A stretch of DNA of 64,000 nucleotides from Podarcis vaucheri (taxonomy: Eukaryota): the NCBI GenBank assembly GCA_965113315.1, contig OZ220367.1. One strand, 5' to 3'. This document shows positions 1 through 64,000 of this stretch, one piece after another. The stretch's first letter is position 1. The number at the start of each line of letters is the position of its first letter. The position numbers were made by a program, and so were the translations under genes. The notes under the pieces are model-generated. The model worked only from the letters and a program-made list of their open reading frames with translations. It was not told the origin of the DNA and searched no databases.

Positions 1-205
1 GAAGATGACTATATGTAAACAAACTTCTCTCTCCCGATAAACTGCGACCTTGCCTTTCTTTCATCTGACTCTCGGCATGGGGACCAAGCTGTCCCCAGAC
101 TGCTGCTGCTGAGAGGTTAAAAGGGTTGAATACAGAAATCCCTTGGGTGATAAAAAAACTGTTTACAAATGTATTAAACATAAAAGGAAACAGATAGTAA
201 CATTT

Positions 206-211
206 TTTATT
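206..211 (-). terminator. Polyadenylation signal AATAAA (distal); a second AATAAA at 424-429
   Basis: The minus strand reads atttAATAAAaaatgttactatctgtttccttttatgttt...gtttttttt, i.e. a downstream U-rich element follows. Confidence 0.7.
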
Positions 212-2056
212 AAATATTACAGTGGATCAAAAAGTACAAAATATCTTTGCTTGCTATGTGATTGGGAAACTATTGGCACATAATACAGTATCAAAAGCAT
301 TAATACATACAATTTGGAAAACATACAAAAATTGAGTGTTTATAGTTGGCTCAGCTTTTTTTTCTTTCTTTCTTTCTGGTAGTGTTTAAACTTACTTAAT
401 TTGAAAGGTTACTCAGTAACCCTTTTATTCTTTTAAAAAATGGGAAAACTATATAATATTACTGGGCCATTTTTTTTCTATATACAAATAATCACCTTAC
501 AGAGCATATAAGCTACAATAACTTGAATCACAAGAATGTATACACTATTTACAACAAAAGAACGCTCAAAACAAAGTATAAACAGCTAGTAGATTATGCT
601 GCCTTTGTTAGACCATATTTAAAACTATGGGAGGGGAGGAATACATGTAAAATATCAAATACATTTACAGCTAACACCGGTTAAGTGCTCAATAATGATA
701 GTTTCAATACTGCAGACCTCATTATCAGTGAAATATTTTCCCACTATAAGCATTACGAATTGTGAAATGGGGCCAGGCTTGACTACGCTCATTGCTGTAC
801 AATCGGATCACATGGAATAACGAGTGAGTAGAAGCCAACCTCTCCCTTTAAAGGCACACACCACACAACCTATTTCTGTGGCCATCTACTGGCTTCTGTG
901 AGCCACACAACAGATAGGACAGAGCTTGAACATATGGGGACTAGTCAAGAAAACAGTGAGACAGAAGTGACTTTGGCTCTGTTTAACTCTTGCACGGCTG
1001 CTGCCTCTCTGGTTGCTCCTGTGCCACCCCCAGTTAGGGCTGCTTACACATTTAGGCATCACCCGAGAGACATTTCCCTGAGTGGCGGAGGAACAACTAC
1101 ACTATCACACCATTCCAGCTAACGTGTAAAATGGGGCCAAAATTACTCTCAGCTTTTCTTGATGCAGAAGTTACCTGGAGTGGAAGAACCATGGAAACAG
1201 TAACAATCCCATTACTCCAGGTACTATATTAAACAGGGCTCAAGTCACAGGTTTCATTGGCTTGCGGCCTGCATGCTTAAGGATTCATGGAGCAGTTCAA
1301 TAAGCCAGGAACACTTCTTAGCTTTATGTTGGGCTTCAGATGGAATTGGGAAACTCTTCTGATTACTAAAGTGAGAATCCGGTTGCAAAAGGCCTCACAC
1401 AACACAAACCCCTCCCCATGTCAATGGCTTCTAAAAAGACAATTCTATCAAGGGGAGGGAAAGGCTTTCTTTGTCTTTAATCTCATCAACCTTCAGAATC
1501 TTTAATGAATCCTGAACAGAGCGAGTTGGAATGGCAACATTTCTTGGGACCAACTCATGGTAAATATATTTATCACTCTGTTGCCAATTAAACTGTTTTC
1601 TTTACCAATCTACCAATAACAAAAAAACTTGTGCAATTTCATTCAATAAGGCCCCTTGAACTCAAACAAAGCAAACAAAGCCCCATTTAAGTCACAGAAA
1701 GTAGTCTTCTGCCAGTGGAAAATGCAATACTTAATAGAAATCATGGATTTTTAAAAAAGCATTCTTAGGCAACCCACCCCACCAATGGTATGAGCTATGT
1801 CCTCATTGCTCTTCATTTACCCTCATCTTGGCCAATGCATCATGAGCTTTCTAAAAATAAGCCAATCTTCCTATTGAAAAAAGCAAGAGGAACACACACA
1901 AAAGGGGGGGGGGATCAATTAACCCTGCACTGTGATCTGTCCGAACAACTTTCGAAACGATGCATGAAACTGAAATTGGAGACTTACAAAATAAGCACAC
2001 GAGGTTAAGATTTAACAGTATGGTTACCAAATCAAACTTTCAAAAACGAGTCATCC

Positions 2057-2364
2057 TAGGGTTGTGGGATTTGGAATAAATGGACAGTCAAGTACCCTCA
2101 TATGCACGCATAGCTCCTGTGCAGGAGGGCAGCCCCATTCCTTTCAAGAGGGTGGGGTGCTAAGTATGTGCCAGAGGATTTGTGCACAGTGCGACCCTCT
2201 CTACTGGAGGGAAAGGGGTAGGATAGGGGCGTACCACTGTAAGCAATGTGGAGCTACCTCTGCATGCAGTAAATGACTTGCTAAGGGTGTGCTGTTCCAA
2301 AACGCGGGACAATCCTTTTAAAACAAGGGACATCCCTTACTGTAAGGGGGATCAGGCAACCCTA
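2057..2364. mobile_element. Degraded hAT (Blackjack-like) non-autonomous element inside the 3' UTR
   Basis: Termini TAGGGTTG...GGCAACCCTA with subterminal gggaca motifs. No recognisable TSD. Confidence 0.45.
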
Positions 2365-5300
2365 CATGCAGATTATCCCAAACAAATCAGAGATGCATTA
2401 CATCCTGGATTACCAAACCAGGCACATAATTCTAACAGTCATTGCAGGCTTATACAACCCTGCCAACTTCCCTTCCCCCTCCCCACCTTGATTATTATAT
2501 TAGTCAGGTTTAGTGCAATTTTTTTGTATACTAATAATGCCCTCTATGGCATCTGATCAACTTAGAATGTGATTGTTGTTGTTTTTCGAATGCTCCGAGC
2601 ACAGCAGGAAAAAGAAAAGCAAACGTCGGCGTTGGCACATTTATCTTCTAAAGTCTACTAGCCTGCTTATGCATCATCAGTTCATATAATTTTACCACAA
2701 GAACATAAAAGCGTTAAATTGAAGATAACATCGATCTTTAACAGTAGATGTGTATTATTTTGTTTTGTTTTTCCACCATTGTATATTAAATAGGTTACAT
2801 TATATATTGCAGTTGGCTTCATATCACAGGAAATTTCAATATAGGATGTTTGGCATGCATGCACGATGTTGCTTAAGTAGTTTCCACTAGTTTCCAGTAG
2901 TTTTGATTATTACTGTATTTGAATTGCAATCTGGGATGGGTTCAGCTCACAACCGATTTTCACATTGTAAAATGCCTCAAAAAGTTCAGCCTCTCTGGGT
3001 GGCTGTCCATACTTCCAGACCCAGCACAGAAAGGTTCCTCCAAATAAATCCACATCGTTGTAGGTTGATTTTCCCCATGGACAAAACCCAAACCCACCAG
3101 CTTCACTTACGGACTTGTCACTCTTCAAATTACGCCTTGTGACTGGGGTGTGGGGCTGCATTTTAGCCTCATGGGGAGGACCTGCCCCACCACCAACTCA
3201 AGCTGATCGCTGTTGAGCCAAGTGCTCAGTGGGCTGCCGTGACCAGGCTGTGTGGCCAGCGATGATGCCAGAGAGGTATGGGGCAGCCTCAACAGATTTG
3301 GCTGCCTTTGATGCTTCCTGAATGGGAGGTGGAAACTCAGCAAATCCATGAGAGACACTGGAACCAAAACGAGTGGACGCTGGCATTGTTTCTTGGATTT
3401 GAACAAAGCCAGCTTCACGGCAGCACCTGACATTTCCTCCCTCTCTGGTGGGAAACATCACTTGTGCTGGTACACGGTGTCAGAGAGGAATATGAGATGG
3501 GGGCAGAGCACACAGTCCTTGGGGCTTCCTACCTTAGCACCAGCTTTCAAGTGTTCTGATCACACACATTGGGCGCTTGCTCTCTACACCAAGGTTCTGT
3601 CCCTGCGTGAACAGCAATGGAAGCTTCAGCAAAGGCCTCCTAGAAAGCCCTCAGCTGCTCACTCAAAGCCGCTGACAAAGGGCTCTTCGAACGCCTTTCC
3701 CTCCCAAGAGGAACAGCAATACAGGCTGAATGAAATCTTCCGTTTTGCACCTCAGGTGCTTGTGCACAAGCCAAGGCCGAAGCAAATGAGAGTGAGCAGC
3801 CAGCTGCAGTCTATAAGGGTAGGACTCTTACTCTTGCTGTTCCCATGGGTGTGTAAGGGGTGTGTGCATGCACTAAAAGGGCCCTTGACTGCTCCTCTAA
3901 GGCCTCCAAGCTTGCACAGTAGCAAGTCAGTGGGTGGAGCCATGCCTGACAGCTCTTCGAGCCTTTCCTCACATCAAAATATATCCCCTTTTATACTTCA
4001 GCTGCTGCCCTTTGTGCTGCAGTCCTGACCCTGCAATGATCTGAGCACCCTAGCCCATTCCAGCAAAATATCTCAAGGCAATTTTTAGCTTTCAGCAGGA
4101 AGACTCTCATGAGAGTCAACAGGGTACTCTGGCTCAGGCTTCAGAAATGCCACTGGCATGGAACTTTTGTTCAATAGGACCAGAGAGTCAAAGTCAAGTA
4201 AAACCGGGCTTAAGTGGTTTGTAGATTAAGCTGCCATTTTTGTTTTGAGTCCAAGCCACATGGTCAGAATACTTTGCTGGAAGAAGGTGGGATGTTCAGC
4301 ACTTTGTAGGAGGACTCCACCAAGCAAGAGTTCAACCAGTTCATAGTCCAAAGGTGACCCTCAAAAGACTGACTTCCAGATTTGGAACGGCTTCTTGTTA
4401 TTATCTTTCTCAGAACGTTTATACGTTCTCACCCATCTCACTTCAGCAGCACAGAATCCAGACCCTCTTTAACTAAAATGCTTCACCTTATTTCTCTCCT
4501 AACGGCTGAAATTCTTGAAATAGCTTAACAGCCCACAATAAAGGTTCTTTAGAACTCCAATGTTATTGAGTAACTTGTTGCCAGCACAGTCTCCTAAGCA
4601 TGTTTCCTTTCTGGTATGCAGGACAGTTTCACAGCCTAGATAAGGTTAAGTACAATTCTTAACAAATTCACAGACCATGATACAGGAAAACCAGATCCCA
4701 GTGGCCAGTAAAACAGCAAAGTATGAACCATTAGAGAACCATTTTGATGGGTGAGGGGAACGCTCAGCACCTTTGAAGGATCTAGTCGCTTGAGAAGGAA
4801 CTGATGTTTGGACTCAGCTGCAATTGTGTGATCTACAGTATGCTTCTCTCTCCATTGGAAAGGTTCATTGAAAATGGATGCTTTTGTTTTGTAAACAATG
4901 ACATTACCACCCAAAAAGCTGCTCTAAAAACATAAGCAGAAAGGGGGAAAGGAAGGGGAAAAATATAAACCCATTTAAAAAAGAAGCCCTCAATAACCAG
5001 CGCCTTTTTTTCTTTTACCAAAAAGAGGTTGCAAATGAAAAGAGACTGTTCTTTTAAATTAAACAGAGCACAGGATAAGTTGAAAATAACTTGCATAAAT
5101 TATACAAATGAACTTGACGCTGGAGATTCTTTTGTGTTGTTTCTGAAGCAGATATGTAAAGTCTAATTGGACAGTGTTTACTTTTCCTGTTTTGATAGTG
5201 TTAAGATGAAATGCTATGAAGTTTCTGCTATACATTGCATTGATTTGAAATCTGAAAAGTCAGAAAACAAAATGGTACCCAAAGAAGCAATATCCGTAGA

Positions 5301-5740
5301 TCATTCGCTTGTTCCACTTTCTCTCTCATCAGACCTGCCTCTTTTTCTACTTGAAATGCTCCAAAACCCACTCTTTTTTAAGGGGGGGGGACACAAACAA
5401 ACAAACACCTTTTTTCTCCTCCAAGATAAAGGGGGTGGAGCCTAATGTTCCCCCTGCTCTTCTCTGACACTTGTTTTCCGCATGATACAGATACTTTTGC
5501 GAACCTTCTTTGCAATGTGAAATGACCACGGAGGAGTAGATGCAGGAGCCCAAAGTAAAAAAACAAAGCCCAGGCGAATCGACTGTCTTGCTTGACCCTC
5601 GATCAACTCTGAAGCCTTCAGCAATGAGGGACAAAACTGCTTATTGGTTAACACAAATAATCGGCTTTTTGTTTAAATTTTGCAAGACATCACAGGCTAA
5701 AAGGAATGTAGTTGTTTGTTGTTGTTTTCCAAGGGAGGAT

Positions 5741-7882
5741 TTACAGTTTTGTGCTCGGATGTACAGAAGACAACTGAGAAGGCGGGAAAGCAGCCTGAGG
5801 ATTGATAGCAGCCAAAGGATAAATGTTGTTGTGCAAAAGGTCGCCATATGAACTTCCTACAGGTGTGGCTGCAGCTAAGTGTCTGTAGAGCTGCTGTGAG
5901 TTTCCAGGGGACGTAAGGAACTGTCTTTGCACCATGAACGAGTGGAGAGCCAAAGGCTGCATTAGCGGAGAAAGCACTGCCTGATTTTTCAAGTATTGTA
6001 GAGGATGAGAATACCCAGCTGGGATGCGGTTGCTCAGGCTGCTGCACAATGTCCCTGGGTACAAGCCTGTGAAGATGGGGCTGGAGAGGGGAAACTTGTG
6101 GCCCTCCAGCATGCCGCCGGGAGGGAGGACGTGTGCTGATTTGCTGCCCTCGGCCTCTTGCTCGAGACCCTTGTCTTTTGCAGGGGCTTCCTTTGGTAAG
6201 CGCAGGGGCGAGACGGCTCGGATCTTCTTTTCCGAAATGGCTTTGTCCAAATCCTTCAGGCTGCGCTTCAGAGGCCGAGCTGCCCCAATGGTTTGAGCAT
6301 TGGTTTTGTGGCTTAGGATGGGGTGGACCATGCCCTCCATCTTCCTTGGGGTCTGCTGTTTGTTGGTCCTGAGAAGAGGCTCGCCGTGTTTCTTGGGGGC
6401 CGACACCGTCATTGGAGAAACACGACAAGCTTTGGGGTTGCAGTCTATGCTCAGAGGCTGGCTGCTCAAGGCTTGGAACTGGGATATGCTTTTGCTCTCC
6501 ACCGAAGCATGCAAGAGGGAAGATGACCCCAGAGCTTTTGCAGTCTGTTTGGGAGTACTTTTAGGAAGACTCAGATCTGTCGGCTGATCATCAGAAGAGG
6601 CTTCCATGGGGCTCTTTTTCTCCGGCTGATGTAGAGGCGGGTGATAGCTTAAGCTTCGCTTGTCTTGGTGCTTGTGTTGAGGGAACATGGAAAGGGCTTC
6701 CGTATCTCTATACATGTCTCGGTGGAGGTACTTTGACGTCTGTTCATTATTAAGGTGGTGTTCGGTGTGCCTGTAAAGGCTGTGCAGGTGAGGAGATGAG
6801 TAAAAGTCTGCCAAGAAAGCAGGCATGTGGGAGTGGTGCAGCGCCCTTTTTTCATTCATTCTATCTTTCATGTCCTGGATTTCCGACTTTAGTGCATAGG
6901 ATTCGGCCAGAGCACTCAGGTGTTGTTTGGTGAAATCGCAACATTCAGAATCAGTTTTCTTGAGTAGCAGTTCGTGCCTGTAGGCTTCACTAGCAGACTT
7001 CCTCTCGTCCGAGTTCTTGGGTTTGAAACTCTGTACGTGTTGGATCACAGATGGCCTGCTGAGTGCCGCAGCATCCATCCCAGAGGCATGGGAAGCCTGT
7101 GGCATGCTTGACAACAGGTCCTCTTTGCTGCTTAATTTCTTCTTGCTGATCAAAGGTGGTGGTGAGCCGTAAGGGTAGCTGCAGGAGAGGGTTGCCCCAC
7201 TGACTTGTGACAAGAGCTTCTTCTTTGCCAGAGGTGACATGATGCCCGGGTTGCCTTTGGAGTAGAGCAGTGGTGTGCAGCTGAAACCAGGCTCACCATT
7301 AAGGGAACTTGGCACTTCTTTCTCTTTGAACATGTCAAAATTCTGTACTACAAGGACTTTGGGACTCTGTTTCAGTGCATTGTGTATGTCCTCATTTCCT
7401 AACTGATCCACTTTAACCGTGCAGTTGGCAATGTAGTCCGCCATCTCTGGGAGTTTGTCATCTTCCATCTCACTTTGACTTGGAAGTGGGAGTTGGATAG
7501 TGGGGAAGTTATTAAATGGAATTTCTTGGGCACTACTTTCTAGGTCGTCTGTGAGACAGTGAACTCTTTGTTCCTGCTTTGGCTCATCTGGATCCTCTGC
7601 CAGACTGGGGATTTTCCTGACTGTGGAATTCAAGACCTCATCTTCTTCTGGGGACACCAAAGCACTTGAGACAGAATCTTTGCATGACATCTCCTCCTTG
7701 ACTTCCTCACTGTTTGAGCTGACCTCTTCAAAGTCTGTCTTTTCCAATGATGGCATCCCAGTTACATCTAGTGGAGAAACCTGGGACTCTTCTACAGGCA
7801 GCTTCATCTCCTCTGCGACAGTTAGCTCAGATGAGCTCTTCTGGTCTGGACATTCTTGAACTTTCTCTTGTTCCGATGATGC
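5741..7882 (-). CDS. ARID5B: ARID5B terminal coding exon (human exon 10 equivalent), 713 aa + TAA
   Basis: The acceptor ttttattag|GCA TCA TCG GAA CAA is in frame with ORF 5741..7807. The translation matches recalled human ARID5B motifs (MADYIANCTVKVDQLG, GNPGIMSPLAKKKLLSQVSG, DDQPTDLSLPK, C-terminus SSVHPSTKL). Confidence 0.97.
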   Translation of the reverse strand, partial: ASSEQEKVQECPDQKSSSELTVAEEMKLPVEESQVSPLDVTGMPSLEKTDFEEVSSNSEEVKEEMSCKDSVSSALVSPEEDEVLNSTVRKIPSLAEDPDEPKQEQRVHCLTDDLESSAQEIPFNNFPTIQLPLPSQSEMEDDKLPEMADYIANCTVKVDQLGNEDIHNALKQSPKVLVVQNFDMFKEKEVPSSLNGEPGFSCTPLLYSKGNPGIMSPLAKKKLLSQVSGATLSCSYPYGSPPPLISKKKLSSKEDLLSSMPQASHASGMDAAALSRPSVIQHVQSFKPKNSDERKSASEAYRHELLLKKTDSECCDFTKQHLSALAESYALKSEIQDMKDRMNEKRALHHSHMPAFLADFYSSPHLHSLYRHTEHHLNNEQTSKYLHRDMYRDTEALSMFPQHKHQDKRSLSYHPPLHQPEKKSPMEASSDDQPTDLSLPKSTPKQTAKALGSSSLLHASVESKSISQFQALSSQPLSIDCNPKACRVSPMTVSAPKKHGEPLLRTNKQQTPRKMEGMVHPILSHKTNAQTIGAARPLKRSLKDLDKAISEKKIRAVSPLRLPKEAPAKDKGLEQEAEGSKSAHVLPPGGMLEGHKFPLSSPIFTGLYPGTLCSSLSNRIPAGYSHPLQYLKNQAVLSPLMQPLALHSFMVQRQFLTSPGNSQQLYRHLAAATPVGSSYGDLLHNNIYPLAAINPQAAFPPSQLSSVHPSTKL

Positions 7883-10253
7883 CTAATAAAACATTTTAAT
7901 GGAGAAGTGTAAGAAAGCACTGTAGCATGAAAGGCATAAAATTCTCAACCAAGACATAGTGGCATCTCTCGGAAACAAACTTGTCCATCATGTTGAGCAC
8001 CAAACGCTTTAATAGCCACTATCACATTTCAACACAGACATCTACTCTGGAAGTATTGTAAACATAAAAGTATAATTACAAATGTCTTAATAAGTCATAG
8101 GCAATTCTTTGTTTTATTTTGTTACCAGGCAGCATAAAATAGGCTCCACTGATATGCTGACCAGGCAGCGTTTATGCTGAGGCCATTTTTTTAGTTAAGA
8201 GGACCACCGCTGTGTTGACAATGGCATTTAGAAAGATCTAAGATTTGTTTTCCATATTTAAAACACGCACTCCCAAGCATGCTTGACTTGACTTTTATTT
8301 ATTATTTATTAAAAAGTATTTCTAAGCTACTTAGGATTTTAAAATGGTGCATGCACAAAGTATAAACCAACATGAACACTGTAAAACAACATCATAAAAA
8401 CAGAGATAACAAATAGATCTCTCTTATTTTAGACCTGATCTCTTGGCACTACTAAAACCAGTGCTTACCAAATGAATCCCCCCCCCCTATTAAAATATAT
8501 AAAATGAAGTCTGTGGGTGGGCGGGAAGCAAAGCTTCGCTGACGCGTTCTGAAACAATTGGCGTTGTGGCTCATTCGGGCTTCTTTTATTTAGAGATTAG
8601 AATAAAGTTGTCAACATGCAGAAAGAGCATTTTTGCCCTCTTCCAGATATAGCTTTCCTGAGTTATAGCCAATGAGGCTCCATCTCTTTATGCTCCTTCA
8701 TTAATAAAGCTTGTGCACTCAGTTCTCCCTATTCATTCCATTATGTAGACGAATGAACTGTGACCTTGAAGGTCATTAGAGTGCTCCATCTGTGATACAG
8801 CTGACTGACAACCCTTTTCAAAATTACTGTCATTCTCTTGCGGCATGCCTCTTAGTAGAAGGCAGTCATAAAGCAGCGACGTTGTCTGAGCTCTTCTATT
8901 ATTATTGTTAACACCCCCCACCCCACCCGCTTCTCTCTTTCTCAGCTGTAAAGAGGAGGCATTGGGAAAGTTATTATCTAAATGCTGTATTAAAGGGCGT
9001 CATGTGAGAGATGGATGCAAGGCAGCCAATGCATCACAATCTTCTCCAAGATTTACGTCTTTGCAGCTGCTTTTAAATTTTCCTATGTGTTGGGTTTTTC
9101 TATTTCCTATTAGTTAAAGTATCCGTTACTCATTGTGACTGCTTCCATAATTTTTTCCGCAAAGAAACTCAAAGTAAAAGATGCCTTTTGCAGTCCAAAT
9201 ATCATCATTAGCCCTTTTGCGAAAATTCTAACATTGGCCTCCAGAGCTTATACAATTACAGGAAAATACCAGACAGATGAGCAAAGCAGACGGAGAAAAA
9301 CTGATAGTTAATAACTGGATCTTTCTCTCTCTCCCTGGTTGGGCAACACTTTGATAGGAGCTTGCAGTTGTGCTAGAGCAGCATGTACGAGAGGAATAAT
9401 AATATTTCATCTTGTACTCAGTTACAGCCATCGTAACAAAACAGTCAAATGTAATGCTAAACTGAGCTGTAACCAATTAACAGCGTGCTCACACAAACAG
9501 TTATGAGTCATTACAAGATAGCTTTCTCCCTCATTGTTCACACTGAAAAACATTTCTTGAAAAATATTTGAAAGTGCATATTTCTCAGGATGTGTCAAGT
9601 TAAAAATCTTACCACTTGGAGTACTTTTACAGGATTATTTTAAATGGGAACTATTCACATATTTGCAGAAACATGAAGCCTGAAGGCAGATCATAATCAA
9701 GAGAGATGTATGGTTATTATTTCAACATGCACAGTGGGTTCTTTTGACTGTTTTCAGCCTAATAAAAACTTCACGCACAGCACTGAAAACTGATTTCAAA
9801 ACCTAGGGCAGTTAAGATGGATAAGTTACCATTTCATGGATTGATGGGCCGGGGCATGGCATTTTGGGTTACTTGAAATGACTGGTGGCCACTGTGGATG
9901 GGGGCTCAGCTTACATTTGCCACCTCTGAAAACCACCTGAGGAGGGCATTGCAGGGAAGCTGCTTCATGGCAGTGTGGCTGGTGAGAGGCCCTTCAGCCA
10001 GTCCACAACCTGGTTGGTTACTGGTGCCAGGCCTGGGATTGCCGACAGCTAAGTTTTAAAACAGCCTTAGCGATTCAGGCTTTCACAAGACACAAAAGCT
10101 ATTACTACGTACAGGTAGTCCAGCTTCCTGGTAAACTGGAATGCTGAAGCTGGTTAGATAGGGCAGAGCTGCAGGATGTTGGATGTATGCATCACAAATT
10201 CACACAAACACACACAAATGGTAGGACTGCAATGATCAGCAAGTAGCTTAGAT

Positions 10254-10517
10254 CAGGCATGTCCAATTCCCAAGAGACTGATCTACTCCCAGTATAAAAA
10301 AAACTGGCAGTGATCTACCCATTGTCACTGGAGGGAAAGGAGCATCCGTGGGGTGGGTGGATTGCCCAGAGTTGTTGAGCGCTTTTTGGGAGGACGATTG
10401 CACAGAGTTTTTTAGCTTTTCCCCTGTGACTTTTTGTGCACGATAAGGATCCTGCGATCTACCAGGATCAGCCAGGGATCTACCAGTATATCACAATGTA
10501 CTGGTTGGACACCCCTG
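10254..10517. mobile_element. hAT-type MITE
   Basis: TIR caggcatgtccaa / ttggacacccctg. Imperfect 8-bp TSD gcttagat / gtttagac. Confidence 0.75.
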
Positions 10518-11045
10518 GTTTAGACGAAGTGGCCAAAAATGTGTCCCTGGTTAATCAGGAAAGGCAGTTTTTATTACGCTAATAATTAATTGAATTTTCA
10601 TAAATTTGTTATGTTTCTGAAGAAACATAGAATACTCTCCTTCCCCTTAGATGATACATGCATGTTTGTATGCAGCAGGGCATCATCTTATAAGAGGCAT
10701 TCCATATGAGTGAGAAGGGGGGATTGTTTCTTCCGAGCTGACAGTTTGTTCAACTAGTTGATTAAGATTTCTTTAATAAGGTGATCGCCTAAAGAACTCG
10801 TTGTTTGAGTAGAGCCTGGGGCCACTGGTATATTGGGATGTATACTGGGGGGAGGGGTGCAAGGTGGCTGCACTTCAACTTTCTGCATATCATATGGGTG
10901 GAAGGGCTTGAGAAAGATTAAAGTGTGTAGGGGGGAAGGAAGTGGGAACCAGCAAGTGAAAGAGTTGTTTCAAAGTGTCAGTATGATTAATAGGCATCTT
11001 GAGGCCAAAGATTTTCAGAGTGTGCCTATAAGTAGTTGCAACTAA

Positions 11046-11282
11046 GGCCTTGTCCACACTGGAGAAACGTGTGGATTTTCCTGTCTCCCCATTAAGGTAA
11101 AGGGACCCCTGACCATTAGGTCGCGGACCAAATGACGTCCTCCCCATCCCAGCGTTGCCTCTAACATTTCTCCCTTTGAATGCAGGGCTTTTCAAGTCCA
11201 AAATGGCCAAGATGGGGGGAAACCCGCATTTGAAGTGGGGGGAAAGGTGTGATTCCACATTTGCCCCAGTGTGGGTAAGTCC
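11046..11282. mobile_element. PIF/Harbinger-type MITE
   Basis: TIR ggccttgtccacactgg / ccagtgtgggtaagtcc with a TAA target duplication on both sides. Confidence 0.7.
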
Positions 11283-12928
11283 TAAGTCCCCGTGAAAGCA
11301 ATAAGTGGATTGTGACTAACTTAAGTCTCAGGGATTGCCATGAGATTGCTTGCACTTAATTTGTGGGGGTTTTGTGCCCACTCTCTTTAATAACTTTCCG
11401 TATTACCCCAACCAACATTAGCTACAAAACACCTGCAAATGCCACTGCTCCCCTCTCTCTGGGTTACAAATTAGTCGGCTTACCAGCCCCCTGCCCCAAA
11501 TCCCAAAATAATATTGCACCCCACAAACAAATATTTCTTATTTAAAAGATTTGTACCCGCTTTTCCCCACCACAAAGGAGTCGCTCTAAACAGCTTACAA
11601 ATAAACTGCAAACATAAACGCAATGATCCAATTCAGTTCCCCAACCTAAGAGGCACAACAAAAGCGGAATGGTTTTTACATGGTGCTTTCATATGTGAAG
11701 GAAAGAGGAATTATATTTTTCAAACTTATGAAAAATGATTTGCTTAAAAGCCTTCTGAGGTCCCTCATACATTTGTGAGAATTTGATATCAAGAACATCC
11801 AACATTACTGACTGACGGGAGAAAAGAATTACACTGCTATGTTCTTGCAGTCGGAAGCTCACATAATTGCATTTTGTGTTGTGCACTTTCTACTCTCCAT
11901 CTGAGAACTTGACCTGCGACTCACATAAAAAATAACTGCAGTTTAAGTCGCAGGAAATTTGAGATACTAAACAACAAAAGCAAGGAAGTTCAAAGTTTAG
12001 ATTGACACTCCATCGCTGGCTTGTTACGTTGTGCTTAGCTTCTATTGCAGCACATATGGTATGTAACATAACTCGCTGATCCAAACTCCCTGCAATAAAT
12101 AACAAAGCACAAAGGGATGAACAAGGAATGGAATGCTAGACTTAACTTGTATTTCCTTGCTTTTGGCAATTTCTGTTGCAATCTAGCAGTTGCTTAAACA
12201 GAGACTGCATGCCCTCTTTTATGTATATTTTAATAAAGATTGTGCCTTTTCAAAATATGTCTCAGTTTACAATTAATTTTTTTTAAAGGAGCAGGGGTGG
12301 GTGAAGGAAACTCTCCAAAGAAGCTATTGCAAAGACTGTGGTTGTATAAAAAATATATTCTAACCCAGGCTTTGGAGGTCAAGTCCATGGAAATAACAGA
12401 AAAGGAGAACCAATATTAAAGACGCTAAAGAGTTTTGGCCCAAACAGGCCTTCCAAAGTGGCTTTTCTACAAAAAAAAGGACAATGAGCAAGTCTTGCTT
12501 AAAACATAACTCAGTTCCCTCATGATCACCTTCCTTAAAGAAAACTCTAAACAATTTTTATTTTGCCATGTGATTGGTTATGGTAGAAATATCCCTGAGT
12601 AAGGCCTATTTGGGCCAAGATACACCGGACAATAATAAAAAGCGCATTACTCTCAAGCGTCTTTGAGCCTGGTTCTTCTGTGTGGAAGGCATGGGAAGCT
12701 GTAAGACATTACCAGCCACATGGTGCACCCCCCCACACACAACCGCCCATGTACCACATGTACTGACGACCTTTCCAGAGGTGGCATCTCTGTCATCGCT
12801 TCCATGCCCTCCATAATCACACAAGTCATATCACCATCAGTTATACTTCAGTCCTTCTGGGTAAACTAAGGACCTTTCCCCCTACATTATTCTTAACGTT
12901 AAGATGTTTGAAATGAATAAAGTATGTA

Positions 12929-13170
12929 CAGTGGTACCTCGGATTAAGTACAGTGGTACCTCAGGTTAAGTATTTAATTCGTTCCAGAGGTCTGTTCTTA
13001 ACCTGAAACTGTTCTTAACCTTAAGCACCACTAATGAGGCCTCCTGCTGCCGCCGCGCCGCCGGAGCACGATTTCTGTTCTCATCCTGAAGCAAAGTTCT
13101 TAACCCAAGGTACTATTTCTGGGTTAGCAGGGTCTGTAACCTGAAGCGTATGTAACCTGAGGTACCACTG
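12929..13170 (-). mobile_element. Tc1/mariner (pogo/Tigger-like) MITE, family A copy 1, with a duplicated left TIR
   Basis: TIR CAGTGGTACCTC(A/G)GGTTA with TA TSDs. Homologous to 47203-47444 (inverted) and 62632-62873 (same orientation). Strand is relative only. Confidence 0.9.
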
Positions 13171-13515
13171 TACGTATAATTTACGTATAATTTCAGAATT
13201 CTTAGCTGCATATTACGAGAGACCTGGGGAATACCAACCCGGGTTCTGCAGAAAGGGGACTTCTGAGCCCGCGACTTTTACACGGACACATAATGGATTC
13301 TGTGCACACTGGAACACATAGGTATACATTTTTGTGTCTTTTTAGGCCCTGAAGACGCCATGTCAGTAAAAAGTGACATATGGCCTGGCCCCGAAAGAGG
13401 ATTTGTTTGTGTGAGCCCTGGTTCAAAAGATGATTTCTGGACATTATGCGATCAAAGCAGCACCTGCAGAACGAAAAAGTTAACGAAAAGAAGAAAGCGG
13501 GGAAAGGAAACTAAC

Positions 13516-13714
13516 CTCGGGTGCATCCTGGGGTTTCTGTGCATTGTCTTTTTCTTTCTTGCTCTTTTGGTGTTCATTTCTGATGCGTTTTGTTCCAGAC
13601 AATTTTATCTTACTTTCCCCCTCCTGGGCGACATTATCTTGTTTTCGAGGTTTCACAGGAGGCAGTGGCTTATCTTCTTCTCCTTTAATAAATCTCTCAT
13701 ACGGCAGGATTAAT
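13516..13714 (-). CDS. ARID5B: ARID5B exon 9 equivalent (199 nt): end of ARID domain, LILPYERFIKGEEDKPLPPVKPRKQ...PQDAPE
   Basis: Acceptor ttctttag|A TTA ATC and donor GAG|gttagt. Phase 2 in, phase 0 out. The peptide matches ARID5B. Confidence 0.96.
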
Positions 13715-14932
13715 CTAAAGAACGAATAATTGATCAGTTCTAGAAGTTCTCACCCAAAAGACCCAAATAAAATAAATGGCTGTAAGAAGTTCATTGTTAA
13801 AAACTGTTTTTTGAAAGAAAGAAAAAAACACTCAAAACTAGAAGTCAAAGATGTGCAGTAGGATTTGGAAGCTGTTTCTTCTTCTCAAACTGCTGCTGAA
13901 TCAAATTATTTCCTCTGTCTTTCACACATTTTGCAACCACAAAGCTGAGTTTGCCAACCTCTCAGATGATACACAGTTTCCTAAACATCTGTAATATTCA
14001 CACTTTACATGTTTAGCTATACAATGTGTCTTTATGTGTAAACCTAAAAATGGGATGGTTCTGATCCACTTCAATTTATTTGTGACCAAGTCCTATTGAA
14101 ACTTACAGGTTAGCTGATACTAAATTAAGTCACATAAATTCAATTTAATCTGCACTCCAATTCACACTTTCCTGGAAGTCGGTCTCATTAAAGTTACTTC
14201 TGAGTACACACCTAAAGCATTGCAGTGTTAGCCATAAGTAACTTTAGCTGGATCAGGTCCAACAAGTGACAACAAGCAGAACATTTTTTTAAAAATCCAT
14301 TGAGATAAATGAGATTATGAAGCCAAATGGAATCGCTGGAGATGAGCTACATATCTCCCCCACTACTTTAAATAGATCTTAATGGAAATACTTTGTATTT
14401 AGTTCTTTGGCCTGTTTAAACAGCAACCGACTTGAGTTACAGAACTTCCCAACAGCAGTGCCATATATACCCTGAAAGTACAGAAGTACAGAAAATAGCA
14501 AATAATCCCAACTGGAACCTCAGGGTGGATTGCGGTGTGAACAGGTCTTAAGGAACCTCACATGGGTCAGTTCAGGTCTTGGGTCTGAAGTCCTTAAATC
14601 TGCCTCCAAAACAGTGCAGACTAGACATGCTAGCTCCCTTCCAACCATTGTCTCTAGATGCCTCTTGCCTTCTCTTCTCTGCAATCCCCAGAGGGCTTTC
14701 CCATAACTATTTGGATTCTCAGAGCTACCTGCGTAAGTCAGAAGCTAGAGGAGCAGAGTGCAATGGGAAGGGGTGAAGACAAAACTCAACCCAGCAGGGT
14801 TGCACATAGAATCCCAGAAGCTGGGGAGGAGGGATGTGGCCCCTCCACCACCAAACATCAGCATATTCTGGACTGTATCATCTTGTATCCTCTATCCTGT
14901 GGGCTAGATATGGTTCCATCAGAAGATGGAAG

Positions 14933-15030
14933 CAGTCTTCTCCAACCTGTTTTGCCCTCCATATGTTGTTGGACTACAGCTCTTATCATGCCTGGCCCCT
15001 GTGGCTGATGGGAACTGTAGTCCAACTGGT
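14933..15030. mobile_element. Degraded palindromic hAT-type MITE
   Basis: Internal inverted repeat gttggactacag / ctgtagtccaac. Resembles 37120-37255. Confidence 0.55.
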
Positions 15031-17307
15031 ATAGAAACCTTGTACTAGAATAGGGCCCATTTTGTGAGCAAGAAGATTCCTCTTTCTCTAGGGAAAGGGG
15101 GAAAAGGGCAAGCAGTGTCTACCAGGTGGTAGTTGGCACAGTGGGCAGGAACAAAAACGATTTTAAGAGACAATTAGAGAATTTTAATTACAGAGTTTTG
15201 TCTTTCAAACCATGGAAAAATTGCTTGGGGGAGGAGACAGAGATGCTTCAATCTGATTCCCACCCCCCCTCCACAGAGTGCCTCTTGAAATGAGGGTAAA
15301 TAAGCAGTGTTATTAAAAAGAATGGATTGGCTTACAATCTGAGTTTCAGCTCCAGTGATTAAAGTTCTTATAATGCATTAAACATGATTAATGAATGACT
15401 CATAGCAGGAATAATGCATGACTCCGACTTTTAAAAATATGAACTTTAGTATGGCAAACATTTTTTTTTAAAAAACCCCCCACAATAGGTATCTGTTGAA
15501 GAAAATGGACGTTGCTTTTTAAACAGCATTAATCTGTTCAAATATCAGACTTCTTTAATTATAGCTTAATCTAAGAGTTCAAGATAGAAAACTCTTTTTG
15601 TTCAGGCACAGATTTTTTTTGTTATTCCAGAATCAGCTCCAAGCCATCCAGTTTTAATTTAGATGTTCAAACACAGTTTGGCTTCAAGAGAGCTGGGATT
15701 AGCTTGCTTGCGATGATAGTATTTCACATTTTAATAAAATACAACATAAATTATGTTAAAAAGTAAACCTCATTTATGCCATATTAGAAACAAAATTCAT
15801 GAACTGAGCATGCTCTGACATGGGTATGTGCAGAGAGGCGTGAATAATACTTTTGAGCCCTGAATTTGGCAGCTGGCCAGTAATGAAGCTAAAGCAATGC
15901 CCAAGGGGAATGCTGGTCCTCAGATCCCATTACAAACTGAGTTTAAACATGTTACAGCTGCTAAAACTGAAAACAGCTCTCTCTATGCAGGCTTAGCAAA
16001 ATAATACGGACTTTGCCAAATACTTGCTTCCCACTGTAACATTACGGTTAATGTTTATGTAATAAAAAAAGAAGCATAACAAGGCAGAATAAAAAAAGGG
16101 GGGGAGAGAAAGAAATACAATCTTGTTCATACTTGAGGCTGCTAAATTTCATTTGTAACAAGCACAAAATATTCAAGGCACCCTTGAACATCTTTTCCCG
16201 TGCCTGGGACTTGAAGCAAGAGGAGGCGAGGTTGGGTTTCATCCAGAGCAATATTTATATCTTTTTCTGCCATGTGTTAAATATTTAAAGAATCAGATTT
16301 AACCAAAATACTTTTTTTTTTTTTTGGTGGCAATAGTTGTTAACACTGCAGAAAGGATTGTTTGACTTTGTTTGGTTGCCATGGGAACAGGCAGCCCATT
16401 TGAAATCTACATGTTTCGTCGGTAAATGTTTCAAAAGCTGCTCATAGCTTTAAAATTAGAGGATGATACTCTGCCACCACTAGGCCTTTTAAATAAAATA
16501 TTCTGTGTGATTATCCTGGCGGTTAAAGCAGAAACGGGACAAAGGCCAGCCCTGATAAGATTAATCACTGTTAGCACTCTTTCTGAGAAACCCTTTTGTG
16601 TCAGTTTTAAATTTGACCACCAAAAAGACAACAGCTTCCTGCCTCTTTGTTGCCATATAAATCCCTGGAACTCATTAGGTCAGAGGATAATTAGGAGTCA
16701 TGGCTGATGAGAGTTCAACGTTACAGGAGGACGGGCCTGCTGTTTCCATTTTTGTGATTTTGCTTTTTTTCACTGAGCTCAGCAGTTGGCAGAGGCCACA
16801 GTGGCAAAAATACATTTCACATAGCTGGTCAAATGCCTAGTGCCAACAGCAGGAAATTTGGAATTAAATGTTTCTTGTATCTGGAGAGAGGCATGACTAA
16901 GGTAAAAATTGAATCAAAACACAAGCACGGCTTGTTCTACTTGCATCAGCTCCCCACCCTGGACAGAAAATTCTAATGCAATGCTATTTCTCTACAGTAA
17001 CGAGGTGGGGTTGTTGGTTTTCGGTTTTTTTAAGCAAAGTAAAAAAAAAAAAAAAGCAGAGAGCTTAGGAGGATTAAAATGAAGCCTAACGCTATGAACA
17101 ATTGCAAGTTGACAGAGAGGTTTCCATTTGCTAGAATTTTCACTCTGTGGTCCCCCCACCCTTCCTTGCCTTCAGTTGCCCTGTCACGGTACAACACAAT
17201 TACCCGCAGGATGTGATCTTATCATTTGATTATTAGAAGCTGTTATAGTACAAGGGAAATAAAGCTGGTGGAACATTCAAAGCTTCAGCTAACATACTAT
17301 TAGAACA

Positions 17308-17308
<1 letters not shown>

Positions 17309-17348
<40 letters not shown>
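17309..17348. repeat. (CA)20 microsatellite
   Basis: Read directly. Confidence 0.95.
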
Positions 17349-17351
<3 letters not shown>

Positions 17352-19211
17352 TATTTAGTCAACTGTATTTCGTCAACTGCAGGTCAATATTCTCCAAATC
17401 AGGCAGAATATGATTCTCTGCTTTAAAACTTCCCCCACAGAATGCAACACGCTTGAAATGAGCAGCTCAATTTTGTGCTAAATAGCTGTCGCTTAGGCGA
17501 TTTAAATCAACCTCGGTGCAAGATAAAAGGTGTTTCGCAAACATTAACAGAAAAAATGAACCACAATGTGTATAAACCCTCATGTACAAAAAAATATATT
17601 AGACTTTGAAAGAGTTTTCAGTGTCAGATGTTGGGAGAAGAGTTCCTGTATTCGTAAGAAGCAATCTTGCCGAAAAGCCTAAGAATGGGGATGTGGGTTT
17701 AACCATCGCTGCTGTTGTTGTTACGCATAAGAATATCATCAATATGCATTCTGCTTTGTGGAGTTTCATAAGCAAAAAGGAAAAAAAAGGCAGATTTTTG
17801 CCCTCAAGGAGATTACAGTCTAAATTTTGAGAAGAGGAAGACTACAGAGGAAACGCAGAGGAGGGGAGTACACAGCAAGAGGAGGGCATTTACTTCCACG
17901 TAACCCAGGGTTTGGGTCTGCAGGGCGGGGGTGGAACATGCCTTTATTATGAACGCAATGCCTACATTCAGATTAATAAAATGCATTATTTATAGGATAA
18001 TTAACATAACGAGAATGTGTAAGCAGTAGCGTATTAAAGAACAATCCTTCTGCAGGCAGCAGATTTCTGAACAGCACGGGGCTATTTTTTCCACTGGAAT
18101 AATACAAGAATAACATTTTCCAGCCCAGAGCAGAAACAGTAGGGAAGTCTTTGCCATCAACTGAGCTTCTGATTAAATTCAATGACTATGAAAAGCAAGA
18201 TTATCCTTTTTAAAAAATAAATAAAGGCAACTTAAAAATCAATACGAGCTGGATGAACAAATCAGTGTTTTATTAATCCTGACACAATCAGAGATACATT
18301 ACATTTAATTGTGGGTACTCCCCCCCTCTTTTAGCGGGGGTGGGGGGAGGAGAAAGATTTTGCTTGGCTAAATGTTGAATTAAATACTAGTGCCTAGTAT
18401 TCTGAGTTTTTAGCTTTCAGCATCCTCTGATGTAATGAAAAATTCAATGTACTTCTCCACAGCAGAAGTCAGAGGTCATCAAATCTATTACAGTAATGTA
18501 AGTAATCTGGCTTTCTGCCAGCCTTTTAAAAAAAAAGGGGGGGGGAGAACCATGGAGGCAGATAATTTTATATTTACAAATTCTAAAATCCTCTGGGGAT
18601 TTTGTCTCATCTCCAACAAAAGGCAGAAACTTCACATTAGAAAAATGTATTTTACAGCATGTCAAACATGTCTTCATCATTAGTATTTCATAAAAGGCAT
18701 TAACCACACAACTCTTATCCTTCATTAGCCAACATTCTTCTCCTGTGCCATGGGAAAAATGCAACTCAAAATCTTATGCGTGTGTGTGTGTTTTTTTTAA
18801 AAAAAACTAAAGTGATAAGTACTAATGTTTCATATACTGATTAATTCTTGTGCCAAGCCACTACTCTTCTAAGTCCAACTCTATTGCGCAGGAAATAGTG
18901 GACTGCATCTATTTATAGTAATAAAAATAAAAGGGGTTAGAAGAATAACTCTTGAGGGGGGAGCATGAAAGGAAAGGAAATCTGTAGTCAAGGCTGCCAG
19001 CTCCATATTTAACTCTTCATTGTGACCTCATTCTTATGCTATGGGAGTGGCGTTCTTCTCGCTTGACTCTGGCCTCACCCCTTGCTTTCTCTGAGTAAGG
19101 TAAAATATAGGAAACACACAGGAAGAACAAGCTCATGTTGGGAGAACTGGTGTCAATGATGGTTCCTACATTCTTCCATTACTGGAACTGCATGGGATCA
19201 TAAGTTCTTAC

Positions 19212-19691
19212 CATAGAATCATAGAGCTGGAGGGGGCTACAAGGGTCATCTAGTCCAGTGTTTTTCAACCTTTTTTGGGCAAAGGCACACTTGTTTCATG
19301 AAAAAAATCACGAGGCACACCACCACTGTGTGCGGAGAGGGAGATGTCAGAGCCCCGCTGCTCTCTATGGGGAATCGGATGAGAGCGGACCGCCTGTCCG
19401 CTCTCATCCGATGCCATCCGATCTGATCCCCACCCAGGACGGATGGAAAATAGGGTGGACACAGTCCGGCGCCCGCCTAGTGGGAGAAAATTTGACTTTT
19501 TTTAAAAAAAAAAATCTTTCGAATTTTTCAATTTTTCCCACGGCACACCAGGCAACATCTCACGGCACACTAGTGTGCCGCGGAACAGTGGTTGAAAAAC
19601 ACTGATCTAGTTCAACCCCTGCAGTGTAGTAATCTTTCGCCCAACGTGGGGCTCTGTGATTAAGAGTCTCATGCTCTACCCATTTGCGCTA
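19212..19691 (-). mobile_element. tRNA-Lys-derived SINE with CR1-type tail, split by a hAT MITE
   Basis: catagaatcatagag tail at the left and reverse tRNA-Lys-like head (cccaacgtggggctc...ttaagagtctcatgctctacc) at the right. Homologous to 38120-38270. Confidence 0.75.
19256..19604. mobile_element. hAT (Charlie-like) non-autonomous element nested in the SINE
   Basis: TIR cagtgtttttcaacc / ggttgaaaaacactg. TSD atctagtc / atctagtt. Confidence 0.9.
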
Positions 19692-21818
19692 CTCTGAGAT
19701 ATTGCAGGAAAGACTTTGGGCTCATCCAAAAACAGGGAGCTATCATGGCCCTGGTTCAGCAAAGGAATGAGGCCAAAAGCCTGCAGCCAGCTTTTGTGTG
19801 AACTCTGCCATCCCTGTTGGTTTGAGGAGGGCTTTTTACCTTTGCCCATTGCTCCCGCCTGTGTATCAAATGATTGGCATTGTTTTTCTTATAGCTCCAG
19901 CTGTGTCTCTTAGAGTAGCTCCATTGACTTTAGCAAAGTTCACTCTCAGGTAGCTTGGGCTCAAGGATCATGGGTAAAACTACTCATTTTGCAAGTCAGT
20001 TTTCCCCGATTCCTTCTTTTGCTGCCTATGATTGCTGCTGAAAACCTCTTCTCTGTGCATGTGATCCAAACAGTGGGTATACCTCTCCAAGGTTAATGTG
20101 CAAATGGCCCATGCGCCCATGCTTAGGCCAATGGACACATTAGAGACTTAAAAATTAGCCTCAAGGACCCAGTTTGTTTTCCACTGACAATGAATGGCTT
20201 TCTTAAGTGATTCAGATCTAAGGGAATACATAATCATCTTTCATGGGAATGATTCAATTGTCACAACACCCTTTTCTTACAGTGACAATAGTTTAAATTG
20301 ATAAAAAGGGGTGGGTGCTAGAAAAATGGCAGAAATTATAGCTTACCAATCCTTGCTGCAGAATAGCCAAGATGTCATTAAAGGAATATTGATAGCAATG
20401 TAAGAAATGTAGCCCCCAAAAATCTCTCAAACCAATATTCGAATTCCAGGTGAATCCTGTCTTTGCTAGGTTTCCTTGGTCAAGATTTCCTCAGTAAGGT
20501 CTCTAGAGGAATTTCCACACAAATGAGCTTAAAGCCCACACAAATGAGCTTATTTCCCACAAGCTGTGGGGCAGGATCCATTCTAGTCACAACTAATCCA
20601 ATTGGGCTTGCACGACAGCTACAGGGGTTACATCCACTTTTGTGTCGTAACAGCAAAGTAACTCCAAACTCCCACAACAACAGAAATACCTCTTTACTTA
20701 GAAACTCCCTGCTATGCTTTCTGTTTGTCAGTTATGGTCTGGAGTGTTGTGTGGAAGCCATCTAAACCTCAGTCTCAAGTTACTTGCTTGCAGAACCAGG
20801 TCAGCAACAATCTACTTCATCGGGTTACTGAATTAGGAAAAAACTATCTTCAGTTTCTAGAAAATACAACACAACAAAGAAACAAAGGTTTCCAACAGCC
20901 TATATGGAACTCGCCAGATATTCCAGAGGTTTTTGGGGGGAACAAGAGTTCAAAAGGCAACAGTACTAATATGGGTACACTGATTCATCATCAGCTTCCT
21001 CTGAAGCACTTTGAAGAGGCCATTTTCACAAACAAACTGTGCAGAGCAAATAGTGGGGGTGGGCAATTCCTTTTCAGAGGTGAAGTTGCATGATTCTATA
21101 AAACAGCAGTACAAGCAGGAAAACGAAACCTGCCTGGTAACCACTGCCCTTTCATGAGTCTTTCTACGATAAAAACAAGTTAGTGAAGATCACCTACAGT
21201 GATGGGGACTCTAGGATGATCAAGATGAATGGTGATGATTAAGAACAGATCAATAATACTGGCACCTCCATATGTATGAATGTTCTGTCTAGGACAGTTT
21301 TTCGTAAAGGAGATTTGCAGCGATAGATGTTGGCCTTTCTTTAGAGCTTCATATTAGTTCCAGCCACTGACCTGAAAGTATACCACTATTTTAAAGACAT
21401 TCTATCTTCACAGTACTGCATGAGCTCAAGGGAAGTGCCATTCCATACTGAATCAGGAAAGCAGCAGAATGCATTCGCAAACCTACTATTTATAGCTTGC
21501 AGCTTGAATCAGGGTAGCACACATTGCAACTGCAAGCCCTAACATCAGGAGCAGGTTGATGGGGGTACACACTAATGTGGATACTGAATTACTCATGTTC
21601 AGTAGGACATGCTAACAGATGGCACATGATATCTCTCCTAATATGCTTCTAACACAGGGGGGTGCCAATCAAAGCTAAGCATTTTTCACTCCCCTTGATT
21701 TTGATGGGAATATTTATTGATGCGCTTAACTTTCACACAGAAATCTGTATGCTTTCACACAGAACTTTCACACAGAAAGTATGCCTCCATCTGCACTATA
21801 TGTATAAAGCAGTATTCC

Positions 21819-22038
21819 ACTTCCCCCAAAGACTCCTGGGTACTGTGGTTTTTTAAGGGTGCTGAGGGTTGTGAGGCCACCTATGCAGCTCACAATGCTA
21901 CAATTCCCATAGTTCCCTGGGAAAGGGGACTGAGTGTCAAAAACACTGGGAACTGTAGCTCTGTGGGGTCTCCTAAACACCCTTAACAGACTACAGTTCC
22001 CAGAATTCTTTGGGGGAAGTCATGACTATTTAAAGTGG
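21819..22038. mobile_element. Palindromic MITE-like squamate repeat
   Basis: ~40-bp inverted arms acttcccccaaagactcctggg...ttaaggg / cccttaa...cccagaattctttgggggaagt. Confidence 0.7.
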
Positions 22039-22042
22039 GATA

Positions 22043-22380
22043 GCTGTGGTCTAAACCGCAGAGCCTAGGGCTTGCCGATCAGAAGGTTGGTGGTTCGAAT
22101 CCCTGCGACGGGGTGAGCTCCCCTTGCTCAGTCCCTGCTCCTGCCCACATAGCAGTTCGAAAGCATGTCAAAGTGCAAGTAGATAAATAGGTACCACTCC
22201 GGCGGGACGGTAAACGGTGTTTCCGTGTGCTGCTCTGGTTTGCCAGAAATGGCTTGGTCATACTGGCCACATGACCCGGAAGCTGTACACTGGCTCCCTT
22301 GGCCAGTAAAGCAAGATGAGTACTGCAACCCTAGAGTCATTCGAGACTGGATCTAATGGTCAGGGGTCCCTTTACTTTTA
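22043..22380 (+). mobile_element. Sauria SINE (subfamily 2), slightly 5'-truncated
   Basis: B-box ggttcgaatccc, core gcaagtagataaataggtacc, 3' tail cctttactttta. Confidence 0.9.
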
Positions 22381-23384
22381 CCCAACACTGCTTGACATGT
22401 ATAGTGCAGATGAAGCCTATGAGGCATCCATACATGTGTAATTTGATGCATGAAGATCAATCATTATTTTTCAAGTTTGGCTCATCTGCTATTAGCCTTA
22501 CTTTTGTCGGACTACAGATAAGAGGCCCAGTGTGTGTACACACACCATGCCTGATCCTGCCGTCCTACCACACATAAAGGGTGTTTATCGAAGGTATGCA
22601 TAACTAGGACTTTCATACGTAATACGTTTGCATTGTGGCTGCTTAAGTTAGCAAACTGAAGCAAGCCCCCCCCCCCAGCTGCGACCTTTCCTGCTGTGGC
22701 TGCAACAGAGAAGAGGTTGAATACCATATACTGAAGACTGTATTTGCAAAATTTTCCTGCTCAGAACTTCAATATTGCTCCCAAAGCACAACCTAACTTA
22801 ACATTCTGAAGGTTTGTTTTAAATTCCCTGATTGTGCGCGTATATAAAGAAGTTTCTTCGTTCACAAGGAGAACTTGTACTGATCTGTAGCTCAAATCAA
22901 ACACGTATATTACTGGCCAAACCAACCACAGCTTTGCTTTGTTCGCAAACAATGCTACCTCATTCCTTGCAGAAAGCTCTCTTTATTCCTTTAATCGGGG
23001 ACTTGTACTGAAGCCCAGTAGGGAAGGTTGCCAAGTACCTCACATACGACCAAAAAATGGGAAGGCGGCATATATGGAAAAGAAAGTCACTAAAACTTCA
23101 CCTAACACTGTCCTTGGGCTTCCATAGACCCTGCCTGCATCCAGTTCTGATCTGAAGGCTATTTTCAGTTTCCCCACAATATTCAGACAAAGAAGCCCAG
23201 AGAACGAGGAAAGCTTATTCTTGAGACTTAAGCTATGTAAACATTAGAGGCTTAAAAAGCAGTGAGGTTGTTTCACCCTTGTAGTGTTTCAGCACATTTT
23301 TATTTTGCTGCACAAACCGTGAGCGGGTGGGGATGTCTTCACCTGAAGTACATTGCCTGATGTGTCTTGTCATGCCCACAACCC

Positions 23385-23531
23385 CAGTGGTGTAGCGTGG
23401 GTTGTCAGCACCCGGGGCAAGGCAAGTAATTTGTGCCCCCTAACCCATGGATTTGCGCCCCCTAACCCTAACCCCCAGATGTTGCACCCGGTGCAGCCGG
23501 GCCCCCCTGCACCCCTCACGCTACGCCACTG
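23385..23531. mobile_element. Young hAT-type MITE containing CCCTAA repeats
   Basis: TIR cagtggtgtagcgtg / cacgctacgccactg with a perfect 8-bp TSD cacaaccc. Confidence 0.9.
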
Positions 23532-26500
23532 CACAACCCCACACCAGAGGTGCCACCTTCTGCAGAGGAGGGCCCCCTGAACATTTTGAAGGGGCCTGGC
23601 CCCTTCAAAAAATAGATCAGGGAGCCGCAGTGCCTCAGCCCCCAGGAGCAGGCACCCTTGTATTCCATAAAGCTGTCATCTGCACATGTGCAATGACTTT
23701 CTCAAAGTACACAACTCTGTTCAACTGTGCTTTAAGTTTTCATATTGGAAGCTGGTTTGAGGGGGAAAGTATTTCTTCAATAAGCTACACGATACCTATG
23801 CATCGTGGCTCAAGTGGCTTCAAACACAAGTGGTAGGAGAATATTGGAGCACAAACCACCAGAAGGCTCCTCCATTTTAAAACAACACACTTTGTGCATC
23901 TCTTGATAATGGCTTTCAGGTAGTTTTCAAAACTACAAAACAAGTATTGCAAACACACATAAGACATTTTGACTAGAGAATTAAGAATCTGCTTTAAGGA
24001 GCAAACAATGGCATTCTTCTGTCACTAGATACTTTAATTTTAATATTTTTAGTTTAGTGGGGAAGGGGGGGAGAGAAACATGCTTTCAGACTTTTCAATA
24101 GTTCTTTTGTTAAAGCATCCATTACTCACATAATTGAAAAGATGTTTGTTCAGTGGCATGCTTGAGAGTACAGTTATTTAATCTTAATGATAAAGCCCCG
24201 AGGACAGAAATATAAGTAGAAACCCTCTTGTTATTTATCAAAGAAGGAAAAAATGCCAAGGCAAATAATTGATTCTCAAACTCTCGCTTGGTGGAAAACT
24301 CACAATGAAATTCACAAATTGCAAAGGTTTTCTTAGAGACAGTTAGAGGCCCTGCTGCCAAAAGTCAGTTCTAGTGCTACTACAGGCCTGAGGTGATCAA
24401 TAATTATTATTTTAGTTAATAAGATTTTAAGTTACATTTGGGTCTGTACAAATGGACCACTATGGGAATGGTGGAGGTTCCCTTCATTTGCAGACTGGTA
24501 ACTGTCTTCTGACGCAAAATAAGCTGCTGTTTGTATAGGTTTATCAATATGGCGGCATTTGAATGAGGATCAACTGTCCACTTACTCCTCACACACCCAC
24601 ACAAAAAATCCCTGAAGCAGTTTTGAAGCTGTTTTTAAATATTTATGTTTGTTTAAAAGGGGACAGATGAATATATAAACGGATAAATATACATATGGCT
24701 CTTTGAAAAATAAAAAAGGCAGGCATGTGGAGAGGAGCAAGACTGGCTGATCTAGCATCTGATTTGCTGGTATGCAAGTATATCATGCAGACTGTGAAAC
24801 GGGAGAAGCCCATATTGTAAGGGAAGAAAATTGTTGCATCTTCTCCTGTTATATTATGCCTTTCTTCACTCTTATTTAATATATGACCGTCATGTACCAC
24901 AGATGGCAGTTCTGTTGTACAAAAATGGCTTTATGTCTCTGAACCTTACTTCTGTTTTGTTATTCCCAATGGCCAATACAAATAAATTTAGGCAGCAGTC
25001 TTATTCTCATTAAACTCAGCGAGGCTTACTTCTGAGCAAATTTACTTCCTAGAAGAAACACAGGAGAGTGGGGGAGAGAATTGCTCTAGCAAAAGAAAAA
25101 TCTTTTCTTTGATGCTTTCTTGCTTTCTTTTTGGTTAAACAAAGAACTAGCTGAAGTTTCCAGTATGGAACAAGACCTGGTTAATTTTTGCCTCGGGATG
25201 TTTTCAACAACCTGAACCCCAAACCTCCTATTAATTACAACCTTTAGTGAAGGGAAATAAAATATTTTTTAGATAGATGGTATAATAGGTTTTTCTATTG
25301 CCCCTCTGGACAGGATGTTAGTGCTTGCAGATGCTCCTGAAATGTACACTTCTACAAAGTTCTCTCTAAATACTTTAAGCAAAGAAAAGAAAAACAAATA
25401 ACATTTTGGTTGGACTATTGGACTCTCTTGTGTATGAAATTTCCTCACAGAATACGTATATGCCTTTAAAGCTGTTTCAGGAACCTGCTTCCAATGCCTT
25501 ATTTTGACCTAACTTGGTTTTGTGAGTAAAAATAGATTTCGCTTTTCATATTATCAGGATGGGGATATTGGAATATGAGATGTGTTTTTCCCCCTCATGA
25601 AATAATCTTACAAGCACTTCAGCTGGACATTTTTTTGTTCCGTAAAAGCAAGCATTTGAACTGTTCAGATACATTACAAATGACTGATTTAAGACCAAGA
25701 CAGGATCCATAGTTTTTAAGGAGCATGAAGACCCAGCAGCCGTAAGGCTGCAGAAAGGCCTCTGACTTGTTCTCTAAAGTATCAGGTTACATTTTAAAAT
25801 ATAATAAACCTCTTGCTGTTATGGCTGTGGAATGAGGCCTTTTAAACCAAGGAATCAGTGTAACCAATAAAAAGGACCATCTGTCTGAGAATGCAGGGAG
25901 TCTGTAACAATAGCTTTAAGGTGTCAAGTGCCCCATTCATTTCAATAGACTCTAATCCAGATGCCTATGATATTTTAAATGTCAACATTGTTAACTGACA
26001 TCGCTGCTTATTAGAGCATGTAAGAAAGGAAAATAACCACCCCAATGTGAATGACTCTTCCAACTTGTCCCAAAGTGGAAGAAATTTCACAAAGCACTAG
26101 AGGAGATGATAATTTTGATAGCATGGAAAGAGATAATATTCAAAGGTACCAGTTTCTCTCTCTTTCTTTCTTTCTCTCTCTCCCCCCCTCCCCTTATGGG
26201 ATGGATGGATGGGCTGCATGAGATGAAAAATACTTTATTATCCTGTAAAAAAAAAAGACTTAGCAGAGCTTGTGTTTCCCAAGTTTGGGGGATTGAAGTA
26301 TAGTGAAGAAACCGGAAAGAAAGGTTGTCTAAATTTAGGCAAATAAGATAATGTATTAACCATCAACCATGGACACCCACCCACACCCAGAAGTCATCTT
26401 AAAACTTTACTGTGGAAAAATTGAATGCAGACAACCAAGAAATTCTCTTATGAAATTATAGGGGAAACCAAGGCCAACCAGGCTCCTTTATGAGTTTGGG

Positions 26501-26835
26501 TTAGAAAATACATCAGACCGACAGAACCAAGACTTCATGGTCTTTGCTGACATGGACTTTTTTTTTAAAAAAAGAGCTGAAATTGTATTTTTTAAAAAAC
26601 TGTGTTGTCTAGAAATAAAGAAACAAACAATAAAGTTTCAAAAAACACTCCTCAGAATTTGGGTCTGCAAATTATTATTGCTGTTAGAATTTGTATACAG
26701 CTCTATACTTGCATGTTCTCTGAATATTGAAATGCTTATCAAATATCTGATATTTGTATTTTATGTCCTATGGTATTTGATTTCAGTATAATACATTTGA
26801 GTCTGAGATTTTATTTCAATCTTTCAAATTTGACA

Positions 26836-27005
26836 GATGGTGTTGGACAGCTTTTGCTAGTTGGGATGCAATGGTATTTAGTACTTGATAACTGGCATGC
26901 AATGGTATTTAATATTGGTGTTTCACAGTTGTTATGCAATGGTGTTTGACACTATTTGATAGTTGGCATGCAATGGTATTTAGCATCTGACAGTATTTGA
27001 CAGCT
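26836..27005. repeat. Degenerate tandem repeat of an atgcaatggtattt-containing unit (four copies, ~30-37 bp period)
   Basis: atgcaatggt(a/g)ttt recurs four times between ~26866 and ~26981, with tttgaca/tttgata spacers. Confidence 0.7.
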
Positions 27006-27542
27006 TCTGCTGATCAGTTTTCATTTCTGAGGCCTGCCAACTCAAATCAAGAGATGCCAAAGTCGAAACCACTTGAGTTTTGAGGGGAAACCATTCAAAA
27101 TACAAACTGAAATTACAAGGGCAAATGCATGCTTTCAGAATTAGAATGGAAGAATTGGCAAATGTGAATATTTACAAATATTTGCTTCAGTTCTACATTT
27201 TTATTTACATCTCAATTACATCATCCATACATACACCTAAACATTTTTCACTGAAAGCAAGCTTCTTGCAAGGTATTCCATATGGTGGAAGTAAAGACTC
27301 CTAATGCCATCCATTGACATCCAACCCCTACAATCTACATGCATCGTATACCTAAGCTCTTTTTCTTCCTTCCTACTCAAATGGTTACCACAGAGTCTTA
27401 TATATTATTTCTTAGAGGCCAGCCCCTCTGAGTTCACAATGGGGCTTATTCTTAAATTATACAACTGCCACCACAATTTACTGAATCAGCGACATACAAT
27501 TTTGAATTGATTCAGCCAGTTTAGTTATTTAGTTATTGTTTA

Positions 27543-27707
27543 GGTAACGGTAAAGAGACCCCTGACTGTTAAGTCCAGTCACGGACAACTCTGGGGTTGC
27601 GGTACTCATCTTGCTTTACTGGCCGAGGGAGCCGGTGTTTGTCCGCAGACAGGTCATGTGGCCAGCATGACTAAGCCGCTTCTGGCGAACCAGAGCAACA
27701 CACGGAA
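27543..27707 (-). mobile_element. Sauria SINE 3' fragment (subfamily 2)
   Basis: ggtaaagagacccctgac...ggtcatgtggccagcatgactaagccgcttctggcgaaccagagc matches the 54194 copy. Confidence 0.88.
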
Positions 27708-28089
27708 GCTCAGTTAAATATAGGAAGACCACCTGATGCTCAATTCAATATAATTCAAAATCGGTCGTCAGTTTTATTACCTAGGAGGTAGAAGAGTCAC
27801 AGAGTTTAGCCCTCAGGTTAAAGCTGTAACATCTATGACAGTGTTAGATCTGTTTGTTGCAGCTTTTGTTGGCTTACTTATCTGCAATATGTAAAAATTC
27901 TCATTTTGACATGTAAATAAGTGCCCTATTGCTCCACCTGGATTTTAAATGTATTTGTTTGGGACAAGGAAAACACACATACACACAAACATTTTGATTC
28001 CACAACTGACATGATAGGGTTGAATACATCACATTTAAATATTTGTATTAATGAAGTAGTGAACACAACTTGGGCCAATCACTGTCTGA

Positions 28090-28200
28090 CAATCTAACCT
28101 ACCTCCATTGGGTCATTGTGAGGATAACATGGAGAAGGAGAGAACCACGTATGCTACTTTGAGCTCCTTGAAGGAAATGGTGGGATACAAATGTAATTCA
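28090..28200 (+). mobile_element. CORE/MIR-like SINE 3' part
   Basis: ctaacctacctc...ttgtgaggataa...ttgagctccttgaaggaaatggtgggatacaaatgtaa. Similar to 55437-55625. Confidence 0.6.
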
Positions 28201-29461
28201 AAAATATGTGGAACCATGGAAGCATGTGAAGGGAAAGATCTAACAGCCCTCTGGTTCTGTTGCATGCGTGGATTGTTGTGATTTCACACTTCAGCAAGTT
28301 CAAATGTGCAACCTATAACTTGTGTGTGATTTACTCCCTGCTCAAATGCTGGCTATTGCCCGATAATGCCATGGGTTTTGTACAATAGATGTCACAACAT
28401 TATGGAGTATATGCGTGGCAGGTTTCAGTTCTGCTGAGAAGTATCCTAACAATTTTGACACTGCTGTCACCTAATATAAAAAATGGTCAGTAACAGACAC
28501 AAAGCAGACATTTGGAATTCAAGTAGTCCAAGATACCCTGATTACTAAGACATCTTAAAACACAACATTTTTATGACTAAAGTTTGACACAGGGACACAA
28601 AGTCTGCAATGTCCTATACAGAATGATGTTGTAGAAGAGGTATCTGTCCCTTTAAGGGTGGGTGGGGAACTGACAGGAAATAAAGATCAGAGCAGGGAGC
28701 TTCAAGTGAGAATATAGCTGTCATAAGGCCCAAATTGCAAGTTACATTAAACGTGTAGTATGGTGTTGCGTGCTTCTTTTTTCAGTGTTAAACAGCAACT
28801 CTGTGTATGATCAAGAATGAGAATGCAGAGCATGAAGAGAGACCTGATGAAATTCCTCTCCCATAGCTGATATTTGGCCCAGGAAAGAAGCTATCATTTG
28901 CACCAACAGCAGCTTTTAGGGGTTAGGGAGAAGGGTTTTCATTGGGGCCACAGTGCAGGGAGAAAGGGTTAAAACCACCCCACATGCTGCAGCCCTGATC
29001 TCTTCTGGCAGTTGCTCTTCAAAGTTGAAGTGTGCATGGCTAAACTACATTTTTGTTCTCAGTGGGAGATAACTCTGTGAGTTTCTCCAACCAGAAACTG
29101 AGGGGTGGCAGTCTATTGGGCGTCTGCTGCCAGGAAAATGGCTCAAATGGGTTTTGAGATTCACCTTTCATACATTTTAACTATCCTAGGATAGAAAAAT
29201 AAAGAGCATCTAATACTGTGCATGGATGTGCCTATGTTGTAGAGATGTGTGTGGTGTGTGTGTGTGTGTGTTTCTTTGTGCGTGTGTTTACTAGCTTTCC
29301 TTAAACCATTCTTGAGCTTTGGCATCTCTACTAGTCATCTCAATACTCTCTGTCAGGTGGAGTTACAACTTTTCAGATTTACTTCTCTGGAAGGGAATAC
29401 ACAATCAGTCAAGGGTGTGAGGAGTGGACCTTCCTGGACAGACAATTTATAGAAGAACATA

Positions 29462-29784
29462 CAGTGGTGCCTCGCAAGACGAAAAGAATCCGTTCTGTGA
29501 TTATCTTCGTCTAGCGGTTTTTTCGTCTTGTGAAGCAAGCCCATTGACAGATTAGTGGATTAGCGCTATTAGCGGCTTAGCAGCTTATCGGATCAGCTGA
29601 TAAGCGGCTTAGCGGCTTAGAAAAAGGGGGGGAGGGGAAAAACCCGCAGGAACTCGCAAGATATTTTTGTCTTGAGAAGCAAGCCCATAGGAGATTCGTT
29701 TTGTGAAGCACCTCCAAAACGGAAAACTCTTTCGTCTTGCAAGTTTTCCGTCTTGCGAGGCATTCGTCTTGCGGTGCACCACTG
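29462..29784. mobile_element. Tc1/mariner (pogo/Tigger-like) MITE, family B
   Basis: TIR cagtggtgcctcgcaagacgaa / ttcgtcttgcggtgcaccactg with TA TSDs. Internal ttcgtcttg and gcttagc repeats. Confidence 0.88.
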
Positions 29785-29860
29785 TATAACCTTAATGTGT
29801 AGTCTGTTTCGTTTTTAATTACATTTTGTTTAGGAAATGTGAGGTCACAAACACATCATG

Positions 29861-29867
<7 letters not shown>

Positions 29868-29911
<44 letters not shown>
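29868..29911. repeat. (AG)22 microsatellite
   Basis: Read directly. Confidence 0.95.
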
Positions 29912-29913
<2 letters not shown>

Positions 29914-30858
29914 AGTTCCCTAAACAAAAACCACAACTTCCTGCTCATTTACAGCATCATGTCTATTTACTCAGGGAAACAAAAATCATCCATTGCGTAT
30001 TTTGTGCAGGGGTAAAAAACAAACAAACAAACCCCTGACTCACTTTAACTGGCACTGAGTGAAAACTGCATCTGATCTGATATCAATATCCTTAGAACAC
30101 ATTGCAAATAACACGGTTCTATGAGAAAACTAACCATTTTCAATTATTTCTAAATCCCAGATGACCTAACATAGAAATGCAGGATCTTGACAGCGCACAA
30201 ATCAGAAATCCAGGTTTGTGTTTTTGCAGTACTAAAGTCAGTCCATGCTGTCTTTACTTTATGTGATCAGCCACTGTAATTCTACAAGAACTGTAGCCTC
30301 CTGATAAAATAATAACAACTTGCACACTTTGTATGTGTTGAGTCACGTACATAGCAACAGCTCCACAATGGGAAAACATTAATGCTTTTTATATTGGTAA
30401 TCATCTGTAACATGAGCAATTAAGTACAGTACTAATGGACTATTGCCAAGAGCTGGTACTAATATTAACAACTGACAGAGATGAATAGGTTTGCAAGCCA
30501 AACTGGGCTGACAAGGACATTTTTATGAAGTGCTTGGACTGATTTGATTTAAACCAATCAGAGAGGCAGGTTTAGACCAGCCAGCCCTACAGCGACAATA
30601 ATGCATTCATGGGCATTATACGATTCCTGCTATGCTTTAAATAAAAACATCCATTGATTCTCGGCTCAAAGCAACCAGTGCTTGCATTATTGCACTCATT
30701 AATAAGGCAAAAGGACGCTTAGAATGCATATCCAAAATAACACTTAGTGAACCCACTGGCAACAACACTTTGTTTTAAAAATGAAAATGTTTACTGGAAG
30801 TGAGCCACTTGCAATTTAAAAAACCAAATATGTCAATAACGCACTGAAATCATGCTTA

Positions 30859-31217
30859 AAGGTAAAGGTAAAGATACCCCTGCCCATACGGGCCAGTCGT
30901 GTCTGACTCTAGGGTTGTGCGCTCATCTCGCTCAAGAGGCCGTGAGCCGGCGCCATCCGAAGACACTTCCGGGTCACGTGGCCAGCATGACGAAGCTGCT
31001 CTGGCGAGCCGGCACCAGAGCAGCACACGGAAACGCCGTTTACCTTCCCACTATAAAGCGGTACCTATTTATCTAGTTGCACTTAGGGGTGCTTTCGAAC
31101 TGCTAGGTGGGCAGGAGCTGGGACCGAACGACGGGAGCTCACCCCGCCACGGGGATTCGAACCGCGATCGGCAAGTCCTAGGCACTGAGGTTTTACCCAC
31201 AGCGCCACCCGCGTCCC
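30859..31217 (-). mobile_element. Full-length Sauria SINE (subfamily 1)
   Basis: Reverse 5' end gggacgcgggtggcgctgtggg, (ACCTTT)n tail, 12-bp TSD aaatcatgctta (30847-30858 / 31222-31233). Confidence 0.93.
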
Positions 31218-31397
31218 TTTTAAATCATGCTTAGCCCTTCTTTATTTGAAAGGGGGAACACACACTGATTTTTGAAAGGGGAGCCCACAGAGAGCGCTTT
31301 TTCATGTCAGACCATCTTCCCTGTCACTGTCATTTTCTACTAGTAGCAGTTCTTCAGCATCTCAGGCAGACATCCTTCCTGGTCCTGACACCTGAGA

Positions 31398-31541
31398 TCA
31401 TAGAATCATAGAGTAGTAGAGTTGGAAGGGATCATGAAGATCATCTGGTCCAGCCCCCTGCAAGGCAGGAATCTTTCGCTGAGCATGGGGCTCAAACCCA
31501 CAACCCTGAGGGTAAGGGTCTCATGCTCTACCAACTGAGAT
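31398..31541 (-). mobile_element. tRNA-Lys-derived SINE with CR1-type tail, apparently nested in an older degraded tRNA-SINE (~31340-31620)
   Basis: tcatagaatcatagagtagtagagttggaaggg...ggtctcatgctctaccaactgag is the reverse of the 38120 copy. Confidence 0.78.
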
Positions 31542-34081
31542 ATCCTTCTATCCATTTGTTAAAAACAGCGTGGATTACACGTGAGATTTGGGGCGTGCAA
31601 AGCATGCTTGAGCCACAGTACTGTTCCTATCTAGTCCAAATTGTTACTAACGGATAAATCAAACCTGCAGAAAACTGTGTCAACTGCAACTCAACTGCTA
31701 ATACGGTTTTTAGGTGCCAGTCAACCTCTGCCAATTTTGTTTGTTTACAACTGCTTTCGTTGAAAAAGAACAGTTCTGCAACCTAGACAAATGGATTCAA
31801 TGGCCTTTCTTTCTAATAGTTTATTCAAAACGTTTTGCAAAATGCCATCTAACGTTGCTAGGCAAGGCCTCCAAATTTCCAAATTTCTTTCCAAATTTCC
31901 TATTACATTTTAAATCCGGTCTCATCTACAAAGTAGGCCTTATGCTGCTTAACTGAAGTGTGAAAACTGCAGCTTACTTTGCTACCACTTTAGGAAAACC
32001 TGCCTGAAATACAAACTTCTGTTGATGGGGGGAGGGGGAGAGCAGAAACCAAGAGACATCAAGAAGCCAGAAAACGTCCACCTGTAAAGTTAATATTCCT
32101 GTCTGAGAAAGGTAGGGTCCAATTCACAGAAGCAACAGCACCAACAAGCCCACTGCTTTGTTCCCAGTTCTCACAAAGCAAGAGAACAGAAGCATGAGTA
32201 ACAAGAACAGAAGCGCCAAAGTTTGGGAGAAAGAATTCTAGGCATGGCCAGACAACCTTTGCCCCACAAACGCATCCTGGCATGATCAATGGTAATTCAT
32301 GCTCCACTCATTATCTATTGGGGGGTGAGAGGGTATTTGGACCAATCAACCCTTCCTCCGCCTATCTACACCAGCACTGATTTGCAATGAGTAACAAAGA
32401 TTGCATTAAAACCACAAAGTGTGATTCCATGGCCACTTTTCTTCTCCTAGAAAAAACAATCAAGGCCACAATCTGGAACGGGGCCAAACATCAGGGTGAC
32501 AGCGACACCTTGGCTACTATTTGCCTCTGAAGTTGCTCTCCATGTAGCTGCTTTTTCTAGAAAACTAGGTGGCCAATGAAGCATGCTTTTTTAAAAAATG
32601 TGCTCAACACAACTTGTCGCTTGATCCTGAAATGGAGACTACACTCAAATGTCCCTCACAGCAGTCACCATCCATGTGGGCACTAACACTGCCTCTCCTG
32701 TATAGGGAGATTGCGAAAGGCGGTTTGTATGCAATTGAGTTATAGACAAATTTTAATTAATGCACTTAAATTAGTCGAGTCCATTGATTTCAATGGGTCT
32801 ACCCTTGAGTATGACTTAGTTGGATACCACACTATGTTCTTTTTCTCCCAAGCCATTTTCTTTGCCTCCCAAGAGAGGCAAAATCCCATGGAAATCAAGG
32901 TGACAAGGAACCAGCTAACCTCCATGGGATTTAATGGGACTTGCCTAAACTAAAATTCTCTAAACTGTGCTCACTGGCTATGATCCAAAGAGTCTGTTTA
33001 CTTTGACTCATATTATTCAGTGGGATCAACTGAGAACGGCCAACTCTTAATGTGGATTGTCCATAATTTGTACGGTTCCATCCAAGCTCCCACGCTAGAA
33101 GACATTTACTTACCTACCTGTAAGACTAATCAGATTTTCACTCTGGAATTTAAAATGAACAATAGTCCTATACAGAATATGGCTGGCACCTCACTTCTTT
33201 CAGTCTGGCTAGCAGTTAACACTTTAGAAAAGACACGTATGTTCAACGTATGTCAAAAAAGCATTGCAATGCTATAAGATGGTGATAAACAAACACTCTC
33301 TTGGCCCCTACAGGAAACTAGTTAGTGATCTGGAGCATGAGATCATATTGCTCATTTCAGAGCTTGAAAGCACACATATTTTATTAATGGCCGTATTTTC
33401 TCAAAATTCTTTTAAGGAAGCATCACAACCGTATCATGTTATCCGATGTACGCTGGATACCCAACCTTTGGAAACTATTATTAACTCAGAAAGGGTACAA
33501 AATCAATGTTTATAAAACAGCAACTCTGCTGCACTTTAGAAAGATAAATGGTTGTCAGCTGCAAGAAGAAAGGAGAGAAGAAAACATTAAAGGAATATGG
33601 AAGAAATGTCCCCCCCCCCCCGTTACTTATAATGGGAACATCCCACTAATCTGAAGACAGCCACACATTGCTTTATTTGCATTTATCTGCAGAGTGGTTT
33701 TTAAAAGACAAAAAACAACAACAACAAAAAACCAGCCAAAGCAGTTAAGATATGATCATTTTGTCCATCATCAAACTATCATCTGTTTTGCTCGTCAGTT
33801 ACAGCTTCTATATTATAGAAGCTTTGGTAAAACAAGGTATGAAGAAGAAAGGAATCAGAGCCCCCGATTTATTTGTTTTGCAATCGGAGACACACACTGG
33901 TTTAAATTACAGCATATTACAGGACTAAACTGGTGATGGAATATTTACTGGGCCTTTTGTAAGAGGCCTTCTTGGCTCTCCCCCCCCCTCTCTGCCCCCA
34001 TTTCTTTACAAAAGGCTTTGAAGTCCCTTCAAATTAATTTTTCTCCTTTATTAAACAAGCATTTCATATTTGTTATCTTAC

Positions 34082-34179
34082 CTTTCATAATGTCTACGAG
34101 TACACGTGGCTGCACTTGTGCTCCCAGGGTTACCACCTAATTCATCATAAATATGTTTCCATTGTCGGCGGGCTGTTAT
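34082..34179 (-). CDS. ARID5B: ARID5B exon 8 equivalent (98 nt): ITARRQWKHIYDELGGNPGSTSAATCTRRHYER
   Basis: Acceptor ttttacag|ATA ACA and donor GAA AG|gtaaga. Encodes the ARID core peptide. Confidence 0.97.
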
Positions 34180-35608
34180 CTGTAAAAGTGGCAATGGAAA
34201 ATTTAATCTTGCATCTTTACAGATATTTGTGTGTGTGCAGCGTTTAAATTCACAGCAACAAATGTATATGTGAGACATTTAGAACGCCATGTACTACAAG
34301 CATTGTTAAATCCCCTGTAGAACGGATTGAATATGTATCTATGGCTCTTTTAAAAGCAAAAGAGAGAGAGACATTTTTCACATTTGCTTCACATAAACCT
34401 TTCTCTTTTTTTTGTACAATTGGGTTTTACTGCTGTCTCATTATCAAGCAATTTTGCTATTTTGTGTGTACGATTTCTTGAAAAGGAACTTCAATCAATT
34501 GAGGGCCATTAAGCATCAAAATGTATGCAGACAAATCCCTTGGTAAATTATGAAAATGAATCTCAAACTAAGCACAAATAATGATTACATAGTTATTTTA
34601 ACTGAGTTAGTGAAAATGAATCCATTGCAAACCCTTAATCCATCACAGGCTCCCCTAAATCCACATAGACTCACAGCCTGTAACTCTATATGTTACAAGC
34701 TGTTTATTTTCATCCGTCTGCGTCAGTAAAATATATAGTTCAAATGGTAGTGAAATCCAAACACTATCCAATGTTAATATCTGAGTTATTTGGCTAAATG
34801 GAAGAAAATAAACATCTTATAAAATATTAACTTGCAAGTTATGTTTTTTTGGTGGGGAGGAACGTTGCACAGAAAAATGGGGCCAAAAGAATAATAGATA
34901 CAAGACCTGGCAAAATAATTGTTCTGAATTCCACTTCATTATTTTCTATAGTCTTAACAGGAAGAAAAACAGGAACCTGAGAGGCAAAGCATGGTAATAG
35001 TCAACCTTTTTCTGCATGCAATTTAAAAAGTGGGGGCATGTTGTGGGAAATTGCTTGGAAAAGATGTTTTAAAAATAAATTCTGAGTGAATTTTGTCATT
35101 TTTGTGGAATGCTGTGGTGCTTAATAGAGAGTCCCACAGAATTCTTTACAGTTACCCACAGTGCTGCTGATGAAGTTCACTAAGGAGCCAAAGGCAGCAA
35201 TCAAAAGAAAACAAATATCAAAACTTGCAATCTGGGGGCCTGTAATTTTAATCTTAAAAAGAGCAGATGAGTGGAGCAGTTAAATATTATAGGGTAAATG
35301 ATGCTTTTCCTGCTCTGCATAAAGATAAAATGCTTCCTTTTCAGAAACCCAGCTTCAAAGGCAAAAGACATGTTATTTGGTAATGTTATAATTTCAGAGA
35401 AACATCCTTGAAGCTTATCTTTGTTTTGTTCTCATTAGACATAACCACCGCCTACTTCTAGATGCCGATTAAATCAAAAATGCCTATTTGTTCATCAGTA
35501 GTATGAAATAACCTAAAACCTTGATAAAACTGTCTTCTGTGTGGGGAAATTAAATATTCAGTTACAACTTATCTGCAAAGCTGTTTTGGTTTTTTTCCCC
35601 AACTTAAA

Positions 35609-35803
35609 GGACTGTAGAAATGGCATGTACACACACCCGGATCCCACGATCCTCCCTCCACACGCTGTGGGGATATTGTGTGCAAAGAAACAAGGGCTCC
35701 TGGCGCACAATATCCCACCAGATCTAGAGTGCATGGGGCAAAACTGGCAAATCCAGGACTCCCATATGGGGAGGTGCACACAAGATGGCTGATCTACAGA
35801 CCC
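35609..35803. mobile_element. Degraded Harbinger-like palindromic element
   Basis: Ends ggactgtaga / tctacagaccc. Internal inverted repeat gggatattgtgtgc / gcgcacaatatccc. Confidence 0.45.
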
Positions 35804-37119
35804 ATTTCTGCACACACCACAGACAGAAATGGGCACAGTGGCGCAACAGGGCAGATTAGCCAAGAGGCAGGCATGGAACAAGAACATTGTGTTTTGATTA
35901 TCCCTGGAGGTTGAAATCGCTCTTGCGGTAGGTACGAGAGAGTGTTCATTCAAGCCCACTATGGCTCAGAGAAATGAAGTGACAAGGAAGTCAGTATTAA
36001 CCCGTCTTGGATTCTGTGCCAAGCGTGACTAGTTTTGAAGATCAAGGTGGAAAATGGCTGTTTGGTTGGTCTCACTGCACTTATTCAGTTAAAAGTGAAT
36101 AACCCAAATGTAAATGCACACTTTTAACAGAATGGATGCTCCTCTCCCCCATCTGTGAGCATTACAATTTAAGGTGTGGAAATGTTTAATAGAACACTTC
36201 TCTCTTTTTTTACTAATTCAGATTCAGTTTCTCTTGGCAGTCATGCCTGCTCTGAAATCAATAGGCCAGCACCACTTATTTACCATAGTGATTATGCTAA
36301 GTTATGCTGACGTGGTGATGAAAGACCCAGTTCCTGGAAGTCTTGACACCATGCCTTATTTAAAATTTTTAAAAATAAGGCCTAACGCGCGATGTCATAA
36401 TCTTCTTAAAGGATATGAACGAAGCAAACTTTTTTTCTGGAAAGTTCAGAAATCCCTGCCACCATTATATTTAGGGCATGATTGCTCACAAATCGACACT
36501 AGATTTTCCTTCCATTAGCAGCCTTTTAACAAAGTCTTTCCTCCATTTTTCCTTTGTGCTAGTGCGATATGGGGAGCAGACATACCGTCAGGATCCCTAC
36601 CGCTGCCCCCTGCTGCTCTCCGACTATTCTGTATTCCACTCCAAACTAACACAGTGCAACTCTACAAGTCAAATTCAGCCCACTAGCCAAGTAGAGCATC
36701 ACACCAGGGGCTCAGTGAGCTTACTGCTTTGCCGCTTGTCTGGAATTGCAAAAACATGGACTGTCTCAAACACCTGGCAGGCCAAGCTACTAATACTTGA
36801 CAAGCTCCATTTGGTTTGATGGGCCACAAGTTGTGCTCAGCTGTTCTATACAAATTTCACTTTCATACTGGAAAATGCAGTATGCTTCCAACTGTTGTTT
36901 AAAGTTTGGACAACTTATTGCTAGATAAAAGTGTCATTTTCCTTCTATCGTAAAAGGCTTCTTCAGTGCAATCTTTGCTCGAAGCTGCAATGGAAATGCC
37001 AAGCTCATATTCTGTCTTCCCATATTAATACAGACAATAACCCATTCATTGCAATGTTATTGCAATGTTTCCCTGTTTCCACTGCAACGATACCAAAGAA
37101 CAGTGAACTTTATCTAGGT

Positions 37120-37255
37120 CAGGCATGGCCAAACTTGGCCCTCCCGATGTTTTGAGACTACTGTTCCCATCATCCCTGACCACTGGTCCTGTTAGCTAGG
37201 GATGATGTGAGTTGTAGTCCCAAAACATCTGGAGGGCCAAGTTTGGCCGTGCCTG
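37120..37255. mobile_element. Near-perfectly palindromic 136-bp hAT-type MITE
   Basis: TIR caggcatggccaaacttggccctcc / ggagggccaagtttggccgtgcctg with a perfect TSD atctaggt. Confidence 0.92.
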
Positions 37256-37454
37256 ATCTAGGTGATCAATATTCTTCCCATGGTTAAATTTAAGTAATTA
37301 AAGTGTGCCTTCTGGAAACCTGGTCTTAAAAGACTATAAAGAGAACACCACCTGTAATGTTCATTTTTGATATTTGATTCAAGACAATCTGTTCTAATTC
37401 ATGTGTGTCCCTCTGTTTCTGCTTAAAGGTGCAACAATATTTGCACATGGTATC

Positions 37455-37618
37455 TGTAGCAATGGAAGGGACCCCAACGGTCATCCAGTTCAACCCCCTG
37501 CTATGCAGGAATCTCAACAAAGCATCCATGACAGCTGGCCATCCAACCTCTGCCTCCATGGCTGGAGAGTCCACCACCTCTCATGGCAGTCTGTTCCACT
37601 GCTGAACAGCTCTTACTA
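37455..37618 (-). mobile_element. CR1 LINE 3' fragment
   Basis: ggaagggacccc..ggtcatccagttcaacccc...ggccatccaacctctgc...gttccactgctgaacagctcttact is typical of a reversed CR1 3' end. Confidence 0.7.
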
Positions 37619-38119
37619 TTTGTTATTTAAAGATCTGTTCTGAGGTCGTAGCTCTCAATCATAACAGCTGAGACTTGCTTAAAGCTGTCAGTCTCTCCAC
37701 AGAAAAAGGAATATGACAGAATAGAATGGGTTCAAAGCCTACTATAATTTAAATTTCCCCCAAAGAGCCATCCGGGCAAGTTTGAAACAGGTGGGAATTT
37801 ACTGTGTTAAAGAATCACCTGAGTATATGTCTTTGGATTATTATTATTATTACCTCTGCATTTTCTCAGATTTATTGGGATGGATCTAATTAAAATCGGG
37901 AAATGTTATAGCCCATTAGAGCTACCCTGCTCTGCAAGGGAGGCTCCACTACTTTCATCTTTAAGAAGAAACTTATATGGATGGTTTTAAATGGCAGCAG
38001 ATTAAAACAGAAAAGGGGCAACTCTGAAAGAGAGAGATACTAAGATGGTATAAGTGGGGCCCTGCAACAAAATACTGCAATCTGTAGTTTTACTCTTCAG
38101 GGATCCAGCCATTCCATTC

Positions 38120-38270
38120 ATAGCTCAGATGGTGGAGCATGAGACTTTTAATCCCAGGGTTGTGGGTTTAAGCCCCACCTTAGGCAAAAAAAATTATGCA
38201 TTGCAGGGATTTGGACTAGATGACCTGCACAGTCCCTTCCAACTCTAGAGTCCTATGATTCTATGATTCA
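38120..38270 (+). mobile_element. tRNA-Lys(CTT)-derived SINE with CR1-type (ATTCTATG)n tail; not a functional tRNA
   Basis: The head tagctcagatggtggagcatgagacttttaatcccagggttgtgggtttaagccccac is a decayed tRNA-Lys. The tail is ggactagatgacc...cccttccaactc..ctatgattctatgatt. Confidence 0.82.
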
Positions 38271-39577
38271 TTCCACCCCACTCCCCAAAGCAAATCAGCA
38301 TTCCATGCCAACTGAGTACAGTCAGCCACCATTGAGCTGTTTGGCATCCCCTCACCTCCATTTGGGTGTGGGATGGACACGCTACCGTCCAATTCCAGCT
38401 ACATTAAAATCTCTCTCTCAGTTTAAACTTGCTATGAACTGGATCAGCTCTGATCTGACTGTACTGTAACATTTTGACAGCAGGGGGATATTTCAATGAA
38501 CACACCTTCATTGAAGCTTATTGCTTTTATTATTATGTTCCTGGTCAACTTCCTCACCACTACCCATGACTCTTATCAGGTGACGCCATAACAATAGGCC
38601 TAATCAAGACAGTGAAAGCTGTAGCCACATAAGAGCATCTCCAAGACACCCATAGCTAAATGGATTCTCCATGACCAGATGCATTATGGACACCTGGCTT
38701 GATCAACTAGGGCAATTCTTATGTACACACTGCACCTCAAAGCTCTGTGCAAGTAAATCTGACGAACTGCAGGTGTAGCCTGATAACCCACTGAAGAGCA
38801 AGCATCTGTTGAGTCAAAAAGCAGACACAAGCTGATGGTATGCAATTAAGATCGTGCAATGGGGTGGTTCCTGAAACAGAGAACACCTCCACAGCCAATG
38901 CAAATTCAAAAACGAATCTTGGAGGCAATCAGAAGATTGTTGGAATTAGTGTCAGTATAGATATCATTTGATTTAAAATGATGAATGATGCCCAGGAGCC
39001 TGATTCTGAATCTAGTGTAAAGGCTTTGGGGGAGAGATGCCTCCAGTGTGACAGTATTACTTCCAAAACACTGATTTCATGTTAACTCTGAAGGAAATAA
39101 GGCATTTACTCTGAGTCATCAGGAAAAACCGCTTTTCTCTATTGTTTGTATTTTACATCTGTCTCCAGCCTGTGGCACATCCATTCAATGGAAAATGAGC
39201 TCACATGTTCAAGTTAAGAGATAACCAATGTTTAGTTGGCAATAGCCAACCTGAGCTGGACTTATCAGCCCCCATCTTGACTCCCACAGCTGGACAACCG
39301 CCTGAGGCAATAAATCAAGACATCATGGACCACTGTCATCTACAGACATTTGGCAGTCCCCGTTTCAGACATTTAGGTTATCATGCACAACTATAATTCC
39401 CAAAAGGATAACACTATCTAAATTCAACTAGAATTCTTAAGCAGCTCATGCCAGCATATGTTGTTCTGAATTCAGAATTCCACAATGATTTTCTAGCATA
39501 GAGAAGGCCTCAGTAAAAGCAACAACACCAAAAGATTATTGACCCTTACGCCTAAATAACAAACAGAAAGGAGCATA

Positions 39578-40083
39578 CCATATTTTTCGCTCTATAGGAC
39601 ACACCCGACCATAGGACACCTTGTTTTAGAGGGGGAGAACAAGAAAAAGAAAATCTCCACTTCTCTGCGCAGCGCCCCTTCAGCGAAGCAGCAGGAGAAA
39701 TGGAGCCCCTTCCATTTCTCCTCCCACTTAGCTGAAGGGGCGCTGCGCCTGAGCTTAAGGGGCACCTACCCTGCAGTGAAAGGAACCCGAAGCCTCCGGA
39801 GCGCAGCGGGAGCTCCCGCTGCACTCCGGAGACTTCAGGCGGCTATCTTTGAAGCCTGGAGAGCGAGAGGGGTCAGTGCGCACTGACCCCTCTCACTTTC
39901 CAGGTTTCAGCAAAAGCAACGCGAAGCCTCCGGAGCACAGCGGGAGCGCTCCCACTGCACTACGGAGGCTTTGCATTGCTATCACTGAAGCCAAGGAGCC
40001 TGCATTCGCTCCATAAGACGCACACACATTTACCCTTAATTTTTGGAGGGGAAAATGTGTGTCTTATAGAGTGAAAAATACGG
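39578..40083. mobile_element. TcMar-Tc2-like non-autonomous element
   Basis: TIR ccatatttttcgctctatagga / tcttatagagtgaaaaatacgg after TA. The CpG-rich interior has two copies of gaagcctccggagc(g/a)cagcgggagc. Confidence 0.8.
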
Positions 40084-40088
40084 AATAT

Positions 40089-40127
40089 CAATCAACCAAC
40101 CAACCAACCAACCAACCAACCAAACAA
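40089..40127. repeat. (AACC)n/(AATC)n microsatellite
   Basis: Read directly. Confidence 0.9.
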
Positions 40128-41488
40128 ATGTGGGGTGTGAATTAGGAGTATATGAGTACCAATGCAAATCTGCCACTTGGATCTCTATTAGGTGCATGCT
40201 GAAGTGTATCCAACACTTCTTATCTGAATTATGCTGGAAACTAATGGGCTGCACATGCACTAGGTTTTCAGAGGCACCCTTTCAAACTAGGAACCCCTTC
40301 TGTCCCACTGAAAAGCTGTTGCTGACAGTAGGAGTGCCGCAAAGCAGAAGGGAAAATATGGGCATCAGAATCTTGTTCAATCTGTGTATATGCAGGAGTG
40401 GTGCTAGTATCAGCATCCTGTATCCTCTGCCTCATCATTCCTGCACAGATCAGGGAAGCTTTCTCGTGTGCTTGCTTTAGTTGAATTGTTTGCAGCAGAA
40501 CACGAACTGCTTGCTGGCTGGGCAGACAGCCCCTTAAGCTTAGTTTGGTCAAAGTGATGAAAGCTTAAATCATAACTGCTAAATCCTGCGCATTATGAAA
40601 TCTCAATTTGTAAGTTTCACTCTACTGGAAAGAAGAATGGCTCAAAGGTTGTAACATGGTGTGAAAAATACAATGAATGTGGCATTTAAGGAGAAAACTA
40701 TAGTTTTACATTGGATAAGCATGATGAAGGTTAACAAGTTATGCAACATCTGGGAAGAGGGCTTATACAAATATTTTTAGCCGTTTTAATAGACTAAGGC
40801 AGAAATCCTTTCAGGGAGAAAGTTGTATTGAATACATTACGTAAGATGGCACCCCAAATGGCCAGATTGTTAGAAATAACTTCAAAGGCTATCTTGACTT
40901 CTCTTCATCACTACTCCATATTTTATCTTACTTTGCTGCTGTTTTTTGTGTGTAAACTACCCACTTATTTGAATATAAAATCTGGAACAATGTAAGGGCC
41001 AAGATTTAAGGCGTGTCATTAACTTGATGGCTCCAACTTGACAGACTTGCCTAATTTCACTTTCTAATAGCATTTGCCCAGAAGTGTTGGAGAAAGGCAA
41101 ATAAAATTTCCTTCTCATGAGCTTCCAGCTAATGCATATGTTACTTTAAACCACAAGAGAGCACTGCTTCTCTAGCAATCTAGCCAACACTTGTTTGTAA
41201 CTCTCTGTCTAAGTTAACTCCAACCCTAAAAGCTGAGCCATTTTTCTCTCTCCCTACTTGTTGAGAAAATATGTCTTCTATTCTCTCTCATCTCTACAGT
41301 AAATAGTTCCTGCATGAATAAAGCCTCTGAACACCAAAAACTGTAACAGAAGCAGAACTTTCCAAAACTTAGCACATTGGAATCATATACATCCTTACTT
41401 CAAAGCAAAACTCAAAGAATACTTTTAATGCTTGTATTATCAGCTGATTAGCTAGACTTTTTTTTAGCCTTCCTTAGTGCTTAAATGA

Positions 41489-41843
41489 GGGACGCGGGTG
41501 GCGCTGTGGGTAAAACCTCAGCGCCTAGGACTTGCCGATCGCATGGTCGGCGGTTCGAATCCCCGCGGTGGGGTGCGCTCCCGTCGTTTGGTCCCAGCGC
41601 CTGCCAACCTAGCAGTTCGAAAGCACCTCCGGGTGCAAGTAGATAAATAGGGACCGCTTACCAGCGGGAAGGTAAACGGCGTTCCATGTGCTGCGCTGGC
41701 TCGCCAGATGCAGCTTGTCACGCTGGCCACGTGACCCAGAAGTGTCTGTGGACAGCGCTGGCTCCTGGCCTATAGAGTGAGATGAGTGCACAACCCTAGA
41801 GTCTGGCAAGACTGGCCCGTACGGGCAGAGGTACCTTTACCTT
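41489..41843 (+). mobile_element. Full-length Sauria SINE (subfamily 1)
   Basis: Starts gggacgcgggtggcgctgtggg, has B-box ggttcgaatccc, ends gtacctttacctt. TSD gtgcttaaatga / gtgcttaaataa. Confidence 0.94.
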
Positions 41844-43025
41844 GTGCTTAAATAAGAAGTTCTGCTTTAGTTTTATTATTGTTGTTTTAGTATATTTAGT
41901 TTTTGATGTTTTCTGTACATTGCTCAGAGAACAACAGCTATTTGGTGTACCCAATGTAGTGAATAAATTTAAATAAATTAGAGTTGGGTTAACTCCCAAG
42001 TAAACAAGCACAGAATCAGGCACTCAGATCAGATGCAAACCAAAGAAAGTCAACTAAAGCTACCAATACCTGCATGTGATTACTATTTCACAACCATAGA
42101 TATGTTAGCTAACTGCACAGGCATTAAAATGACACAACAGGCTTTGTTCTATGGGACAAATACCAGAGTGATTACATTTCAGCTTAAATTAATTTCAGCT
42201 TTTGTGTTCTCTGTTACTTCATTATGGAATAGATGCAGCCCAGATTTATACTCAGTGAACAAAGCAAAACAAATAAATATATCTAGCTAGCTAGCTATTT
42301 AAATATGTTTTTTGCATTCAACTGTGGCAGGAAATGCACAACCTAATCTGAGCATTATGGGCTGGAGAAATATTCCCAATGACGATAGTCTTATGTCAAA
42401 TGGGCTTTATTGCAGATGCCATCTTTATATGCCATATTAAAGCAGCTCTTTCTTCTCGTTTCAAGATCTTAATCGCAGTTTGTTGCTCCAACGTTTTATT
42501 GGTTTGGAATACATGCTGTAAAATCCGCAACCATCAAATTTCCCTGTGAGCTAAAAATAAAGTGGCCATGTCAAATATGGTTAGTTGATAAAAAGTGTCA
42601 GAGTATTCTGCTTCCCTCCCCCCTTGCCTTTATACTTTGGATAACTTCCTGTTTATGTGGCACTGACCCTTGTCTAATAAAGATCTTTTACTATTCACAG
42701 TAAAGAAAGATACTGCACCAAGCTATTCCTTAATGGACAACGCTGATTACTTTTGAAAGCATTTAATACATTTCCCATATTCCAACATGAACAGATGTCA
42801 GGGACTATGCCAAGTGAAATTTCATTTTATGCAATCTTGGCTTGTTGTACAAGAATAGCCCTTTCTCAACATGGGAAAAAATTACAGACCCAACCAATTT
42901 CCTTGACAGGGAAGAGTTACACATGTTTTCCACTCAAGAAGTGTTTTTTTCTTCTTCAACAAGTTTACAGTTTTGCCAAACCTGGAACTAATTGGGGCTT
43001 TTTCTAAAAAAGGACCCAATAACCC

Positions 43026-43027
<2 letters not shown>

Positions 43028-43059
<32 letters not shown>
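43028..43059. repeat. (GT)16 microsatellite ~120 nt downstream of the exon 7 donor
   Basis: Read directly. Confidence 0.95.
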
Positions 43060-43062
<3 letters not shown>

Positions 43063-43181
43063 ACATTGTTATTTCCTGTGTGTGTCTATGTGTGTGTGTT
43101 TGAGAAAAAGAAACACCACCCCGAACAGGGGAAAGCTAGATTACACATTTTTTTCCCCATTTAAGTTACTTAAACACTTAC

Positions 43182-43234
43182 TGTTTCATATCCTCCCAGT
43201 TTTTGAGCAGCTTGAAACATAGTCCAAAGGTTAA
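43182..43234 (-). CDS. ARID5B: ARID5B exon 7 equivalent (53 nt): (I)NLWTMFQAAQKLGGYET
   Basis: Acceptor ctctaacag|TT AAC CTT TGG and donor ACA|gtaagt. Too short for the ORF track; read by hand. Confidence 0.96.
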
Positions 43235-46200
43235 CTGTTAGAGGGACAATAAGTATTTAGATAAGCATTGCATTAACCAACTTTTTTCAAAGAAATGCAA
43301 ATCAAACAGTTTTTCTTTCACAGTGAAGCAAGAAGATAACAATCACATCTACGCACACAAAAATGTTTTTTTTTTGGGGGGGAGGGAGAAACACAAACAA
43401 TCTGCAAATGACATTTACATAATTCAAAGAGTAAACATTGGCTTTGCACATATACCATTCCTTTCTTAAAATCACAAGGGAAAACATTTCTCTGAGATAC
43501 AGTTACAGATATAAAATTTTTTTTTTTTTTTTACTGAGCTTAAATTCACTTCCAGGATATAAAACAAACAGCATAAAAAACAAAACACACGAAATAAGCT
43601 TTGCATTATATGTTCCTATATAAAACTAACATAGTTATTAGAAAGAGCATTATTTTTAAAATGTCATTTAGTTAATGTAGCAGGAAACTGGAGTGCATAC
43701 ACAAAGCAGTCCTTGATTAAACAAGTATTTACTGCCACTCAGATAAGAGACCTTGGCTGGGATCCAGAGATCCTCTTCCACATGAGGAAACAAGCTGCTA
43801 CAAGTGGAGCAGCTCATTTCATCATGAATGTAGCCTGCAGGGTGAGGAATATCAAGATGCACCCAGAGCGACCGTATCTCCCATACAACTGCACCCCAGC
43901 TTTCTCAGAGTCTAAACCATCTCAAGAGGTCTTGAGGTCTCACAGATCATGCACTGTCTTATGTGGACCTCCCAAAAGTGTTAGCGCTCCCCAATAGCCA
44001 GGCGTGTTCCTTGCAAAGTCATGCTGCCCCTGCACTCATCTATGAAACTCTTGAAAGTAGGGGAAGCCCTATGGGGAACTTCCACTGGTGGGAACATTTA
44101 TAGCCCCATGGTCCAGATCCCAGGCATGGGTGTCTTGTACATAACATCTGCCACCAGGAGTGCGTTGCCTGTTTCCTGCTATCATCCCTATTTTGCAACT
44201 AGCATAAAATGCACAGCTGTCTCTGCACTGGTTGTTTCAAACCATCCCTGCTGTTGATTGGTGCCAAACTAAGTCTCTAATGGATCAAATTTGACTGACA
44301 TGGTTAGATGGGATGGTTTGCAGAATTTTGGTTTACGCTGGCACAAACGTCCTCAAGCATCCAAAATACCAATGGTTGTGGACATTTCAGAATGCGTAAC
44401 TAAAGCTTGGTCCACTACAGAGCTGGCAAAAATGAATATCTTTAACATTTGAGCTAAGGAAGGGTGCAAATTCCATCATTCCACATGAAGTGGATGCCAT
44501 TTGTTGGCTATTGAACTCATGTCAAAGAGCTTAGCTAGAGAGATAGACATAAATCAATATATTTTGATGTGATTATACCTCCCTATATGATCATGACTTA
44601 TTTTTAAATTGTCCGTATATCTGCACTTTAATCCAATTGTCTCTTTTAATAAAGGTTTCCTTTTAAGTTTAAAGGGGGAAAGGGGCCAAGCACTTTTAGA
44701 ATCCTCTGTAATGAGAGAACTACAGAATGCAGTAAAATAGGTTCGACTGCATTTTTTTCTCTCCCTTTACCCCATCAAAGAGCTTCTCATAATGGTGCTG
44801 TATGAATTGCCTCCAAAATATTACATAAATTATGGGTGTTCCCCAGGGAGTAGTACTCATTATTGAACCACACAGCACAGCAAAGAACATTCACTGTACT
44901 TATTCAGCAACAGAGGAATTATATTATTTAAACTGGTTCTTCCTACTCATGTGTTTACACATGTCAAGGTAGACAAACACAGCGACTACTCCTGGCCATT
45001 ATATGAGCAGCTCATTTACTCCTGAGTAATCTTGCTCTGAGGAAACATGAGGCACATTGCTGAATATCAAACAAGTCAGTTTATCTCAGCTACATGTTGC
45101 AGAGTGATCTCATGGCAACGCTGGGAAATTGAGACCCAATAAATACCTGCTTTTAAAAATGTGCCTCTTTGTTAGTGACAAATAAGGGGGGGGGAATTAA
45201 CATTACACACACACACACACACACACTACATCTCAAAATGTTCTAAATAAAAAGCTTCACTGAACCTTGCACTCTCCCTGAGCTATCAAGAGCTTTGCTC
45301 GGGCCTTGATTTAATCGGAATCAAATGCATAATGCAACAAAGCTGTTCATAGTACATTAATTTTACTTCTATTTCAAGCAGCCGGTTTTTCAGGCAAACA
45401 TTGTAATCATTTTGGAGTTATATAAGTTTATAATGACTGCTAGAGGTCTGTTGCAATCAGTGTCAATTGCTATTAGGTATGTAAATTGTTATGTAAAACA
45501 TAGAGGTTTGACATTCTTCATCAAAATAACATACACATTTAATCTGGGAAGATAGGTTTGAGAAAGTCATATTTCCATGTAAGGCATTCCTCCCTTTATA
45601 ATAATTTAGATACCTTATAGGTTATTAAAAGCACACCTTTCATCGTTTGCGATGTTCATTCTTCCATGCTATAGAATGTTTATGCAAAATTTAATTACAG
45701 TTGCATGTTCTCTATCAATTGTTGCTTTTATAAGCACTGACTCAAAAAGTGCTCTTTCCAAAGCAATCCTTAGCATTGTGCTATGATGTCTTTAAACAGA
45801 TCTTGTCTATTTTTATACTCTGTGACCTCCTTCACCTACTTTCTGGCCACCTTTAGATGCCTTCCTTTTATATCTGTGGGACTCCCCCCCCCCGAAGGAA
45901 CATCTGGGTACAATAAAAGTATGTCGTATTATTAATTCAAGGGAAGACATTAGCTGCAGTATTTATCAAAAGGAGAGGGAGAGCAGGAACCTTTTTAAAC
46001 ATGCCAGGTTCTGAGCGCAAGCAGTGTATTTTAAAACTATAAATTTCCACCAGCAGTTGCCCAAAATGAAGAGAAACTGCAAGATAGGGGATGGAAAAAT
46101 GTATTGGTGGATATAAACACAATGACAACAACTCTCGTTTCAAAGGTCCCAGTGTGCATGTATGTACATATGTGTTTTCCTTTTTAAGGTTTTTACTGGC

Positions 46201-46583
46201 TGGCATACAAAGATCTCCTCGTCGTGCCTATGGGAGCTTTGGGATACTGTTTCTCAAACAGCATTGTTCCCCCCCCCCACCTCCCAAATCCACACGGCAA
46301 ACCACTTTGAAAACCGAGAAGACTTTTAAAAGTCATTTGCTTTATGGCATTGGTGGTGGGGTTTCTGCTCAAAGGGCGGGAGGGGAAATCTCAATGCCTA
46401 TAAAGCTCTAGATCCTGACAATTAGTTTTATAGTAAATGTACAGTGCAAAAGAAGAGACAAAGAGAAAGCTAAAGAGGGCCATATCTGCCCACAAAGTTG
46501 TCCCACCTTATCAAGCCGATCAACCCCAGAAGCCAAACTGTTCTAAAATGTCAAACCAAAAATGCAATGAAAATTCTACTTAC

Positions 46584-46788
46584 TCTGCTTAAAACCAAGG
46601 TACGGTATTCGTTCAATTGGTGTTTTTCTTTCTTTCATATATTTATAAAGTGCCACAAGGAATGCCTGTTCATCCGCTCTGCATTCTTCACCTACAGAAA
46701 CCTTTGATTTATCCTCGCTTGAGCCCTTTTTACAGTTGCTGTTGTTATTTTTGGTTTTGTGCAAAGGCAATTTAGCCTCACATTTTAC
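46584..46788 (-). CDS. ARID5B: ARID5B exon 6 equivalent (205 nt): VKCEAK...ADEQAFLVALYKYMKERKTPIERIPYLGFKQ(I), start of ARID domain
   Basis: Acceptor cttttcttccag|GTA AAA TGT and donor CAG A|gtaagt. The peptide matches ARID5B, including the ERKTP lysine equivalent to human K336. Confidence 0.97.
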
Positions 46789-47202
46789 CTGGAAGAAAAG
46801 AGGAGATGCCAGATTAGATCTTGAAAACTGCCTGCTCCAGCTTTCATTCCCATTTAAGAGATGACCCCCTTCTGCTCCATCACGCCCTCTCTTTCTCAGA
46901 AGGCCAACAACAACATTAAAGCTCTTTCTCTGTGTTTTAGGTGCAATATTTCCAAACTGTTGCATCTCGATTTCCCTACTTCCTTTGCCTCTCATTCTTT
47001 GCCTCCACTCTGTGTTTGTTTAATTCTTTGGACAAGTCAAGAACCTAAAGAGAACATGAAGCCGTGTCTTCTCTCCTTTAAGTTATTGCTCTGTGGTTTC
47101 CTGGCCCAACCTCATGCCATTTGCTTTTTGAGTCTTCCCTGTTGTATCTAGGTCTCCGCTGCAGCCTGCCGGATCCCTAGTGCTGCTTACCCCTCCCTTA
47201 TA

Positions 47203-47444
47203 CAGTGGTACCTCGGGTTACATACGCTTCAGGTTACATACGCTTCAGGTTAAAGACTCCGCTAACCCAGAAATAGTGCTTCAGGTTAAGAACTTTGCTT
47301 CAGGATGAGAACAGAAATCGTGCTCCGGCGGCACGGCAGCAACAGGAGGCCCCATTAGCTAAAGTGGTGCTTCAGGTTAAGAACAGTTTCAGGTTAAGTA
47401 CCAACCTCCGGAATGAATTAAGTACTTAACCCGAGGTACCACTG
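47203..47444 (+). mobile_element. Tc1/mariner MITE, family A copy 2 (inverted relative to copies 1 and 3)
   Basis: Perfect TIR cagtggtacctcgggtta / taacccgaggtaccactg with TA TSDs. Confidence 0.93.
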
Positions 47445-47653
47445 TACAGTCATTTTGTCCGCCTGTCTCCATAGAATTGTTCAAGTGAGCTGACAAGTCC
47501 AGACAAGGTGGGGTCTGTCTCTCTACCGCATGTATAGCGGTAGATACCTTTTAACCACTTTTATATTTTGTAGTAAATATTACAAACCCTTGATTTTCAC
47601 CCAGGGCGGAGTCTGTGCTCTATTGCTAGCTCCCTCCCCTTAATAATAGCATG

Positions 47654-47853
47654 CAAACTTGAATAAAATATTGGGGGGAGGGCAGGTAAGCCCAACCCCA
47701 CATAATTGATCACAAGACTTGGCACACACACTCCATTTGAATGGCAATGCCTATAAACTGCATGGGGTGGGGTGCTGACCCTCTCAAATGTTTTTTTTTG
47801 TTTTTTTTTAGGGGGGCTGAAGGGATCTTGGCCCCTAGGAGTTGGCTCCTATG
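47654..47853. mobile_element. Degraded hAT-type element
   Basis: Right end gcccctaggagttggctcctatg. Possible TSD atagcatg / ttagcatg. Confidence 0.5.
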
Positions 47854-50800
47854 TTAGCATGTGTCATGACTCGGCTCAAGATCTTAAGAAAGATGTTTGG
47901 GTGGGATACATGTATTTGCGTGACCAAGGGCACAGTGTCACTGAACAGACAAGGGCATGTTTTACAACAGGGAATTTCATAAACGTTAGGAGTTTTTGAG
48001 TTCTGGGCACAGTACTGTGCCTAAGATTTCAGATTAACTTCCAAGAGATCACTGCAGCGTCAGGCAAGCTGATAGGTTCTGCCTCTCAGCTGGCCTTCTG
48101 GAAAGAGCGTTTCGCTCTCGGCGGCCTCAAAAATGAACGTAAAATTTTAGCTGCAACTCATTCATTTTCAGCTTTATATTCTTGTTGTAAAAATGTGCAC
48201 CTATAACCTAGGTTTAAGGTGCCGTTTAGCTCCTAGGTTTCATACCTCAGTTTCTAATACTGCCCCAAAACAACCCAGCCGCTCTATTTGGAATATTTCT
48301 GACAATATGTCCGGTGACGAACACTCTTTGCCCAACCTGATTTAGGTTTACTGGGCTACCAAGCAAAGAAAATAAAATTGAATGCCAATTCTGGCAAGGT
48401 TTATTTATTTATTTGGGAGACAAGTGACACAATTCTGGGTTTTCTTTTGTATGCAAACCTTCCATAAAATCAAACTAACTGAATGTCAAGCCTCCATTAT
48501 GCATTGCTGATATCATTTTTTTAAAAAAATAAATTTATTAGCTAGCCATGCTGCTTTGTAATGGTTTTGTAATTCAACCACTTGGGGTGATTGCATGTAA
48601 TAAAACACTCTTGTTAGAGAAGATAAGAGTTGCATGATCCATTTTGGATATACTTTTTAAAATGGTTGCTATGTAAAAGAGACCTTTGATGACTACATAA
48701 CGTAGCAGGAAAACGTCCCTCATATGCTCAGAACTGGAGCAGTGTTTCCATAAACAAAGTGTTCAGTTTCAATGTCTTGGGGTGAGGCATGAACTGCTTT
48801 AGTTAAAATTGGACAGGGAGCAGGATACAGTATATTAATTAAGGTCAGAGTGTAAAGGAAACAGAAAATCTGCATGACTGCATTCATGACGCACAAGGCA
48901 AAAATAATGTCTTTAGATTTATTTTGAAAGGAAATTTCTAGTCCTCATGATTATGGAAAATAACTTTTTTTAAAAAAATTTGTAGGTGCAGATACTACTA
49001 AAGGCCTTTGAAACTGAGAGATTCTTTTGGGGGGCATACATCAGTTCAGGAGGGACCCAATTAGCCTCACTGAAAAATATATTCAAGGATTGGTTTATAT
49101 AAATGTTGTCAGATAGTTTGTTGTAAGTAAACAATTTTGTTGTAAGTAAATGATTTAATCTCTGTATCCATGTATATTCACACAAACTGGAGTCTTTTTC
49201 CCAGCCCAGTATAAACTCTGACCAAAACCTGAGATCTGTGAAGCTCTAGCATGCGATTTCAAACTGGTAACTCTAGTGAGCAGCTTATCGATCTGTTTGG
49301 AGCTTATTAAAGCTGTGAAGAAGGTCACTGTTATTCCCATTCGAAAAAGGGAGGTGCTGCCCTCACAATCCTTCATTTTAGAGTGAGGATTTGAAAATAT
49401 GTCTCCCATGTTTAGCACCCCAGCCCAAACCTGTTTACACAAGGTCAGTACAACTGAAACCAGTGTGATATAATTTGATACACATGTTGGATTGAAGTGC
49501 AAAGCTGTAATTAAACACTCTCCCTTTCATGTATTTAAAAATATATCCTTATTACTCTTTTTAGATAGTCCAGTATTAGGAATAGCATTTTACATGCGCT
49601 AGTTTTGTGGGGAAAGGCATTTTTTTAAAAAAATAATCAGTGGTGTAACCCATGAAACACAAAATACCTTCTAATCTCTTATCAAATAACCCACCTCCAC
49701 ACAACACACACTGTCTTTCTGGCATGCAGAGTGGGGTCTACCAATTTCATTACCTGGAAAGTATTTCTCATTTGAAGTTCATATTCCATCACATGTGTTT
49801 TTAATTGTAGACCAAAAAAATAAAATACAGTTTTTGCAATTAAGATTTACATACTGCTCTATCTCCAGAAAACAAAACAAAAGATTTGGATCCCTTGATC
49901 AGGAAACTTAAAAGTACAACTCCCTCCATCTATGTCCAGTCTTATTTTTCATACAGTTCAATAAAAACATCAATGTACATGGACAGCTTAAATATACCCA
50001 GTAAATCAAGGTGGGAAATAACTAAATGAAAGAAAATTAATGTCAAGGCAACGTGTTCTGTATGACAAATGAGGTAATAACTGAAACAAAATATATGAAA
50101 ATATCATGTTCATTCCTTAATAGCAGTGATGTCAATATGTTCAAGGACATCAAATAGCCAACAGACTCCTACAGTGTACCCATTTTACGTGAATTACTTG
50201 GCAGTCAATTCCATTTACTTCTGCTGGACTTCCTCCTAAGTAAGCATGCATCGACTCAGGCTGCATATTTTTGGATGTGGCCATTCCTTAACAAAACGAC
50301 AAATGACTCTTATTGTATTTCCAGGGGCAAGCCTCATTTGCAGAAATTCACCACCGTGGGAAATACAATAGAAAATTGCCACTGTGACCAATGAATAACG
50401 TCGATTTTGGGGAGCCGGGAAAGAGATTGGTTCTGGCTTAGATTATGCTAGTAAAAATTTTGCACATATCCACAGTTTACATCATCAATGATCAGCATGT
50501 CTCCCAGAGTTCTTATTCAGTCTTCTTGGAACCACGTCAATAGGGATTTGCATGGTTTGGGCTATTTGGGTTGTGTGGTAGCTGGAAGGCACAAAGCTCT
50601 GGACCAAGGCACAAACCATGGAAATTAAGACGGCCTCTTCTTGGCCACATTTTCTATACAGCACTCGGCTCAGTGTATCTTGCTGATAGCTGCCAGATCT
50701 CAATCTCCTCTTTATTATCTTTCACTACATATGGCGTTCGCTGAGTGTGTGCATGTAACCTTTATGCAGCCACTTTGTAGTAGAGATCTCTATGCCTCAC

Positions 50801-53427
50801 TGTCTTTTGAACTCTTCCACAGTTATTTAGAAGGGTGGCTGGCAAGGATGTTTAGGAAATTTAAGGCAACAGTAAGCACATTTTTTACTGGGATGTCCCA
50901 CTTAAATCAACAGTAATCACTTCCAAGGGAAAATGGTTGGGGACCATAAAAAGACCTTTGCCATGGCATAGCTCATTGTGAGAGGGCATAGCTCACTGGC
51001 ACATCATCTGCCTTGCATCCATGCAGCCCCTGGCACAATCTTAGGTCACCAGGGTTAGTAAAGAGACTGGCGGAGGCCAGCCAGAATAACCAATAACTTG
51101 GTTAGGTAAGCATTGAACTGACTTCATATATAAGACTGAATAAATGACTCTGCGCAATAAAACTCTTTACAAGTCTGCCCAAACTTCGCTGGAGACCTTT
51201 GCAGCAGAATGCATGAACTGTGAGCTGTGCACAAGGTCGGCTGCCCCCTTGTGGAGCGTGGCTCGATTTTCCTGCATCTCGGGAGAATAATTTCAGAATA
51301 AAGACATTTGTAAAAACAGTGGCAACATGCTCTTGAAACTTGAGTCATGCGCCTGTCAGAATCATGAAAGGTATAAGTATATTAATGTTTACTTCCCTCC
51401 TTAAATGTTGAGAGCCACCTGATAAATTGGAACCTGACAAATCACCTGATAAAAATACGTAAAATAAATTCCATACAATTAAATATGTAAATTACCTACA
51501 GCCTTCACACTCCCATTTCCCTCATGGCCCTTTGTGGCGAGCAAGTTATCTAGTTTCTCCCTTGGAGATAAAAACAGGAACTTTCACTCTTCCACAAATG
51601 ATTTCTCCCTAACTCAATCTATTCCATATTGTATTCCTGAAGGCATAACCCAAGGACATCATTGGAAGAGGAAAGCTCATCGGTAAGTGCAACAAATTTG
51701 TCTTACGAGAGCCTGCGATCCCCATGCGCCACACTTGAGCTGCAGGAGAATAAAATACAGCTCTGTAATTCAGTTATAGTACTTAATAGGCTGCGCCAGC
51801 TTAAATTTATTCAGACCTATTGAAACCAAACCAAATGCCTTTGTATGCTAGGTAATAAAGTTCACACAATTATTCGCTCACAGATAAAGGTAAACAAGCT
51901 GAATAAAACTGGAGTCCTAATAGCTTCATGGGTTGTGTTTGTGTGTGTGTGTGTGTGTTTTGCTCCATGACAGCTTTAAATATGACATTTAGAATCTGAG
52001 CAGGGAATATACAGGATGTGTAGCCAAAATTCAGCAAGGACCATATGCGATGGCTTTTTAAGTCTTTGCTGTCATTTGCTTCCCATTTCATCTGCTGGGC
52101 TCCAGTAATATGCTCAACTGGGGGTCTATTCAGTATTGCCAGCCAATGCTGTGGACAGGAGCATCTTTTGCAGCAGGGGGAGGAAAGGCACAGGGGATAT
52201 TCATGTTGGCATCTGTACACTGCTATGGAGAGCCCAGTTAACACCACAGACTCTCTGCAGGGAAGAGTGGGGCTCAAACTGCTCCTTCCCTGTGGAATTA
52301 CAGCACCACCCCTCTCAGTGTTATGCATAAGCCATGCATAGATAGCCATGTGTCCGAGAATGATAGCATTACTGGTCCAGAACTAAATATAATTTCATGA
52401 TTCATTCAAGGATGCCATCAGCCCAAGTTCAAAAATCTTAAGGAGGCTAATGAATGATGCAATTCATTCATTCATGTGGTTTCTGTCCTAACTCTTTGTT
52501 ACCAGGTGAACTCAAAGAAGGTTACAACATACTGCATTTAAAACCACAATCAAATAAAACAAATACAAATCTGCAAGAAAACCACAATTAAACCAGTCAA
52601 TTGCAATGTTTCTAACAGGTTCCCATAAGCCTCCTGAAAGAACAACAAAATGTTAGCTAGGCAGTCTCCATAGAGGAAAGGGAGGATCTACAGTCATGAG
52701 ACTTCCACCAATAAGAACCAGCTCCAAGACGTAACCAATTTCACGCTCAGTGGTAGGTGGCACATTGAGAAAGGTCTTCCAGTAAAAGATGCAGAGAGCT
52801 ATGTGGAAGCAGGTATCTCTTCATGTTAACAGAGGGTGGGGCGCAGTTCACATACCATAAGAACAATATTAGTTTTGTGGTTGTTTCTAATGGTCCTCTG
52901 GCACACTGCTTCACGTGCAGAAGATACTCCACTTACAGGATGTTGAATTGTTTATGCCCATAGTTCATGAAGGGCAAATTGAATATGGCAGATAAACAGT
53001 TTGCAAAATTTAACAAAAGCAGGGCATCTGCATAGCAGGATCTTTGAGCTTTTATGCACTCCACAACAATGGAAACCTGAGAAAGTCCCATAACATTTTA
53101 TGGAGGTTGCAAAGCTGTCAAACATCAAAAACCAGCTTTTTAACCAACACCTCTGTATAATGTGATACCAGTTCATCATATTACAAACAACTTAAGTACT
53201 AGCCACACCACAAGACACCAAAGACTGAGCAATGCAAAAATGAATGACAAAACCCTCATGATTTTACATTTAGAGCTTTGTTTGTGCCATCCCATTGTGT
53301 CAATATCAGTGAAATATCAAGGAGGCAATGCTAATAAATCAATCGCAAGAAAAGTGACACAAAATACAACTCAAGACATTTGACCTCTTAAAGTCTTAAA
53401 TTAATGGGCTCGACTCAAGACATTCAA

Positions 53428-53688
53428 TTGCTTGGTTTGCACATCACAGGACGGTATGCCAAACTATGACTTACTGGAACTGTGTGAATATGTGGGCTCC
53501 TGGAGAGAAGGTTGCAAATGCTTTTGCCTCTCCCCAAACCTTTTTACTCCCAACCCAGCACTGAGCTAAGGGAAAGTTTAGTTAGCATGATGTTTGAATC
53601 TGGGCTCTTAGTTAAGCTCTCTGCTCACTAACCACAAGCCATAGCCAAGATTTATAGTTTGGCTTACTGTGACGTGTGGAGTAGGCCA
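53428..53688. mobile_element. Degraded Harbinger-like MITE
   Basis: The ends ggtttgcacatcacag / ctgtgacgtgtggagtaggcc are loosely inverted. Confidence 0.4.
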
Positions 53689-54193
53689 ATGCAAAAAACA
53701 CATACAAAACCCAACTAAGCACCATAAAAGATTTCAGACATGAGGTTGGTTCCACAAAAGTCACCTGTATTTCCCAAATAATTCACCACATTTGGAAAGT
53801 TTTCTATGGTCAATTAAGTATTTTCTAGGACATGGAACTTTTCGTGGCAATGCTTTCTGATCCTTCCAATCAGACTGCCATTTGGCTAGTCCAAACTGCA
53901 TAATCCAGAGGTGCTAACCTTTTTTTTTTCCTGACAGGGCTCCAATGCTAAACACTTCTCACCCTGACCACCAACCCAGGACAGAGAAGAAAGGATTGAA
54001 AAATGAGTATCTTCTGTAATTTTGTATGCCACAAATCTTTTACAAGCTCAGGAGACCTATATGAAAACAAAACTGGCTTCATCATACAATTTGGACAGGA
54101 CAAATAAGAAGTGATTGAAGTAGCCATTGGTGTTTAAACTGCTTTAAATTTGTACAAACATACTTGAAATGCAGATTGACATGGTAGCTAGTA

Positions 54194-54548
54194 AGGTAAA
54201 GGTAAAGGGACCCCTGAACGTTATGTCCAGTCGCGAACAACTCTGGGGTTGCGGCGCTCACCTCGCTTTATTGGCTGAGGGAGCCGGCGTACAGCTTCCG
54301 AGTCATGTGGCCAGCACGACTAAGCCACTTCTGGTGAACCAGAGCAGCACACGGAAATGCCATTTACCTTCCTGCCACATCGGTACCTATTTATCTACTT
54401 GCACTTTGACATGCTTTCGAATTGCTAGGTTGGCAGGAGCAGGGACCAAGCAACGGGAGCTCACCCCGTTGCGGGGATTCAAACCGCTGACCTTCTGATC
54501 AGCAAGCCCTAGGCTCTGTGGTTTAGACCACAGTGCCACCCACGGCCC
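54194..54548 (-). mobile_element. Full-length Sauria SINE (subfamily 2)
   Basis: (AAGGTA)n tail at the left and reverse head ...cagtgccacccacggccc. 11-bp TSD ggtagctagta. Confidence 0.93.
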
Positions 54549-55436
54549 AAGGTAGCTAGTACATCACTGTAAATAGCCCACTGAAAGCCTCAGCAACAAG
54601 AGCTTTCAACACTTCAGAAATGTAAATATTTGAGCACGATAATGTTGTCTTCAAATTGCTATATATTCAGCCAGCCAACCAGCCATGTAGTATCCATTTA
54701 CTTCAACAGAGGATGCAAAAGAGGGCAGCACAACTCTCCGTGATATGGATGGAGATGGCACAAAATAATTGTTTGATGGAAATACACTCCAGACTAGGTC
54801 CACCATGCAAGTACATCAGTTGATTTCTCTCCTTCTGATGGCTGGGACTTTGACATGCAAACTGATAGCTCACATTAGAAAATTCATGCAGAAACTGCTT
54901 AATTCTGCCTTCTGATAGGCATTAAATGCTGACGTGGAAACTCTTCTACAAGAAGCGCCAAAATAATGGCTGGTGCTTCTTATTACAAACATAGCCAAGC
55001 GAGTTATCCCAATAGTTATCCCATTTCCAGCAGTGTGCATGGTCATTATACTGTACGTTGTGCCACTGTAACTGAAGTGATGGGAGGTGATATCTGGAGG
55101 CTTTCTGATGGCTCATTCATGCATACAAGTCACCACTTGATGATTCATCAGGTGATTAACATGTGCATGCAAACCAACCCATGGTAATCCGAGACCCATA
55201 GATAGTTTAAGCATAAGGAGGCGTGTTTAAAAGACCTTGTCCAGAATATTAACTTGCACTCTGAATTTCCTTTTCAACTTTTCTAAAGACGAACAGCAAT
55301 GTTATTCTAGGTAACATTTTTTTGCGTGTTCGCTGTAATCTGTTACTCAAAGGAAGTTCCCGTTTCATATATGGTTATTTTCAAATTATATTTGAAAGGC
55401 AACTAAGAAGGGCTTTGAGCAATTTAATTTTCAATG

Positions 55437-55625
55437 TAGTATAGATGTTTGAATGTTGGACTAGCACGGGGGAGACCCGAGTTCAACTCCCACTCAGCCA
55501 TGAGAGAAAACCACTCACTTAGGGTGACCTTTCACCCCGGCCTCACAGGGCTGGTGATAAAATGGAGAACCATGTGCACTGCCCTTCAGCTCTTTGGAGG
55601 AAAGGCTAGATAGTAATTAATGAAT
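55437..55625 (+). mobile_element. CORE/MIR-like SINE
   Basis: tRNA-like head (gacccgagttcaactcccactcagcca), core cctcacagggctggtg..taaaatgg, tail ctttggaggaaagg. Confidence 0.65.
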
Positions 55626-55949
55626 CAAGTGGGTTTTTATATATCCTTTTGTCACATGGAAATCACTTTGGGGTCACTTGTGAAAGCAGCTTACAAATGT
55701 TTCAGATAAATCATACTGAAGGAAACTATGGTGTTCAAGACAGATAGGCTGCGCTGACTCCAGCTACAGAAATGGAGGCTTCTGCTCCCTGCCTTGCAGG
55801 CCTTTTTCCTACTGGCCTGGGTGGGCAGGGCCCTGACTGACTCCAGCTACAAAAGCTGAGGCTGCGTTGGGGTATTTTTTATAGGTTGTTGTTGTTGCCA
55901 GGGGGTGGGGAGTTGTTGCTGTTTTTGATACTATTTTTTGTATGTTTAT

Positions 55950-56120
55950 TTTAGATCTTATTATGATTTATGCGGAAATGGTTTAATTTGGTTGTGTACC
56001 TTCTGAGGTTTTATTTATTGTTTTTGACTACTTTTGCTACATTTGTAATTATGTATTTTTTTCATGTTGTAGGCTGCCTTGAGCATGGTTTTAACTATGG
56101 AAAGGTGGCATACCAATAAC
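55950..56120 (+). mobile_element. L2-like LINE 3' end
   Basis: A T-rich tract followed by tgtaggctgccttgagcat...ggaaaggtggcatac. Confidence 0.5.
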
Positions 56121-56376
56121 ATGCCGTATGTGTGCAATTGTAGTAAATCTCAACAGAAGTTTTAAACAGAGATTGTTTTCCCAAAGTGCTCCTGATAATG
56201 CAGACAAAAAAATGTAAAAGGGGGGGGGAGGAAGCCCGCCCACTCAAACAACTGCAATCCATATTGATTTTCATTTAAAAGAGAGGCAGGGAGGTGGGGA
56301 CAATCCCTACTTTGAAATGCTTTACTGGAAAAGAAAGGCAAAATTGAAGTTGGATGAAAATTACTAAATGTCTTAC

Positions 56377-56489
56377 CTTGGCAACAGCCTTGCCTTCACA
56401 ATTGTTATTGGAATCTTTAAAGCCACTGAGTGAATCTCTTCTCTGTGGGCATGACTTCTTTTTGCGTGGTCTGCCTTTAAGATTTGGCG
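56377..56489 (-). CDS. ARID5B: ARID5B exon 5 equivalent (113 nt): (A)PNLKGRPRKKKSCPQRRDSLSGFKDSNNNCEGKAVAK
   Basis: Acceptor tgttttcag|CG CCA AAT (phase 1) and donor AAG|gtaaga. Contains an AT-hook/NLS-like KGRPRKKK. Confidence 0.96.
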
Positions 56490-57843
56490 CTGAAAACAAA
56501 CAGGCAACAATTTCAGCACAATTTCTTACAAAGGGGTAACACAGCTGAACACCAGTTGAGCAGTCTTCAAAAACAAGCATGCACCTTGAAGCAGCCTACG
56601 TCTCCCTATAATAAACAAGGATGTTATTGCCAGTAGTAGAACTGTTTCTAGGTCACATATTTCTACATTATATTTCCTGCCACCCCAGCTAATCTGTTGC
56701 TATTAACATATGACAAGGATCCAAATGAATGTTGAGAAAGCACAAATTGCTCTCTTGCAAAACAAAAGATCAGATGGGTGAACATCTTTCATACATCCAT
56801 TTTATTATGTAAAATGTAAGCATTAACTTGATTCCTTCTTCTGGGAATTTCCTTATAGTAGAAGGTATTTGATTAGCCAATGTTTATGTGCGTCAAAGAT
56901 TTTCTAAGTTGAAAAAAACAACCACTTCCATATATAGCACAAAGAACAAAATAATTGATTGGTACTTCTGTATATTACAGTTCAACCGCTAAAGGCATGA
57001 GACAAACAGAAATGCAATCCTCACTTTATCAAATCAGTCTCTTTAATGCTACACTTGAAGTCTTTTTTAACAGAACTGAGAGATTCCACAATACAGAAAA
57101 ACTCTGAGTTCTTCTTTGATAACCAGTATATACTACATATAGGTCAAACAAGGAAAACACACATTTAGATGTCTTTTAAACATGGGCATGCACACACACA
57201 CAATATAATGCTGATTATGACAAAACTCTGAGCAAAAGAATGAAGTAGTTGTTTTGTTCTGTAAGAAAAGTGACCCTTGTGTGCTCAGTCACCGGACTTC
57301 AACAACATTAAAAACGATAAACAATCATTAACTTGTGATTATAGTGGAGATAACTTGCTGTAACCCCCCCCTCTTTTAAAGTAACCATTGTTTTCATTAC
57401 TTCCAGGGACGATTATAATAATGTCAGAAATCGAAACACCACAAGCCTCTCGAGTGGCTTCTAATTGTTTCTAATCTTACATTTGTCACACAAGTGGTTT
57501 CAGGACATTTTACATTTTAATTAGCTCTCAGATGCAAGGCTGCTATAATTTGATACTGATGCTCTGGAGAAGAAGAAGAAAAACCCAGTTTCCTGCTGGC
57601 AGTGGTTCAAGTGGAGAACGAAAACAAAACAAACACATCACCCCTCAGCTTAAAAGCAAAGGTCCCACCCCAAACCTTCTTCCCTTGCCCCCACAAATGT
57701 TTCATGCTTCAGCGCTGCCTGCCGCTAAGTGTTTTAGAAAGCAACTCCAAGGTTTGGCATCTGAGGCTAGCATGCGAAAAGGGGGGGGGGGAGGAAAGGA
57801 AAAAGGGAGGAGGGGATCAAGAGAGAGTAAAAGAAATTATTAC

Positions 57844-57847
57844 CCAT
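57844..57847 (-). CDS. ARID5B: Coding end (ATG G) of the alternative first exon of the short ARID5B isoform (MAPNLK..., 937 aa predicted)
   Basis: The minus strand reads ctGGA ATG G|gtaata: strong Kozak context (G at -3 and +4) and a phase-1 donor matching the phase-1 acceptor of exon 5. From memory, human isoform 2 likewise starts M-APNLK. Confidence 0.8.
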
Positions 57848-58280
57848 TCCAGTCGACAAACATCTGCTTGATTTATCTCTCTACTCATGAATGCTGCAGC
57901 ATGTGACTGTGCGCTCACTACATCCCTGGAAGTAGTCTCGACTCGGTGTGCATGTCAGTCTTACACAGAATGAGCGCTCGGAGTATTTGCTTGGCGCTTA
58001 CAAATCCCCTCCCCCTCAGCTGCTCCGTTACTCATATAAACACAGATGAGTGACTCCAACAGAGGAGAGTGGGATGTGCACTCCGGACTCCAGCTCTCTA
58101 GCGGCTGACACCCTGCCAAGAAGCCTGCTCCCTCGTTTACAAATGTAGCTCATGATTTCATCCTAATTGTTTTGTTGCTCATGACCTCTTTGCTCGACAC
58201 CAGTTGGAGAGCACGCCACGTTCCACAAACCCAGGGTCGCTTTTAAGGCCCAGAGAGAGAGAGAGTGTGTGAGAGAGAAG
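57848..58280 (-). promoter_or_regulatory. ARID5B: 5' UTR and internal promoter of the short ARID5B isoform
   Basis: A TE-free, locally CpG-enriched stretch directly upstream of the ATG-G|gt exon end. TATA-like TTTATATG (minus, 58033-58040) and a GA/GT repeat at 58251-58278. The TSS was not determined. Confidence 0.6.
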
Positions 58281-59695
58281 GTGTCAATAATATCTCCCTT
58301 CAAAAGAGGTTGCATCAAGCCCAAAGTGCTTTCTCGATTTATTGCAGCCTGATGCGAGCACTAAAATTTAACGACTGCCGTAGAGTAAATGGGGCAAATT
58401 CATGTCTGGCAAAAGCACCTGAAGTTGCTCAAATGACGAGGATTAATTCTGGCTCAGGATCTTGGGTTTTGTAAGGATTACTTGTTTTATGGTAACCAGA
58501 ACGAAAGCACAGCTAGTTCCCAGCATGGGCATTTTAGAAAAATACAGGTTATTCCTGAATTTCAGGGGCATGCAGTGTTGTTTTGCACAAAAGGAAAACA
58601 CGCGAAGCCCTGCCAAATTTCTCGGTTTAAAGTTTTAATTAATTAAGTGAAAAGCTTCAAATGGCAGAAAAGGGCAAATTCCTGGAATAATGATCTTGCT
58701 TATGCCTGGGTAGTAGTGGTGGCAATATAGAATTTCTCATTTCTTCGGTTGCTGAGGAATTTGGACAGGAAATGACTCCATCCAGAATGTTCTAAGATTA
58801 CTTCTTGTATAACATAATGCAACTTTAAATCTCATTCATATTGGATGTATAATTAAAAGGAAAGCATCCCTATGAATCAGTGATGACTGTGGTATTTCAC
58901 TGCATAGCGAGAGGCAGTCTGACATTAAAAGTAATATTTCCATTGCAGCTGAAAAGATTAACACATCCCCATACGTAATGCACATACTGTATATACCGCT
59001 CTTAAGTGAGCTACATTTCCCTCTACTGAAAAAAATGATAGGTGATCACAAAATATGTATATGATCTATTTATTCATGGTGACATTATTATCCAAAAGAT
59101 ATTTGATAGATCATGTGGTGAAAAATACCGCTTCCCACCAAAGAGATCAGTCATCAGGAATATTCAGAATGTTGAATTGTTACAGGATGAATTAGTTCTT
59201 CGTTTTACATGTTTACACTCCACTTCATCCTATCTGGATTTCAGGGCAGCGAGCAACCCATTTGTAGCACAATACAAGTAAACAATAATAGAATAACAGA
59301 TTTTCAAAATCAACAAAAAATTAGAAGTTAAAAATGCCCAGTGAATAAAAATGGGTTTTCATAGATCGTCCCGTATTTTCTCTCTGAGAATGTCAGAAGT
59401 TAAAAATTCATGCCACCTTTTTTTAAAAAAAGCAACAAACCACATACACACAAAATCAGTTCACACAAAACCCTGCAGGAAAGTGTCAGAGTAACGTAAA
59501 CTTAAATAAACTACTTAGCAAGTAGTAGATCCTAGTCAGCAGATGGATAAACTTGCCAGATGTAGTGCCTTGAACCATCTGCTGAAAGAGTAGCCCATGG
59601 TTGGCGTGGAGAGGAATGGGTGGTTGGCTTTTTCTGCACTGATTCTATGAGAGTTTGCTGCCTGGCTGGTCTTTGGACCCTGCAACATCAACCTC

Positions 59696-59729
59696 CCCTT
59701 CCTTCCTTCCTTCCTTCCTTCCTTCCTTC
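59696..59729. repeat. (CCTT)n microsatellite
   Basis: Read directly. Confidence 0.92.
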
Positions 59730-60809
59730 TCAAGCAACAGAGATAGCACCAAGCTTAAGGGGGAGTGAGGAGGAAAACTAGACAGCAAAAGCAAACACAA
59801 CTACTGTGGGTTGCCTGGGGTAGAAAGTTCGGCCCTACAGTAGGAAGACTTCCCATAAAACCTGTTTATGTAATGAGTACTTGTAGAAAGTCTCAGTGCA
59901 ACCAGATAATTACCCGGGAACAACATGTACGTAATCTTGGGTTCCATGATGGAAGAAATGTGGTCCATAAATGTAATAAAATGAATAAATTAAGTATGTG
60001 CATAACAGACTGTGCATATCAAGACTTCTTGTCTGTGAAGCAGGCAGAATTAAAAAGAAGCCAACAAGAGAACGAAAGAGCAAAGAAACAGACCAAGTAC
60101 ATGGGAAAATGAAGAAACAACAATGAAAGTCGCTCATTTTAAACAGTTCAATCAACTTAAAACTTTAGTACAGTGCAGTTTTTATTCAGTCGCACTATGA
60201 GCTAGGGGAACACATGCCTAATCTGAAGCTATTTTAATTACTTATTAGGGAAGGAAATATTTAAATTGCCTTTCTAATAATGAACAGTACTTTTGATTCT
60301 TTCAGTGTCATCGAACAAGACCTTAAATTGAAAATGTTGTAATATGTAAAATGACTTAAATTTAAACCAGATACCTAATCAGGTAATTAATTAAAATGAA
60401 TGATAAATCAACAAATTTAAATGGATGGCAATTGTAGTAACTTGCTATATTCCAAGTTTAGGTGCCTATGACAAAAGTTAACCTGTTCTACCAAGCGAAA
60501 GTATGAAACACTAGAGTTTGATTCAAACAGTGGTGAGATGGTGGTGACAAAATATTACTTCTCCACCACCAATGCAGCTGTTCAATGTCACAGAGCAACG
60601 CTAGTTCAGGTCATGAAGGCCCTTGTATTAATATAGGGAGGTGAGGAGACCTAGAACCCCTGGAGGCCTGCTGCGATGAGTTCCCCATACATTTTACAGA
60701 TAAGGCCACTCATACCTATATCAACTTGGATGCTATAATTGGTACAGGGGCTGAAATGGATAGGATTGGCACACCATCTGAGCACACTGCAAGGGCTACT
60801 TTTCGGCTT

Positions 60810-61125
60810 GTGCAACCTGAGGATGTGGACAACCTTCTTGGAGGGCTAAGAGCTACCATGTGCTCCCTGGATCCTTGCCCAACTTGGCTACTGTGAAATC
60901 TACCAGGGCGCAGGTGGGCTTATGGACCTCTGAGATGTCTTACCCTGGGGAATGGATAGGAGTAGAACACAACCATGTGGTTTTTCCCTGGACCTCACAG
61001 TACGTTTGGATACTATCAACTCTGCTATCCTTCCAGACCTATAGTCAGGATTAAGCTTAGAAGGTATGAATTAAAGGTGGCTTTCGTCCTTCTGGAAAAA
61101 TCAGTATAAAAGGTGCTTTGGGTGG
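60810..61125 (+). mobile_element. Decayed L2-clade LINE ORF2 fragment
   Basis: Reads FRLVQPEDVDNLLGGLRATMCSLDPCPTWL, then after a deletion LDLTVRLDTINSAIL (cf. the RT motif LDLSAAFDTIDH.IL). Frameshifted. Confidence 0.72.
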
Positions 61126-61250
61126 GTGGGGGGACTTTTGTTCCACCACTTGAGCTCCTTGCTACATCATCCTGTCATCCTTGCTGTAAGCCACTGTAAT
61201 TTACCCCATTGGCATGACTGCGTAGATAAATAAAGCCAAATGATTTACAC

Positions 61251-61807
61251 CAATGGTTTTCAGTCAGTGTGCCGTGGTGCCCTGTGGTGCCTTGAATGAT
61301 GGTCAGGGGTGCCACAGGCAACACTGGCCTCTGTCCCTGTTTCCTTCCCTCCTCTGATGCCCTCTTGCATCTCTGCCTCCCAAAGGCTTGCACAGCTGTT
61401 TGTTGCAGCAGCCCTGGCTACAAGTTCTGCAGGTAAATGGTGCCTCTGGGGCTGGTCAGGGGGTGCTGATTGCCAGGAGCTGAGGCGGCCTTGGAGTAAG
61501 CAAACAATCAAGGGAGCCCAGCCAACTAGTCCTCCAGCCCTTGCTCTTGGGAATGGACAGTGTGAGGAGATACCTCTCTTTGGGGCAGGGGGTGGGCACC
61601 TCAGAGACTGCCTGGAGGACTCCCAAGGAGAGGGGAGAGGAGGCTGGGGGGAAACTCTGCAAGGGAGGGTGTTCGAAAAAGGGAGAGAGGCTGCCAGCTC
61701 TTCAGGCAAGGGGTGATATAACTGGGCTCCTGATCCCCACAGGGGTGCTGCAGAAAGAAGGTAGTTGGTCAAAGGAGTTGTGGACTCAAAAAGGTTGAAA
61801 ACCTCTG
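61251..61807. mobile_element. hAT-type non-autonomous element (557 bp, GC-rich interior)
   Basis: TIR caatggttttca / ttgaaaacctctg, TSD atttacac / gtttacac, subterminal gtgcc repeats. Confidence 0.75.
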
Positions 61808-62631
61808 GTTTACACATTTTCTTTCTTTTTCATAGCTCTCCCATTCTTCCTGTTTTGTCCCTAATCCTGACCTTTGTGACACTAACTATTTCTGTGGAAA
61901 TAGTATGGTGACACAAATCAAACAAGAACCAAAGATTGGGGGAAAGTTCTGTTTCAAAATATGTACAATAGCAACAAAAAGGAAGTTCACCTAATTATTG
62001 GCAAAGCAAATTGTTCTTGGTACAATAAAAAATATGATTACTTTTCCACCTAGCTACTTCCTGGTGTCAAAATAACTCTGGGATTCTGGGTGAGGTGAAA
62101 CAGTGTGACATGGAAATTTTGCAAATATCAAGAACCACACAAGCCCTTGCTGACAATCTGAGCTTAGCAACTCTTTCCATTTTAGAAAGAAAGACTTAAC
62201 ACCATTCATAGCTCTGGATTCCCAAGATAAACTCACTCTTGCTTTTTCAGAAGAAGAAGGGGACATAGATTTCCTGCGTTTGGAAAAAGTGATAGCAGTA
62301 TGAAAACTCACACCAAAACAAAAAACCCACAGCGTCCCATCATTGTTTAAAGGAAACAGAATACAATTAACTCATGCTATTTTTTATTTTTATCATAAGG
62401 CTGATGAGGTACAAAAACACAGTTTGGCCAAATAAGGTTAGTGCCTTAGATATTTCAGTGCCCTAGGTTGAATATTAAAAACTGCTAAATTCAATTAAAC
62501 CTCCAGTCACCATCAACATCTGGAACTTATTGGTTTCAGTGCAGCTTCTATAATTTGAGAATTGCCTGCCTTTGGGAGCTGATTTCCATTTGACTTTTTG
62601 TCCTTAGGTATGCATACCTGAGTCTCAAATA

Positions 62632-62873
62632 CAGTTGTACTTTGGGTTAAGAACTTAATTCATTCTGGAGGTCCATTCTTAACCTGAAACTGTTCTTAAC
62701 CTGAGGTACCACTTTAGCTAATGGGGCCTCCTGCTGCCGCCGTGCCACCGGAGCACAATTTTTGTTCTCATCCTGAAGCAAAGTTCTTAACCCGAGGTAA
62801 TATTTCTGGGTTAGCGGAGTCTGTAACCTGAAGCGTCTGTAACCTGAAACGCCTGTAACCCGAGGTACCACTG
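62632..62873 (-). mobile_element. Tc1/mariner MITE, family A copy 3
   Basis: cagttgtactttgggttaag...taacccgaggtaccactg with TA TSDs. Colinear with 12951-13170. Confidence 0.92.
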
Positions 62874-63739
62874 TACACATGCACCCTGTTGAACCTGAAC
62901 ACAGCAAATCAGGTGGGGGGTGCTCATTAAGATATATTTTCTCACACTGAAAGGACATCCATTATCTATGCAGAAAATCATAATGTGTGAAGTCTGAAAA
63001 TTTGGTGGGGGCGGGGAATGCCTGATGTGACCCTCAGTATTAAATAATAATCCACCCTGTCATAGACTGATCAAAGAATCACATAGGCAAGCATAATAGT
63101 TATGAACTTTGGCCTAGGAATCATCAGTAGTCGGGGTGTAGGTATACTTTCAACTCCCAAATGACACATTGGAAAGAATAAAGGAAAATGCTGAGCGGCA
63201 GGGGGGTTTCTATAATCTTGCTGAAGAGACAAGGCACTTTTCAAGTCTAATATTTAACTTTAAAAAGCAAACAGCAGTGCAACTGGCTGCAGTGGAAACT
63301 TTAACAAAGCCCCTATCAGACACTTCTGCCCCATATACATGTTCACAGTTTTGCTGGAGTGGCCATAAAGGGAAACTCTAGTAGAAGCCATTGCATCTCA
63401 GATGATGGCCGTAAAGTAACAAAATATGGTAGCCCACAAAGAACCATTAAATCAAAACAATAGTAATCCATGCAACAAATCCTTGAGGAATCCTTGTCCT
63501 AGGTGAATGGTCCCATTAGCTCTATGGGAGCCATTTTTTTACTGCCCCTTCCAATATTATTTTGTGCCCAAGATGAATGCCACTAGACACTGAAAACTGC
63601 TAGCTAACATTTCCCAACTTTGAAGGTCTTAATCTATGCGAATAAATATGCAAAATGAAGAAAAATGATCGCAGTTCACAAACAGTTAAATTGCAAAAGA
63701 TTTTAAAGGCTAATAATAAAAACACTCAGAATTTGTATA

Positions 63740-63950
63740 TTGCTTCGGGGTGACCAAAGTGGTTCACACCATCCTTTATTTCAAATAGCCCTGTCAACTC
63801 TGCAAAGTAACCCTGAATTATTGTCTCCAAGCAGCAGATTTGGGTGAGGCTATGAGAGAGTAGCTTGCCCAAGGCTGCCTACCATATTCATGGCAGATGT
63901 GAGATATGAATCAGAGAAGTCCTTGATCAGAGATGCTATTCTATGTGCCA
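63740..63950 (-). mobile_element. Degraded CORE/MIR-like SINE
   Basis: gaggctatgagagagtagcttgcccaaggctgcc...ttcatggcagatgtgagatatgaatcag is a reversed MIR-like head and core. Confidence 0.55.
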
Positions 63951-64000
63951 TGCAAACCAAAGATACAGAAAGACATGGCCCATTCATTCATTGTGGTACA

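Follow-up and report, generated by a model that had tools for sequence, protein, structure and literature searches.

An inverted pair of abundant MITEs around exons 6–9 of a lacertid ARID5B gene is probably a neutral arrangement

The question raised by this locus is whether two inverted MITE copies lying close to the outer splice sites of exons 6–9 of ARID5B cause those exons to be back-spliced into a circle or looped out of the mRNA, or whether they are simply where an abundant element came to rest. We analysed a 64,000-nucleotide stretch of Podarcis vaucheri DNA (GenBank assembly GCA_965113315.1, contig OZ220367.1), here called the window. The initial annotation of this DNA had proposed that the exons may form a 555-nt circular RNA with an endless reading frame, or be skipped to give an in-frame mRNA without the ARID domain.

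The minus strand of the window carries the 3′ part of a lacertid ARID5B gene, whose exons 5–10 were located through their translation and splice motifs. Exon 5 (56377..56489, 113 nt) ends in phase 0 and is followed by exon 6 (46584..46788, 205 nt), exon 7 (43182..43234, 53 nt), exon 8 (34082..34179, 98 nt), exon 9 (13516..13714, 199 nt, also with a phase-0 end) and the coding part of exon 10 (5744..7882), which starts in phase 0 and encodes 712 aa that are 99% identical to Podarcis ARID5B. Exons 6–9 have AG acceptors and GT donors throughout, take up 33 kb of genome and are flanked by introns of 9.6 and 5.6 kb. They had been described as encoding the whole ARID domain, and fragments of the Pfam ARID model (PF01388), scoring below the cut-off for a whole protein, are indeed found in exon 6 (positions 2–29, E 0.011) and exon 8 (positions 50–82, E 0.0034); exon 9 searched alone against Pfam gave no ARID match, and its share of the domain is presumptive. 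Lacertid ARID5B models include a 937-aa short isoform, and the short isoforms of other lizards begin with a methionine followed by exon 5. A candidate end for the first exon of such an isoform lies at 57838..57847 on the minus strand, where ATG plus G is followed by a GT donor (near 57843), 1.35 kb before exon 5.

Copy A of the MITE lies in intron 5 (47201..47446, plus strand) and is young; its terminal inverted repeats are bounded by TA on either side. Copy B lies in intron 9 (12949..13172, minus strand) in the opposite orientation to A, and is an older, shorter variant without one 16-nt unit and 6 internal nucleotides; its left end is duplicated in tandem at 12926–12972, the 22-nt duplicate being 12927..12948. 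The two are 88.6% identical over 219 nt. Measured from the copy ends of the initial annotation, A lies 414 nt upstream of the acceptor of exon 6 and B 345 nt downstream of the donor of exon 9, so that the inverted pair bracketing exons 6–9 is confirmed and both of its distances are exact. Copy C, in intron 4 (62630..62875, minus strand), is also inverted to A, with 89.8% identity over 246 nt, and copy D is found just beyond the window at 66611–66845 in window numbering.

Copies A and B, like the majority of 14 other loci, have TA-CAGTGGTACC ends, and the family has the TA target site, terminal inverted repeats, a length of 224–246 nt and no coding capacity. We take it to be of pogo/Tigger type. 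At the sequence level its ends match those of a transposon of this type from the same genome, a 2,957-bp element (L082) that agrees with the MITE at 20 of the 21 terminal bases and whose 596-aa open reading frame carries DDE_1 and HTH_Tnp_Tc5 domains. Matching ends were found in only this one of 30 DDE_1 loci examined, from 150 scored, and related ends in three more. Within one subterminal region, about 36 nt of L082 align with the MITE; as the MITE interior is absent from L082, the element is best regarded as a related mobiliser and only possibly as the parent. The features shared with pogo/Tigger-type transposons and MITEs of the IS630-Tc1-mariner group are the TA ends, short inverted repeats starting with CAGT and the lack of coding capacity, and they fit the broad Tc1/mariner label first given to the copies.

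Whether the bracketing needs an explanation depends on how common the family is. Exact matches to a terminal MITE 20-mer number 50,165 in 1.615 Gb and those to an internal 20-mer 42,423, while the reversed-pattern control gave 0 for each. Forty arbitrarily placed 10-kb stretches (400 kb) contain 17 copies of at least 100 nt, or 42.5 per Mb, which corresponds to approximately 69,000 copies genome-wide; the same stretches contain 34 SINE copies, and 264 kb round ARID5B contain 14 MITE copies. When three copies were dropped randomly into the window introns in 400,000 trials, an inverted pair with one copy no more than 414–500 nt from an acceptor and the other equally close to a donor downstream arose in 0.25–0.37% of trials, and one enclosing an in-frame block in 0.07–0.11%. 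At the sampled density, a gene that has eight internal exons would carry such a pair with a chance of approximately 0.5%. Genome-wide, 91–152 such close pairs are expected (Poisson range 31–386), about a third of them in frame, assuming 0.72–1.2 million acceptor–donor pairs, the corresponding numbers of genes and exons, and uniformly distributed insertions. The bracketing is therefore beyond chance for a single gene but not for the genome: because the family is so abundant, a genome scan is expected to find such a pair, even though it picks out a gene that is one in hundreds. A family abundant enough for the bracketing to be expected by chance had been named at the outset as something that would count against the proposal, and at the genome scale this is what we find, with at least 42,423 copies and the expected number of pairs given above. 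Chance is most likely the reason for the arrangement of A and B near exons 6–9.

The ages of the copies are consistent with this. From the majority sequence of nine close A-like copies, which differ among themselves by 0.4–2.8%, A diverges by 2.0%, B by 6.7% and C by 8.9%, and the best other matches in the genome are 97–98% identical for A and 93–94% for B. The unequal divergence, together with the reduced length and the duplicated end of B, points to A and B as separate insertions made at different times. A DNA contig from one relative, with an intron 5 divergence of 2.0% (147 of 7,252 positions), bridges 41 nt of the right end of A to the same flank, and a contig from a second relative (1.3%, 96 of 7,253) has 23 nt of that end with the flank, a length under our 31-nt rule, so that the right end of A is probably present there too. 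Since its right end adjoins the same flank in these relatives, A is older than the splits between these species; that it has lasted across them counts against the neutral reading given below.

Pairing between the two copies is predicted to be strong. The A:B duplex has a predicted energy of −388 kcal/mol with 215 inter-copy pairs, while the self-hairpins of the two copies have −84 and −82 kcal/mol (z −4.3 and −4.6); at approximately 210 kcal/mol below both hairpins together, the duplex would win at equilibrium. These energies leave out kinetics, distance and proteins. The fold comparison suggested by the initial annotation therefore comes out in favour of inter-copy pairing, and we rejected the idea that self-hairpins alone block it. 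Competitors are nevertheless close at hand. The predicted C:A duplex is stronger, at −413 kcal/mol, and D:A reaches −338 kcal/mol; the C and A arms are 15 kb apart and those of A and B 34 kb apart, and C is made before either. Competition by C, which had been foreseen, is thus plausible in long-isoform transcripts; short-isoform transcripts probably lack copies C and D, the likely short-isoform start being downstream of C. SINEs within the same introns could also pair with one another. One in intron 5 (54193..54548, plus), which is Sauria-SINE-like, is inverted to copies in intron 7 (41489..41843, minus) and intron 8 (22044..22382, minus), thereby bracketing exons 6–7 and exons 6–8, and the intron 7 copy is also inverted to one in intron 8 (30859..31217, plus), bracketing exon 8; intron 8 holds a partial copy as well (27542..27707, plus). 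Four SINE pairings beat the MITE duplexes, with −493 to −647 kcal/mol. These pairs bracket exons 6–7, 6–8 or 8, or sit inside intron 8, and their distances to the splice sites are greater.

The RNA reads available to us come from relatives that are approximately 99% alike, as the runs listed for P. vaucheri itself are DNA. A raw RNA run from one relative, placed on 46680–56445, has mean depths of 0.67 and 0.94 in the bins containing parts of exons, equivalent to approximately 2x and 4x per exonic base, and the RNA contigs (set X3) have nothing in these bins. All of the joints listed (15 of 676) and loose ends listed (24 of 3,137) are repeat-derived, at an exon depth of only 2–4x; at this depth the normal joint between exons 5 and 6 is also absent among the 15 of 676 joints listed. 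No paper on a circARID5B was found in the literature searched, although circRNA databases such as circBase and circAtlas, or further supplementary tables, could hold one, a mammalian circle included. In the papers examined that mention both ARID5B and circular RNA, ARID5B is named among miRNA targets or in background passages and not as a circRNA host. The 12 text supplements of PMC8516420 (26,479 characters) contain no ARID5B row, and a search by title found no relevant circRNA study in lizards. RNA reads from thousands of MITE copies pile up on copy A and would mask any A-to-I editing in it.

The reading that we favour, and consider probable, is that the arrangement is neutral and yields at most trace amounts of non-functional circles. 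A and B would be independent insertions of an abundant pogo/Tigger-type MITE that came to lie near the outer splice sites of exons 6–9 without consequence for fitness. They could pair across 34 kb in some nascent transcripts, and such pairing would keep the donor of exon 9 close to the acceptor of exon 6. A circle could form only if exon 9 had been transcribed while intron 5 was still unspliced, and if A was caught neither in its own hairpin nor, in transcripts of the long isoform, by copies C and D, which are made earlier. Linear splicing would then be expected to dominate, with the circle as a low-level by-product at most. The need for an upstream intron that is still unspliced is noted in the available text of PMC6376117. 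Some back-splicing of exons 6–9 is plausible, because a strong reverse-complementary match lies close to both splice sites, and the locus is an ordinary candidate for repeat-promoted back-splicing that on paper resembles an inverted-repeat circRNA locus. Like the exonic circRNAs promoted by Alu, B1 and other SINE pairs that are treated in the accessible parts of PMC8516420 and PMC6487579, it has an inverted pair from one young repeat family flanking coding exons and a long predicted duplex. Unlike them, its arms are DNA-transposon MITEs, which have terminal hairpins of their own, and not SINEs; its exon block extends over 33 kb of a lizard genome, and the circle is a prediction made from sequence.

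The pair could do more than this and measurably boost a 555-nt circRNA of exons 6–9, mainly from short-isoform transcripts, which would be specific to the lineage and have no protein product or selected function. We regard this as possible but rather unlikely. The distances to the splice sites, no greater than 415 nt for either arm, are far smaller than the 2,300-nt cut-off for Alu-dependent human circles that appears in the consulted part of PMC6487579; the number of predicted inter-copy pairs, the lengths of the flanking introns and a short-isoform start that likely lies downstream of C all point in the same direction, and mammalian circRNA loci are tied to young, species-specific transposons in the accessible text of PMC8516420. 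That same text treats the circles as by-products of splicing, and PMC6487579, in the portion available, considers circles from random inverted insertions more likely to be irrelevant. Against a boosted circle also stand the span of 34 kb, from which three introns would have to be removed, the tendency of each copy to fold on itself and the failure to find circARID5B in the literature searched. A stronger version, in which the two insertions gave lacertids an abundant circRNA of their own, made mainly from the short-isoform promoter and either serving as template for repeated ARID domains or depleting ARID5B mRNA, is hardly credible to us.

Translation of the circle had been proposed because its frame is endless, and that part of the proposal is numerically correct but trivial in origin. 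Exons 6–9 sum to 555 nt or 185 codons, and when they are closed into a circle frame 0 has 0 stops, with methionine codons at positions 51 and 74, while frames 1 and 2 have 8 and 23 stops. The open frame is the reading frame of ARID5B itself and follows from the matching phase-0 ends of the exons; it is a property of the gene and not of the MITEs, and 4 of the 15 circles possible from exons 5–9 are equally free of stops (5–6, 6–7, 6–9 and 8–9). We therefore rejected the frame as a sign of selection, since exon phase is sufficient to produce it and three other circles share it. That the circle is read by rolling-circle translation, giving ARID concatemers able to bind DNA or to act as competitors of ARID5B, has in our estimate a negligible probability: the two methionine codons in a stop-free frame would permit it, but it presupposes a circle that is still hypothetical, and PMC6487579 and PMC7544230 report, in the text available, no endogenous products of the circRNAs under test and trace apparent translation to linear RNAs. 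Translation or function of an exon 6–9 circle is unlikely.

The other product proposed, an in-frame mRNA joining exon 5 to exon 10, was sought in 201 ARID5B proteins (the top 120 of the 434 hits, extended by 81 members of clusters). An exon 5 anchor is present in 189 of these and absent from 12, and among the 189 the exon 5–10 join occurs in none; exon 5 continues into exon 6 in 150, into exon 8 in 36, and in 3 the continuation is odd or unparsed. None of the 22 lacertid entries in the set lacks all of exons 6–9, and the expected lengths of exon 5–10 proteins, approximately 995 and 752 aa, are inside the range searched. The set consists of automated gene models, in which rare or tissue-limited mRNAs are missed and circles are invisible. 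The phase-0 end of exon 5 and phase-0 start of exon 10 would allow the join, and skips that break the ARID domain are tolerated in the models, as the 36 of 189 that omit exons 6–7 show. As the annotated skip is a different one and belongs to 35 bird or turtle entries, we think it very unlikely that the pair loops out exons 6–9 to give an ARID-less mRNA at a meaningful level, and this claim of the initial annotation is not borne out by the proteins searched. Taken as a whole, what survives of that annotation is a real, close inverted pair and the plausibility of back-splicing; the abundance of the family, the trivial frame and the 0 of 189 count for the exon 5–10 join among the 201 proteins searched weigh against the rest.

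As it stands the pair is one among an expected hundred or so and has little importance. The family, with approximately 40,000–70,000 copies of mixed ages, could be of use as test material for how self-hairpinning copies compare with Alu pairs in back-splicing. An abundant or translated circle would be one of the rare examples of a conserved transcription factor rewired by new insertions, and in that case a pair of DNA-transposon MITEs would have built a new regulatory circle in a reptile.

The skip of exons 6–7 that emerged from the protein comparison is presumably independent of the lizard pair, because it occurs in birds and turtles. Its 36 carriers among the 189 anchored proteins are the 35 bird and turtle entries, for example P0029 and P0088, and one UniRef entry from Podarcis muralis (P0126). 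Like the proposed exon 5–10 join it is an in-frame loss of ARID sequence from the exon 5 donor, here a partial one; it differs in removing 258 nt and not 555 nt, and in occurring in automated models from lineages distant from the insertion pair. Skipping of ARID5B exons 6–7 was not found as a published event in the literature searched. This conserved skip is perhaps a better lead on ARID-broken isoforms of ARID5B.

Skipping of ARID5B exons 6 and 7, which together comprise 258 nt and can be removed in-frame, is found in 36 of the 189 proteins with an exon 5 anchor, including P0029, P0088 and P0126. Bird and turtle entries account for 35 of these, and the remaining entry is from Podarcis muralis. 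In the window the skip corresponds to an exon 5-to-8 join between the donor at 56377 and the acceptor at 34179, and it costs the ARID domain approximately its first half. A literature search on ARID5B exon skipping returned no report of this event. A hypothetical circle of exons 6 and 7 is also stop-free, and both exons are flanked here by two SINE copies in opposite orientations, at 54193 in intron 5 and 41489 in intron 7.

In the lacertid “X2” models P0003, P0005, P0006 and P0008, 8 residues are missing from the beginning of exon 7 (43182–43234), within the ARID domain, which suggests an alternative exon 7 acceptor. The difference between primate ARID5B entries of 1180 and 1187 amino acids may have the same origin. 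Upstream of exon 6 the reading frame stays open for another 77 codons into intron 5 (46789–47019, minus strand), and a single Podarcis lilfordi model, P0124, places its start ATG within this interval, about 200 nt from the intron 5 MITE copy, MITE A. This start could be either a gene-model artefact or an internal start.

Introns 7 and 8 contain local inverted repeats and palindromes of up to about 220 nt (39667–39992, 37114–37261 and 21819–22020), which are 67–89% complementary and are probably other MITE-like elements. Exon 8 lies between the copies of an inverted short repeat (31397–31543 and 38120–38267; 76% over 148 nt), which we take to be tRNA-SINE-like.

In RNA run X24, from a relative, the pooled depth on MITE A (47201–47446) is ~1,100x, with reads from both strands, and the MITE family is therefore widely transcribed in that relative as a passenger within other RNAs. 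Contigs from other loci often have the MITE end adjoining the SINE 5′ end (47446 to 54191–54198) or two MITEs in tandem (47447 back to 47201); these joints originate outside the ARID5B locus and hint that TA-rich insertion sites are shared. Two MITE copies in opposite orientations also lie ~110 nt apart in the intron 2 area (~184919–185485 in window numbering), and the pre-mRNA would fold into a local hairpin there.

A pogo/Tigger-type element of 2,957 bp at a DDE_1 locus of the same genome (L082:321–3277, G000:C25) has near-perfect terminal repeats and an open transposase frame of 596 amino acids. Many other DDE_1 loci carry open frames of 575 or 631 amino acids with identical scores, which suggests young families.
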